This document shows positions 1 to 50,623 of a stretch of DNA of 50,623 bases, one piece after another. Both the position numbers and the translations under genes were made by a program. The notes under the pieces were generated by a model, which saw only the letters and a list, made by a program, of their open reading frames with translations, did no database searches and was not told where the DNA came from. This stretch comes from Psammoneis japonica (lineage: Eukaryota), in contig QPGO01000057.1 of the NCBI GenBank assembly GCA_008632985.1, positions 405,346 to 455,968 of the forward strand, given 5' to 3'. Position 1 is the stretch's first letter. Every line of letters starts with the position of its first letter.

Positions 1-596
1 GCTGCAGGTGTGTTGCTGACACATTTTGTTCATGGGAGCACAAACTGTTTGTGGGTCAGTGGCTTGGTTTTGACACTGCATGGCATCTTTCAGGGCTTGT
101 CAGTCATTGCTTTGATGAGTGAAATCAGCAGAATCAAACACACAATTTGTTGAAATGATGCTGTCATGGGGAGAGTGTCGGCCAGACAAACAAAAAATTA
201 GTGTCAGGATGGTGGAACATCAGGGGCCAAATCTGTGAAGGAATCATCCTCTCCCACTGGCAGACAGCCCCAACATGTGCGAGCATGTGACAAATGGGCA
301 CAATTTGCAAACAAATGACTGTTCAAGTTTGCCAATGAATGACTGAGTTTTCAAATCAAGATCTTGTTGACCCAACCAGTGCAGCAAAACTCAGCAAGTT
401 TGCACCCAGCACTGTTCAGTTTGGCAGCAGCTGTCCAAAGTGCATCTTCTGCAATGGAGCGCTGCCATGGAATCTTTCATTGAACAATGAAAAAATCCAC
501 CTGTGGGTTTTCATCTGCCAAACCTCCATCAGCTCCAGCTCACAGATCTTTGCACAGCTTCTTGCCATGTGGTCTCCCTCACAACCCAAGTCATTG

Positions 597-715
597 CCCC
601 CCCCCCCCCCCCCCCCCCNNNNNNNNNNNNNNNNNNNNNNNNNNNNNNNNNNNNNNNNNNNNNNNNNNNNNNNNNNNNNNNNNNNNNNNNNNNNNNNNNN
701 NNNNNNNNNNNNNNN
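597..715. other. Poly-C run followed by an assembly gap (N 619-715)
   Basis: Seen directly in the sequence. Confidence 0.98.
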
Positions 716-999
716 TGGGCTCCTTGAAAAGAACTTGCTGGCTCTTGGCAACAGCCCCTTGCTCTGTCAGCAATGCTCTCAAGCCAATTTGCAATGATGT
801 CCATCAGAGCTGAGAGTCACTCCTTTGTTTTTTGTTGGAAATGGCAATGCTGCTGGCATCAGTTTTGAGTTTTGCATCTTGCTCAACATCAGCTCCCCAG
901 CAGTGCTTGCAGCAAAACTTGTTTTTGTGCAGCAAGCATGATGTTTTGTCCAGTTGTTTTGTGCCAAGCATGAGCACAAAGCTCAGAAACACTTTTTCT

Positions 1000-2500
1000 T
1001 TGATGCAATCTCTCACCTTGATGTGATGTCTCTGCCAACCTTTTGATCATTGGCGTGGAGTTGTGGTCGTGTCACTCTGGGCATTGCCCTGACAACTGCC
1101 AAGCATGTCAACATCCCCAACCTGAAAACATCAAACTCACAAAAAATTTCATTTGCATTTTTGAAAAATTCCCAATGGAAATGTTCATTGCAACAGTCAA
1201 GTGCAACTGCACAGATTTGAACAAAACAGTGCCAGACTGTCATGACTGTTGTTGCACTCAAGTCAAGATCTGAGACACAAAACAATTTGGTCATGGGGCA
1301 ACGGCTGCAAAACGCAAATGAAAAAGGTCTGCTGGCAACAAGCAAGCATGCATTTCAATCAGAGATGGGCTGACACAACAAATCCAAGAGTGTGCACTCA
1401 TCAGGTCAAAGTGCCAAAAACAATGCCCTGTGACTCATGCACCCTTTCTGTTGGAGCTTTGTGACTTGAAGATCTGTGCACACCTGGTCTTGCCATCTCT
1501 GCCTCAGCTCATGGTGTGGCTCACAAACACATTGGCTGATGTCGCTGGCCATCATTGCCTTGTTTCCCAGGTGCAAAAGCCAAAAATTGAGCCCAAGACA
1601 TGCAACTCAACCCAAGCTGCAAGCACAAGCTTGCCACATTGTCCACAATTGCCAGTGCATCCTGCACTGAAACTTTGTCTGTCATGCAAAACCCACCTCC
1701 AACCCCAATGTTCTAACATGCTCCTTCACACAAGTCGCCAGTTGTTGATTTCCCCCTTGCACATCAAGCACAGGAGAATGACACTTGGAAAGCATGCCAC
1801 CCAACAATGTGTCAACTGTTCCACTGATTTCCATGATCCCTGACGTCCAACTCTGCCAACAAATGGCCATTTCAGGACAATCCCTTCTTCTTGGATGTCC
1901 AACTTTGTTGCACTTCCAGCATGCAATCTTCTTCTTCTTCTCACTCTGAGCAAAGCTTGTGCCCTCAAGGTGTTGTTGGTGCCACAGGTGTCTGACACCT
2001 GCAACACCTCTTTGGCTGACTTGGGGCACATGTCAACCCCCAACACAAACTGCCAGTGCAGGTCTTTTAAGACATGCCAATGATCCTTGGCACCTTCCAT
2101 TGGCACCACCACTGACAGCTTGTTCCTTTCTTTGCTCCAGGTGTTGTCAGCATCCTTGCTGAACCCATTTTCCTTCTTGGCAGTTTTTTCTGGGATGGCC
2201 CTGCCACAAAAAAATTTCACCATCTCAACTGTGCTCATGAGCCAGTTGCAACAATCTTGAAGTGTCTCTGCTTCATCTTGGTGAATGAGTGTCAACTGCT
2301 TCCAAGCCTTGACTGCCTGGATGTGTGGGTTTGTCTTTTCATTTGCACCAAAGAAGATCAGCTGCTTGAGAACCAAACACCCAGTGGTGCTGCCACCATT
2401 TCTCTCACTCCTTTGCAACTCTTGTGAACTCCGCCACCCCTTCAAGCTTGTGACAAATGGCCTTTGTGCATTGCACTGCAATTTTGTTGAACACCTTCAC
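1000..2500 (-). mobile_element. Degenerate LTR-retrotransposon (copia-like) gag/pol remnant
   Basis: Zinc knuckle CWKCNKVGH...DCP (~1900). Gag-like segments HQDEAETLQDCCNWL and DLHWQFVLGVDMCPKSAKEVLQV (cf. QDYY and G.D.YP.T..EA). Boundaries approximate. Confidence 0.6.
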
Positions 2501-4637
2501 CTTCTGCATCTTGCAGATTACACTCTGTTTCACACAGTCATTGCATTTGTTGCCCCAGATCAACTTGTTCTTCTTTGATGCAGTGTCTCCTGATGGACAG
2601 CCCATCTCTCTTCTGGCGTGCTCTTCTGCCTCACAGGTGCCAGCACCTGCATCTCCAGCAGCCCAAACATCATTCTTCTGACATGCTTGCTGATCTTCCT
2701 TGCAGCTTCTGTGTGTTCATCTGCCTGTTGTCCCAGCTTGGCAATGGTGTGCTGCACATCCACTCTTTTGTTTAATTGTGTTCTTGCCCATCTTTTCTGG
2801 GACTTGTGTTGGAGTTCCATGGCTTGCCAACAGCACAACCTTGCTGCACCCTCTTCCAACAGACCCTCAACAGCTTCTCCACCAACAGCAAGGCCCTCCA
2901 AAAAAAAAGATTGTCACTTTGCCCTCATCCAGCCAGCTCATTCACTGTGATGCACCAACACAAGGCACACTTTTGGATTGCTGTCAATCTCCCAGCCCTT
3001 TCTGTTAGATTCTCACCAACTTCCCAGCCTTCAAATGACACCACTCCTTTTGAGTGTTGTGCTTTGACTTTTTTGGGCTTCTGTGTTGGAGCTTCACAGC
3101 TTGCCAGCTCGTGTGTGTTTGGCTGGTCTCACTGTCTCCCAACTCATTGTGTGGATTGCAAACACATTGACCCCACTCCTGGCGTGCATTGCACATGATG
3201 CACACATGTAAAATTCAGAACAGTCACCAATGTGCATCATGGGAAATGCTTGTGACGTCTTTTTTGACACAATTTTGTTGTTTGACTTGTCTCTCCACAA
3301 AGCATGTCAAGCACACCAGAAGACAAGGGCAGGATTGGCTTTTGTCAACTGAGACAATGAGAGAGTGCATGACAATGAGGTGCAAAAACTTTGAATCATG
3401 CGGCACTGTCCAGAAACATTTCTGGGTGAGGCAAGCAAAAAATCTGGGTGGTGACAATGATGCTGCACATGAAAATGATGCAGAAATTCACTGAGTGCAT
3501 CACCCACCGTGCACATGTGCAGAAAAAGCTGTGCAAAAGTTTTCCTGCCACAAATGACCAATGTTTGCGCATCAGCTTTAATGAGACTGGTTGAGCTTGA
3601 CACTTTTTTTGCTTTTGGGGAGGAACAACCTGTGTGCCCACTGTGAGATTTGTGTTGTGACTCTGACTGGAGCTTGGTTGCCATGTCAACAAGGTGCAAA
3701 AGCCAAAAAAAGAGCACAAGACCTGCAACTCAATCCAAGTTGTGAGTGTGAACTTGCCACACTTTCCACAACTTTGTCTGTCTGTTCTGTGAAAACTGCC
3801 TCTGACCCCAGCATTCCAACACTTTCTTGCCTCTCTGATGAAGTGGCTTGTGAGACCCCAAGTTTTTAATTTTGGGTGTGCACCCTTGCACAAAGATTGC
3901 ACCCTGGGAACCACAAGTTTGTTGTTGGCACAGCATTTCAAGGGGCCATTTTTCCGACCAGCCAGGCTGGGCCAAGTGGCACACAACAAGTTGCTGAGTT
4001 TTTTTGTGTGTGCAAGAGAGCTGAGGAGGTTGGAGGGCACAAATGAGCCAGTGCCAACAAAAGCACAAATCATGGCAACATGTGATGCCTCAACCTGTTT
4101 CACAGCATGCACTGGCATTGTCATCACTGCTTCAAACTGACTCCAGCAGCATGCTGCCACAAAGAGTTGGGGTGCGCTGTCAAAATCTGAATCACTGAAA
4201 AATCACATCTCAACAAAGAAGTGCAAGCAGGCTCAAAAGCACATGTGAGCCACTTTGAAGCTGGTGCAGCTCTGGGCAAATTTCCAACAAGGCACCAGCC
4301 ACCAGCCACCACCCAACACACCACAACAATGCTGTTGTTTGCTTTGGTGGCACCAAACAGGGGGAGCATGTTCTTGGCAGGACATTCTCACGAAATGATT
4401 GCTCAAGCATGGGCACCAGCTTTGAGGAGGTCACTGGGAGTGTGGAGAAATGAACAATTCTTCGAATCATTGTTCTCTCTTGCATGTGTCCAACAATAAA
4501 AGCTGGCTGGAGCAATGAAACGCACGCGGCGTTCCGCGCACTGCGCACTGCGATGACAATGACCCTGCGCCGCCGACAACACAAACATAACAACTGCATA
4601 GCCAACAGCACCAAGCACTCTCTCAAAAACATCGACA

Positions 4638-5314
4638 ATGCCTCCATTGTTGACTCAAGTTGCACGTGTCTCGGATGGGTTACCTCTGGTAGCCACAGTC
4701 AACACGCAGACAGGCTATTCGATTGGGCAAGAGGAGCAGCGTCAAGCCAAACAAGTCCTTCGTAGTCTGATGCACGGCTCCCCGTCTCGCATGTCGATTG
4801 TCAGTGGCAACAACGTGTTTTATTACATGATTCGGGAAGGTCTTTGCTTCTTGACCCTTACCGAAAAGTCGTACCCAAAACGCGTCGCTTTTCTGTATCT
4901 CGATGAAGTGGCCGATGCGATTCTGGCCGAGTTGCTCAGGGAATTCAACAAGGATTGGAGGTCTCAAGTCGATACGGCGGCAAGGCCCTTCCGATTTATT
5001 CATTACGATCCCATTATACAGCGTATCAGAGAGATTACATGGATGCCAAAGCCGTGTCATCGGGAAATAACAAGTTGCAAGAGGACTTGTCGGAAATTAA
5101 CTCAATTATGCGAAAGAATATCGAGGAAGTATTGAATCGTGGTGAAAAGTTAGATCAGGTTTCGACTGTTAGTAAAGAATTGCAGGAGCGATCCAAAGAT
5201 TTCAAATGGGGTGCCAAGAAACTTACTTGGCAAGCTCGTTTGCAGCAATATGGACCCATGGTGGCTGGCTCGTCCTTTGTCTTGTTTGTCTTGTATCTCA
5301 AGTTCTTTTGGTAA
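4638..5314 (+). CDS. SEC22: Vesicle-trafficking R-SNARE Sec22 (longin + SNARE + C-terminal TM); one apparent frameshift at ~5026
   Basis: ARVSDGLPL, SYPKRVAFLYL, ARPFRFIHYDPIIQR in one frame, then IMRKNIEEVLNRGEKLD and a C-terminal hydrophobic anchor in another. Adding one base at CGT AT_ CAG joins them. Confidence 0.92.
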
Positions 5315-5835
5315 AAAGTACCTTGGAGTAGGCCCTAGGTGGACTCGCTATTGATGAAGAAGAATCGAGGAGCAGCAGGAGTTGAGATGTCTACGCGTCC
5401 ATTGCAAAATTGTAAAATAAAAAGAAACAACTTAACGCACCTCTGTAGATACAGTGCAATCCTGTGTATCCATGTGCTGCCGTCAAGTGTCTCTAATTTT
5501 GGATTGAAGCTCCACAAGATTGATCATTTTATAAAGTTAACCACTTTCTGCCAAATCCATACTACTCTACTCTCTCTTTCTAGCTTTTCGAGCGCTAGAT
5601 TTGGAGACTATTACTTACAGTATTATGCTTTCGAATCACTATACCCGCATTCCGCATTGCAATTTTCTACCTTCGTGTTCTAGCTACGGTAGCACAATCT
5701 TACAAAGCGTTATTTTTAGAGATTATTCGTGATTCTGGTTCACTATAGTACTTCTTATCAACATGCAAGGCCACTACTCGTACGGGTACTCTATTGCGGT
5801 ATATCCATCATACAGCACAAAAGAGCTCCAGTGCA

Positions 5836-7148
5836 CTATGCACTAGACAGTGTCTTCAATTGTTCGTGTTCATCATCAAGATATGTTTCGACATACCGAT
5901 TCAAATACGATGTCCTCAACTTGTCCAAGCTCGCTTTTCAATCTGAGAAACCCGTTGAACGGAAAGATCCATTTGGTTGGCAATATATGCAATGTAGCCG
6001 GTTGTCCCCGTGTACCATCGTTATCTTCTGTGAGACCAAATCTCAATCGAATGAGTTGCAACTCCTTTTGATCGAGACTCTTTGTGAGGAAATCCTCAAC
6101 ATCGTGTTGAATCATGCTTTGCAGCGCCACATCGTCCGGCGATGGTCCCTCGTCCTTAATGACTTCTCGGAGTGGCCCCGATAGTTGCTCTTGATGGACC
6201 CACATTTCGTCTTCACCCTCGTCCATGTACAAATCATCTTCTCCCAATTCGTCTTCGTATTCTCCCTTTGTTTCAGCGTCCCAATCTCGTTCATCCGTAA
6301 AGGTAGGTTTCCCATCAAGCAATGGATCATACACTTCCACAGTGGATTCCACCGAATATGTACCGCGACTGACGAGTTGATAAAACTCGAGTTGATCCTT
6401 GGTCAATCCCACTTTTTGCGCCACTTGATCCAATGTGGTTCCCGTCCCATTCTTCTCCTAGGCGGAGTCGTTCCTTTTGCGCATGCTTGAGTGCCAAATG
6501 CACTCGTGACGGCAATCGAATGGGACGTGAATTCTCGGCTAAACAACGACTCATGACTTTATGAATCGTTCTTCGTGCGTATTTTTCAAACTCCTTTTCT
6601 GGATTATTGTGTTCTTGTTGTTGATTCGTACGACTCGTATTCTGAAAGGTCGCCATGGCATGCATAAGCGCCACAACACCTTCTTGTACCAAATCGGCAT
6701 AGGACATGGCACTCGAGTCCTCCACCATGGCATGACTGGAACTCGATGTGGATGAAAAAGACTTTGTGGAGAGCGACTCGAGCAATTCCCTCGCAATCTC
6801 ATCCACCAGTCTCAGGCCCTTGCGCGTGGAGAATTGGAACTTATGACCCTGGTGATGATCGTGATCCCAATTCCATAAACTCGTCGCCAAGTCGGAACGA
6901 ATATGACCATTTCCATCGTCCAAGATGGAGGCGTACACATTCTTGGTAGTACTAGTATCGTTATTATCGTCATTCTCTTTGTCGAGTGTCTTGGATACAG
7001 AAGAGCCGTCGACTGTTGCAGCAAAAAACAATCGACTACTGCTACTCGTTGTTGTACTTGTTAGTTTCTTTGAAGCATAAGACGAAAACGCTTTACTCAG
7101 TGGTGCAGACACCAATACAAAACAGCTGAATCCCAATACTCTTGTCAT
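5836..7148 (-). CDS. Nucleus-encoded, plastid-targeted sigma70-family RNA polymerase sigma factor; four apparent 1-bp deletions
   Basis: Presequence ...LSKA-FSS; region 2 LRLVDEIA and DLVQEG; SRPIRLP. Region 3 (L)GRE(P)TLDQVA after correction at ~6440-6450. Region 4 IRLRFGL...IANQMDLSVQRVSQIEKRA(L)DKLR read in shifted frames to TAG at 5836-5838. Confidence 0.85.
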
Positions 7149-7696
7149 GGTGGTGATCTATGTTTATAAGGTGTTATCAATTCGGCATGTTTGGCAAGCA
7201 CATCATGTTGTTGCGCGATGGCTGACTCCAGACTTCGCATTGCACCGTGCTTTGCATTTTGTACCAGAATCTATGTTGGATTCTACGTAGGAAATGCTGC
7301 CTTCTGATTGGCAGAGACGATCCGTGCGCCATCTGCCTCTGGTTCATGAGAATTCCAATTGTCTGTGACCTGACTATGCAACGGTTCCCATTTATTTTTG
7401 TTTCTCCACCAATTGTCTGTGCACAGCCTTCGTCAACGCGCATTATCTTCGCGCGCTGCCTTTTCACTCCCCATCGTTCAAAAAGCACGTGGTACACCTT
7501 GACACGGCTTGTGCCGATTTTTGTTCTAAAATCGGATACTCTAACACGGCTTGTGCCAGTGTGTGCCAAAAAATTCAAAGTAAAACGATAGAGAGTATAT
7601 TGCACAAAAATTATTGGAGTGAGACGAAGCGAAACTCACAATGATGCGATGCGTCGTTGTCGTCGCTTGCTTTCCAGCATCAACAACACCAACATC

Positions 7697-8844
7697 ATGT
7701 ATATATTCTTGATTCTTTCTTGCAGTTGGCTTACGCTCTCACTTGCCTTTGATACGAGCTCTCCGGTCATCGGTATTGTATCTCAGACGTATTCTTACAG
7801 CAACAACAGCAACAGCAGCGTCGCACAAAACAAACAAGAATCATCCGTGTATTATTTGATACCCGCATCCTACGTCAAGTGGTTGGAAAGCGCTGGAGCT
7901 CGTTCCATCCCAATACCCTACCATGCTTCGAAACAAGAGGCGGAAGAATATTCTACCAAGTCAATGGACTCTTGTTTCCGGGTGGAGGCAGTGACGTTCC
8001 CGAAGCTGTACAACATTTATGGGACTTGGCCATGGCGAGCAATAAGAATGGAACCTTTTTCCCCATTTGGGGAACATGTTTGGGATTTGAGTACATGATT
8101 CAATTAGCGTCAGGTACAAGCGATAATGACGGGCCATTGAAATCGGGATTTCAAGCCGAAAATGTCAGTCTGCCTCTCCTCTTGTGGTCGTCTACCAATC
8201 GCAACAACAACAACAACAACAACTCTACAGTATTGAAACGAAAGATACTGCGAGGCACCACCACAGCAGCAGCAGCAGTATCATCAAGTCGCCTTTATGC
8301 CAATGACGACATTCAACGCATTGTTACTAGACAACCAGTCACCATGAATAATCATGAACGAGGAGTAGAACCACAAGATTTTCTTGCCAACAAGCGCTTG
8401 ACGGACTTGTTTGTCGTGACGAGTGTCAATCGCGACTTGGCCGGGCGGCCCTTTGTCAGCACCATGGAATCCAAACAACCCGATCTATATCCCTACTTTG
8501 GTGTACAGTATCATCCTGAAAAGAATCCTTTTGAATACGGAACCTATCCAGGCACAAATACTCCGTATCAAGACATTAATCATTCTCCGACTGCAATTCA
8601 ATTCTCGTTGCATTTGGCACAATTCTTTGTCAATCTCACACGACACAATCATCTTGTCAATCAAGATTGTCGTCGTCGTCACGCGTATACTCTTCCAGAG
8701 CGGTATCCGCTGGTCAATTCGTATCAAATGATTTATACAAACATTCCATTTGAACAAGTCTATGTGATTCCCAATAACGACAACGACTACAAGCAGATGC
8801 CTCGTACGGCAAGTTATCATTCCACACAACAAGTTGCGCTGTAA
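7697..8844 (+). CDS. GGH: Gamma-glutamyl hydrolase (peptidase C26) with signal peptide; one apparent frameshift at ~7948
   Basis: PVIGI, IPASYVKWLESAGAR, NGLLFPGGG, catalytic PIWGTCLGFE, NNH, GVQYHPEK. Confidence 0.92.
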
Positions 8845-9352
8845 AAGCAATAGAATTCAAAGATGTCTCTTTCTCTTTTACGTCAAAAGAGGTAAGTTCT
8901 CTCAAGACTGAATTGTAAACACTGCTGGCTATACATACGTACAGAGCCTCAACACCTCGTTTGTGACACGGTCGCAACGCACTATTTATTAACTTTACTT
9001 CCCTTTCCCCCTTGGTACCTGTCCTTCCTTTGTTTCCTCAGCTCTATGGTTATTTGTAGTCCTCAAAACCGGCTTGCACAATTCGGCTTTGTAGGGAAAC
9101 CCAACGCAAAAGCGAAAGGACAGAAGGCGGTGGTGCTGTGGCAGCTAAACAACTCGCAAAAGGCTCTTGCGTTAGATACCTGTGTTCTTATGTGACTGAT
9201 AAACAGAACTGGGAGAGTAGTTCTCTGCGAGCCACTCTAGCTAGAGTAGAGAGGCCCAAAAATCTTTCGCGACACGGGACGCAAAAAGAAGAATCAGTGC
9301 ATAACTTATTAACTTTACTTCCCTTTACCCCTTGACACATATTTGAATCTTT

Positions 9353-12300
9353 TTAAGACGATTCCTTTCCTTCCTTCATTTCCTCAACTAGTTCCTTGTA
9401 GTTCTCATAAGCGGCATGCTCGATTTGTCTTGGCACTCCCATGCCAAGCAATTCGAAGAAGCGACCCGTCCTTTCATCCATTTCATCGTCGGCAGGGCAC
9501 AAGGGTTCTTGCTGCATGTCGGTTACAATCTTTTTGAACAAATCCTCTCGCTCACGGACAGTGTGAAGATTAGGGCAAAGCTGTGTAAAGAGCCGTACAG
9601 TGTTACCAAAACTTAGCGGGCCCAATGCACACCGATGATCGCCGACGCCACCCAGCGTTCGAATCCCCAACGGCTTACTTCCCGTAAGCAGTACCTTGAC
9701 ATTTTCCTTTGTGTTCTGGAAAAGACCACTGAGAAAACGAGGAAACGCTTGCGCTTCCTCGGTACCTTCCAATAGTTCCATTCCATCAAATACGACCAAG
9801 GCTTTTATTGGTTTGAGACAACGATAGATACGTTCAAAGACAACGTCTTCGTCCGCGTCAGGCGAGGGAAGCGTAAAGCTTTCAGTTCGCGCAAGCTTCT
9901 TAAGCAGCGGGGAAAGTAGAGAAGGGCGACGTTTGCTTCTTCCTGTCCTCTTGGCAGCGACAAAGAATATCTTCTGAATTGGAGTTATGGTGTTCCGTCT
10001 TTCGTTAATGTAGTGACAGAGAGCGCAGGCAAGACTGCTTGTCCCGTATCCGGCTGGCGCAATCACACTAACCAAGCGCTTTTCTAATACGTTGCCAAGG
10101 ACTTTGTACATGTCCACCTCCCTCCCAAGAAAGAACTGTGGTGGGGTTGGTGAGGGGTCGTCTTGTATCATATTTCTCACAGACAACTCCGAGCTCCTTG
10201 CCCCACCAGCAAAGTACGAACTCCTTGACCGTGATAAGTGCCTTCTCCTTGACTTCGAACCCATTCTCAAACTATCGACCCTTGGCCATTCATTCAATGG
10301 TCTTGCATTGAAAACTGGAACGTCGTGATCTCCCCCTTCCGGTAGTAGCACAAATTTCTTCATTTCTTCGGAAGCATTCTTGACATTAGGACTCACGCTC
10401 ACAGCCTGACGTCCAAATTCGAAAGAATCTCGTACCGTACGACCAACAGCAAGTGCAAGGTAGAACTGCCTTGTAAAGGTAAGTGCCGAAGCGTCTTTCA
10501 GCTCCGAATCCTGCTGGCAACACACCACATGGGGCACACCAGCATCCGCAAAGGTTTTACCGGCGAGGAAGGAGTGGCAAGCTGAAACAAATACAAACTT
10601 GAACGGGGCCCCACGACTTGACAGGGTCTCCCGCAGCTCTTCAACTTTGACCCATTGAGTGCCACCTCTCCCATTCTCAAGCGGAAGCGCATTGCTGTGT
10701 CCGTGGCCAGAAAAATGAAGACAGCCGTTGTTTTTGGCTACTGCCATTGCAGCGACAAGCCGATCTGAGGTCGCATTGTCAAACGCTAAGTCGATGTCTC
10801 GCTTTGCCTGTTTCAGGCATTGCCACATTAGCTCACGCTCCATGACAAAATCTAACTTGGCAAACGGCTGTGGTCCACTCTGGTTATGGTAAACCAGTGG
10901 AGCAGAAAAGAGAACGGTGATTTTGTTCTCGTTTGGTTTTCGCCAATCAGACTGAGCTGTAGATGCGGTGCCGGTAGACATATTATCAGGTTGCTTGGTG
11001 TCGGGACGCCAGCTGACCGAATCGCGATTCGTTTCATCTACAGCTGGAGGAACCTCTGCAGGCGCCGGCTTAGCAATAGTCGCACTGCTTTCCGATGATT
11101 CTCTTTCTTTTAGGTTTTTCTCTAAAGCAGCTTGTCGCGACAGTAAGACATAACCATCGAGCTTGGACCACTGCGTAGCGGAAAGTGGTGGCGTGTTTTT
11201 GTCAAACCGAAGAAAAGGAACGCCTGCGTGAGATACGGACTGGCTCAATCTATCTAGGCTCTCATTCAAAAAGAAACGACTGAACCGATTGCCGGACATG
11301 TCAAGTTCCGTCAAAGAACTATTTTTTGCAAGGGAATCGCAAAAGGCATCGGAGAAACGTTCGTGTACCCCGTTTTTCATGTCGTCCGCAAGGCCATTGT
11401 CCGACAAATCGAGTGACCGTAGCTTGAGGGCGCTGTTCCTCAGCAAGAGAATCAGAGTGCTTGCCAGTTCACCATCACAAAGGCGGTTCGATGAGACATT
11501 GAGAACTTGGAGGGGGGAGCACCAGCTATTAGCTTCAGGTTCCATTCCACGTGTCTGGTTGCGCCGATGTGTGTCAACGTACTTCCGTAAAACCTTAATC
11601 ACATGGACTCCATCACGAATGCTGTTATTAGAAATATCGAGCTCTTCCAAAATGCAACCCGAGTTTCTCGAATGGGCTAGGTCGAGGATAACTGCACAAG
11701 CTTCGTCGCCAAGACGATTGCCACTTATGTCAAGCGACTGGAGATGTGATAAAGCGGGTCTGAATTGATAGGAACAGAGAAGCTCGAGAAACGGATCGAA
11801 ACCTGTTGTTCCCAACTCGTGTGAGTTACGGAACGACAAGGAACGGAAGGTGCCTTGTTTCTGTCCCAAATTGGGGTCTTCGGTAGTAGGTGAATCACTG
11901 TTGCGCTCACTTGCAGGAAGTTTCCCCATCATGTCAATTATTTCAATGAGTGCCTTTATAAACTTGTCACTTACAATATTGTCGAACGTCAATGACGAGA
12001 TCCAAGGCGGAAGCGATCCAAATAGATTTGCAAGCAAAACTGATCCATCTTCGTCGTTCTCCGCATCTGCTGGCGCGGACCCAGGGCTTCTAGAAAACGA
12101 CAAACTCTGGATATCGGGACACCGGTATAATGCTTGCACCAGTGTTTCTGTGAACTCTCCGGCAAAGCTGCTATTTTGAATCCAAGGGCCCAAAAATATT
12201 CTGCAGAGTCAGTGGCTGCAGAATGTTTATCAATCAACAGAGGCAGTATCTGTCCCTCCCGACGAAACGAAAAATACCTTCGCTCCGGCATGAGTAACGA

Positions 12301-15300
12301 GCAAAAGTTCAACGAAGAATCGGGCCTGAGATCGCCGACGGGTAGGATCTGTTTTTGAAGCAGCCTCGATGGCAAACAACAATCTAGCAATGCTTGAACT
12401 CTTTCTCCTACCGGGCTGGAAGACTGATGGGGTAAGAGCCTGCCTTTCTTCTCGATAGCATGTTTGTGACCAAGAATCCATTCTCTTTCGGTCGCAACAC
12501 TATTCAACGGGTACGAATGTCTCGAAAGCAGTCCAGAGGGATCGTTCGTTATTGCGCAGGTCCCACCAGTGTCAAAGACTCGGCCATAGTCATTGAGAAT
12601 CTTTGCTCGCATTGTTGCCGTAGCTCCGTCGTGCTCGAAGCCTTCGAAAAATTCGCTTAGTCGCTCTTCGTCGGTCGACCCGAGCGACAACCCGCGGTTG
12701 ATCCTTCTTACTCTGCCAGCAGGCTCGCTCCATATCTCAATCAGTGTTCTTCGAATTTCTTCTCTCGCCATGGATTGAATTAACAGCGAGCGTCGCAAGC
12801 AGAACCAATCACCAAGTACCGTTGGGTCGCTTCCTGCTACCTGTACCGCCAATTCATCTTCCGAAAAGCCGAGAACTTGACATATCTGATACGGCAGATT
12901 TGGAACTCCGGCTTGGTCTCCTCGTGACTGCTTTGTTTGCAAAAGATGTTGCAAAGATCCATCCACGATCATCAGTTTCAGAGGTTCAAGCTCTGCCAAA
13001 GAGGCGATGCCGCGCCATACGTCAAGCTGCAAGCCCTGTATCAACTCCATGCTGCCTTCTTTTTCAGTATCTATGGTGCGCTTCAACACACAAGCGAGAG
13101 CCTTCAAAATACCACATGTGTACCATGCAAATTTTGATAGACGCTCTGAAAGCAGGAGAGGGGAGACCGACGACAACGAACGGACAGATTCTATGAGAAG
13201 GTCGACATTCTCTATCGAATCGGTACGTTGGAACACGAAAGAACTGTCCGGTAATGACGCAATCCGGAGGATACTGTCGATTGCACCGTTTTCTGTGGCC
13301 TCGGCACATCCCTCAAGTATCTCGCTATTTGACTTAAAGCTTCTCGATGCGAATTTGGGGAAAGCAACAGCATCGGAAACAACAGGCTCGAGAATGTTGG
13401 CAAGAGCAGCCAATGCGTGATAAAGTTCGATCCGAACGTCCAGCTCTGTTGAAACAAGAGAGCCTTCGTTCCTCGGTTCACGTGAAGTTACGAGGTTCCG
13501 CGTGTCATCCAGGTCTTCAACATCCTTGCAAAGGACGACAGCTAGCGCCTTGGCAGCATTGTTTCTGCAAAGATGCAATCTCGCGTTTCTTACAGGGTGC
13601 AAGTCTTCACTAATTACGTGCATTGCCTGTATACAAGCTAGCCTCAACGGCCCACGGCTGCGTGATTCCGCCATTGATACGAAAGATGGGATTGCCGATA
13701 AATTGATTATGTCCCTTAATGCGTCGACGAGCATTGAAAATGTGTGGTAAGAGCGAGAATAATTGAAGGGGGGGGTAGTCAGAAGAATCTTGAACAACAC
13801 AGAAGTACTTACGAGATAACGTCGTCCGTGTTATTCGACGGTAGTCCTTCATTCGACACAACGTTTTCGCCTTCACCATAAATTCCGGCACGAGATATGT
13901 CACCTGCCGCGAGTTGTACTAGGGATTTCGTAGCAGCCAGAACTATGTCAACGGAATCTTCTTCATTGTGATCATGTACCGCCTGAACGAGATAGTTAGT
14001 ACATTTTGCATTGACAAGTGCCGCACGAGTATGTGGGGCGACACACAAACTGCAAAGAATCTCCGCAACGGCGAGCCTGACTCGATGCCCCACATACCAA
14101 TTTCCTAGAATCTGCACAATTTTGTTCATTGCTTTCTCGTTGACGAGCTGTGAATGAATCCATCCTGCCATATATTTGTCCTGTGTAGACGTCAAGAACC
14201 GAAGCGACGTCGCCGCCGGAGCGATTTTTTCCTGGTCATTCGAATTCAGCCAACACACCAACACCTTCAGGAGCCCTTCACGTACAGCAATAGGTCTTGC
14301 AGCTTCTACTCCACAGACTGCTTCAATAAGTGGGTACTGAGAGCCAAGAGCATGCCCTGATGTATCAAAGGTGGAGGACAGACGCACAATCAACGAAACT
14401 GTTGATTCGATGAGCACCGTAACCCCTGGTGCCTCTTGCCACTCAGTGTTATTTCCAATGTGCAGGTTGCGGCCTCGGGCTCTTTCCGACACGGCGAGTT
14501 GCGAGACGTCCTTTCGACCCCCGAGTTTAGCATCTCTTTCCTGCCTGCTCATTGCTGGAATCACGGAGTTCATCCAGAAATCCGCAGCTGCTACTGTTGC
14601 AGCCTCTCGCATGTCTTCCTCGGTTATTGTGACATTGAGCCGCGGTGATACGTCTGTAGCAGTTGACAAGAAATGAAGGCAGTCAATGATGCTCAGACCA
14701 GTGCCCAATGACGAAAGAGCAGCGAAATCATTTGTAGAAATGTATGTAGGAGCCAGATGTGCAACGGTCATGGCGCTGGCGACCTTCAATTCGACAGGCC
14801 CGCTTGGGTCGCGAAACAGACCGACTAGCGATGGCATTCCACCGGTTGAAACGATTTCTCCGCGCAAGCGCCTTGCTTCTTCTTCGCTCACGCCCGGGGC
14901 AGAACCATTCGCGAATCTAAATAGAAAAAGATCCACAAGAGTGTAAGCGAAGCACAAATGGCAAAATGATATATGTCGAAAGTGCCTTACGTCATCAATG
15001 CTAGTGCCGCGTCCAGCCTCTGTTCCCTACTGTGCGCTCGGAGCATGCAAATGAGGCTGAAAACGTCACCCTTTTCGCTCAATGCCAAAATTGTTCTGCT
15101 TATCGCTTTTTTAATTCCTGGTGAATAAGGTTTTTTCTGCTCGCTGCTGCTCTCGACGGCACTGTTCCTTGCCATGTACTCGTCTCCCGTTGACTCCGCT
15201 CTGCCTAGTTCAACAGATAAATCCAAAGCCGCATTCAACTCTCGTTCGTTTTCCGGGACCATCGGTTTATCTTCAAAGAGCTTGGTCAAGTCTTCAATGA

Positions 15301-17404
15301 TCTTGGTCAATTTCTTTACTCGGTCCTTACATTTCCGTAGTAGAGGAGATACTTCGTTTGCTCTGTTTTCTTCGGCGCACAATGCTGTCAATTCTGCCAC
15401 TAAATTCTTGTCCCGATCGATGTCATCTGGCGAAAGATACTCAAAATTGGTGAGAGATTTTGTAGCGGGGGGTGGTCCAGGCTCGCAGACAGCACCCGGC
15501 AGTATCGATACATCTCTGACTAACACTGGTCTCATCGATGAAGCGCTCGATGATGGACTGGCTGAAGCAACACCGCCTACATCGGTATCACTATGGTTTG
15601 GCTCAAAAGTCTCCTCCTGTTGAGCATCTGCTTGATCTGACGGCAACAGTTCCCCTGGCGATACGAGACGAAGTCTGTCCTCTCCTTGCCATTTCAAGGG
15701 TCTTAGGCTTTCCAGTCCAAAGTTACCTGTGGCACTTATGACTCCTTCGGATAGTGTCACAGCAGGCAACAGTCTTGACTTGTCAATTATTTGAAACTCC
15801 TCAAACCTTTTAGGAGATCCGAGTAGCGCTCCATTCTTCGTAAAGAAAACCCGTCGTAGACCGAGAATCTCAAAACCACATCCAAGTGTATCTCCGCTGA
15901 CGAATGATCCGAATGCTCCCAAACCTCCTTGCACTGGAAACCCGCCTAAAAGGAGCGTGCCCTCTGAACTGAGACCGATTGAACCGGGAGAATCCCCCGG
16001 AAATCTATTGCGAGCAACATGGTACGGATGTTTCAAAGATTCTGACTTGTGAACATGATTGGCATCGACCAGTCCTATCCACATGACTCTGTCCGACTCA
16101 AGTGTTACCTCAAAGTAATAAACCATACACGAGGAAGACGGGGCAGATACCGACCTGCCAAGATTTGGTGCTTCAGTCCTCGGTCCAACGTTTTCAGCGA
16201 CTCCGACCTGTGTCAATAAATTAATAGGAATCGGTTTGTTGGCCATTACCATTGCGGCTTCATCCTGTACCTTGCTCAAACGCACTCTGCCTTGTAGCAG
16301 CAGTGGAAGTGAACCATTCGGAGGGCAACTCCATCCGTCAGGCAGGTGAGTTCCCAGTAGTGCACCACCATGGACGGGGTGGCTTTCTGATAGCTGTCCT
16401 GCTCCACGAGAAGGAAAGCGATGATGCATCCCGTGTTGTTGTTCGTCGTGGCTGTAATGTCGCATATGTCCTCTCTGTTCGGGCATTGCAGGACGAGCGG
16501 TACCGCCGCTACGTCGAAAGAACTCGTTCGATGAGGATGTGGTGGGATCATGACTGCGTTGGCGCATCCGCTCGGTATTTGTCCCGCTTGAACGGGGAGA
16601 ATTGAAATTAACCCCGTAATCTCTATCCGATGATGAGGATCTCGTTGCATCATAGCTACTCTGGCGTAAGTACTCGGTATGTGTACCACTTGAATTGTGA
16701 GAATTGGAATTTACCCCATAATCTCGATCCGATGATGAGGATTTCGTTGCATCAAAACTACTCTGGCGAATGTGCTCGGTATGTGTACCACTTGAATGCG
16801 GATAATTGGAATTAACGCCGTAATCGCGATCCGATGATGAGAATTTCGTTGCATCATAACTGCTCTGGCGTATGTGCTCGGTATTTGTACCACTTGAATG
16901 CGGAGAATTGGAAATAACCCCATAATCTCGATCCGATGATGAGGATTTCGTTGCATCAAAACTACTCTGGCGTATGTGCTCGGTATGTGTACCACTTGAA
17001 AGACGGGAATTTGAATTAACCCCGTAATCTCGATCTGAAGGTCTCGTTGCCACGTAAGGACGAAGAGTATTTTTTCTGTCTGTAGCTGGCCGCGATGGCA
17101 TGGATGGTCGCAAACCATCGATATCTGGTGTGTTTCGATTATCTCTGGGGAGACCAGGCGCAACATCGCCATTGCTCGTTTGTCGTTGAAGAGCCATTTC
17201 TATTCCGTGTGGCCCAATATCAAGGCGACTATGCAACTCCATCCTCTCTGACGGTTCTATAAGGTCTTCCAAACTTGCACGAGCCGGACGTCCCCACAGC
17301 GGCTGAGCTTGTTGTTGCTGCCGCGGCGGCGATTTGGGGTGGTATTGCATGCTTCCTGACCCTCGAGCGTAACCCGATCCCGGTCGTCCATTGTTTTCGC
17401 TCAT
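9353..17404 (-). CDS. ~2,600-aa multidomain protein: Ser-rich repeats, SPRY, ARM repeats, LRRs, CHAT (caspase-like) domain, STAND/NB-ARC-like P-loop domain
   Basis: Four ORFs joined by GT-AG introns 14917-14990 and 13715-13812 (both restore frame) and a 1-bp frameshift at ~12177. SPRY: YYFEVT...GDTLGCG...VFFTKNG. LRR: LQSLDISGNRLGDE, LTELDMSGN. CHAT: LHFSGHG, FVFVSACHS, FTRQFYLAL. NTPase: FLGRE, APAGYGTSSL, LVVFD. Confidence 0.8.
16540..17040 (-). repeat. Coding tandem repeat, 102-bp (34-aa) unit, about 5 copies
   Basis: DRDYGVNSNSxxSSGTHTEHIRQSSxDATKSSSS repeated; equivalent positions at 16611 and 16713. Confidence 0.92.
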
Positions 17405-18131
17405 ATTTTATGCTTAATGCCAACCACAAAGCTGTCAGAATTTGAGGTTTGATGATAATGCTCGTGCACGACTTACTTCCCTGCTTTCTCCGAAAAAAAA
17501 AAAGAATCACGAATCCCGACAGAAAATACCGCAACGTTCCTCTCCTTTTCTATGCGTATTCTCAGATAATTTTTCTTTCTTTTTTAACACTAAGGCTCCC
17601 AGCTGAAGAATACAAACGGGTTTAGAGAAGCGTAGAGCAAAACGACGCTACCTGTACCTCTTTTGTGTTTTGTTCTTGTTGTTATTACAACGATCATGCG
17701 TTCGGCGCTGTCAACAAGACACAAGAACAGCGCGACCACGACACAAGCAACGCGGATAATCTGTTGAAATGACCGATGGAAACATTTTAAATTTCAGAGC
17801 TTAATATAAGTAAAATAATTATTAGGGCTTGGTCATTGAAGTTACTCGATCATACAGCCCCTTCAATTAGAGGATATAGAAACATACATACACCCTTAAA
17901 TAAAACAGAAAATGCTGTGAGCCAATCAAAACGCTGCAAATTCGATCGGCAGCTGTCGCGCGCAAGACGGAACGAAGATCTGCTTCTCCATCACATCAAC
18001 CACCCATCACAATCATCCGCATCGGCAATCTGAAATCGGTCGGCAGAGAAGAAGAGCATCGACATAGTACGCAGCGAACAACAGCAGCCATCAACATCAC
18101 CCTCACTCTCTCCATACCACCACCGTACTCC

Positions 18132-20375
18132 ATGGCGTCATATAAAACAAGTCTCGCGGCGCTGTTACTGGTGCTTGCGGTGTCTTCTTGTAATGCTTGG
18201 ATACCGAATCCAACAAGAGCGGCATCTCATAGCTACACCCTGAGAAATCAACGCGTCGGCTCGACATTAAAAGATACGGAATCAAAAACTCTACTCAATA
18301 ATGACGAGTGGATTCAACAGAATCTAGAAGACGACAGTAGAGAGCTATCAGAGGCATTAAAGGGGACGAATGGACCGGTCGTTGGGCCTGAACACGTGCT
18401 AATCTACGACACATCTTTGAGAGGTATGCTTGATAGATCTGCAGGGTTCTGCATACTTGTGTGAAGTTCTGATTGACTCGAGCAGGAGGTTATATAGTGT
18501 TCGTCCTGTGCTTGTTGATCTCTGGTACTGCACTCGATTGACTCTTTCTTATTTACTCAAACTCACAGCATTCATGCTATCTCTTTCTCATAATATCAAT
18601 TCAGACGGCACGCAGGGTGAATCCGTCTCTGCTTCGTGTGATGACAAGTTAAAAATCACTCGTCGGCTGGTTCAGTTTGGTGTTGATCTAGTAGAGGCTG
18701 GATGGCCGGGTTCCAATCCCAAGGATGCCGAGTTTTTTCAGCGTGCCAAATCCGAGCTTACCGAGAACGAACGCCAGTGTCTGGCAGCCTTTGGTTCCAC
18801 ACGACGCAAAGGAGTTGCACCACAGGACGATCCACAGATTCAAGCCTTGTTGGAATCGCAAGCACCGACTCTATGTATTGTCGCCAAGGCAAATCTATAT
18901 CAAGTTACTGATATTTTAAGAGCAACGCCGCAAGAGAATCTCGATATGATTTACGAGTCGGTTAGCTATTTGGTACAGAACGGCAGACAGGTCTATGTGG
19001 ATTTGGAGCATTTCTTTGACGGGTACTTTGCACAAGACGACGAGTACACACTCAAATGTTGCAAGGCGGCTGTCGATGCGGGGGCTTCGGGATTGGTCCT
19101 TTGTGATACCAATGGAGGAACCATGCCGTGGCAGATTCAGCAGGCGACTCAAGGGATTGTCGAGCAGTTTGGATCAAAAGTTACTATTGGTATTCATGTG
19201 CATAACGATTGTGGACTTGCGGTTGCCAATAGTTTGACGGCTATCCGTGCTGGCGTTGGTCTGGTTCAGGGTACAATCAATGGGATTGGAGAACGAACGG
19301 GTAATGCTGATTTATGCTCCATTGTACCAACACTTGCACTGCACATGAACTCCAAAACGTCTTGCAATCGAAACCTGGATCAAATCACGTCCTTGTCCCG
19401 CTTTGTCGATGAAATATTGAATCGGACGCCCAACCAGGCGGCTCCCTATGTCGGCGCTTCTGCCTTTGCTCATAAGGGGGGCCTTCACGTTGCCGCTTTG
19501 GAACGTTCGCCCATGTCGTATCAGCATGTCGATCCGGGACAAGTAGGAAATGAGAAACGGGTGCTCATTAGTGAGCTGTCGGGTCGACAAAACATTCTGG
19601 GAAAAGTAAAGGAAGCGGGTTACGAAGGAGAGGAGGCTAGTCATCATGCCATGGCAATTCTAAACAGAGTCAAGGAGCTGGAAGCCAAAGGATACACCTT
19701 TGAAGGCGCAGAAGCATCGGTTCAAATCATGATTTTGCACGCTTCTAAAGGCTACTGCCCGCCGTTCAAGGTGTTGGACTATTCTGCCCAAGTCTATGAT
19801 ACCAATCTGGATCCCGCCTTGCGGACTCTGCGTTCTGCTGATTGCAAAGACAACAACGGAGCTACGTCACGCGCTACAATCAAGGTTCGAACGCCCAATT
19901 TCGACGATAAGGTATGAACACACGAGTAATACTATATTGCACTGCCGGTGATGTCGATGCGCGTTTTTCTAACTGTTTTCTATCGCTTGCTCGCGTACCA
20001 TAGCCATCACCCGATGGGGAATTGCCACCTCTCTACATTAATCGGTTGGAGGTGAGTGATGGGAATGGTCCAGTCGATGCTTTGGTTTCCGCCTTGAAGA
20101 AGGCCCTAGTTCCGTCGCATCCTTCACTAGCGGGAGTCGAGCTTGTGGACTACAAGGTTCGTATTCTCGATCCTGAATACGCCACGGCAGCGGCCACACG
20201 AGTCATGGTGGAGTTTCGAGACAAGGACTCCGACGACCATTGGACTACCGTCAGTGTGGATCGTAATGTCATTTCGGCCAGTCTCAATGCCGTGGTCGAT
20301 GGCTTTGAGTATGCTCTCATTGAGCACGCTCAATCGTGCATGCTTTGTGATGAAGATGAAGAATATCCGAACTAA
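18132..20375 (+). CDS. cimA: Plastid-targeted citramalate synthase (CimA-type, LeuA/DRE-TIM family); 2 introns
   Basis: YDTSLR|DGTQGE, EAGWPGSNPKD, AFGSTRR, EHFFDGY, LCDTNGG, HVHNDCG, GERTGNADL, AFAHKGGLH, GNGPVDAL, DYKVRIL. Introns 18424-18604 and 19912-20003 restore frame. Presequence CNA-W. 2-isopropylmalate synthase activity is not excluded. Confidence 0.82.
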
Positions 20376-20858
20376 CTATTTTATTCACTATGAGGGCAAT
20401 AACTATGGTCAACAAGCACGTCCACCATTTCACATTCTGTAGCCGTTCAGTGTGTCTGTAGCTTGTCGTCCAATACAAATGGAGCGCGCAGTAAGATTCC
20501 TGTCATGCTTTTTGTTGTGTAGCTACGTTTCGCGTTCTAGCTACCGTAGGGAGCAACTGAGCGTCAATCCCAACTATCGCAAGAGATCATTTTATTTGTC
20601 GACGCTTTCACTCGTCGTCTCCGCCATGATGGCTACGAGCCAGAATGCGATAGTGCGGTAAGACAATACAGACATTATAAGTAAACATCCCAGTTTGCGT
20701 CTACGCTACAACAGTACCAAAGAGATAAGCAAACAGCATACTTTGGCAAGAAAAAGAAAGAACTAGTAAATAGAAATCCTAACAGTGTCTTTTTCGATCA
20801 TTCCTCTACCTCAGACACCTACTATACAATAGAACACAGTCCATTCCAGACTGTTTCT

Positions 20859-21938
20859 CTACATTTCATCTTGTCTTGAGAATATAATCGTCGTCTTTCT
20901 GTTTCCGACTGTGATTCGCAAATTCTCATCCAAGTACACCACGTCTTGAAATGCCATGATTGGTGCAGGCAACGTAAAAGACAATTCGTGGTTCGTCTGC
21001 TTGTCGGTAAACAATACCTGGATGGACCTTTTCAGAGTGTTTACAATGCCATCTGGTTTAAACGATTCTGTTGCAGACATGCAATTGCTCGCCTGGTCAT
21101 TGGGTATCTTCTTACAAAACGTCTTGTGCCATTGTTCCAAGTCTTGGTTGGCTTGCGGAATGCACTTTCCACCTACAAACCATGTCTCGAAACGATTGGG
21201 AATCGTTGGATGCGGAAACACATATGACTGCATTCGAATAATCCCCTTGACATTGTTGTCAGTCGTAAAGTACGTATCCAGTACACTCGAAGTTACCCTT
21301 GATGGATTGGCCTTTACAGCCTCCAACATGGATGGAGGTATCATGGACTGTGCACAAGGAGGATGAAAGAGCTGCTGATCGTCTTGTTGCGTGACCGAAA
21401 CACCGACACGTTGCGCACTCTGCTTCATGCTTTGAACACTGCATTCAAGGCCATTAATTTCGGATGGAAACTTGTAAAATGTCAAAGCTCCCAAGGTGAA
21501 TATCGGAAACCCCTCCGAGTTGAAGCCCAACCGACCACCAAAAGCGGGTGAATGCTCGTTCTTCCATTCGCCATCATATGTAAGAGGCCATGTGGAATAT
21601 CTTGCGTCCAAGTCTGTTTTTGCATACATGTCTTTTAGTGTTGATACCAAGGCAATAAATCGTGCATCTTGCGGCAAGTCATCTTCGGGTTCAGTGTGTA
21701 CAAGGTGCATGAGTTCTTCCTTGACTCGGCTTGGATCGTCAGTGTACGTGTTGGGAGCGTCCACCAACGTTGATACACGGAGCTCCAAAGAAGATCGTGA
21801 AGAAGATGCCCGTTGAAAAGACGACGAGAATGCAGCAAGTCTCCGTGTCTCATGAGAGGGATACTGTGTGGGCCGACTTCCAATCATAAAGGCCGTAGAG
21901 CAACATGCGAGGCCCGAGATCAATACAGCCGACTTCAT
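20859..21938 (-). CDS. Putative plastid protein with PAP/fibrillin-like C-terminus
   Basis: Uninterrupted ORF. Presequence MKSAVL...CSTA-F (alternative start 21965). C-terminal QDVVYLDENLRITVGNR motif. Confidence 0.65.
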   Translation of the reverse strand: MKSAVLISGLACCSTAFMIGSRPTQYPSHETRRLAAFSSSFQRASSSRSSLELRVSTLVDAPNTYTDDPSRVKEELMHLVHTEPEDDLPQDARFIALVSTLKDMYAKTDLDARYSTWPLTYDGEWKNEHSPAFGGRLGFNSEGFPIFTLGALTFYKFPSEINGLECSVQSMKQSAQRVGVSVTQQDDQQLFHPPCAQSMIPPSMLEAVKANPSRVTSSVLDTYFTTDNNVKGIIRMQSYVFPHPTIPNRFETWFVGGKCIPQANQDLEQWHKTFCKKIPNDQASNCMSATESFKPDGIVNTLKRSIQVLFTDKQTNHELSFTLPAPIMAFQDVVYLDENLRITVGNRKTTIIFSRQDEM

Positions 21939-22312
21939 TGTTATCAAACAATTCTCTCGGTTCATCTAGACCGTGTGTAACCTTTCGAAGCTATTGCAAC
22001 GTACTGTCAACAGGGAACCATGCACCGCCATTTCGTTCCATCAGAAGAACAGATGGATGCTGACGCCTGCTTCAGAACCCGGAAAAAGAAGAACACGTCA
22101 TCGAGGAGTTTTTGAACGTGACGATCAAAATTTCGAATTTACTTATTTCACATGACATCGATGACGTCATGAAACTGTTCGACGTGATTTTCGCCGAACG
22201 TCGAGGACGATCGCGCGTTGGGCGTTGTGGAGTTGGCTGATGAATCCGCATCGAAGAGCGAAGTGCGAAGTGATGCGGAAGGTATCTTTCGATCCATCCT
22301 TGCTCTCACAAC

Positions 22313-23320
22313 ATGTTGCGCTCACGTTTGGCACCGCTCCTCGTGCTTGTTTTTTTATTTCACAACGTTCTCGTCTCCTTTGGCCTTTCATCGCAAAGCA
22401 GTAGCTCTTCCAAGATGTCGTCTCTTGCCAAACTTGTCACGATGGAAACCTTCAAAGAAGCTTCCAAGCGTTGTCCAATTACATTGTTTGTGTACGCCAC
22501 CATGAATGGATACAAGGGCCCCATTTGCGCAGAAGAATTGGGAATTGAATACAATTACGTTACGATTGATTTCGAAAAGGGACAGCAGCGGTCTCCGGAG
22601 TATCTCAAGATTAATCCAAAAGGACAAATTCCCGCTCTGTACGATGCCGACACGGACGTCATGTTGGCCGAGTCTGCCGCGATACTAGAGTACTTGGCGA
22701 CCAAGTATCACAAGAAAAATCCTAATCTCTTGCCGGATGCTACCACTCATACCAAGGAACACTGGGCCGTCCGCCAGTGGATGCTCTTTAGTGCGACGGG
22801 TCTTGCTCCCGCCATGGGGAATGCCATGTTTTTCAACAGGATTCTCAAGACCAAGGGTGAGGTGAACGAGTATGCCATTGAGCGTTACACCAATCAGAGC
22901 CGTGGGTTATTGGAGGTTTTGGACAAGCAATTGCAGCAAAGTGGCGGACCGTTCTTGTTGGGAAAGGAAATGACGATTGCCGATATTAATACTTTTACAT
23001 ATGGTACGTGAAAAATAGAATTGTGTGGATGTTTTCTCGAGTTCTTTTTTCCTTCTCACACGTTTGTCGTTGTTCTTTTAGCTTCCACTCATTTTTGGGC
23101 CATGGTCAATGTGGACGGCTTGAATAACCTCAAGGCATGGATAGACTTGCTCATGAAACGAGATGGTGTCCAGAAGGGGCTGCAGATTCCCTTTGCCCGG
23201 CCGGGATTCTTTGGACCGCCTTATGCAACCGAAGAGCAAATTCAGGACGAAATCCAGCGGAATGCAGGCATGTTTACCAAGGGTGGCGGGAGTAGTAAAG
23301 ATGAAAAGGCGTCAAAGTAG
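22313..23320 (+). CDS. Glutathione S-transferase (Ure2p/YfcG-like) with N-terminal signal; intron 23004-23081
   Basis: TMNGYK...EELGIEY, YLKINPKGQIPAL, AESAAILEYLA, FLLGKEMTIADI. GT-AG intron restores YASTHFW. Confidence 0.9.
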
Positions 23321-25409
23321 AAAAGAAGATAAATTACTATCGTCTTGTTTCAATCTTCCTTCTTTCAGCCTCCTACTTTATTCGATTCAATCCGGTCTCT
23401 GAGACCATGCTTTTTTCGGGATCGCATCTACACCATAAGCTTCATCAAATCCAACCAAGATGAAATGCCGACATAACAAGCGGCTCTCAGAATGATGTTT
23501 GCGGATCCCTTGATTTTAATTTTCCTCGTCATCATTTCGTGGCACATTGCTGGCCATCGGCCGCATCTCTTCATCCTCACTCAAGCTTCATTGTTGGTGC
23601 CAAGGAATGCAACATTGAAAATGCCAGTTTGAGGCAAAGTGCTCCAGATCATTGCTGCTCATTGCAAAAATGAAAGCATGGATGGATTGGCAGTTGCCTT
23701 GTCCACATAAAGCTTGACCTGCTGCTTTTGGTTGGGGGTCGCTGCAGAAACACAAGTCAGCCATCCGCAGCGTTTCTTTGTGCAAGGTGTGAGTTGCACC
23801 ATTTCCCTGCAATGCAGCTGCTTGGGCAACTTCCAGGCTTTGAAAAACAATCAAAAACTCAAGACATTCTCAATTCACAGCCAGATGATGGCCCACAAGG
23901 AATGCCAGCTTGTTTCTGATGGACGAGTTAAAGGGAAATGTGCTGGCAGAGAAAAAAAGAGCCACTGCTGTGTGATGTGACTTCCTCATTGGACTTTTGG
24001 CAGGGGGTCTCACAGCTGACAATGGCTTGTCAACAACAAGCAACATGTTCAAACTGTGGCTTTTTTGCCACACTATTTGAGCACATCTTGGCTTGGCAAG
24101 CTGCCACAAAATGATGCACAACATTGAGCTGTTTGTTGCAGCTGATGACTGCCATCATCAAGCACAAGACAAACTTCTTGGTGAATCAATCAGAGCTGAC
24201 ATGCACTGGAACTCAGGACTCAGGGGTGCAACACCAACTTTCATTGAGAGCAGCTCATCATTTCTGTCATGGATGGGAATGAAGTGCCAAAAATGGCACA
24301 TGCAAAGGAGGTCACAACGGAAAAAAAAAAAAGAAATGGCTTCTTGCACACTCTTGCACAACAAGAAATGTGTCAAAAAACAACAGCCACAAGCAGTTGC
24401 AGAGCTGATGTTCCTGTGCCTCTTCTCATCTTGAAATCTAACACATTTGCTTCAAAGCATCAAGCCATGAAACCTGGGCTGCAGGGAGCAACACAATCAA
24501 GACATGCACCGGTCATTTTCTAAAATCTGAAAACAATTTTGCTTTTGCATGAGCTCATCTGCACCACATTTGACCTTTCAAAGAGCTGCTGGAGCACACT
24601 GTCTCCAAGTGCAATGCAAGGCCACTTGTTTGTTCCATCAGAGTGACAGATGAGTGCAACAGCACCTGCAGTGGAAAGCTGGAAAAAGAAAAACACATCC
24701 CTTTGGAGCTCCTCAGATGAGTGCTTCAAAAGGACAATCTTGCAAAAAGTCAAAAAAGTGCTGAAAGCAAGGCAGGCTCCCATTGCCAGGTTGCTTGTTG
24801 CCAGTGTCATGATCTCACAGTGTGGTTTTCAGCGCACAACATTTCTTGCGCTCAAGCTTGGAGCTGTGGTGCTCATTTTTTGTTTTGTTGTTCCCCAGCT
24901 TTCTTGCCTCCTTTTTGGCCTTGTTGGCTGACTCAACAAGATGCTGGGAGACAGCAACAACAAATGCAGTCCTGGCAATGAAGGGAACATGTGTGGAGCA
25001 TTTCAAAGAGATCCAGCCCACCATCTGTGTGCACCAGCATCTGTGTCATGACACTGGGTGTGCACAAAAAAAAAAAAAACCAACTTGAAGTGCTGTTGCA
25101 CCTTTGCCCAGCAAACTCTCTCAAAAATGGCTGTTCTCACACTCCCCTGATTGGTGCAATCTGGTTGCCAGCCAAGAAAAAGAGAGGCCAGACCAAATTT
25201 CTTCATGGAACATCAGAGCACGCAACACAGTGATCGACACCTTCTTTCTCATGGTGGTTTTTGTTCTTTTTGCAGATGTCCATTTTTTTGCTTTCAAACC
25301 TCATCAGTTTTGCAGCTGGCAACAACAACATGCCAGCTGCAACAGATGAACATTTTTGTGCTGTGGGATCTGACCTGAACCCCCCCCCTGAGGAACACTT
25401 CTTGTTTCG

Positions 25410-26811
25410 CTGTGAAATGGGGGCACGTTTTCCCTGTGAGAGTGCCCACCCTCTGTCCCCACAAAACCTGCAAATTAAAATCATTTGCATTGTGCCACAA
25501 ACATTCTATTTTGTTGTTTGCATTTAAATCAAATGGTGCTGACAGAGACAACCAGCAGCTGCAGCTTGCTTTCTTGAAGCGCCGCTGCTGGCAGCCACTT
25601 GTTCATTGCCAAAAAGTGCAGAGCAGTCCCACGTTGTGAGAGCACAATGTGGACGAACCAATGCTGCTAACAGGAGCAGCAACATGGACTTGCCGGTGCA
25701 TCTGGTGCCACTGATTCTGGACCAGGCAAGTTTGCAGCAGGACAGCTGCTGGTGTTCCATGATTTGAAGTGCTGCCACTCTGTTCCACCTTGTTCATTGC
25801 CAAAAAGAGTGGAGCCCATTGTAAGAGCACAACACAGATGAACCAACACAACCCACGGGAACAGCAACATGGACTCACCAGTGCATCCGATGCCACTGAT
25901 TCTGGAGCAGGCAAGTTTGCAGCAGAGGTGCTGTTGCTCTGACCCACCTTGTTCATTGCCAAAAAGTGTGGAGCATGTTGTGAGAGCATGGTGTGGATGA
26001 ACTGACATGAATGGCAACACACACACTTGCCGTTGTGTTGGTGCATCCAGCACTGCTGATTTTGCAGCAACGTGGACACCGGTGTGTGGTGTGAGATGTT
26101 GAGCACCCATTCACTTTGCAGTGAAATGGGGGCACATTTTCCCTGTGAGAGTGCCCACCCTCTGTCCACACAAAACCTGAAATTAAAATCATTTGCACTG
26201 TGCCACAAACACTCCATTTTGTTGTTTGCATTTAAATTGAATGGTGCTGATGGAGACAACCAGCAGCTGCAGCTTGCTTTCTGGAAGTGCCGCTGCTGGC
26301 AGCCCCACTTGTTCATTGCCAAAAAGTGCAGAACTTGTTGTGAGAGCACAATGTGGATGAACCAACGCTGCCAACAGGAACAGCAACACAGACTTGCCGG
26401 TGCATCCGGCACCACTGATTCTGGACCAGGCGAGTTTGCAGCAGGACAGCTGCTGGTGTTCCATGATTTGAAGTGCCGCCACTCTGTTCCACCTCATTCA
26501 TTGCCAAAAAGAGTGGAGCCCATTGTGAGAGCACAACACAGATGAACCAACACAACCCATGGGAGCAGCAACATGGACTCACCAGTGCATCCGATGCCAC
26601 TGATTCTGGAGCAGGCAAGTTTGCAGCAGAGGTGCTGTTGCTCTGACCCACCTTGTTCATTGCCAAAAAGCATGGAGCATGTTGTGAGAGCATGATGTGG
26701 ATGAACTGACATGAACGGCAACACACACACTTGCCGTTGTGTTGGTGCATCTGGCGCTGCTGATTTTGCAGCAACGTGGACACCGGTGTGCAGTGTGAGA
26801 TGTTGAGCACC
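25410..26811. repeat. Tandem duplication of a ~700-bp unit (25410-26107 and 26119-26811) with shorter internal sub-repeats
   Basis: gtgaaatgggggcac...gagagtgcccaccctctgtcc at 25412 and 26121; recurring gttcattgccaaaaag sub-motif. Confidence 0.9.
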
Positions 26812-26899
26812 TGCAAAGTGTGTGTGATGTGGAGCACCCAGTTCCACCCCTGTGGCTCAAAGAAAACACAGAAAGAAAGCATGCGAGCAAGCAAAAAAC

Positions 26900-27270
26900 A
26901 TCTCAAGTGCCACAGAGTGCACTTGCTGGAATGGCTGCGGGAACAAGCACCGCCTGCATGTGCGCCACACTGCACCAGGTGCTGCACGAAACACAAAGTC
27001 ATGTGGCAATGACTGAGTTTGCCCCACACCTCCTGTGCTGCAGACGGTTCATCAACGACATGTTTAGAGCATGGACCAGAAACAGCAGAGAGACTTGGGA
27101 AGCCTTTGAAAATGAGCTTGGCAACTCAGGCAACCTCCAGTGGGTTGCCTCCCCACTCTCCACCTCTGCAGTTTTTCTGGATCTGGACAAAAAATGGAGA
27201 AGATGGATGCAACGCAAGTGAATGCATCAAAAACCAATGAAGCTCTTTTTGTGCATGCCTTTTTTGAAGA
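26900..27270 (+). mobile_element. Penelope-like reverse transcriptase remnant
   Basis: GMAAGTSTACMCATLH...LLCCRRFINDMF..W...VFLDL...HQKPMKLFLCMP matches the PLE RT pattern G.AMGT..AC.YATLY...YYRRFIDDIF..W...FLDL...YQKPMNLYLYIP. The 3' part is partially duplicated at ~27340-27450. Confidence 0.75.
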
Positions 27271-30048
27271 GTGTCACACATGTGGCAAAGAACTTTTCAT
27301 GCGCATGTGATTCTGAGAGCTGCAGGAACAAGCACCACCTGCAGTCTTTCTGGATCTGGACACAAAAATTGGAGAAGACAGACGCGCCATTGGTGAAAGC
27401 ATCAAAAACCAATGAACCTCTTTTTGCACATGCCTTGTTTGAAGAGTGTCATTTGTGGCAAATTGCAGTGATTCTGGGTGCAAAACTCTGACATGCGCAA
27501 TTGCACCAATGCTGCAGAAAAGCAAGTTTGTGGTGTGCGTGCACACAACAACATGCCAGCAGCTCAGCATTCTGGATGCGGCAGATTTGTGACAGCACAC
27601 TCACGACAACAAAGCTCAAGCTGCACCCCAATCAAAACCTGTCTTGACCAACCAGAAGGACAGCAGGTTTCATCACAGCATGTTGAGCCACTTTCATCAG
27701 CCAGTGGGGTGAAGCATTTCACCGCCATGGCCAGTTGTTGATTTGCAGATTTGCAACCATGCTCAGAATCCATGTGAATCACAACAGCACATGCTCTTGC
27801 TTTTTTTGACTTTTGGGGTGAGGGTGCACTGTTGTGAAGTGTGTGGAAATTTGCATGATGTGTGAAAACAATGCCAAAAACACTGCAGACCAAGGGGCTG
27901 TGAAAACCTGGGAAGCATGAAGAGGCAATTTACAATGGAGGGTGGGTCAGGTGTGTGTGTGAAGTAGACGGCACACATGCAAACACAAACGCATGTGAGT
28001 TGAGGAGGGCCAAAGTGGAAACCAAGTTCAAATTGATGACTGTCAAAAGGAAGCCAAACCATGCATCACAAAACATGGATGCCAACTCCAACCAAGTTGA
28101 ACATTGCACTCATTTGATTGAAGCTTGTGCAAGAAAAGCCAATGAGACATCAGACAAAATGCAAAAAACAACTGCAATTTGTTGAGCTCTGTTGCCGGCA
28201 GTTTTCAAATTTTGCTTGTTGACAATTTTGACAACGCACATTAAAAACTTACAAAGGAAAGTGGAGACCACTGTGTTGCGGCCTCTGATGAAATTAAAAC
28301 AAGTTAAGAAGTCAAAGCAGACATCAGCCAACTGAGTCAGCTGTCCCAGCCCATGCCACCACCCAGCAAGAGTGAAAGCTTTTCACCGGCCACCTCCTCC
28401 ATGAGCATGTTGGCAAGGTTTGTGACCCCAAAAACATGTCCATCAACAATTTTCCCAGCTTCCTGCAAGCACTGGACAGCAAAGTGTTGAGCATCAGTGT
28501 GTCCACACCTTTCAGCAGGAACCTGGTGGCTGGCCATCTTGACAACCGCAGGTTGTCACAGGGGCAACCTTGAAGTCCATTGCAGCCTCCATTGCAGCCT
28601 CCATTGGGCCTGGCATTTCCTGTCCATGAGACAGCTCAACATCACAGGTCAGTCAGAGGAAGAGCATTTTGCAGCACATGCAAGTGTTTTCACAAAGGGG
28701 GTGACAAACACAGCAAACTCAGGGGCAGCCACATTTCCACAAGCTCAGCGACATTGGCCAAACCTTGTTCCACACATTGGATGGAGTTTGGCAACACTCT
28801 TGGAAATTTGTTCTGTTGGCAAGTGATTTGTTCCCTTGTCAAAACAAACATGCTTTGCTCTGCAATCTTGATCTTGTCAGCAGAGGCCCCGTGCCAAAGA
28901 GCGCTTTTCATGACCACCGCGCCATGCAGAAAGCCTTTCCCTTCTTGGAGAGCAGGTGCGCAGCTTGGCTGAACATCAGCACCCTGGCCACCAAATCAAA
29001 AAAATTGAATTTGCAACAAATTCCAAATCCCCGCACAATTGCCATGCGGCAAGTTGAGAAACGACCCTTGTTGTCACCCTCAAAGATCGTCTTGCGACGC
29101 AGGCAACATCCTCTGGTGCCACTCAAGGTGCAGGCGTTCTTTCTGCTTTGATTGAGAAAAGAAATGATGCACAAGAAAGGACAAGAAATCATTGTTTTCA
29201 AAGGAAACCATCTTTTCCTGACTGCAACTCATGCCGACGCATCTCAAAATTTCAACAAAAACGACCTTTTTGGACGATTGCACACTGCCTTTCGTCACAA
29301 ACAAAACACATCAAACAACTCTTTTTTTTTTTTAAATGACAACAACCCAATTGGTGCATTGTTTCATGTCACTCACAGACCTGTGGTTGTTGAAACAGTG
29401 GCATTTGCTCATTTGAAGTGAAAAATGAAGTGCTCTGAGACCTCGCACATGCTCCCGTCATTGTGAAAAACACGAGCTGTTTGTCTTTGTAAATTAATTT
29501 GCAACTCGCAAATTTTGCATCGCAGTGGCTGGTGGTCAAATCCAAAGACAACAGCCAAAAGTGCAGAGAGCATGAGATCCTCAATTTTTCCAGCAGCTGC
29601 AGCAGCTGGAGCAGAACCCTGGTCTGTGGAAGGAGCAGCACCCCAGGTTCCAAAAGCAACAACGGTCAAAAGCATGTGGCCAAAAAAAGCAAGCAGCAAA
29701 GTCACAACTTGCAATGGTGGTTGCACTCAATGATGTGTTGTTGTCATGTCCATTGTCATTCGATGTTTAGGTTTGGAATCATTGTTCATGGTTGATGCAG
29801 TGTTGATGCGATGCGATGCGTTGCGAGGATGATGTGCGAAGCAATCATCCGCGTTCTATCCCGCGCAGTCCCACGTGCGCGGATCGATCCCTGTTTCGAC
29901 GTCGCGCCTGCTATGACGACGCTCAACGTGATATTTGGTATTGTACGGTAGATCGCCGATAGATGCGCGGACACTTCAGTCAACCGCATCGCATTGCAAC
30001 AGAGTGGACAGAACCTAAAACATTATCGTTTCGTTCCTGCCCGTCATC

Positions 30049-32382
30049 ATGAAAAAAATGAATAACAAGTTGTATACCTCGAGGACCTATGGGGATCATG
30101 AGGTGGACGACGAAGAGTTTGCTCGTCGTCCACCCGCCGTCCCTTCTGCTCGCTATGGAGAACGCAATGATGATAAAGATGATGAAGGTCCGTATGAAAT
30201 GCATTTTGCGACTTCCTCCGAACACGTGGTTGCCTCGAGAACCGTCGTTAAAAATGAGGCGGACGTGAAACGCGGGTCAAAAAAGAGGACGACCAGACGA
30301 GATCATCATCATGCCGCAACGGCTGCATTTCCAATAGCAGCCCAAGAAACACCTCTTCCCCCACAGGATCCCAAGAGGCAGTGTCTGCACCACCGGGACA
30401 GAGTCGTGCGTCCCCAGAGCAAGTAGATTGGGCTGTTGCTGGTGAGTTTCCCACCAGGGATGTGACTCCTGGTGCTGTTGCGGTGGCTGGTGTTGGAGGA
30501 GTGGTCGAGCAATCGAATCGCACGATTGTTATTGGTGACGGCAGTGCTGATGAGCCTCACGTACAATCAGCATCACAACCGCAACAACCAGAGGAGCCTG
30601 CATTGGCATCAGCTTGGCTCGTGGAAGAGGAGGAGAACAGGCAGGATGCTTCGTGGTGGACCATTGACTTGAAGAATCGTCGAACGATTTGTGTCCTCAT
30701 AATTGTGCTGCTGGGTATAGTTGCCCTTGCTGTAGGCATTAGTGTGGCAATAACCTCAACCAACAACGGGAATGATGGTGGTGGTAGCGGGACTGGAGGC
30801 ACTGCTGAAAGCAGTCTTCGGGTCGTTGGAAGCAGCGACGTTCCGCTCGCGGCGTGTCAGGGCGCTTGCAATTCAGACGCCGATTGTCAGTCAGGGCTCA
30901 AGTGCTATCAGCGAGAAGCATTTGAAGCAGTGCCAGGCTGTACCGGTACTGGCATTAGCGGCACAGATTACTGCTACCAACCAATCACCACTCAGGAGCC
31001 GACCACGCCACCAGTTTCGTCCATACCGTCTACTCCCCAACCAACCTTGGTGTCTACTCCACCACCAACCTCAGCTTCCACTCCATCACCAAGTGTGGCA
31101 TCTACTCTCGAGTCCACCTTGCCACCAACCCCCGAACCAAGCTTGCCGCCGACTCCCCGACCAACGGTAAGCACTCCAATGCCCACCGTTTTTACTCCTG
31201 CGTCTTGGGTGCAGGTGGGAGGGGACTTGAATGGAGAATCCTTTTCTGGTTCATCCTTGTCGTTGTCTGGAGATGGAACTACAGTGGCTATTGGAAACAA
31301 GGGAGAAGGTTCCACCAGAGGAAGAGTGACTTCGTTTCAACTGGTGGACAATGTTGCCTGGACTTCTCTGGCACAGAATATTGTGGGACTAGAACCGGGG
31401 AATGAGTGCTGTCGATCGGTATCGCTGTCCGAGGATGGCACGGTCGTGGCGTTTGGCTCCCCCAGAAGCAATTCTACTGCAAGCCATGTCAGCGTTTATC
31501 GCCTTGAAGGTAACACCTGGCGGCCGTTTGGGACTCGTATTTCTGGACTCCTTAGTACCGGCTTTAGGTCTCTTCAACAAAGTGAGGGCGAACTCTTTGG
31601 TTGGTCTGTTTCGTTGTCGAGCAATGGGACAGTTCTTGCCGTGGGGGCGCCACTACACGAGACTCCATGATACTAGGACAGGTTCGAGTGTATCGCTATG
31701 TCAATGAAGATTGGGAGCAATTTGGCCAAGTCCTAGATGACGGCGGAACGTATCAGTACTCGGAATTTGGGCGTTCCGTGTCCTTGTCGGGCGATGGCAT
31801 GGTCCTTGCGGTAGGGGCGCCCGAGTATGACTCGCCCTTTGACCACATAGGTCAGGTTCAAATTTTTGCCTACGAGGGTACTGGGTGGCGATCTCTCATC
31901 AGCGAGGGAATCTTTGGCGAGACGCGACTGGAACGGTCGGGGACGTCTGTCGCGCTTTCCCGAGACGGAAAGACGGTTGCGATTGGGGCTCCTCTCAATG
32001 AAGCAAATGTGGGAAGAGACGCGGATTTTGGTAGTGTTCGAGTTTTTCGACGCTTCAGCAATCAATGGAGTCAGGTGGGTCAAGATATCGATGGGAAGTG
32101 TTTGGAGGTAAGCTTGGTACCTCGGTTGGGTTGTCGAGTGACGGCAATGCTGTCGTCGTCGGGTCGCCTGGGAATGGAACTGGTTATGCTCAAGTCTATA
32201 AGCTTGACGAAGGCATTTGGACTCAGATTGGCGATGACCTTGAAGGCGAATATGAAGGAGATGCGTTTGGCACATCGGTATCACTATCAAGCAACGCAGA
32301 CATGGTTGCAGTTGGTGCCCCGATGAATCAAGAGGGACGCGGCACGCCGGGAGGCCATGCAAGGCTTTTTCGTTTGCGGTAG
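30049..32382 (+). CDS. Single-pass membrane protein with frustulin-type ACR domain, Pro/Thr/Ser stalk and FG-GAP-like beta-propeller; three apparent frameshifts (~30378, ~31661, ~32096)
   Basis: TM ICVLIIVLLGIVALAVGISVAI; CQGACNSDADCQSGLKCYQR...VPGC.G....DYC; PTP-rich linker; repeated FGxSVSLSxDGxxLAVGAP. Confidence 0.8.
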
Positions 32383-32638
32383 CAACGACTTAGAGCTACA
32401 TGTTCCGCGACAATGAACGTCCTTCGAAAAAGGCCAAACTGCTATTTCGTAGCAGAAAGAAGTACGGTGCAATACGGTATGCTATTGGAAGAAGATTAAC
32501 AAAGAGGAGAATTGTCTGTAGTCTCATCCTTTACTATCGTAGAGAATACCGTTACTCAGTCAGCGTGCAAACAATGAAATGCCACCGACGTTTTTTTGCT
32601 TGGAACGAACTCGTGATTGCAAAATTTCGTACTTGGAG

Positions 32639-33956
32639 TTATTGTCTACCGATCCCGTCTTCCTCTTCTCCTTTTTCTTGTCGACGCACTTCCAAGACGT
32701 ATACTTGCTTGCGTAGCGATCCACCGTCCTCATTGTTATCGTCAATATCATTGTCATTGTTTTGCTCCTCTTGCTCTGATTCAACCAGCGTATACCGCCA
32801 CGCCAAACATTCCCAGTGCATCCTCGCATTTGGATGGCCTCAACGACCGATTCCACCGTGGTAAACATGGTACTAAAGTCAGTTCCAACAAGACCACTCC
32901 CATTACTTTCAATAGCATCATTGTTGTCGCGTCGCTGCAGAGACAGAATAAAACTGGCCTTGGGCGCTGCATCAAAAATGCTTGAAACCGTGTCCAGCAA
33001 TGCTTCCAACATGGACGTAAGCCACACACAATCGCTGGCGACGATCAAGTCTACATTGTTCAAGTAGCGCACATGCTGCAATTGATTATGTAACGGCTTG
33101 GTCCAGTCCAGTGGTGTGGCTGCTGCGAAACCGCGAGTACCACAACCAGCACCAGCAGGAGAGCTCATCGGATAAACCTCCGAGTAAGACGCCAAGGCTG
33201 ACAACCACTCTGGCGGCGAATGCATTGATTCATCATCCCCATCTTCACTCTCTACAGAATTTCTTTTCAAATTGGGCTCGACGGAATGCTCTACGAGGGT
33301 CGGCAGATCGGTGAGCAGTACATGGTTGGTACCTGACGCCGCTGCCAAGCTGATCCCTACCAGACCGACGCCGGCTCCCAATTCCAAAATGTTGGTGGTC
33401 CTATTCATGTAGCCTCTGCATTCTTTCCCCAAAAGTAGTCTTTCCTGCCAGTAAATCAGCCGTGGTGGGTCAGCTCTACTGCTGTTGTTATCACCTGAAT
33501 AAGAATACAACAAGGACTCTAACAACAAGCGTGAGCCGGCCCATACTTGAAAGCCCGTCCGACCAGCAAGTGTGTATCCGTCATCAAAAAAGAAGGGATC
33601 AACCTGATGTTGCTCATCTTCTTGTTCTTTTTTTTATTACGTTTCATACGCATAACCTCATTGGTCAATACATGTTTGTCGCCTCGACTGGCATCCAAGA
33701 CTCCGACTGATCTGTCTCGGCAACGAAATGCAAGGCGACCTGGTGGAGATGGTACCGTACAATAAAATTCAATACGACCTGGATTTTCATACTCATCATA
33801 TGTATCTACATCTTGCAGCTTCTGTTCTCCACATTGAAAGTTGGATGGGATGCAGCGGGGTTGCAGCTTGGAATTGTTCTTGTTGTTGTTGCATACAATC
33901 ACGTCATGACAGAGCACGGTATGGTGCTGGGTAGCAGTGGATGTTGATGGTTCCAT
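32639..33956 (-). CDS. SAM-dependent protein-lysine methyltransferase (METTL21/family 16-like); two apparent frameshifts (~33630, ~32820)
   Basis: DPFFFDDGYTLAGRTGFQVWAGSRLL, ILELGAGVGLVGI, LLTDLP, LDW, IVASDCVW. Confidence 0.85.
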
Positions 33957-34547
33957 GACGTCTCTTTCTTCCTCTAACTCTCTCTATTTCTATCTGTAAA
34001 GTTACACCGCGCTACTCTGAAACAACCCAACGACAGTAACAACACAAGAACAACAACAACTCTACTCTCTACTCTCTCTAGACCCTACGATCGTTTGATC
34101 TTTCGTCGACTTCGAGATGTTGTGTGTTGTGCTTTTTACTTTGTGAACGAGCGCTCGCGCGCGACAACATGAAGTTGAAGCAGCACAACTTCCTAACTCT
34201 GAAAAATTTTGCGGGAAACACTCTCCACTCTGTCGCGCGCAATGGCTTAGCTGGTACTGAAGCTACGTAGAAACCTACGTAAATGAGAGTTTTTTCCAGA
34301 TCATGCGCGATGACGGACCAAGAAAGATGGCGCAACGTGATGTCGTCATTCGCTTGAGTTCGGACGGACGGCGACTATCTTTTGGTGTCACAATACAGTA
34401 GTTGCAAGCTGCTGCAATTCTCATTGATTGTTTCGAAGGCTTCTTTACCTCTCGACTCGAGTCTGAGCTACACGTATCCGTATACCGGCATTGAATTCTG
34501 TCTGGTACACTTCCCACTTCCCTTGAATCACTCTATTACTCTGTACA

Positions 34548-35887
34548 ATGCGCACTCTTGTTCCCGTTGCTGTGGGTTTGGGGAGTTTTTCTCTGGCTCT
34601 GAACGCTGCAGTAGTAGTCGATGCGTTTGTACATCCAACCGCACTGTTGCATCAGAGCCGTCCCCAAAGAAGAACTGCGGTTGTTAATGCCGTGATTAAT
34701 TCCGCTAGCGACACGGATACTACCGTAGTCGCCTCGAGACCCACAAAGACATTGGGGCTGTTAACCTTTGATTTAGACGACACTCTTTACCCGCTAGCAC
34801 AAGTCTCTGAAGAAGCCAACGCTGCGTTTGCAAGGGCCATGGAGAGTTACGGTTTTGAAGGAATCAACCCCGTTGACATTGTAGAGACAGGAAAGGAGAT
34901 TCGAGAAGAAATGGATCCTGCCGAGGCGGCTGTTCTAACGCATACCGAAGTCAGGACGCTGGCGATTCGAAGGGCAATGGAAAATGTCATTTTTGAACGA
35001 AAGCTACAAGCCTGCGCCGATGACTGGGCCACGCCGGTTTCCAGCTTGGCACCTCTTGTCGTTGAGAATGCTAAAAAGTACGTCTTTGTCCAGTTTTTTG
35101 TGATTGTATTTGTTCGCAGTCTCACTCGCATATCCTCTATCCTACTCGTTTCTCTTTTTCCAAAAGGTGGGCCCGCAACGCCGTGTCACCCTCTTTGGTA
35201 TCTTCGGTGTTGAACGCATGGGAAATGGAACGACACCATGCAGCGGAACGAAATTTGTATCCCGAGGTTGTAGAAGTCTTTGAGCAAATTAAAAAGGACC
35301 ATCCCGGTGTCATTATTGGAGCAGTGACGGATGGACGGGCCAACCCTCTCTTCATGACCTTTACACTTGCACCGTTTTTTGATTTTTGCATGAGTTGGGA
35401 AGACGACCAGGGAGGGAGACGAAAGTTCTTTCAAGAACTGGACAATGTGGACGGAAACGCGGAATTGACGTGGATCTACGATGCAGCATACGCAAAGTAC
35501 AAAGAACTCGCCGAGGCTGCGGCCGCCTTGAAACGGAAAAAGGACGGAAGCGACGCTCCACATGAACCATTTGCCAATGGTGAACCAGTTTGGATTCATG
35601 TAGGAGATGACTTGGCGTATGATGTTGGTGGTAGTTCCGCTTGTGGAGCAAAGACTATCTTGGCGGAGCTTGCCGAACAGTATGGACAAACTGCAAGGTT
35701 TCGCTTCGACAATGACGATAAATCAGTAGGAGCCGCATCGTGGTCCACGTCCAGTCAACGAGAACTGGATAAGCGGCGCATTATGAATGAAGCTGCCCAA
35801 GAACACGTCAATGAAAAGATACTCTTTATGAGTCAGTTGCCAGAGGCGATACAGAAGATCCTGGAGAAGACTAGAGGAGTAGTATGA
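34548..35887 (+). CDS. HAD-superfamily hydrolase, probably plastid-targeted; intron 35078-35166
   Basis: Motif I TFDLDDTLYP, VTDG, motif IV WIHVGDDLAYDV. Presequence VDA-F. GT-AG intron restores frame. Confidence 0.88.
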
Positions 35888-36456
35888 GTCTCGGTGCTAC
35901 CTTGTCGAATGTTTTCGGTGATTTGGATTGGATTGGTAGTTGATAATAAAGAAAATAGTGCCAGATTCAAAGAACTATGTACCAACATTTCTTGCAAGTC
36001 ACTTACGTTATCATGCCATCACGATCTTGGTACTGTAGATCAGCAGAACTCCTATGTCAAGAGTGGCGTGTTCCATTCACATTATAGATAACGACCCGCA
36101 CGCGACAACCCAGGAGCCCTCGCATCAAAGACAGGCAACGGATGACATGGCACATGATCTGCTACATGAAATAGAGGACATTGTGACGTCCAAAACGTTG
36201 CAGGAGCGCCTTATACATCGCATTGAAGGCACTTATCGACTGCCATTTGGAAAAATCAGGACGACAGCAGGTGCTCCAACTGTCTGCTTTTGCGTCGCGT
36301 GACAGTTAACGAGGAACAACATAATGCGGTCTAAAGGTTAAAGGCATAACATTTATTACATTTTGCAGCGCCGCGCACAAATTGTCTAGATAACACTATC
36401 ATCCAATGTCTCGGCATCAACTTGAATTCTAATGCTACTGCATTTGCTCTTGATAT

Positions 36457-38000
36457 TCACTCGACATCACTGGATGGTTCCACAATGCCTCCAGCCTCTA
36501 CGTCGGGAGTAGCAGCATCTTCATTGCCATCCGTAGCTTGCCATTCGGTTTTCAGGTTGGCAGACTCGTCTCCATCGCTTCGTACGGGCACTGCAATTTC
36601 GTTACGCCGAACAATTGGAATAGTATAGGGCGGATTGTACTGGAACACAACATGCGGCACAACAGCTCCATGTGGGACATCAATCTCTATGCCATCCAAC
36701 TCCAATCGTGAAAGGAGCGCATCCTTTTGACGGCATACTTCACCCTTGGTGACAAATCCTGTGAATCGCGCTACAGCCAGTCGGGCCGGAGGTACATCGA
36801 CAATCTTGACGGCACCCTTTTCATAAAAGCCATTAGCATCTTCTTGCAAAGGATCCGGGAAACCCTTCTCGTCGCTCTCACTGTCGTTTCGGAGATAAAA
36901 GCGCATTTCACCCAATGATGTTGTGGCCACCGGCGTCGTCATGGCCATGGTCTTGCCCTCATCATTGGCTCCAAACAGATAGGCAGCAAGCGTATTGAAG
37001 GCGGCTCCTCCACTTGCCAAATCGTCTACGGAGTAAGGCTCATCCACCTTTGCCATGTTGGTTGAGGCCACCACGTATCCTTCGTATTCACGAATCTCAT
37101 AGCCCTCTCCCTCTTGTACCACTTTATAAGCCGGGCCCACCAAACCTTGCGGTGTTTCCGAAAAGATGTTCTTCGCTTCGATTCCCACGCTTTCAATCTG
37201 CCGGGTGAGTCGCTTTGGAATGCGAGAAGGGTCCTGCAAATCTCCTTGGAGCAGTTCGAGATTGCGCCTTGCTTGATTGGAGATTGCATTGAAAATACTG
37301 GATCCCACCTTCGGAAGCAATGTTGGTAAATCGGACGGGGGTTGTTGCGATTTCTGAGTGGCCGCCGCGATTCCCGGTAATATATCATTCGTCAACTGAC
37401 GAGCCACGGCTCGAGTTCCGTCTTGGAGTTTCTTGCTTTTCGGTGTGAGGAGAGAATCGATCTATAAAATGAACGTGAAGAAAAGTAGAAACAGGCGACG
37501 GGAGGGAAACGGTAAGCAGATAAACGAAGAAAAACATTGATGACAAGGAAATACTTCCGGCACCGGATCCCATCAACACAGTGCAGCCGCAACGAGAATG
37601 CAATACCCACCTTTCCATCTCGGAGTGCAGCTTGTACGCTATCGCGAATTTCTTCATTTGCGCTCAAGAGATCATTAAGAAGGATTTGTCGTCGAGCAAG
37701 AGATGTGGTTGGATCTAAAAGCTCATCCAAACTAGCTTGCCACGAAGCCTCTACTTTTTCTTCTTGACCAAACATCTCTCCTTCGGATTCTTCTTCTTCT
37801 TCTTCAAGGCTATCGGCAAAGGCAGAGAAGGCGTCTGCGCTTGCAGTAGCACTGCCACCACTGCTACTCTCCGACAATGCCACCAAGGACGAAACAGCAT
37901 GGCCGTGACGACACTGCCCCGTCGTTGATACAATGCCAAAACCTGTCGCTGGTTCTAAAAGCAACAACAATAGCGTCGTTGCACCAAACAGCAACTTCAT
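36457..38000 (-). CDS. SOUL heme-binding family protein, probably plastid-targeted; intron 37462-37610
   Basis: YEIREY, AFNTLAAYLFGAN, MAMTTPV, QYNPPYTIPIVRRNEI. Presequence ATG-F. Intron restores frame. Confidence 0.9.
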
Positions 38001-41000
38001 GCTGTTTCTTCTCTGTTTAGTTTGATAATGACGGAGGAACTTAATCTCACAACCACACAACAAGAAAAACTCAGGCGAACTGAAACATAGATATGAAAAG
38101 CGACTTTGAACCTAAAACGAGATGTGGGCAGCCACCCACAGATTGGAAGCGGTGTTCTTCGAGAGAAAGATCCTCCTGCCTCGCCTCCTGCCACAAAAGA
38201 AGCGAGCGATGGAGTAGACTACTTGGCAACTTATTATACGCAACGCGCGCACACGGGTGACGGCTGCGGCAGTTTCAGTTCGGCATGTTGAAGTTGAAAG
38301 TTGCGGATCGGGGGAATTCACCCCGGATGTGAAACCCCCCAGTTTTTCTCGCAGTTTCGGCGCACAGAGGCGGAGGTTCGTCAACGATGTTGTTGACACA
38401 AACAGAGCACGATTTGAGAAAACACTGTTTGACTGATGAACAAGCAACAAATGACATGAGCTGATGCTCATCCAAGTTTCGTTTCTCCAACGACATGGCA
38501 GCCACATTCCTCAAAAACAAGCTGCAAAAAGAAGCTGCCGGCATGGCCCAGTGTTGTGCGCTGCTCTGCTCTGCCAGTCAATCAAACCTTGGGGCTCTCC
38601 ATTGAGTGGCATGTTTAGTCCTTGGCTTCAAAATCAACACACTCAACTCTTAAACCTGCCCCACCCTTTCTGCACCAAAAAGAAGATGTGCTTTGTCAAC
38701 AATCTTTCGGGGGGCACTTGGCGCAACGTGCTCCGGCCCCACTCACGAACCAAAGCGTGCACAAAAATGACACCCACACAATTTCCGCATGGTCTCTGAC
38801 TTGCAAATGAGCTTTCACCAACAAAAGCATGGGGATTCATTGAAGGTCAATGTTTTGCAATGCCGGCAAGTCAAGATTGGTGCCAGCGCTGCAACATCGT
38901 CGTTGTTCTTGTGCGCTGATTTTTTCATTGTGACGAACGAGTTGCAACACAAAAGGATGATTTTTGCCAAACACACCATTGCCATTTGTGGGTTGACACA
39001 AAATGTTTCTTCGTGCATTTTGCAGCAGTGGTCTGCTTGCACAAGAATCTCTGCAATGTGGGTGCTGTTGCACACTCAGCATCGTTGTTTCTGCAGAATT
39101 TTTTTGACACACATGATGAAACAAATGTTCAAATGTTCATGCTCTGATCAAACACAAAAGCCAGAGTGCACAAGTGTTTTCAATGAACAGCCTCAACATG
39201 TGAAGCTTGCACATGAATTGTGCTCAAAAGGGAGCATCGTTTTGTGCGTGAGCTGGGGCTGGAGCACTTCTGGTGTGGGGGGAGTGGCGGCCATTGAGAC
39301 CTGCATGTGTCAACAACAGACAAAACTGTTGGAGTTTTTTTGCTTGTCAGCTGACACATGCTTTGTCTCACTGACCCCAAACTTGCCGCACAGCTTTCAA
39401 ACACATTTCTCAAGAAGTGAGCACAAGACCGGCAACCCTTTCAAGACACAACAATGTTCCTTGTCACCTTCCATCAGCATTGCTGCCATTGACTTCTCCC
39501 TTTCTTTGTTCTGGCGGGTGTCATCAGCACCCTTGCTGAGCCCATCCTCTTCTTTCTTGGCAATTTCTTCTGGGGCAATTCTGTTGCATGAGATGTTTCC
39601 ACCCCATCTCAACCTCAACAGTGCCGGTTGAGAGCCAGCAGCTGCAACAATCTTGAAGTGTCTCTCCTTTGTCTTGACAAAGAAACTTGCCAACATCATT
39701 TTAACATGGCAAGCAGCACACAAAAACATTTTCACAGCCATTTGTTGGCAGCATTGTCAACAGGCCGAGTCACTTGAAGATGGGCACAACTTTTGAGCTG
39801 TTGCACCACATGACACAACTTGTTTTTGCAGAGTTGTCAGCAACCTTTTTGAGAGGATGCTCTGGCAATCACTTGGCACTTTTTGCACAGAAGCTGCATG
39901 AAAGCCACTCGTGCACATTCCTCACAGATGCAGGACAATGAAACACAGAAAGTGTGGCATTTCTCATCATGAGACAATGCCCAGCAGCAGCGAGCCAAAA
40001 CGGCATCATTTGCATCTTTCCACAGCTCCTGTTTTGCTCACCCAATTGCTTCAAAAGGGTCAGGGCAAGCTCACAAGTTTCATGTTGCCACAATGGAGAA
40101 CAAAGCAACCGCAGGTTGTTTTTCATTTTGCTGCTTCAGAATGAGGCACAACAGGTTGTGTCAAGGTGTGCGAGTGTGCTGGTTGTGGTGATGGCCAGTC
40201 TGGAGAGCAGCGCATCCACCACCATGGCGGCACCAACATCCTTGTTGATGATTTGAATGATGCTGATTTGCACGCCGTGTTCTCACGTGCTCTCCATTGC
40301 TTGCTCTGAACCAAGTGCTCTTTCCACCAACTCCAATGACATCAAAACTGCAGCTGGTGGAGAGTTCTGTGAAGTCCCTTGAACTCAGAAATGACAGTGT
40401 TGTGGCCCACAGTTAAAACACACTCAACATGTCCTCAATCACAACTGTTGCAAGCATCTCATCACAACTCACAGGCTTTGCATCCTTTGTGACAAAGTCG
40501 AGCATGTCACTTGCCAGTCGTTCACGGGAGCTTGGTTTGCCGAGCTTGAAGCTGTTGCGGGAGCAGGCAGAAGTCATTGGACCAGGCCCTGGAGCAAGTT
40601 TAGTTGGTGCCAGCTCTTTGGCAGAGTGGAGAGGCCCCACCAGTGCAAATTGGGCATGGCAAGTGGCATGTGATTGGATGGATTTTGATGGATTTTGATG
40701 ATTTGCGGAAGAGCAACAGGGCACAAAATTGACGCTGGATTGTTGCAATTGCCAAACTGTGTTGGCTGCGCGCAGCAAGTGCCGCAGGTGCTGAAAAGTT
40801 GATGAAGAATTGTCAAGGTGTGCAGCAGAAAACTGCTCCCTGCCATCACCTCTGCAGCAGCTCTGTTCAATCTAATCTGGCACAAAGCCTTGCAAATGCC
40901 GGCAACACTGCTTTTTTGACAGGTCATCATCTCTGTTGGAATCATTTGAGGTTCTGCCCGGCAGCTGGATCTCATGCAACTCCACCAATCCCTTGTGTTT

Positions 41001-41601
41001 GCATCTCAAAAGCTGGTTTGTTGCACCCTCCAACCCACCACTGTGAGTGCACACAACAATTTCTCTCCCAGACAATTTCTGGCATTCATCAAAACCCTTT
41101 TCCAGGCCGTCCCTTCCTGTCTGCAGTCTCCAGCATTGCAACATCAAGTTCCATGCTGCAGGTGCCCCGCGCAGCAAATCAAAATCAACTCTGCTCTCCT
41201 CTCTCATTTCTTGAAATGCATCCAAATTTTTGGCACGCGGCTCACTGAACCAACGGGGTGTTTCCCGTGAGCAGCATTGTTGGGTGCCAGCGCAAGTGGA
41301 GTGCCTGACTCTGTCCCACCTCCACCTGCCTCTCCAAGTTGAGGAACATCATCTGTCACCTTGCGTGTGCATTGTCGCCAACACAATGGCAAACCACCAC
41401 ACGAATGTCCACCGAATTTCTTCCATTTTGCAGCAGCTTCTCTGTTTTGTGATGAAGCAATGCTGCAGTTGCACATGTGCCACCCGGGATGCAGACTCAC
41501 AATGGCCTCCCACATCCACACTGCTTCCAGAATGAAACGATTTTGCTGGCCAGTCGCTGCGCACCAGGAACTGCCGCCCCACATGCTCCCCATGTGGCAC
41601 C

Positions 41602-41994
41602 TGATGGGTTCCAGTCCTGGGTGGGACTCCGTGTGACATTGGGCCCGCAGAATTCTGCGTGCAAGCTCCGCAGCAAATTTGTGCTGCAATGAAAACACAA
41701 ATGATTGCCAACAGAAAAAGAGGCAATTTTACGAACGTGTCTCCTCCTTCATGCTTGGAGCACATCATTGACAGTTTGCCCGGGTGTGTTCTTCAGACAT
41801 CAAAGAACACACCCAGAGAACTCTTGTTCTCACAAATGTTGAAAACAGAAAGCCTTTGGCTTTGCAAAACAGGGAGCATGAAACAATTTCGTAGAATGTG
41901 AGAAATGCACGTGCGCGACATGCGACGCGATCCAAAAAACTGTTGATGTCACAGTGCAGCAGTGCAAGGTCCCACCCAGAGCTGGAACGCGTCA
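41602..41994. mobile_element. MITE-like element, copy A (~393 bp)
   Basis: Imperfect ~25-bp terminal inverted repeats (tgatgggttccagtcctgggtgggac ... gtcccacccagagctggaacgcgtca). Homologous, in inverted orientation, to 45391-45787. Confidence 0.8.
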
Positions 41995-42639
41995 GCTCCA
42001 CTTTTGCTCAGAAAAAATTTCCACTCGGTTGATTTTGTAGAAAGTGAGGCAACTTCTTTGCACACAACAAAACCTCTTCCTCTTTGATGCTGGCGGGTCT
42101 TTGCTCTTTTCAAGCTGTTGCTGAACTCGGCTCATTTTTTCTGATCTCAGCTGGGATGCAAAACATGGGCACTGTCTGGAAACCAAAGCAGGTGAAATGT
42201 GATGAAAGCTCCTGACAGCAAGACACATGATGCTTGGTCAATGATTCATTGGAGCATCCTGCCAACTGACTGGCCAGCAGCTTTGTTGAAATGCAGCTGC
42301 ACACAGTGAGCAGAAATGCCAGCAATTCAATGACGAGCTGAAAGAGGTTGTGTTGCTGACAGTCGGGTGTGGCAATGGACAATGTCAACAGCTGTTGCAC
42401 CTCCTGCCAGCAGCTCTCTACAGTGGAGTGGAGGTGCTTCCATGAACGCCACTTTCAACTTGCTGGTGGTCTTCACCATGGTCGATGTGTGCGTTGCACG
42501 CATGGTGGGAAACCATGCCATCTGCTCTTCTCCTGTGTCATGATGTCATTGGACCAGGAAAAGGAACCCGGATGGACCTGGGTTCCTTTTCACAACTGGG
42601 GTTGCATGTTTTTTCATGCTTGATTCTTCTCGGCAAGGA

Positions 42640-42915
42640 TGACAGAAATTGAAGGCAAATGGCAAGAACTCAAACAACAACTCCTTGCTGCTGTCTAAAC
42701 AGCAGATGAGTCTCCGCTCAGAGACCGTCACAGGAGCCGAAAGACGTGCAAGTCGGCACAATCGGGCCACTGTCATTGTTCTTGTGAGCCTTGTGGCTCG
42801 AAAGCAAACTGCATCGCGCGCGAACACGTGGAACCAAAGCACACAAAACTGTGTGCGGTGAACTAAACAGCGCGCAACATTTCACGCGCACCTGAATCCT
42901 GTTCAAATCCTGTCA
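42640..42915 (-). repeat. 3' LTR (276 bp, TGACAG...CTGTCA)
   Basis: Inverted termini, follows the polypurine tract, aligns with 49778-49947. Confidence 0.92.
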
Positions 42916-45390
42916 CTCCCCAGTTTGCTTGAGGAGCCACAGAAACAGATTCGACTTCGGATGGAATGAAGTTCCAGAACATGAGGGGGCGGAGAAGGTC
43001 CCAGATTTGGGAGTCACCCCAATGCTTGCTGAGAATGTCAGCAGGGTTGCGGGAGCCCTCGATGAAGTGGAGCTCAAGGTGACCAGAGGCAACTGCCTCA
43101 CGCACACGGTGGAACAACAGTGCAGTGTGTCGCTTGTGCAACTTGGAGTGTGGGATGGTGGCACTGTCTGCAACAACATGTGACTGATGTTGCGGATCGG
43201 GACGCCAAGGTGTCGCAGGGTGATGCGCAGGTTGACAATCTGCTTGACACAAGTCCTTGCGGCAACAAATTCAGACCCGCAGGTCGCAGTCTCCACGGTG
43301 GCTTGCTTCTTAGAGAACCAATCAGCCGGGAATTTGTTGAGGAAGTGGAGCATTCCCATGACAGAGCGTCCAGTGAGCATGCAATGGTGCAAGTTTGCAT
43401 CGATGCAGTGGGTGGCAGTGACAAACTTGCCAAGGGGTGGTGGAGCGTCCTTTGGGATCATCTCTTCTGCTTCGCCGCACACGGAATGCATCCATTCACA
43501 GGCCGGAGCAGGGAGATCCGAATGGTCGGGCTCTTCTGTGCGAATGCGGAGAGCGCCGTGTTGCATCTTGGAGAGGCACCCACAGACGCGTTTGGCACGA
43601 TCCAAGTGGCCTTGACGGGGCGCAGCTCGGAAGCTGGAGAGTGACATGACGGCCGTGGCAATGTCAATTCGACCAAGGGACACTGCCCATTGGAGTGAAC
43701 CAACAAGAGACTGGAGCTGGTGAATGCCATCGGGCCCCAGCAGTTCGGAAGTGTCCAGTTCGGGGTGGTCACCCTTCTCCAGAGGTGACAGGGTGTTGGT
43801 GGCAGGTTTCTCCCCAAACAGTCATGCGCAGCTGTCGACCATGCGCTTGATGCACTTGCGCGGAGACAGGCACAAGGTGCCATCAGGATCCCGGGAAAAG
43901 TCGCAGCCCAGATGGAACTCAATCGGTCCCGCACCCTTGAGCTTGAACTTGTGCTTTTCCGTGAGAGCATCAACGAAAGATTGAGGGTCCTTCATGGCAA
44001 TGGCGAGGTCATCCACACAAACGGCAATGTGTTCGCAGTGGTTGCCGTTCCTGTGCATCCAAATGTCGGGTTCGGCACGGCAGGGGAAGAAACCTTCAGC
44101 TCGCAGGCAGTCGGCGAAGTGCTCGTGCCAGCGGAGACCGGAGCTGCGCAGTCCATGCAGGGCCTTGTGGTTGACAAGGATGTGGCCTTCGAGTTTGCCA
44201 AATTTGGGTCCGGCTGCAATGTAGAGCTTCTCCTTGGTGGTGGCTTCAAGGTGGGCATTGCCAATGTCAGTGGCCCATGTCTCCAACTCGTTGAGTTCGG
44301 ACAGGAAAATCATCAGCCGAAGGCCATGGAGGGAGACCACTCCGGAGCAGACACTGTCAATGGGTGCGTCCGTGAGGTGCCCATCGGCTGCAAGTCATGC
44401 CTTGTGGCAACCGTCGTGTTTCACGTCGCACACTGGGTGCACTCGGATCTTCTTGTGTCCCGCAGGAGGAGTGGAAGACTCGGAGGGCCCGCAGTCATGG
44501 AAGACTTCGTGTTCCTCGAGTTGGTCCATCTCGAGATTAGTTGCGTCTCCCCATTTGCGGTTGCCGTTGCGTTCGTCCAGTGACATGGCGTGTTTGTAGT
44601 TCCAGGGAACTTCGCATCCGCACTTGTGGCAAGGTGCAGTGTGGAAGGAGTGAAGCTTGGCTTGGTTGGCCATGCGGAACAGCTTCTTCTGGTGCCTCGC
44701 GATGGTGCGGAACCGCTTCCAGCCATCAGTGTCGAGAAGTCCATTCTCTTGTGCATGGATGGTGCAGGTGACAGGGTTGTCCTTGGCGATGATGGCAAGA
44801 CGCTCGGACGTGATCTCCCCACTTTCCCATTCAAGCACAATGTTGTGGCTTGAGCCTTTCCAGGTTGGGTCATGAGGCTTCAGAGGTCCTTCGTGTGACA
44901 CAATGCGCCAAAATTTCCAAACAGCAGTGTCTTCGTCTTCTTGCTCAATGTGATTCATGATGTCGTTGCAGGCAAGGACTTCCTCGCATTCATCATTGTT
45001 GACAGAGCAGACGAACTTGGTGAGCTCGGGATTGCCGTTCACTTTCCATTCATGGTCTTCGATGGCCTTGACGATGCCAGCTCTGTGGCATTGTCCGTCC
45101 TCTTGTGGCTGCATGAGGAAGGTGCGTCTGATGATTTCTTGCGGATCGAAAACTGGCATCTTGGGTGTCCTGATCTCCCCATCAGGTGAATCGACGGAGT
45201 TGTCGTCATGGCGAGATTTGATGATGGGTTCAGGTGGCTCCCCATCAGGAGGATCAAGATGCAGGTTTTGAACGGCAGGATCAGTGGCAGCAGATCGTAC
45301 GTTGGACTGGCAGAGGATCTTCTGAGTCTCGTCAGAGAGAATCTTGAAGGTCATCTGGTGGCCGACGTGCTCAGCAATGCCAACAAAGTG

Positions 45391-45787
45391 TGACGTGTTC
45401 CAGCTCCAGGTGGGACCTCGTGCTGCTGAACTGTGACACAATCATTTTTGTCATCCGTCGCATGTTTCACACGCACATTTCTACGTGTTCTGTTGTAAAA
45501 AATTGTTCCACACTGCCTGTTTTGCGAAGCCAAAGGCTTTCTGTTGTCTGCACTTGTGTCAACAAAAATGCGCTGGGTGCATTCTTTGATGTCTAAAGAA
45601 CACACCCGGGCATGCTGCAAAGAATGCACTTCAAGTGTGGAGGAGGAGACACGTTCGCAAAATTGCCTCTTTTTCTGTTGGCGATCATTCATGTGTTCAT
45701 TGCTCAACAATTTTACTGCGGAGCTCGCACGTAGAATTCTGCGGGCCCAATGTCACAAAAAGTCCCACCTGGGACTGGAACCCGTCG
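45391..45787. mobile_element. MITE-like element, copy B (397 bp), inserted in the copia integrase C-terminal region
   Basis: Imperfect ~25-bp TIRs. Removing it plus 2 bp restores ...ELHG-H-FVGIAEHVGH in frame. Confidence 0.85.
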
Positions 45788-48700
45788 CGTCCATGCAACT
45801 CACCGGATTCGGACGGCCAATCGGAGTCATCGAGGTGGAAGCACACGGGTTCCCACCAGTGAAAGCGAAGCAATGGGCTGATGTCCGGGGTGGAGCCAGT
45901 GAGAGTCTCGAGGGGCATGCGCCAGTGGAGACGTGGGGACGCTGTGTGGTTGAGCATGAAGCACACGTGCATGAGTGCCAGCAGCCATGTGTGGGCAGGC
46001 GAACCAAAACGATCCATGACAGTGTTCGCCATGCACTTCACGGTCTGGTGTCGACGTTCGGCAAAGTTTTGGTGTTGCTGGTGAGGCTCACTTTGCCAGC
46101 TGGAGACAAAGAGGGCTCGTAGGATCCCGAGCACCTTGTTGCTGATCTCAACTTGAGCACGGTCGCCAATGAGTTTGGATGGAGCACCACGCTCACGGAT
46201 CTGATCCTCGAGTGTGTTGACAAACTCTTTGTCCGTTTTGGTGCCGCAGATGTCAGTGACGGCAGACTCGGTGCCAACAAACAGTTGGGCGCTGGTGCAA
46301 CCAGAGTCAACGGCTGGGGTGTCGGCATGAACGGTGTCAGTGGCGACAGGCTCATTGCGGCGGTGCACATCAAGGGTGGGGTTGGGTGATTTGTGGGCCT
46401 TCCCCAAGGTGTGCACCAGCGGGCATGCGGGCGCACTGCATGGTGCAGTCGAAAGTGCGACAAACCACATCGGCAGGTTGGAAGCCAAAGTGAGGCCGTG
46501 TAGATGACACTCGCAGAGCACGTCATCGTTCGGAATGAGATGGTCATCGAGGGCGGATGCGTGATCGGCAGACAAGGAGGCGGACATGATGGTCTTGTTG
46601 ACAACGACACGATGACGGTGGTTGCCGCACTCGTCAAATGGGTTGGCAGTGGGATCGTCCTGTGGGTCAGAGATCGCGTCGCACCACTGGTCGTCGTCAG
46701 TGACAGAGTGATCGAGGACGGAAGGATCCCATGTGTCATCACCGGCAAGGATGACATGGGGCAGGGTGTCCCATTCGGCGTCAGCGCAAGGTCGCATGGC
46801 AACACAAGGCAGGCCGCCCTTGATGTCAATTGGGATGACATGGCCATCAGGGGTGGCAACACGGTGCAAGCCATTGGGCACCTTGACAGAGCAATCGTTG
46901 ACATCCTGTTTGCACCATTCGAGCTGGCCGCAGGAATGAATGGTCTTGCCCTTTCCCGTGCATGCGTGCTGATGGAGGATGGCAATGACGGGACCATGCT
47001 GTGTCTCAATGATGGCACCAGCGGTGACAATGGGGATGTCCAACAATTGATGGTCGTCAATGCCCTGAACGTCGACTTGGCGAGAGGTGCATGCAATGAC
47101 GCAAACGTCATCGCCAGCAATGCCGCCGTTGGCCCCCACGATCGACTAGAGCACCAGTGCGTGTGGAGCGATGAGTGGAGGCAGAGCAAATGACATTGTG
47201 GTCATCAACGCAGCGGCAAGTGCGGCCGTTAAGTTCTGTGTCATCGGCAGGAGCGGGCAAGGTAGAGGGAGTGGCAGATGGCCCCGGTCGACTAGCGTTG
47301 GGGGCTTGGTTAGGAGACAACAGGCATTGCAGATCACCAGGTGGCAGTGGCTTGCGCTTGGTGAGGTGCACCAGGATGGGATTGTCTGAAGTGGCATCCA
47401 CATTTGGAGTGGGGTCACCAGAGTCAGCTGGAGTCGTGTTGGACAAGTTGACATCACCGTCACTCCCAAGGCGTTGGTCATGAAGGTTGGCCGTAACGGA
47501 CTCATGGCAGTTGCTGGCTCGCGGGTTGCGGGGAGGCGGATGAGAATGCTCAGGGATGATCGCCTTGGAGGAATGGGGCAACGAATCCCAAATCCGTTGG
47601 TGGTCGGGAGGGAGACGTTTCCATTGGTCACCGGTGAGGCTGGGACCGCGGGTGCAGGCAGCATTGGCCTGAAGGATGTCAATGTCACTGTCAATGTCGC
47701 AGAACACATCATCGGACGGTTCCTCGGAGCAGACGTCGTGTGTGTGTGTGGCGCGTCGGGGAGCTCCAGGTGTCGTCTTGGGTTGAAACGCACTGTCGCA
47801 TTGAGCTGCCGCGGAGAGGAGCAAGCCACAATGTTGATCGCATGTGAGGCTCTTGCCACTCTGCGTGCGATGCTGATCAGCTTGGTTCTTGACAGCACGG
47901 AGTTCCTCGACAGGATGTGCGGCATTCTTGAGCATGACGCACTTCTGTCCTTCAGAGAAGTGGTCGCTGGCCAGGATGAGTGCCTCGTGCTTGCGCAACT
48001 GATCTTGCCAATGAAGGATGAACCCGTGGGTCGGACCTTTCCAAGTGCCATCACCAAGACGTGCGGTGGTGAGGCACGTGAGCAAGGTGGAGGACTCGAC
48101 AGATGCGCGGGTGGAGGCGAGCACATGCTCGGACAAGGCGCGGCAGATGGTCTGGGCGTCAGAAGACCCCACATTTTCGCGAATGAGAGCCTTGCCCTTG
48201 TCGGTGAGAAGGATGCGTTCGAAGACAGCGAACATGCACTTTTGTTGTTCAGCAAAGAGCAGTTTGTCTTCAGGGCTGGTCGGTTTGTACGACGAGTCTA
48301 GAGTGCACTCGACGTCTTGGGCACGGGCTTGTGCCACAAGTGAGGTGTGCCAAGTGTGCCACTGCTTGTCGGATTTGAGAGCCGTGAAAGCGGTGGGGTC
48401 ACGCTTGATGCCTCGCTTGAAGTCTCGCACCGGGTCGCATGCCTTGGTCGGGTTGGTGACATGCGGAGGTGCGAGGGGCGAGCTGCCGACAGACACAGAA
48501 GACATGCAGTCGGGGCTGAGGCGGCAGGCAAGGAACTCCTCATGCGTGAACAACGAGGAGTCATTGGCAACGTCAAAGACCTTCGTGTGCTTTGACAATG
48601 CACAGACTGATCAGAGCTGCTGACATGTTCTTATGACCGCGGGGCAAAGGGATCACATTGGTGCCGTCATCGCACTCAAGCGAGTCGATTTGGGATGGCA

Positions 48701-49777
48701 TGAATGTGAACAGTTCTTGATGCGAGTCCGTGCCGTCGCGTGGGTCAAAGCCAAACAAAGAGGGATCCCAGCACCTTGGGCAAGCACGGTTCCAACAACA
48801 TGCTCAAAACCATCGGTTTGTTGCTGACGAGTGAGAACCATGGCAGACAAAAGTGGTGTCAGGACAAGCGATTCTTGTTGGGATGCGAAGGTGGACTTGA
48901 AACTTGGGTGAGAACAGACTTGACTTGAAACAGACTTGACTTGAAATCTTGAGCCACCTTAAAATCAGAAGTCGCCGGGCTGTGCCATCCCGTTCGTTGT
49001 CAAGTGCTAAACTTCCCATCCGGTCCGCAGAGTTGTGCCGGCACGTCCGAACCCGCAGCCAGCGGCACTTTGGGTTGCTTGCGAGCGGAGCAGCGGGTTG
49101 CAAACCCCTGCAGGCAAGCTGACTGGAGGTGGACAAGACCCCCGAACCGTTCTTGTTTTACATCGGTTGGATTTCCCGATCAGGCTGGCCAGTTGACGCA
49201 GGCATTGGGTGCTGTGGACGAACGAACAAACGCGGGAAAAACACCCTCGCCCCAATGCAGGCTGCAATCACGGCTGCTTGCTCTCACAGTCATCCTCGTG
49301 GACCTGGCAGAACTGCAGAGCACCAGTGGTCCGGGGTGGATCAGGTGCAATGGACTCGGTGTGCTTGTAGAGTGGTGGCAAAGCCGTGGTTCAAAGAGTG
49401 GGTGCAAGTTCTTGGCTGAGAGGACATGCACACACGTGTGTCTTCAGCGACGAAGATCCTTGAATGTGCAGGGTTCTTGACCATCAACCGTTGAATGGGT
49501 GTGCAAAGTGATGAGGATCAAGGGTGGACTTGGACATGACCGTTGATGTGTGTCTTCAGCGATGAAAGGCAGCACAATCAATCCAGACACACAGCGGCAA
49601 GGAGACTTGACGGTGACGTTAAATTCCTGCCGATGCCTGGCATTGCACGCGTGCAGACTTGCCGATGTGTGTAGAATGTGTGCGGAGGTCCACGCAGAAT
49701 TGAAATGGCATCGTCAGCAAATCAACGACGATGATGGCAGTTGCTCAATGGGTTGACAATGAGCAAGACTGTCAATC

Positions 49778-49947
49778 TGACAGAAATTGAAGGCAAATGG
49801 CAAGAATTCAAACAACAACTCCTTGCTGCTGTCTAAATGGCAGATGAGTCTCCACTCAGAGACCGTTGCAGGAGCCGAAAGACATGTGAGTCGGCACAAT
49901 CGGGCCACTGTTGTCATTCTTGTGAGCCTTTTGCGCAAATCCTGTCA
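49778..49947 (-). repeat. 5' LTR (170 bp, ~106 bp shorter than the 3' LTR)
   Basis: Same termini; ~150 bp colinear with 42640-42791 at offset 7138. Confidence 0.9.
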
Positions 49948-50623
49948 AAGGAACCCAGATCCGGGTCCCATGTTGGGCATGCATGAATTTGACTCATGGC
50001 AGTGGAGGGTGCGGCTGTGAGACCCGGCTCTCAAGCAACTTCAAACTGGCATGGCAGGCGCACTCTGGATGAGCACACAGACCACCGCTGCCGTGACAAC
50101 ACGGAGAAATTGTCAAAAAACCGCCGGAGCCAATGACGACATTGGCGTGGCAGATGAGGTGTCCAAACAATCTTTGTTTCTAGTCCCATTGCCATGGCAG
50201 GTTTGTTGCTCCATCTTTTGCTTGGGGTTGTAAAGGGGCCATCAGAGAACGGCAGCGAGTCGAGTTTTGTGCACACACACACCCATTGCGCCCGTTTGTG
50301 ATGCCATGATTCATGCCAATTCTTCACATGCCCACCACCAGCCGGATTTCCAGCACCCGCTGAGTCAAACTCCAAGTTTGACAAAAAGAAAGCAAGTTGA
50401 AAATCAAAATGGTGTTGTCAATGTGTCCAAGGCTCGCCACTTGTTGTTTCACTCAACTTTCTTGCCGCCGCAGCCGGCTCTTGTTGTGTCAGCACATTGA
50501 CAAATCCAATGTCATCATCACATCGTCATCACGTCATTGCGCCCATTTGAGCAATGGCGCTGACCAGACGAATCTCATTCAAGACTTTGATGAAGCAACT
50601 GCAATGCATCCAGCCAAGCATTC

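What the first reader, a model, noticed from the sequence alone, without database searches (positions are those of the whole stretch)
1..50623. Two erosion layers: TpA loss appears to outrun CpG decay
Seen: the structurally intact copia (42.6-49.9 kb) is rich in CpG but nearly TpA-free, whereas the more degenerate blocks (1-4.5 kb, 23.6-29.8 kb, much of 38.4-41.5 kb) lack both. Established: diatom transposons carry CG methylation, which decays to TG/CA. Inference: TpA conversion is a faster, separate process, and both converge on TG/CA, giving a two-clock way to order insertions.
Basis: partly seen in the sequence, partly recalled or inferred. Interest (0 to 1): 0.7.

Follow-up and report, generated by a model that had tools for sequence, protein, structure and literature searches.

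The report
TpA-erasing hypermutation of diatom transposons
In this diatom, transposon DNA has had almost every TA step rewritten to TG or CA after insertion, well before its CG steps decay; the only report found of such a TA-specific mutation process is one 2026 preprint on an unrelated alga.

Summary
All 43 of 43 500-bp windows in the three transposon-like blocks have TpA O/E below 0.18. The 53 host windows never fall below 0.31. CpG O/E in the same blocks ranges from 0.04 to 0.95.

The TA loss is mutational and happened after insertion:
- At 26 columns where at least 70% of 60 normal copia homologs carry Tyr, this copia has Cys 11, His 9 and Tyr 2.
- Its two LTRs differ by five CA-versus-TG double mismatches.
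- Both DNA strands are hit about equally.

CpG decay is slower: 11 of 33 CGN Arg codons are lost, against 20 of 22 Tyr codons.

The signature matches the TpA-only A:T>G:C hypermutation measured in Bigelowiella natans (bioRxiv 10.64898/2026.01.13.699255). Nine searches found no report for diatoms. Public metagenome assemblies hold other copia proteins with Tyr replaced by Cys/His, some only partly converted.

The enzyme is unknown. Adenine deamination is my leading guess; thymine modification is the main rival.

As a "two-clock" tool it is weak. The TpA clock is saturated in every block, so only CpG orders the insertions.

The parts
1..4490 (.). Oldest TA-free block. No recognisable protein domain. 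Contains an N gap at 619-715.
   Evidence: TpA O/E 0.030, CpG O/E 0.091, TG+CA 1.89. 0 credible Pfam hits in its long ORFs. Edge at about 4497.
4600..23500 (.). Host gene stretch used as the internal control.
   Evidence: TpA O/E 0.60, CpG 1.02. Pfam hits for LRR/CHAT/NACHT and HMGL-like. The named homologs of the HMGL-like gene are diatoms, with identity at most 71%.
23600..29800 (.). Old TA-free block with an internal tandem duplication (25406-26107 and 26115-26811).
   Evidence: TpA O/E 0.054, CpG 0.237. The duplication is 93% identical and has 8 CA|TG, 12 CG|TG/CA and 3 TA|TG/CA differences. No Pfam hits.
29900..38230 (.). Second host stretch used as a control.
   Evidence: TpA O/E 0.595, CpG 0.97.
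38300..42639 (.). Older TA-free DNA into which the copia inserted.
   Evidence: TpA O/E 0.035, CpG 0.40. Read contigs cover it at word depth of about 42-58, in the range of host DNA. Of the 29 listed variants, 14 are CpG<->TpG/CpA, 2 pairs are TG|CA, and none involves TA.
41603..41994 (+). Copy of a short repeat that also sits, inverted, inside the copia pol.
   Evidence: 80% identical to 45391-45786 on the opposite strand. Differences: 10 CA|TG, 7 CG|TG/CA, 4 TA|TG/CA.
42640..42796 (-). 3' LTR of the copia element.
   Evidence: Matches 49778-49934 at 142 of 157 positions.
42913..47145 (-). Dead pol frame (integrase, RT, RNase H). Tyr codons have been turned into Cys/His codons.
   Evidence: Pfam RVT_2, E 1.4e-17. 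A profile of 18 full-length homologs aligns its positions 47-1356 across 42956-47136. 2 Tyr in 1411 positions. At the Tyr columns the window has C 11, H 9, Y 2, other 4.
45397..45750 (.). 354-bp nested insertion in pol. It is the only stretch with an intermediate TpA level.
   Evidence: Profile positions run on across it. TpA O/E 0.20 against about 0.07 for the rest of the element; 5 TA where 1.3 are expected, p 0.01.
47108..48610 (-). gag-side frame, also stripped of Tyr.
   Evidence: 500-aa open frame. Tyr 0.2%, Cys 4.2%, His 5.0%.
49778..49934 (-). 5' LTR of the copia element.
   Evidence: See the 3' LTR. Differences between the pair: 5 CA|TG, 2 CG|TG/CA, 1 other transition, 2 transversions.
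49935..50623 (.). TA-free flank beyond the copia; the other half of its insertion target.
   Evidence: TpA O/E 0.048, CpG 0.63.

Best explanation
Two mutational layers act on integrated transposon DNA in this diatom.

Layer 1 is fast. A targeted process changes TpA to TpG or CpA (A:T>G:C) on both strands of the chromosomal copy after insertion. It runs until about 92-97% of the TpA expected from base composition is gone. It stops within about 100 bp of the element's edge.

Its effects: it removes nearly all Tyr codons, leaves few TAA/TAG stop triplets and few TA-containing signals, raises GC content, and kills the element.

Layer 2 is slower. It is the ordinary loss of CpG to TpG/CpA, most simply by deamination of 5-methylcytosine on silenced TEs.

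Shown: the direction of change, the TpA specificity, the post-insertion timing, the two-strand symmetry, the restriction to TE DNA, and the order (TpA first).

Inferred: that layer 1 is a host defence of the kind measured in Bigelowiella natans. Also inferred: that the chemistry is enzymatic deamination of adenine (A to inosine, read as G) by a TadA/ADAT-type deaminase recruited to silent or foreign chromatin. I put the phenomenon at about 0.9 and the adenine-deaminase chemistry at about 0.45.
For: Direction and specificity:
- At 26 columns with at least 70% Tyr in 60 homologs, the window has TGY Cys 11, CAY His 9, TAC Tyr 2, other 4.
- All 120 long homologs have normal Tyr content, median 4.1%.
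- TG/CA rises as the combined TpA and CpG deficit grows (Spearman 0.76).

After insertion and on DNA:
- The two LTRs of one element differ by 5 CA|TG double mismatches in 157 bp. They keep 4 shared CpG and 1 shared TA.
- TG|CA differences also separate the window from read contigs in single-copy TE DNA.

Both strands:
- Cys 11 against His 9, in the order CHHHCHCHHCHCCCCCCCHH. That is 10 runs against 10.9 expected, counted by hand.
- TG and CA counts are near equal in each block.

TE-restricted:
- 43 of 43 TE windows against 0 of 53 host windows, with sharp edges.
- Host tandem repeats keep their TA.

Order and rate:
- Tyr 2 of 22 kept against CGN Arg 22 of 33 kept.
- CpG O/E grades from 0.77 to 0.09 across blocks while TpA stays at 0.03-0.08.
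- The copia is less CpG-decayed than the DNA it inserted into (0.77 against 0.40 and 0.63), as nesting requires.
- Two of the four shown sites where almost all the read depth laid on the copia differs from the window are CG in those reads and TG in the window.

Target preference:
- Surviving TA avoid ATA/TAT: 4 of 74 against 542 of 1107 in host, p 5e-16.

Precedent:
- In B. natans mutation-accumulation lines, 230 of 231 mutations in integrated viral DNA were A>G or T>C transitions, and all of these fell on TpA. The rate was about 6e-7 per site per generation. TpA-poor coding sequences were enriched for RT/DDE domains. An ADAT2 candidate was named (read: abstract, Results, Discussion).

Elsewhere:
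- 8 of 149 representative homologs and 3 of 118 short homologs are Tyr-poor and Cys/His-rich. They come from other assemblies held by ENA, JGI and Logan.
- The 8 representatives, aligned, carry Cys/His at Tyr columns, four of them only partly. The 3 short hits were judged from composition only.
Against: - No mutation was seen happening. Everything is inferred from end states in one 50-kb window and one sample.
- All read runs found come from one sample and one study, which may be the source of the assembly. They are not independent proof that the bases are right.
- The three older blocks have no recognisable TE protein. That they are TEs is inferred from composition and, for 41.6-42.0 kb, from a repeat match.
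- No genome is held. No deaminase, TET/JBP or DNMT gene could be sought, and the family's young copies could not be examined.
- The preference for TAT/ATA does not obviously fit the anticodon-loop contexts of ADAT2/3 substrates. That remark is from recall, not from a call.
- Rate ratios rest on small counts: 3 background differences between the LTRs, 22 Tyr codons and 33 Arg codons.
Confidence: 0.6

Rival explanations
1. Same targeted, post-insertion process, but the chemistry acts on thymine. A TET/JBP-type dioxygenase modifies T in TpA on silenced TEs (5hmU and further oxidised forms). The modified base occasionally pairs with G, giving T>C. Because TpA is palindromic, this gives TpA>CpA or TpG.
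For: The sequence data are symmetric and cannot tell A-side from T-side chemistry. In dinoflagellates 5hmU is made by a TET/JBP homolog, lies mostly on repeats, helps silence TEs, and preferentially replaces T in TA and TC (passages of PMC11572971 read).
Against: No TC>CC signature was looked for or seen here; the loss appears confined to TpA. That 5hmU or 5fU is mutagenic enough is recalled, not shown by any search. No TET/JBP gene or modified base could be checked, because no genome is held.
Confidence: 0.2
2. One enzyme causes both layers. A dual A/C polynucleotide deaminase attacks TpA quickly and CpG slowly, so the two 'clocks' are one process with two rates.
For: Both layers are transitions at self-complementary YpR steps and both are confined to the same blocks. 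The B. natans preprint cites ADAT2 enzymes reported to deaminate both A and C in DNA.
Against: The layers come apart elsewhere. The metagenome relative L001 has CpG O/E 0.01 with TpA 0.49. The partly converted homolog P0264 has 9 of 14 Tyr columns converted but 13 of 16 Arg columns kept, with only one CpG-type change. CpG methylation of diatom TEs already explains layer 2 (PMC9998398, passages read).
Confidence: 0.1
3. RNA editing before integration. An ADAR- or ADAT-like enzyme edits the retrotransposon transcript, and the edited RNA is reverse-transcribed and inserted.
For: ADAR-type enzymes favour U before the edited A (stated in the preprint's Discussion). The element is a retrotransposon.
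Against: The LTRs of one element are copied from one template, yet they differ by 5 CA|TG mismatches. Sense-strand and antisense-strand changes are equal, 11 against 9. Single-copy old blocks and a non-coding insert are converted too. TG|CA differences appear between the window and read contigs at single-copy sites.
Confidence: 0.03
4. Artefact of sequencing or assembly, for example miscalls at modified bases, or a natural TA-poor composition of the family.
For: All runs found are from one sample that may be the assembly's source, and the library type is not on record.
Against: An independent re-assembly of the reads gives the same TA-free sequence, at a word depth of about 42-58 in the range of host DNA, with contigs up to 315 kb. 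No Tyr column became Arg (0 of 26), as independent per-base miscalls would produce. The same Tyr-to-Cys/His pattern occurs in proteins from ENA, JGI and Logan assemblies. Homologs have normal Tyr. The element has in-frame stops, so its composition is not under selection.
Confidence: 0.03

Closest known systems
TpA-specific hypermutation of integrated viral DNA in the chlorarachniophyte Bigelowiella natans (Mettrop et al., bioRxiv 10.64898/2026.01.13.699255, 2026; abstract, Results and Discussion read)
   Same: A>G and T>C only at TpA, giving TpG/CpA on either strand. It acts on chromosomal DNA and is confined to foreign or selfish sequence. The long-term trace is TpA depletion with CpA+TpG gain, and TpA-poor coding sequences are enriched for reverse transcriptase and DDE domains.
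   Different: The host here is a diatom (stramenopile), not a rhizarian. The target is a copia-type LTR retrotransposon, probably high-copy, plus old unrecognisable blocks, rather than a giant-virus or virophage insert. Conversion is near saturation (O/E 0.03-0.08, against 0.45 for the NCLDV region). A second CpG layer is superimposed. No rate was measured here.
Repeat-induced point mutation (RIP) of ascomycete fungi
   Same: A dinucleotide-specific transition hypermutation of repeated or selfish DNA after integration. It has sharp domain limits and destroys coding capacity.
   Different: RIP changes CpA to TpA (C>T) and makes DNA AT-rich and TpA-rich. Here the change runs the opposite way (TpA to CpA/TpG) and makes DNA GC-richer. 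Dependence on duplication, on a RID/DNMT4-type enzyme or on a sexual stage could not be tested.
5-methylcytosine deamination at CpG in methylated TEs (diatom TE methylation: PMC9998398, passages read)
   Same: Layer 2 here. CG>TG/CA appears as Arg CGN > His/Gln/Cys/Trp/stop and as CG|TG/CA differences between copies.
   Different: It is the slower of the two layers, and it cannot explain the TpA loss.
5hmU marking of TEs in dinoflagellates (PMC11572971, passages read)
   Same: A TE-directed DNA modification in another SAR lineage with a stated preference for T in TA.
   Different: It is described as an epigenetic silencing mark, not as a mutagen. No mutational trace is reported in the passages read.

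Membership tests
TpA-targeted A:T>G:C hypermutation of integrated foreign DNA (B. natans type) | Changes are almost only A>G / T>C transitions. | tested here: met
   20 of 26 conserved Tyr columns are single-transition Cys/His codons. Among family copies there are 284 transition places against 44 transversion places in run X1.
TpA-targeted A:T>G:C hypermutation of integrated foreign DNA (B. natans type) | Changes fall on TpA and yield TpG or CpA depending on the strand. | tested here: met
   TpA O/E is 0.03-0.08 with TG+CA at 1.56-1.89, while ApA, ApT and the other steps stay near 1. Cys 11 against His 9.
TpA-targeted A:T>G:C hypermutation of integrated foreign DNA (B. natans type) | Confined to foreign or selfish DNA; host genome spared. 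| tested here: met
   43 of 43 TE windows against 0 of 53 host windows. Edges are sharp within about 100 bp.
TpA-targeted A:T>G:C hypermutation of integrated foreign DNA (B. natans type) | Acts on the integrated chromosomal copy. | tested here: met
   5 CA|TG mismatches between the LTRs of one element. TG|CA differences at single-copy sites.
TpA-targeted A:T>G:C hypermutation of integrated foreign DNA (B. natans type) | Per-generation rate about 1000 times background, episodic among lines. | not testable with these tools
   Needs mutation-accumulation lines. A rough estimate here from the LTRs and Tyr codons is about 200 times background, on 3 background differences.
Fungal RIP | C>T at CpA, producing an excess of TpA. 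| tested here: not met
   TpA is nearly absent and CpA/TpG are in excess.
Fungal RIP | Triggered by sequence duplication. | tested here: inconclusive
   The copia family has a very high summed depth, but the converted old blocks are single-copy now. Host 102-bp tandem repeats are untouched, but they may be too short to count.
Fungal RIP | RID/DNMT4-type enzyme, premeiotic timing. | not testable with these tools
   No genome is held. DNMT4 exists in many diatoms according to PMC9998398.
Pre-integration RNA editing of retroelements (ADAR/APOBEC style) | One-strand signature, with both LTRs carrying the same edits. | tested here: not met
   Cys 11 against His 9. The LTRs are discordant at 5 CA|TG sites.
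CpG decay by 5mC deamination | CG>TG/CA transitions. | tested here: met
   Arg columns: 22 CGN kept and 11 turned into CAY/CAG/TGG/TGC/TGA. 14 of 29 single-copy variants are CpG<->TpG/CpA.
CpG decay by 5mC deamination | The cytosines are methylated. | not testable with these tools
   No methylation data are available for this organism.
Ty1/copia LTR retrotransposon (diatom lineage) | Two LTRs flanking gag-integrase-RT-RNase H in that order. | tested here: met
   LTR pair. RVT_2. A full-length homolog profile aligns collinearly. A 63%-identical hit is named Ty1/copia-type RT of Cylindrotheca closterium.
Ty1/copia LTR retrotransposon (diatom lineage) | Target-site duplication. | tested here: inconclusive
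   No clear 5-bp duplication at the LTR ends. The ends may themselves be mutated.

The most novel reading that the evidence does not exclude
Diatoms and chlorarachniophytes, and perhaps SAR algae more widely, share a dedicated DNA-level genome defence that is the mirror image of fungal RIP. An enzyme recruited to silent or foreign chromatin rewrites TpA to TpG/CpA until the invader has no Tyr codons and few TA-containing signals or TAA/TAG triplets left. It works faster than, and independently of, cytosine methylation. The enzyme would be a natural TpA-specific DNA adenine deaminase, or a mutagenic thymine modifier; I know of no enzyme of either kind identified as a genome defence.
Probability: 0.35. 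Interest if true: 0.9.

Novelty: new member of a known kind. Interest (0 to 1): 0.72.

Why it matters
1. It extends a phenomenon reported in a single 2026 preprint on a rhizarian alga to diatoms, a major phytoplankton group. It also extends it from viral inserts to LTR retrotransposons. This points to either an old, shared defence or striking convergence.

2. The implied enzyme would be a natural TpA-specific editor of chromosomal DNA. That is of interest for genome defence and for base editing.

3. Practical effects:
- TA-free DNA has few stop triplets other than TGA, so it yields long false ORFs in all six frames.
- Similarity searches cannot recognise it: no Pfam hit in the old blocks.
- It inflates local GC content.
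TE annotation, gene calling and LTR-divergence dating in such genomes need a TpA-aware model.

4. LTR dating that counts CA|TG mismatches as ordinary substitutions would overestimate age. Here they account for 10 of the 15 mismatched bases.

Tried and rejected
- No whole genome is held for the window. Genome-wide per-copy plots and searches for deaminase, TET or DNMT genes were therefore impossible.
- The look-up of sequencing runs listed 4 runs of one sample and one study, and no RNA holder. Nothing can be said about expression.
- The metagenome scan with the window's protein returned one locus, L001 at 48% identity. No DNA of the same family or of the Tyr-poor homologs could be fetched.
- Searches for close (>65%) protein relatives of the family found none, in either the normal or the shorter length range.
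- The old blocks gave no credible Pfam hit among 77 ORFs; two chance-level hits had E 0.004. They also gave no match to the 120 homologs by tblastn or to a profile of 18 full-length homologs.
- The Atlas search on a host protein gave no useful taxonomy.
- Earlier-findings look-ups gave nothing for this genome or sequence. The 'TpA' hits were phage cases of other kinds.
- Literature: 9 searches found no report of TpA-specific loss in diatom TEs. The library lacks most subscription journals, and bioRxiv supplements are closed. The preprint's supplementary tables were not seen.
- Rejected: GC-biased gene conversion, because it is not dinucleotide-specific.
- Rejected: drift toward host composition, because host TpA O/E is 0.6, not 0.03.
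- Rejected: selection on the family, because Tyr is lost and stops are present.
- A target-site duplication was not resolved.
Full report
**What is in the window**

The 50.6-kb window alternates between ordinary host DNA and three blocks of aberrant DNA. Host DNA lies at 4.6-23.5 kb and 29.9-38.2 kb. The aberrant blocks lie at 1-4.5 kb, 23.6-29.8 kb and 38.3-50.6 kb.

The host part encodes, among others, an LRR-CHAT-NACHT protein and an HMGL-like synthase. Every hit to the synthase that carries an organism name is a diatom. These include Nitzschia, Phaeodactylum, Cylindrotheca, Seminavis, Mayamaea and Thalassiosira. None is above 71% identity. The organism is therefore a diatom with no close sequenced relative in that database.

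The last block contains a full-length copia-type LTR retrotransposon on the minus strand, at 42640-49934.
- Its 157-bp LTRs match at 142 of 157 positions.
- It has an RVT_2 domain.
- A profile of 18 full-length homologs aligns collinearly from integrase to RNase H.
- A 63%-identical hit is named a Ty1/copia-type RT of Cylindrotheca closterium.

**Check of the observation**

| Region | TpA O/E | CpG O/E |
|---|---|---|
| Copia 42640-49933 | 0.083 | 0.77 |
| Tail 49934-50623 | 0.048 | 0.63 |
| Block 38.3-42.6 kb | 0.035 | 0.40 |
| Block 23.6-29.8 kb | 0.054 | 0.24 |
| Block 1-4.5 kb | 0.030 | 0.09 |
| Host | 0.60 | about 1.0 |

TG+CA O/E rises to 1.56-1.89.

The TE blocks hold 74 TA where host density predicts 932. 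All 43 TE 500-bp windows have TpA O/E <0.18, and no host window (0 of 53) falls below 0.31. No TE window combines low CpG with normal TpA. Edges are sharp, within about 100 bp.

The arithmetic also closes. Moving all TA and part of CG into TG/CA gives the observed excess; Spearman 0.76 between deficit and excess.

**Is the TA loss mutational, and when did it happen?**

The pol frame has 2 Tyr in 1411 positions, with Cys 4.4% and His 6.2%. All 120 long homologs, at 47-64% identity, have normal Tyr content, median 4.1%.

At the 26 alignment columns where at least 70% of 60 homologs have Tyr, the window has:
- TGY Cys, 11 times;
- CAY His, 9 times;
- TAC Tyr, twice;
- something else, 4 times, never Arg.

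The ancestral TAY codons were therefore hit by A>G on the sense strand or on the antisense strand about equally. The order of the two outcomes along the gene is random: 10 runs against 10.9 expected, counted by hand from the string printed.

The RT active-site motif reads VCVDD where copia RTs carry YVDD; the motif is recalled, and the residues are. With 8 internal in-frame TGA and one TAA, the element is dead.

The two LTRs, which are identical at integration, differ by:
- five CA-versus-TG double mismatches;
- two CG-versus-CA/TG sites;
- one other transition;
- two transversions.

A CA|TG mismatch is what an ancestral TA gives when each copy converts it independently on a random strand. Five such sites imply about ten ancestral TA in 157 bp, which is close to the 1-in-16 expectation.

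The same TG|CA differences separate the window from read contigs in single-copy TE DNA. Host tandem repeats used as a control show none (0 CA|TG). The process therefore acts on integrated DNA, on both strands.

**Order and relative speed of the two layers**

Within the copia, 2 of 22 Tyr codons survive, against 22 of 33 CGN Arg codons. The 11 lost Arg codons became His, Gln, Cys, Trp or TGA. That is a roughly six-fold higher per-site rate for TpA.

The LTR background is 3 differences in about 130 other positions. Against that, TpA conversion is of the order of 200 times background and CpG decay about 35 times. These are rough figures from small counts.

Across blocks TpA sits at its floor while CpG grades from 0.77 to 0.09. 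The nesting order agrees: the copia at 0.77 sits inside DNA at 0.40 and 0.63.

In the old single-copy block, 14 of the 29 listed differences from the read contigs are CpG<->TpG/CpA, and none involves TA. At two of the four shown sites where almost all the read depth laid on the copia differs from the window, those reads have CG and the window has TG. The slow layer is thus still running after the fast one has run out of substrate.

The only intermediate TpA level in the window is a 354-bp piece inserted into pol, with O/E 0.20 and p 0.01.

**Target preference**

The 74 surviving TA avoid the ATA/TAT context: 4 of 74 against 542 of 1107 in host DNA, p 5e-16. They are enriched for TAA/TTA. This suggests that the process prefers A followed by T (equivalently, T preceded by A) and is least efficient at TTAA.

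**Artefact and other mundane readings**

A re-assembly of public reads (runs X1-X4) reproduces the TA-free single-copy blocks. Word depth there is about 42-58, in the range of host DNA, and contigs reach 315 kb. The assembly therefore reflects accurate reads.

All four runs are one sample, possibly the assembly's source, and the library type is not on record. This is not independent proof.

Independent support comes from elsewhere.
- Among 149 representative homologs, 8 are Tyr-poor and Cys/His-rich. They carry Cys/His at the Tyr columns.
  - P0288: 13 of 14.
  - P0348: 8 of 9.
  - P0352: 9 of 11.
  - P0356: 6 of 8.
  - Partly converted: P0264 9 of 14, P0322 7 of 11, P0342 8 of 11, P0384 5 of 9.
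- Three control homologs keep 43 of 45 Tyr columns.
- All of these lie on short contigs held by ENA, JGI/IMG and Logan.
- A further 3 of 118 short homologs are clearly Tyr-poor and Cys/His-rich by composition; they were not aligned.

P0264 pairs 64% Tyr conversion with only one CpG-type change in 16 Arg columns. That is the same order of events in an unrelated element. Conversely, the one metagenome relative whose DNA could be fetched, L001, has CpG O/E 0.01 with TpA 0.49. The two layers are separable.

**Mechanism**

The pattern matches a 2026 preprint on Bigelowiella natans (10.64898/2026.01.13.699255; abstract, Results and Discussion read).
- In mutation-accumulation lines, 230 of 231 mutations in an integrated giant-virus region and a virophage region were A>G or T>C transitions. 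All of these fell on TpA.
- The rate was about 6e-7 per site per generation, some 1000 times background.
- It occurred only in some lines.
- The authors also found TpA-poor coding sequences enriched for reverse transcriptase and DDE domains.
- They proposed DNA adenine deamination by an ADAT2-like enzyme.

I adopt that as the leading chemistry, at about 0.45.

The main rival is T-side chemistry. Dinoflagellates mark TEs with 5hmU made by a TET/JBP enzyme, with a stated preference for T in TA (PMC11572971, passages). Oxidised thymines can mispair with G; that last point is recalled. Because TpA is palindromic, the sequence cannot separate the two.

RNA editing before integration is contradicted by the LTR discordance and the strand symmetry. 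Fungal RIP runs in the opposite chemical direction. Diatom DNMT4 is related to fungal RID (PMC9998398, passages), which might bear on the CpG layer, but it could not be examined.

**Novelty and limits**

Nine literature searches found no report of this in diatoms. The library lacks most subscription journals, and the preprint's supplements were not readable.

I class the finding as a new member of a very recently described kind. What is new:
- the host lineage;
- the target class (LTR retrotransposons of a probably high-copy family, whose summed word depth is about 1000 times single-copy, which the tool warns is not a copy number);
- conversion to saturation;
- a resolved order relative to CpG decay.

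Everything rests on end states in one window of one sample. No genome, methylation data or mutation-accumulation data were available.

The fast clock has stopped everywhere except in one nested 354-bp insert.

Noticed in passing
window 45397-45750 and 41603-41994: A repeat of about 354-390 bp is inserted in the copia pol, and a second, inverted copy (80% identical) lies 4 kb away. Both sit in bins of very high summed read depth, so it may be a separate high-copy small element. The nested copy has the only intermediate TpA level in the window (O/E 0.20).
   Followed up: partly
window TE blocks (74 surviving TA): Residual TA are context-biased. Only 4 of 74 lie in ATA/TAT, against 49% in host DNA, and TTAA is the commonest survivor (20). 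Two survivors sit in a repeated CGACTAG motif at about 47145 and 47293, within a local cluster of 5 TA near the gag/pol junction.
   Followed up: partly
window 38000-50623, both strands: Because TA-free DNA has few TAA or TAG, 22 stop-to-stop frames of at least 150 aa overlap 38.0-50.6 kb, across the reading frames of both strands. Gene callers would report many false proteins here.
   Followed up: yes
L001:1157-3579 (metagenome contig): A copia relative at 48% identity shows the reverse pattern: CpG O/E 0.01-0.02 with TpA 0.43-0.49. Either CpG hypermutation or a CpG-poor host, without TA loss.
   Followed up: partly
proteins P0288, P0348, P0352, P0356, P0322, P0342, P0264, P0384, P0489, P0468, P0455: Tyr-poor, Cys/His-rich copia homologs from ENA, JGI/IMG and Logan assemblies. 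For the eight that were aligned, Cys/His sits at the Tyr columns. Some show a strand skew (P0288: Cys 10, His 3; P0352: His 7, Cys 2, plus 2 Arg, which would be double conversion). Cluster members of P0342 differ by R/H and Q/R, as ongoing CpG decay would give.
   Followed up: partly
window 4500-4600, 29800-29900, 38240-38400: The outermost 100-150 bp of each TA-free block is CpG-dense (9-14 per 100 bp, against a host mean of about 5.7) while holding almost no TA (0-1 per 100 bp). The TpA-converted domain may reach slightly beyond the CpG-decayed domain, or these are young fragments.
   Followed up: no
window 9353-12193 (-): A 946-aa host ORF combines LRR, CHAT and NACHT domains. This is an NLR-like architecture with a caspase-like CHAT domain in a diatom.
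   Followed up: no
window 16530-17038: 102-bp tandem coding repeats (about 85% identical) lie inside the 805-aa host ORF 14987-17404. They keep normal TA and CG and diverge mainly by transversions. They served as a control.
   Followed up: partly
window 619-715: A run of 97 N (assembly gap) lies inside the oldest TA-free block.
   Followed up: no
window 25406-26811: A 700-bp tandem duplication (93% identical) lies inside the old block. Most TG/CA excess is shared between the copies (154 shared TG+CA in 695 bp). The duplication therefore mostly post-dates the TA conversion. 8 CA|TG and 3 TA|TG/CA differences arose afterwards, or reflect gene conversion.
   Followed up: partly

Follow-up and report, generated by a model that had tools for sequence, protein, structure and literature searches.

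A copia-type LTR retrotransposon of the diatom Psammoneis japonica has been stripped of almost all its TA dinucleotides by transitions to TG or CA, which took place in DNA, after integration and on both strands. Conserved and catalytic tyrosine residues of the element were destroyed in the process. The stretch of DNA analysed, referred to here as the window, comprises 50,623 nucleotides; the element occupies positions 42640–49933 on its minus strand (7294 bp including a nested insertion of 403 bp), is delimited by direct repeats and is TA-depleted throughout. We have little doubt that the mutational process is real and that it acts on DNA.

Based on its 156-bp direct repeats, its colinearity with amino acids 91–1848 of an intact 1859-residue polyprotein (P0122; four tblastn HSPs) and a Pfam RVT_2 match (E 1.5e-15; 43822–44340), the element is classified as a Ty1/copia LTR retrotransposon of diatom CoDi-like type. 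The tblastn alignments delimit, all on the minus strand and in the order typical of copia, a gag-like part (47135–48571; amino acids 91–577 of P0122), a protease/integrase part (45751–47136; amino acids 577–1044) and a reverse transcriptase/RNase H part (42959–45387; amino acids 1032–1848). The frame of the gag-like part differs from that of the next, and many other copies of the element in contigs from sequencing runs lack one base at position 47133. The two LTRs of about 156 bp (in element orientation, the 5′ LTR at 49778–49933 and the 3′ LTR at 42640–42795, minus strand) align with each other; their ends are approximate because the 5-bp flanks disagree as a target-site duplication and no primer-binding site was recognised. 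Among 11 ORFs of the element scanned against Pfam only the one containing the reverse transcriptase gave a match, and the ORF of the protease/integrase part (45697–47139) is no longer recognised by any Pfam model. The nested insertion (45388–45790) is MITE-like, its terminal inverted repeats measuring about 20 bp, and one contig of run X1 connects 45388 directly to 45790 without it. Since it is less mutated, with five TA in 403 bp, it is probably younger than its host element. A second MITE-like copy in inverted orientation lies at 41606–41994 and shares 81% identity with the nested one.

The compositional signal is extreme. Dinucleotide counts over positions 42640–49947 gave 30 TA in 7308 bp, corresponding to an observed/expected ratio (O/E) of 0.08, with CA at 1.65, TG at 1.46, CG at 0.77 and AA at 1.11. 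Five of these TA fall inside the nested insertion, and the other 25 in about 6.9 kb agree with the two dozen that an earlier reading of the sequence alone had counted by eye. That reading had also held that neighbouring genes use TA and Tyr normally, which is confirmed by a TA O/E of 0.44–0.82 in the genic kilobases of the window and a Tyr content of 2.5% in nine neighbouring ORFs. By comparison, the aligned polyprotein of the element contains three Tyr in 1750 amino acids (67 Cys, 106 His) versus 3.8% in 120 homologues, and its reverse transcriptase part has five TA in 2211 bp, whereas the closest intact relative, the metagenomic locus L001, has 97 in 2220 bp. The altered motifs named earlier (CVDD, HCEHIAV, KALHGL, GNAHLEA, ATCGSEF, DANLHH, LTCDQHC and RKHE) are all present in the minus-strand translation. 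With respect to flanking bases, TAT/ATA is the most and TTAA the least depleted context, and TAG/CTA is among the less depleted ones. The coding strand of the element is C-rich; because L001 shares this skew equally, it is ancestral, and a GC skew generated by the TA process is thus ruled out.

For polarisation of the changes, 60 intact homologues of at least 1700 amino acids were aligned by tblastn, which yielded 735 codons with a consensus of at least 80%. At the 40 Tyr-consensus codons the element now encodes Tyr twice, His 18 times (CAC 12, CAT 6), Cys 16 times (TGC 15, TGT 1), Phe twice, and Leu and Asp once each. Thus 34 of the 40 read CAY or TGY, including the Tyr codon of the catalytic YVDD motif, which is TGT at 44017–44019 (minus strand) and encodes Tyr in 59 of 60 homologues. 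Non-Tyr consensus codons are unchanged at 624 of 695 positions. The replacement of Tyr by Cys or His that had been noticed by eye is borne out, and the concern that intact relatives might already carry Cys or His turned out otherwise, as the homologues keep Tyr at these 40 sites. Together with the TA O/E of 0.08, the similar numbers of His and Cys document TA-to-TG/CA transitions that affected both strands and came close to saturation, as had been proposed. The change is specific to TA and not a context-independent conversion of A:T to G:C, given that AA sites are spared (Asn to Ser at 0 of 20 and Lys to Arg at 4 of 41 consensus codons). Eight of nine changes at Arg-consensus codons are of the CpG-decay type, and CGN Arg codons have changed in about 16% of cases, Tyr codons in 95%. 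An in-frame TGA at 44395–44397 (minus strand) stands where 60 of 60 homologues have Arg, i.e. a CGA-to-TGA change; a second one at 43822–43824 (minus strand) corresponds to Arg in 25, Lys in 17, Thr in six and Gln in six homologues. The premature stops of the element come from such CpG decay and not from the TA process, which cannot create stops because its outcome is limited to missense changes and the loss of TAA and TAG. Strand-coordinated mutation tracts were considered and rejected: His and Cys alternate along the element in random order (18 runs versus about 17.9 expected, counted by hand), and TA loss in the two partially mutated relatives L035 and L022 is even along the sequence, without tracts.

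Timing is revealed by the LTRs. They were identical at insertion and now differ by five CA/TG doublets, two CG-versus-CA sites, one other transition and one transversion, which places the changes after integration. A single TA (in CTAAA) is retained in both. Each LTR has lost about 10 of its 11 inferred TA sites, compared with changes at about 1% of other sites; this indirect estimate suggests an excess of at least 100-fold. The two MITE-like copies differ by 10 CA/TG doublets, four TA versus TG/CA sites and seven CG versus TG/CA sites; since they represent a DNA element, the process is not tied to reverse transcription. Both pairs together provide 15 CA/TG doublets and four TA-versus-TG/CA sites. 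Among the copies present in the sample (contigs aligned to the window), transitions were found at 882 and transversions at 166 places, and the four transition types are equal (216–224 each), as expected if each copy had independently become TG or CA.

The element is not the only affected part of the window. Three further long blocks and a short right flank of the element are TA-poor and have lost CpG as well: an older block immediately to the left (38400–42639; 10 TA in 38500–42639; TA O/E 0.01–0.06 and CG O/E 0.23–0.52 in the 1-kb bins 39001 to 42001), blocks at 23600–29700 and 1–4400 (the latter with an N run at 619–715), both without Pfam matches, and the flank at 49934–50623 (two TA in 676 bp). 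CG O/E in the older blocks is 0.04–0.52. No Pfam family was detected at E 0.01 or better among the 51 ORFs of at least 100 amino acids in these older blocks, and tblastn with 25 copia homologues gave no HSPs in the window outside the element. Block edges are sharp, within about 200 bp, and the process is confined to these blocks while the genes are spared. Judging from the loss of CpG, the blocks are probably cytosine-methylated and silenced.

Related elements elsewhere indicate how widespread the process may be. Among 80 metagenomic loci the median TA O/E is 0.71 (range 0.02–1.07), and two of them share the signature: L060 (O/E 0.02; one Tyr, 10 His and eight Cys at 26 Tyr-consensus sites) and L035 (O/E 0.31; 13 Tyr, six His and seven Cys at 26). 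The phenomenon therefore cannot be put down to an artefact of a single assembly. A shift to His or Cys is absent from the remaining 78 loci, which keep Tyr at 75% or more of the Tyr-consensus sites; among the loci listed, His occupies no more than three such sites and Cys no more than one. Because most relatives retain Tyr, even the CpG-decayed loci L012, L018, L025 and L047 (CG O/E 0.22–0.25), the TA process is limited to some hosts rather than general. Proteins poor in Tyr and rich in Cys and His made up three of 240 database proteins. In a length-matched protein search no relative exceeded 64% identity, and for this reason an unmutated member of the same family that would polarise every nucleotide is lacking.

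The sequence-only reading knew of no description of such a process. This has been overtaken by a 2026 preprint on the chlorarachniophyte Bigelowiella natans, to date the one report of TA-specific hypermutation of invading DNA, in which the same TpA-to-TpG/CpA change was observed (Mettrop et al., bioRxiv 10.64898/2026.01.13.699255). Of the 231 de novo mutations that mutation accumulation lines acquired in two regions of integrated viral DNA, 230 were A-to-G or T-to-C, all at TpA, with a rate of about 6e-7 per site per generation that is two to three orders of magnitude (about 1000 times) above background, and activity was seen only in some lines; TpA-poor coding sequences of that genome are enriched in reverse transcriptase and DDE domains, and an ADAT2-like deaminase was proposed as a candidate (bioRxiv 10.64898/2026.01.13.699255). 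The two cases agree in the A:T-to-G:C change at TpA, the TpG/CpA products on either strand and the restriction to bounded foreign or selfish DNA. They differ in host, here a stramenopile, which the best protein hits also place among the diatoms, and there a rhizarian, and in targets: an LTR retrotransposon and a MITE-like element along with blocks that defy classification in the diatom, integrated NCLDV and virophage DNA in B. natans. They also differ in depletion, which is near saturation here (O/E 0.01–0.08) as compared to a Rho of 0.45 in the NCLDV region of B. natans. Our evidence is historical, derived from LTR pairs and polarisation by homologues, unlike the de novo mutations of the alga; and TA loss coincides here with CpG loss, which is not discussed for the B. 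natans regions in the accessible sections of the preprint. The literature searched, including passages of PMC2806351, contained nothing on a loss of TA or on TpA hypermutation in diatoms, nor on TpA hypermutation of transposons at saturation.

Taking these data together, we propose that a mobile element inserts and that a host process would then act on its chromosomal DNA, turning 5′-TA-3′ steps into TG or CA by A:T-to-G:C transitions on either strand. Activity would be restricted to sharply bounded transposon-derived blocks that are probably silenced and cytosine-methylated. The likeliest chemistry would be enzymatic deamination of the adenine in T-A to hypoxanthine, which is then copied as G. 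In the element, TA disappears about 15 times as fast as CpG decays, at a rate roughly two orders of magnitude above background substitution; such rates would explain why a young LTR retrotransposon drops about 95% of its TA with the remaining sequence nearly intact, and why the damage to its proteins would consist in missense changes, with His or Cys replacing Tyr at conserved and catalytic sites, accompanied by loss of TAA and TAG stops. What we infer from these patterns is that adenine is deaminated, that the process is linked to silencing and that it serves in defence. The explanation as a whole, i.e. post-integration conversion of TA to TG or CA, confined to blocks derived from transposable elements and caused by adenine deamination, is in our judgement moderately probable, and the deaminase step taken by itself has an even chance of being correct.

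Among other explanations, RIP-like homology sensing, in which duplicated DNA is detected and only repeats are mutated, deserves most attention although we think it unlikely. It would suit the very large number of copia copies (17,311 contigs aligned to the window with a similarity of 85% or more), the summed word depth of about 50,600–139,900 per bin over 42344–50151 versus 62–302 in 36000–41367, a quantity not to be read as copy number, and the presence of the MITE-like element in at least two copies. By contrast, the TA-poor block at 38400–42639 has a contig depth of 53–58 in the one sample, equal to that of the unique gene flank (58), and the hypermutated NCLDV insert of B. natans is single-copy according to the preprint (bioRxiv 10.64898/2026.01.13.699255). 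The earlier label 'repeat-targeted' accordingly finds no support in that single-copy depth, which is, however, not decisive on homology sensing, as old copies may have diverged below the 85% threshold.

Rather improbable, a shade more so, is that the same process operates with a different chemistry, either a modified T of TpA, such as an oxidised or hypermodified base, that pairs wrongly with G, or low-fidelity repair synthesis in heterochromatin that places G opposite the T of TA. T-to-C accounts for TG and CA as well as A-to-G does, and because these changes on opposite strands are equivalent, the attacked base of the T:A pair is undecidable from the products. The coincidence of TA and CpG loss in the same blocks likewise makes a chromatin-bound modifying or repair activity plausible. 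Error-prone synthesis of the Pol-eta type, suggested earlier as a WA-to-WG mechanism, should also have mutated AA, and it fails on the spared Asn and Lys codons and the AA O/E of 1.11. We know of no T modification that yields clean T-to-C transitions. The local sequence provides weak directional hints at best: Tyr codons preceded by A became His five times and Cys once, and the surplus of CAT relative to TGT is itself confounded, four of the six CAT codons preceding G and thus possibly representing CAC-G after CpG decay. Effects of the base at +1 of A cannot be separated mathematically from those at −2, and gains of tetranucleotides are noisy.

A sequencing or assembly artefact, with a modified base at heterochromatic TA being read as G or C, is very improbable. 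No sequencing platform is recorded for either the assembly or the runs, and the contigs derive from four sequencing runs of one sample and one study that may be the source data of the assembly itself. Strand-dependent miscalls, however, should have split the depth over the single-copy left block, and the differences listed there (0–6 per 400–750 bp) never restore TA. Independent metagenome contigs (L060, L035) and the three database proteins show the signature, and in the B. natans preprint Illumina data showed the changes to be heritable mutations that had arisen de novo (bioRxiv 10.64898/2026.01.13.699255).

ADAR-like A-to-I editing of element RNA before reverse transcription can practically be dismissed. 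The 5′ U preference of ADAR would suit T-A, as noted in the same preprint (bioRxiv 10.64898/2026.01.13.699255). Editing of sense RNA, however, predicts Tyr to Cys only and not the 18 His seen besides 16 Cys, nor would it account for five CA/TG doublets between LTRs that were identical at integration or for the same changes in a DNA-transposon-like MITE. Moreover, ADARs favour a 3′ G, and TAG/CTA is among the less depleted contexts of the element. Just as negligible is the notion that no mutation process is involved, the family having always been TA-poor or under selection against UpA in RNA, for which one may cite the mildly low TA of host genes and of relatives (median 0.71): intact relatives hold Tyr at the 40 sites and normal TA, selection would not swap out the catalytic Tyr of YVDD, and it was after insertion that the LTRs came to differ at sites once occupied by TA.

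The process that we favour, TA-specific mutation of integrated DNA, resembles fungal RIP in its dinucleotide-specific transitions on both strands of mobile elements and in the sharply bounded blocks of odd composition. RIP of ascomycetes, however, turns CpA into TpA, lowers GC and creates stops, whereas here TpA is destroyed in favour of CpA and TpG (CA 1.65, TG 1.46, TA 0.08), GC is raised, TAA and TAG are erased, and the result is missense only. Deamination of 5-methylcytosine also gives TpG/CpA, and CpG decay is present in the same blocks, but it cannot remove TpA and is about 15 times slower in the young element. Animal APOBEC3 (acting on cDNA) and ADAR (on dsRNA) likewise mutate retroelements in a short sequence context; their changes arise before or during reverse transcription, are strand-asymmetric (G-to-A or A-to-G) and are shared by both LTRs, in contrast to the symmetric, post-integration changes observed here, which also affect a DNA-type element. 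RID-like DNMT4 genes of unknown function occur in many diatoms, according to PMC9998398. As agents they were discarded since a family of cytosine enzymes cannot explain A:T-to-G:C changes.

Saturation in diatom transposons puts the signature into a second major SAR lineage. It is tempting, if doubtful, to speculate that diatoms and chlorarachniophytes share an ancient SAR-wide immunity in which chromatin-guided deamination of T-A adenines in the chromosomal dsDNA of silenced invaders such as transposons and integrated viruses would inactivate them within some 10^7 generations. If true, the shared enzyme would represent the first DNA adenine 'base editor' that eukaryotes naturally use for genome defence; the adenine base editors of the laboratory were obtained by evolving TadA, and we know of no natural enzyme that deaminates chromosomal DNA adenine for defence. 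As the diatoms include genetically tractable and ecologically dominant algae, the enzyme should be findable via comparative genomics and knock-outs. There are also consequences for annotation. Because TAA and TAG stops are erased, dead transposons come to contain long spurious ORFs in each of the six frames; mutated transposons further escape profile searches and raise the local GC content. Unless TA and CG are masked, the prediction of genes, the annotation of repeats and the dating of insertions from LTR divergence will therefore go astray.

The region at 42640–49933 is flanked by direct repeats (LTRs) of ~156 bp (42640–42795 and 49778–49933), carries an RVT_2 domain (Pfam; 43822–44340, minus strand) and encodes a colinear polyprotein, features that identify it as a copia-type LTR retrotransposon in minus-strand orientation. 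A search with a read-through of its RT/RNase H part in which stops were written as X (P0121) returned hundreds of intact polyproteins of ~1850–1950 aa with 55–65% identity. The best match (P0122, 1859 aa) is colinear over residues 91–1848 in four minus-strand pieces (48571–47135, 47136–45751, 45387–43177 and 43174–42959). A MITE-like insertion with terminal inverted repeats of ~20 bp (45388–45790) interrupts the element, and a second copy of it lies at 41606–41994.

Dinucleotide counts of 42640–49947 yielded 30 TA in 7308 bp (O/E 0.08), accompanied by elevated CA (1.65) and TG (1.46) and mildly low CG (0.77). Five of these TA lie inside the nested insertion and the other 25 are spread over ~6.9 kb, in agreement with the estimate of about two dozen made in the sequence-only reading. 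That reading had also described TA and Tyr usage of the neighbouring genes as normal, which was borne out: TA O/E ranges from 0.44 to 0.82 in the gene-bearing kilobases of the window (CG ~0.8–1.2), and nine neighbouring ORFs contain 2.5% Tyr. Eighty related loci from a metagenome contig scan showed a median TA O/E of 0.71 (range 0.02–1.07). The closest intact relative among them, L001, has 97 TA in 2220 bp, compared with 5 in 2211 bp of the window; since it shows the same skew, the C-rich coding strand of the element is ancestral.

The polarity of the changes was deduced by aligning 60 intact homologues (at least 1700 aa) to the DNA and keeping codons that were covered by 20 or more homologues with 80% or more of them in agreement, which left 735 codons (40 Tyr, 695 others). 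At the Tyr-consensus codons the window has Tyr 2, His 18 (CAC 12, CAT 6), Cys 16 (TGC 15, TGT 1), Phe 2, Leu 1 and Asp 1. The proposal that Tyr positions read Cys or His almost throughout thus holds for 34 of 40 codons, including that of the YVDD motif, which is TGT in the window and Tyr in 59 of 60 homologues; the peptide strings quoted in its support were all found in the minus-strand translation. Residue composition shifts likewise, from 3.8% Tyr, 0.9% Cys and 3.6% His in 120 homologous proteins to 3 Tyr, 67 Cys and 106 His in the 1750 aligned residues of the element. The 695 non-Tyr codons were unchanged in 624 cases, a retention no worse than that of intact relatives scored alike (0.70–0.94). 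AA steps are not targeted (Asn to Ser 0/20, Lys to Arg 4/41). Among 52 Arg-consensus codons 43 were unchanged, and eight of the nine changes are of CpG type (His 4, Cys 2, Gln 1, stop 1). The frame of the RT region is interrupted by two TGA codons, which stand where homologues have Arg (60/60 and 25/54) and derive from CpG decay, not from the process acting on TA, which is limited to missense changes and erasure of TAA and TAG.

The two LTRs of one element are identical at integration. In this pair, five dinucleotide sites read CA in one copy and TG in the other; the remaining differences are two CG versus CA, one other transition and one transversion, and one TA (CTAAA) is retained in both. 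Such a doublet means that an ancestral TA, or CG, was changed on one strand in one copy and on the opposite strand in the other. Because the LTR CpGs are mostly intact (4 are common to both), the ancestors were TA, mutated in the chromosome. The MITE-like pair displays ten CA/TG doublets, four sites with TA versus TG or CA, and seven CpG-type sites; the process is therefore independent of reverse transcription. Editing of sense RNA is excluded, because Tyr became His (18) and Cys (16) about equally often, with the two outcomes in random order along the element (18 runs by hand count, ~17.9 expected). Taken together, the spectrum, the LTR and MITE doublets and the balance of His and Cys support the TA-specific hypermutation of both strands that was originally suggested, and place it after integration. 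Per LTR, ~10 of 11 inferred TA sites have changed versus ~1% of other sites, from which we infer an at least hundred-fold excess, albeit from small counts. In the codon comparison 95% of Tyr TA sites are gone versus ~16% of Arg CpGs, and TA loss thus outpaces CpG decay roughly 15-fold.

The few surviving TA are not distributed evenly over flanking contexts when 62 intact relatives (326 kb) serve as baseline. One ATA/TAT-flanked site survives in the element versus ~177 expected, whereas ~12% survive in all other contexts. In the older TA-poor blocks survival is best in TTAA (0.44), followed by CTAA (0.15) and GTAA (0.08). By our own arithmetic an additive model that ranks the 3' neighbour of the A as T > C > G > A fits survival; placing the effect on the base 5' of the T instead gives a mathematically equivalent model, and polarised counts are few.

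TA depletion extends beyond the element. Three long blocks (1–4400, 23600–29700 and 38400–42639) and a short right flank (49934–50623) together hold 40 TA in ~14.8 kb, a TA-poverty equal to that of the element. The long blocks, whose edges are sharp to within ~200 bp, are depleted of CpG as well (O/E 0.04–0.52), and no recognisable protein was found in the TA-poor blocks by Pfam searches of ORFs or by tblastn with copia homologues. The window is a nested time series of TA and CG loss: both are gone from the old blocks, the copia element has lost TA with CG little reduced, and the MITE inside it has lost TA in part only (5 remain in 403 bp). ORFs of at least 100 aa number 31 overlapping 41000–50623 and 51 in the other TA-poor blocks; long open frames occur in all six frames of such DNA because TAA and TAG have been erased, so that gene finders may make false gene calls there. 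The first block includes an assembly gap (619–715, 97 N), and the second a ~700-bp tandem duplication of 93% identity with shorter internal repeats (25405–26811).

The stretch is covered by contigs of one public sample (four runs of one study, platform not on record). Over the TA-poor block at 38400–42639 contig word depth is 53–58 versus 58 in a unique gene flank; at single-copy depth in this one sample, the block does not support the earlier description of the process as repeat-targeted. Contigs over it differ from the window at 0–6 positions per 400–750 bp; the listed differences are mostly of CpG type, plus one TG to CA doublet (40129/40130), and none restores a TA. Over the copia element 17,311 contigs are at least 85% alike, with a summed depth hundreds to thousands of times single-copy that is not a copy number. 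Copies differ at 882 transition versus 166 transversion places, and the four transition types are equally frequent (A>G 222, G>A 224, C>T 220, T>C 216), which would fit independent TG or CA outcomes at ~400 former TA sites. Some sites are TA in other copies and TG in the window (e.g. 46620; among 40 of 1083 rows). TG/CA doublets between window and contigs at 40129–40130, 42768–42769 and 47988–47989 would be allelic or between-copy evidence of one TA site mutated on opposite strands. The assembly may itself derive from this sample, which is therefore not independent support; that is provided by other metagenome loci and database proteins.

The hypermutation signature is present in two of the 80 related loci: L060 (TA O/E 0.02; 26 Tyr-consensus sites with Tyr 1, His 10, Cys 8, other 7) and L035 (0.31; Tyr 13, His 6, Cys 7). 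In the other 78, which show no such shift, at least 75% of the Tyr-consensus sites of each locus still read Tyr. Depletion in L035 and L022 is even, not in tracts. Four loci (L012, L018, L025 and L047) have CG O/E values of 0.22–0.25 and TA O/E values of 0.49–0.66 with Tyr retained; the TA process is therefore host-specific and separable from CpG decay. To judge from these ratios, their hosts seem to methylate the element yet lack the TA process. Three of 240 database proteins (P0355, P0313 and P0336) are Tyr-poor (0.9–2.3%) and Cys/His-rich and are likely further hypermutated copies; P0313 is encoded on a 46.8-kb contig. In another metagenomic relative, L072, positions 1–400 contain zero TA and precede a copia gene with normal TA, which looks like a young insertion adjoining an older hypermutated block.

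We consider the process very probably real. The assumption that it was undescribed is not supported, as TpA hypermutation has been measured in Bigelowiella natans (bioRxiv 10.64898/2026.01.13.699255). According to that preprint, integrated NCLDV and virophage DNA acquired 231 de novo mutations, of which 230 were A-to-G or T-to-C, all at TpA (~6e-7 per site per generation) and observed in certain lines only; RT and DDE domains were enriched among 324 TpA-poor coding sequences, and an ADAT2-like candidate was proposed. The two cases share their spectrum, the symmetry between strands and the restriction to selfish DNA; lineage, targets and degree of saturation differ. The hypermutation of the element belongs to this very recently described type. 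Fungal RIP is its mirror image, making TpA and stop codons and lowering GC. A full-text literature search found no report of TpA hypermutation in diatoms. An isopropylmalate/citramalate synthase gene at 18421–19917 has best matches of 61–71% identity, and those named by organism among 120 listed are all diatom, which makes the host a diatom or very close relative, not Bigelowiella. The mechanism we favour is enzymatic deamination of adenine at T-A steps of putatively silenced chromosomal DNA, a chemistry that we rate about as likely as not.

Two genic features of the window were also recorded. Tandem repeats of ~102 bp with 84–88% identity (16530–17035) lie within an ORF at 14987–17407 (minus strand) for which no Pfam family was found. 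A 951-aa open frame at 9353–12208 (minus strand) contains LRR, CHAT and NACHT domains, a STAND-type, caspase-like architecture that, although the host is an alga, recalls proteins of innate immunity or cell death.

Follow-up and report, generated by a model that had tools for sequence, protein, structure and literature searches.

Structure of the element

The window analysed here (the whole stretch of 50,623 nt) carries a dead LTR retrotransposon of the Ty1/copia group (CoDi-like), on the minus strand of a diatom chromosome. Its features are listed below in window coordinates.

42635–42639, left target-site duplication AAGGA, read directly and the same as 49948–49952
42640–42916, minus strand, left LTR of 277 nt, the 3′ LTR of the minus-strand element (sequence and LTR comparison)
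42913–43821, minus strand, C-terminal pol ORF in the RNase H position, 0 Tyr; role assigned from gene order
42917–42922, minus strand, purine run GGGGAG directly upstream of the 3′ LTR, read directly; putative polypurine tract
43822–44394, minus strand, reverse transcriptase ORF (Pfam RVT_2, E 1.4e-17)
45391–45786, nested repeat of about 400 nt within the element, 80% identical to 41603–41994, inverted
45697–47145, minus strand, ORF of the integrase region (482 aa; 0 Tyr, 29 His, 20 Cys); 588 homologues
47108–48610, minus strand, ORF in the position of gag (500 aa, 1 Tyr); role assigned from position
49778–49947, minus strand, right LTR of 170 nt, the 5′ LTR of the element (sequence and LTR comparison)
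49948–49952, right target-site duplication AAGGA, read directly

Both LTRs start with TGACAG and end with CTGTCA. The right LTR lacks about 107 nt that are found in the left LTR after column 156, a difference absent from the earlier sequence-only reading of this DNA. That reading had taken the AAGGA duplication as the mark of a single insertion, and the match between the 5-nt duplications, the match between the LTR ends and the copia gene order in between all agree with this. The integrase-region ORF lies upstream of the RVT_2 ORF on the minus strand, and its named homologues are diatom proteins, one of them titled 'Integrase catalytic domain-containing'. Pfam matched one of the five mutated ORFs and gave no gag, integrase or RNase H domain.

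The element bears several marks of decay: in-frame stops, one of which forms the upstream end of the RNase H-position ORF, a frameshift, the nested insertion and the LTR deletion. The nested repeat is skipped by the contigs of this family, which join 45388 to 45790. There is no third copy of the LTR within the window.

Comparison of the two LTRs

On re-reading, all the coordinates and letters given earlier proved right. The LTRs were aligned over 156 nt without gaps (offset 7138) and differ at 14 positions, ten of which form five adjacent CA/TG swaps. These swaps, two CG/CA differences and one C/T difference (42669) had been listed before and were all found in the alignment; a G/T transversion at 42793 had been missed. 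The dinucleotide differences are as follows.

42700–42701, swap site 1: CA on the left, TG at 49838–49839
42715–42716, CG on the left, CA on the right (49853–49854)
42729–42730, swap site 2: CA on the left, TG at 49867–49868
42745–42746, CG on the left, CA on the right (49883–49884)
42749–42750, swap site 3: CA on the left, TG at 49887–49888
42774–42778, swap sites 4 and 5: CA at 42774 and TG at 42777 on the left, TG at 49912 and CA at 49915 on the right

The segment with swaps 4 and 5 (TCATTGT versus TTGTCAT) can also be aligned with two 3-nt indels and zero mismatch, so three swaps are unambiguous and two are alignment-dependent. For the two CG/CA differences we infer a change from CG to CA in the right LTR, by ordinary CpG decay.

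Compared between left and right, the pyrimidine–purine steps pair as TG/TG 12, CA/CA 12, CA/TG 5, CA/CG 2, CG/CG 4 and TA/TA 1, in keeping with the earlier remark that several CpGs, and only one TA, are intact in both LTRs. The left LTR as a whole has two TAs left (42696 and 42864). Products of both kinds, CA and TG, occur in each LTR. When 13 random transitions were placed onto the left LTR in 200,000 trials, at least five CA/TG swaps arose in 0 of the 200,000 and at least three in 0.045%; the five swaps are far beyond chance.

Nearly all TA is gone, yet only two of the 156 LTR positions have changed outside TA- or CG-derived steps. As had been expected, dating by LTR divergence (14/156 differences overall versus 2/156 outside such steps) would overestimate the age of the element about seven-fold.

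TA-poor domains of the window

The element is part of a larger TA-poor domain.

38240–50623 (window end), TA-poor, CA/TG-rich domain with the element and its flanks; TA odds ratio 0.01–0.14 per kb

Normally spaced TAs are last seen in a cluster ending at 38237. There are two further TA-poor domains between the gene blocks, making three in the window, and their edges are sharp, each change taking no more than a few hundred bases. TA occurs 30 times in the 7308 nt of the element (odds 0.08), against 761 times in 18,001 nt of gene DNA, and the flanks outside the target-site duplication are, on both sides, as TA-poor as the element. In the gene blocks, the TA odds are 0.44–0.82 in 26 of 27 windows, the domain-edge window 23001–24000 having 0.28. 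By our count, 21 of the 51 one-kb windows lie within the thresholds (TA ≤0.43, CA/TG ≥1.52) of a preprint on Bigelowiella natans (Mettrop et al., bioRxiv 10.64898/2026.01.13.699255). AA/TT is not depleted.

Two other repeat pairs of the TA-poor domains show 10 and 8 CA/TG swaps; a tandem repeat of the gene domain has none among 60 mismatches. The surviving TAs (n = 73) comprise 42 YTAR, 29 mixed and 2 RTAY contexts, compared with 150, 570 and 343 in gene DNA.

One of the sequencing runs, X2, contains spliced GT..AG joints and so looks like RNA. It is nearly absent over the TA-poor domain, which is no evidence of silencing.

Loss of tyrosine codons

The five ORFs (1827 aa) contain three Tyr in total, whereas 240 homologues have a median of 3.6% Tyr and none falls below 1%. 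A column counted as conserved Tyr when it had 10 or more homologues and Tyr in 70% or more of them. Not one of the 15 codons in these columns still encodes Tyr: seven are His (CAY), six Cys (TGY), one Phe (TTC) and one Trp (TGG). With a 50% threshold, 19 columns have become nine Cys, eight His, one Phe and one Trp. Other conserved columns are intact in 238 of 271 cases. The near-equality of His and Cys (7:6, or 8:9 in the looser columns) indicates that both strands were hit.

Conserved Arg codons of the type CGN are intact at 13 of 16 positions and decayed at three, giving a CpG decay rate of 0.19–0.2 per copy. Contigs of the same family, from sequencing run X1, have TA at two sites where the element does not.

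42859–42860, TG in the left LTR, TA in the family contigs (G>A at 42860, 57 contigs)
46618–46620, minus strand, codon CAC (His) in the element, TAC (Tyr) in the family contigs (G>A at 46620, 22 of 22 contigs)

At 42860, G>A accounts for 166,717 of 172,637 of the summed depth in the 57 contigs, and the residue at 46618–46620 is Tyr in 82% of 119 homologues. At 47988–47989, the element has TG where 11 of 11 family contigs have CA; either the change took two steps, from CA through TA to TG, or the ancestor was TA and has been lost from the contigs. The five swap sites are not among the 40 best-supported of about 1000 differences between this copy and the family contigs, a weak indication that the family is not uniformly unlike the left LTR there.

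A probable regional conversion of TA to CA or TG

We consider it very probable that a single insertion at AAGGA was followed by a regional, DNA-level conversion of TA to CA or TG, similar to that of B. natans, which took place after the LTRs had been duplicated and most likely after integration. The process would turn almost every 5′-TA-3′ into CA or TG by an A:T to G:C transition; since the step is a palindrome, a hit on its first or its second base is the same change on one strand or the other. If nearly complete, and if the strand were chosen independently in each copy, it would leave about half of the ancestral TA sites discordant between the LTRs, as in the five swaps. The two CG/CA differences would reflect the ordinary, slower decay of methylated CpG. 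The conversion would act on the entire transposon-filled island, its flanks and other repeats included, and stop sharply near genes.

Given such a process, the favoured chemistry, to which we would grant about an even chance, would be deamination of adenine in TpA, on DNA that may be double- or single-stranded, by a deaminase resembling ADAT2/TadA, as has been suggested for B. natans. A strand rule in which A is hit when a pyrimidine follows was rejected: the surviving TAs fit it and the Tyr codons do not. The contexts of the surviving TAs would imply an about 4.5-fold one-way bias in mixed contexts, with which five discordant sites require about 17 ancestral TAs in 156 nt, a high number. Tyr codons after a pyrimidine show no such one-way bias (7 Cys versus 5 His), and the pattern of the surviving TAs is therefore taken as a context effect only.

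The main alternative to adenine deamination is mispairing with G by a thymine that is modified at TpA, such as an oxidised T; this, or error-prone repair synthesis, would produce the same regional TpA hypermutation, and we regard it as possible though clearly less probable. Whether the chemistry starts from T or from A, its footprint is the same: CA or TG in place of TA, on both strands. Kinetoplastids and dinoflagellates are known to hydroxylate thymine at TpA, and the TA-poor domains coincide with CpG-poor, presumably methylated DNA. In diatoms, however, a brief literature search found no evidence of thymine modification. The lack of AA/TT depletion speaks against this alternative, and the near-exclusive transitions (17 of the 19 Tyr columns to His or Cys and one to Phe) argue against a broad-spectrum polymerase.

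Other candidates were rejected: polymerase-eta-like mutagenesis at WA, because the changes are nearly all transitions and AA is not depleted; GC-biased gene conversion, since the GC of the older TA-poor domains is not elevated (0.43–0.51); and RIP, which acts in the opposite direction, TA being lost here and CA/TG gained.

Ancestral state of the swaps

The sequence-only reading had favoured TA over CG as the ancestor of the swaps, and the loss of Tyr codons, the mostly intact Arg CGN codons and the TA of the family contigs at 42860 and 46620 agree with it. In the rival explanation, deamination of 5-methylcytosine on opposite strands of a methylated CG would give TG in one LTR and CA in the other. 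CpG decay has been active, as the two CG/CA differences between the LTRs and the three decayed Arg codons attest; the family contigs have CG at 44120, 47410 and 48491, where the element has TG or CA, and the older TA-poor domains are strongly CpG-poor as well (odds 0.03–0.3). In the tandem pair 25406–26811, CG decay might cover about three of the eight swaps, by rough arithmetic on class counts. It would nevertheless be too slow for the LTRs. With 13 of 16 Arg CGN codons intact, the number of discordant swaps expected from CG ancestors is only about 0.12 (0.11–0.125), against the five seen (Poisson P(≥5) about 1e-7 to 2e-7); a homogeneous model of the LTR CpGs themselves, four intact in both and two changed in one, gives about 0.12 expected and P about 2e-7. 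CpG decay also leaves unexplained the loss of all conserved Tyr codons and the near-absence of TA. An origin of the swaps from CG is therefore very unlikely, and their probable TA ancestry, as judged from rates and from other sites, is strongly supported.

Timing of the conversion

It had been proposed that the mutations arose after insertion and not by editing of an RNA intermediate. The second part is upheld: His is about as frequent as Cys, the LTRs are mutually discordant and the flanks outside the target-site duplication are equally TA-poor. On the sense strand, T to C (giving His) is as common as A to G (giving Cys), which, with the five discordant LTR sites, is not the pattern of ADAR. 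The first part stands in a narrower form. LTR discordance places the changes after both LTR copies existed; that they followed integration is suggested by the region-wide pattern, namely the TA-poor flanks and single-copy DNA and the tandem repeats affected in situ.

Editing before integration, on RNA or on cDNA in the particle, by an ADAR-like or other deaminase, would have imported the pattern with the element. A deaminase acting on nearly complete double-stranded cDNA could in principle cause LTR differences, and ADAR-type enzymes prefer U before the edited A, according to the available text of the preprint (bioRxiv 10.64898/2026.01.13.699255). This account fares poorly with what surrounds the element: the nested repeat, the tandem repeat and the single-copy island DNA are TA-poor to the same degree as the flanks, the domain boundaries track genes rather than element ends, and the strands are equally affected (7 His versus 6 Cys). 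We regard such an origin as highly improbable.

Equally improbable is an artefact in which a long-read base-caller misreads modified TA in silenced DNA as CA or TG, the true genome having TA. If such errors at a modified palindrome depended on the strand, CA and TG would come out at random and two identical LTRs could seem to differ, and the library types of the sequencing runs are not on record. However, contigs of run X1 (possibly from the same sample as the assembly), built from exact 31-letter words at about 58-fold depth, match five TA-poor single-copy stretches with 1–10 letters off in each; 39151–39897 is matched with one differing letter by contigs at single-copy depth (about 53–58). 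The TA at 42860 and 46620 in family contigs shows that TA was called normally in other copies in the same run, and the in-frame stops, frameshift, nested insertion and LTR deletion are what real decay gives.

Implications

It is possible, at a little under an even chance in our judgement, that TpA-directed hypermutation is a conserved defence of SAR algae. In the diatom, it would be linked with silenced, CpG-methylated islands, reach saturation at several times the speed of methyl-CpG decay and leave YTAR contexts alone, forming an A:T-directed mirror image of RIP carried out by a DNA adenine deaminase with sequence specificity, or by a thymine modifier. If common to stramenopiles and rhizarians, it would point to an old, unrecognised chemistry of genome defence. 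The present case would add a second lineage, with its first diatom, to those in which mobile DNA undergoes TpA-specific hypermutation, and would be the first on an LTR retrotransposon, whose LTR pair provides a built-in clock and strand marker.

In TA-poor islands, LTR-divergence dating, transposon annotation and gene finding would fail. Hardly any TAA or TAG stops are left, which makes open frames spuriously long, and Tyr-free proteins are difficult to recognise, as the single Pfam match among five ORFs illustrates. The saturated islands would also offer many sites at which to read the context preference of the enzyme.

Comparison with known systems

The element resembles the CoDi (copia of diatoms) LTR retrotransposons (Maumus et al. 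2009, PMC2806351) in its Ty1/copia gene order, short LTRs and short target-site duplication, and its closest named relatives are from diatoms. It differs from CoDi, and from any match found, in that its best protein identity is only 56–68%; the available text of that paper describes no TA-directed mutation. Among shorter proteins there is no copy of the same family (best match 73% identity over 27% of the query), and when metagenome contigs were scanned for the start of the LTR, written with Y/R at its CA/TG steps, there were 0 matches.

Only one of 80 related metagenome loci is even moderately TA-poor (L030, odds 0.27; 6 Tyr in 300 aa), and thus the process is not general in diatoms. Many of these loci are CpG-poor and CA/TG-rich. 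LTR-like control pairs from 13 related metagenome loci have 3.3–11.6 TA per 100 nt, and the four diverged pairs show two swaps among 58 mismatches.

Diatom transposable elements are methylated, according to the part of PMC9998398 that bears on them. As in the methyl-CpG decay of diatom transposons, CG has become TG or CA in the element and its island. Unlike the process described here, such decay cannot remove TA, and it is about seven-fold slower here than TA loss, by rough arithmetic on odds ratios.

APOBEC acts on cDNA and ADAR on RNA; both precede integration, are strand-biased and leave the same changes in both LTRs. They share with the present case clustered transitions that inactivate LTR retrotransposons. 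Here, in contrast, both strands and the flanks are affected and the LTRs are discordant.

RIP changes C to T mainly at CpA, creating TpA, and requires duplicated sequence. Like RIP of ascomycete fungi (RIPCAL paper, PMC2621366), the process is dinucleotide-specific and transition-only, acts on both strands of integrated repeats, destroys transposon genes and makes LTR dating unreliable. Unlike RIP, it destroys TpA and creates CpA and TpG, and single-copy island DNA is affected too.

In the literature searched, no TA-directed process was found described for diatoms, and the sole match was the preprint of Mettrop et al. (bioRxiv 10.64898/2026.01.13.699255), the available text of which mentions no diatom, LTR or retrotransposon. 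It reports TpA-specific hypermutation of integrated viral DNA in B. natans, a chlorarachniophyte, where 230 of 231 hypermutations are A to G or T to C, all on TpA; an ADAT2-like DNA adenine deaminase is put forward there as the agent, as a proposal only. There, as far as that text goes, the footprint is less complete (TA odds 0.45 in a giant-virus region, against 0.01–0.14 here), the targets are single-copy viral inserts and not high-copy transposon islands, and the process was measured in mutation-accumulation lines, whereas here it is read from sequence. In the present case, CpG depletion runs in parallel, and the host is a diatom, a stramenopile.

In both cases, A to G and T to C changes are restricted to TpA and yield TpG or CpA according to the strand, the target is DNA already in the chromosome (most likely so in the diatom), only blocks of foreign or mobile DNA are affected, beside host DNA that mutates normally, and TpA is low and CpA plus TpG high in the long term. 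The low-TpA genes of B. natans are, moreover, enriched in reverse-transcriptase and DDE domains, which recalls the retrotransposon island. With A:T transitions in TpA, both products and blocks beside normal host DNA all found here in a diatom, and with the TpA-only precedent of B. natans, we read this locus as a probable saturated diatom case of the same kind rather than as a new kind.

Structure of the element

The copia-type LTR retrotransposon has the following features (the left LTR is its 3' LTR and the right LTR its 5' LTR).

42640–49947, genes on minus strand: LTR retrotransposon of 7,308 nt
42640–42795 and 49778–49933: direct repeat, 156 nt, 91% identity; the last 10 kb have no other long repeat pair
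42635–42639 and 49948–49952: target-site duplication (TSD) AAGGA, on both sides of the element
48610–47108, minus: ORF in the gag position
47145–45697, minus: integrase-region ORF
45441–44395, minus: ORF between the integrase region and the reverse transcriptase
44394–43822, minus: reverse transcriptase ORF (Pfam RVT_2, E 1.4e-17)
43821–42913, minus: last ORF

The gene order is that of Ty1/copia. Both LTRs start with TGACAG and end with CTGTCA; followed to their ends, the left measures 277 nt and the right 170 nt, about 107 nt of the left being missing from the right. The identical LTR ends and the AAGGA duplication bear out the single insertion proposed in the sequence-only reading. The element is dead: it carries a frameshift between the first two ORFs, two in-frame stops, a nested repeat of about 400 nt and the deletion in the right LTR. 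For the integrase ORF there are 588 homologues (best identity 56–60%), the named ones being from diatoms, and the isopropylmalate synthase gene of the host (18640–19917) has only diatoms among its named matches (64–71%). A close sequenced relative of the host diatom is absent from the protein database searched.

The nested repeat (45391–45786) is 80% identical to a copy in inverted orientation at 41603–41994. In the sequencing run X1, contigs bridge both repeats (45388 to 45790; 41591 to 42002 at about single-copy depth), so copies or alleles without these insertions exist; the repeat may thus be a small non-autonomous mobile element.

Differences between the two LTRs

The LTRs differ at 14 of 156 aligned positions. 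They show five adjacent CA/TG swaps (steps that read CA in one copy and TG in the other), the left LTR having CA at 42700, 42729, 42749 and 42774 and TG at 42777; the remaining differences are CG/CA at 42716 and 42746, C/T at 42669 and a G/T transversion at 42793. When the 156-nt alignment was rechecked, all coordinates and letters reported earlier proved right; the swaps, CG/CA and C/T of the earlier list are all present, and the G/T at 42793 had been omitted from it. With 13 random transitions placed on the left LTR, five swaps arose in none of 200,000 trials and at least three in 0.045%. Two of the swaps (42774–42778) hinge on the alignment, a pair of 3-nt indels being the alternative; the other three are indisputable.

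Ancestral dinucleotide at the swap sites

Four independent lines point to TA as the ancestor at the swap sites, in agreement with the earlier preference for TA over CG: the loss of conserved tyrosines, the mild decay of CpG, the presence of TA in other family copies and the expected TA density. The window contains no third LTR copy, and a scan for the LTR start among metagenome contigs found nothing.

The first line comes from 120 homologous proteins placed on the element by tblastn. At the 15 columns with at least 70% Tyr among at least 10 homologues, the element has no Tyr at all; it has seven His (CAY), six Cys (TGY), one Phe and one Trp. Lowering the threshold to 50% gives 19 columns (nine Cys, eight His, one Phe and one Trp). 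Conserved non-Tyr columns are retained in 238 of 271 cases. The five ORFs together contain three Tyr in 1827 amino acids, and the Tyr share among 240 homologues has a median of 3.6% and does not fall below 1%.

As had been noted, several CpGs survive: four are intact in both LTRs and another two are altered in one. This loss of about 0.2 agrees with that of 0.19 at conserved Arg CGN codons (13 of 16 columns retained). Had the ancestor been CG, only 0.11–0.125 discordant swaps would be expected at this rate (Poisson P for at least five, 1e-7 to 2e-7).

Run X1 contains 81% of the words sampled from 33000–42999, and 17,315 of its contigs fall on the 20-kb stretch; the summed word depth is 60,000–154,000 over the element versus about 58 over single-copy genes, a ratio that is not a copy number. 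Among the differences listed between this copy and the X1 contigs from other copies of its family, position 42860, in a section of the left LTR that the right LTR does not share, lies in a TA in 57 family contigs (166,717 of 172,637 in depth) and in a TG here. At 46620, the base in 22 of 22 contigs turns the element's CAC (His) into TAC (Tyr), the residue found there in 82% of 119 homologues. Family contigs have CG at 44120, 47410 and 48491, positions at which TG or CA stands in this copy. At 47988–47989, 11 of 11 contigs read CA and this copy TG.

Finally, under near-complete conversion with free strand choice, five discordant sites imply about 10 ancestral TAs per 156 nt (6.4 per 100 nt). 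In 13 related metagenome loci of at least 5 kb, three of which may be one element in three samples, LTR-like repeat pairs carry 3.3–11.6 TA per 100 nt. Four diverged pairs of this kind show two CA/TG swaps in 58 mismatches.

TA-poor domains

The element is not special, being one tenant of the last of three domains in which TA is almost absent and CA/TG enriched.

1 to about 4,500: TA-poor domain
about 23,520 to about 29,800: TA-poor domain
about 38,240 to the window end (50623): TA-poor domain with the element
25406–26811: tandem duplication in a TA-poor domain, about 700 nt, 93% identical, with sub-repeats of 190–230 nt
16530–17050: tandem 102-nt coding repeat, units about 85% identical and Ser/Asp/Tyr-rich, in the long ORF 14987–17407 of a gene block

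Per kb, the domains have odds ratios of 0.01–0.15 for TA and 1.44–2.05 for CA/TG, CG being lowered to 0.03–0.88. The blocks between them hold long-ORF genes, with CG near 1 and TA odds of 0.44–0.82, except for 23001–24000 at a domain edge (0.28). Most 1-kb windows contain 1–5 TAs in the domains versus 30–70 in the gene blocks. CG odds are 0.03–0.3 in the two older-looking domains versus about 0.75 in the copia element. The domains are sharply bounded: at the edge of the last one, TAs occur at 38215–38237, and just two follow over the next 1,460 nt. Beyond the TSD the flanks are as TA-poor as the element, with two TAs in 42000–42639 and two in 49948–50623.

Other repeats of the TA-poor DNA also carry swaps: 10 in 75 mismatches for the 400-nt pair and eight in 41 for the tandem pair at 25406–26811, versus none in 60 for the TA-normal control, the coding repeat at 16530–17050. 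Long open frames at 25406–26811 are probably spurious, since hardly any TAA or TAG stops occur there.

In a second run, X2, spliced joints were seen at 35077–35167 (89 nt, GT..AG, a host-gene intron) and 37461–37611 (149 nt, CT..AC, which would be a minus-strand host-gene intron); this run, recorded as 'DNA?', therefore looks like RNA.

The TA-poor sequence is present in reads and not in the assembly alone. X1 contigs at single-copy depth cover the following stretches.

39151–39897: 1 differing letter
40764–41168: 2 differing letters
39956–40380: 5 differing letters
38283–38816: 6 differing letters
42037–42463: 10 differing letters

At genic positions 11 of 5,974 differ; X1, whose library type is off record, is possibly the assembly's own sample. 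A CA/TG swap between the window and X1 contigs at single-copy depth (40129–40130) is possibly the other allele.

Timing, strands and dating

Discordance between the LTRs implies that the changes postdate the making of the two copies, so this part of the earlier claim of mutation after insertion stands; that they also postdate integration we infer from the region, namely the TA-poor flanks, the single-copy DNA, the tandem repeat formed in situ and the gene-aligned borders. Both strands were affected: His (sense T to C) and Cys (sense A to G) are about equally frequent, and both products occur in each LTR. Editing confined to the sense RNA is thereby excluded, which upholds the earlier case against ADAR-type editing of the RNA intermediate. 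LTR dating would, as anticipated, overestimate the age, by about seven-fold, because only two of the 156 positions (1.3%) differ outside TA- and CG-derived steps, versus 14 (9%) in all.

Process and possible chemistry

The data show that TpA was lost regionally, at the level of DNA, by transitions only and from both strands. This loss outpaced the decay of CpG roughly seven-fold, by rough arithmetic on surviving fractions. The 73 TAs surviving in the domains comprise 42 YTAR, 29 mixed and two RTAY (gene DNA: 150, 570 and 343). Relative survival is 0.28, 0.05 and 0.006, respectively, which fits two independent half-sites, perhaps a trace of the mutating agent's specificity. The YTAR survivors are TTAA (20), CTAA (10), TTAG (8) and CTAG (4); ATAN and NTAT are nearly extinct. 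A strand rule was rejected, Tyr codons after a pyrimidine having become seven Cys versus five His, and the bias is thus taken as a context effect.

Such changes could arise by base deamination at TpA, adenine becoming inosine that would be read as G. Thymine modified at TpA so as to mispair with G would give an identical footprint. An error-prone polymerase is disfavoured relative to deamination by the near-exclusive occurrence of transitions.

Comparison with known systems

In the literature searched, we find nothing of this kind described for diatoms. The available text of the CoDi paper (PMC2806351) and of the diatom DNA-methyltransferase paper (PMC9998398) does not describe TA-directed loss; according to the latter, diatom DNMT4 has no known function and is a relative of the fungal RIP enzyme. 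Nor is the loss general among diatom copia elements: 80 related metagenome loci have a median TA odds ratio of 0.72, and only one is low (L030, 0.27, Tyr still present). Its positions about 2000–3500 form the sole clearly TA-poor stretch of the 80 (TA odds 0.11 in 1.5 kb; six Tyr in 300 amino acids), and the locus may represent the process at an early stage, or in part, in a different organism.

According to the available text of a preprint on mutation-accumulation lines of the chlorarachniophyte Bigelowiella natans (Mettrop et al., bioRxiv 10.64898/2026.01.13.699255), integrated giant-virus (186 kb) and virophage (25 kb) regions have a mutation rate of about 6e-7 per site per generation; A to G or T to C accounts for 230 of 231 changes, each of these hitting TpA and yielding TpG or CpA. 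Only some lines show the hypermutation. Reverse-transcriptase and DDE domains are over-represented among low-TpA genes, and an ADAT2-like DNA adenine deaminase is the agent that the authors suggest. Diatoms, LTRs and retrotransposons are absent from that text. By the preprint's thresholds, 21 of 51 1-kb windows (counted by hand) would pass here. The defining footprint is common to both cases, but the diatom differs in lineage, target (high-copy transposon islands), saturation and accompanying CpG depletion. The original observation is confirmed and its interpretation supported; the case would best be filed as an extreme example, new in a diatom, of the hypermutation directed at TpA in integrated mobile DNA that was recently reported from B. 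natans.
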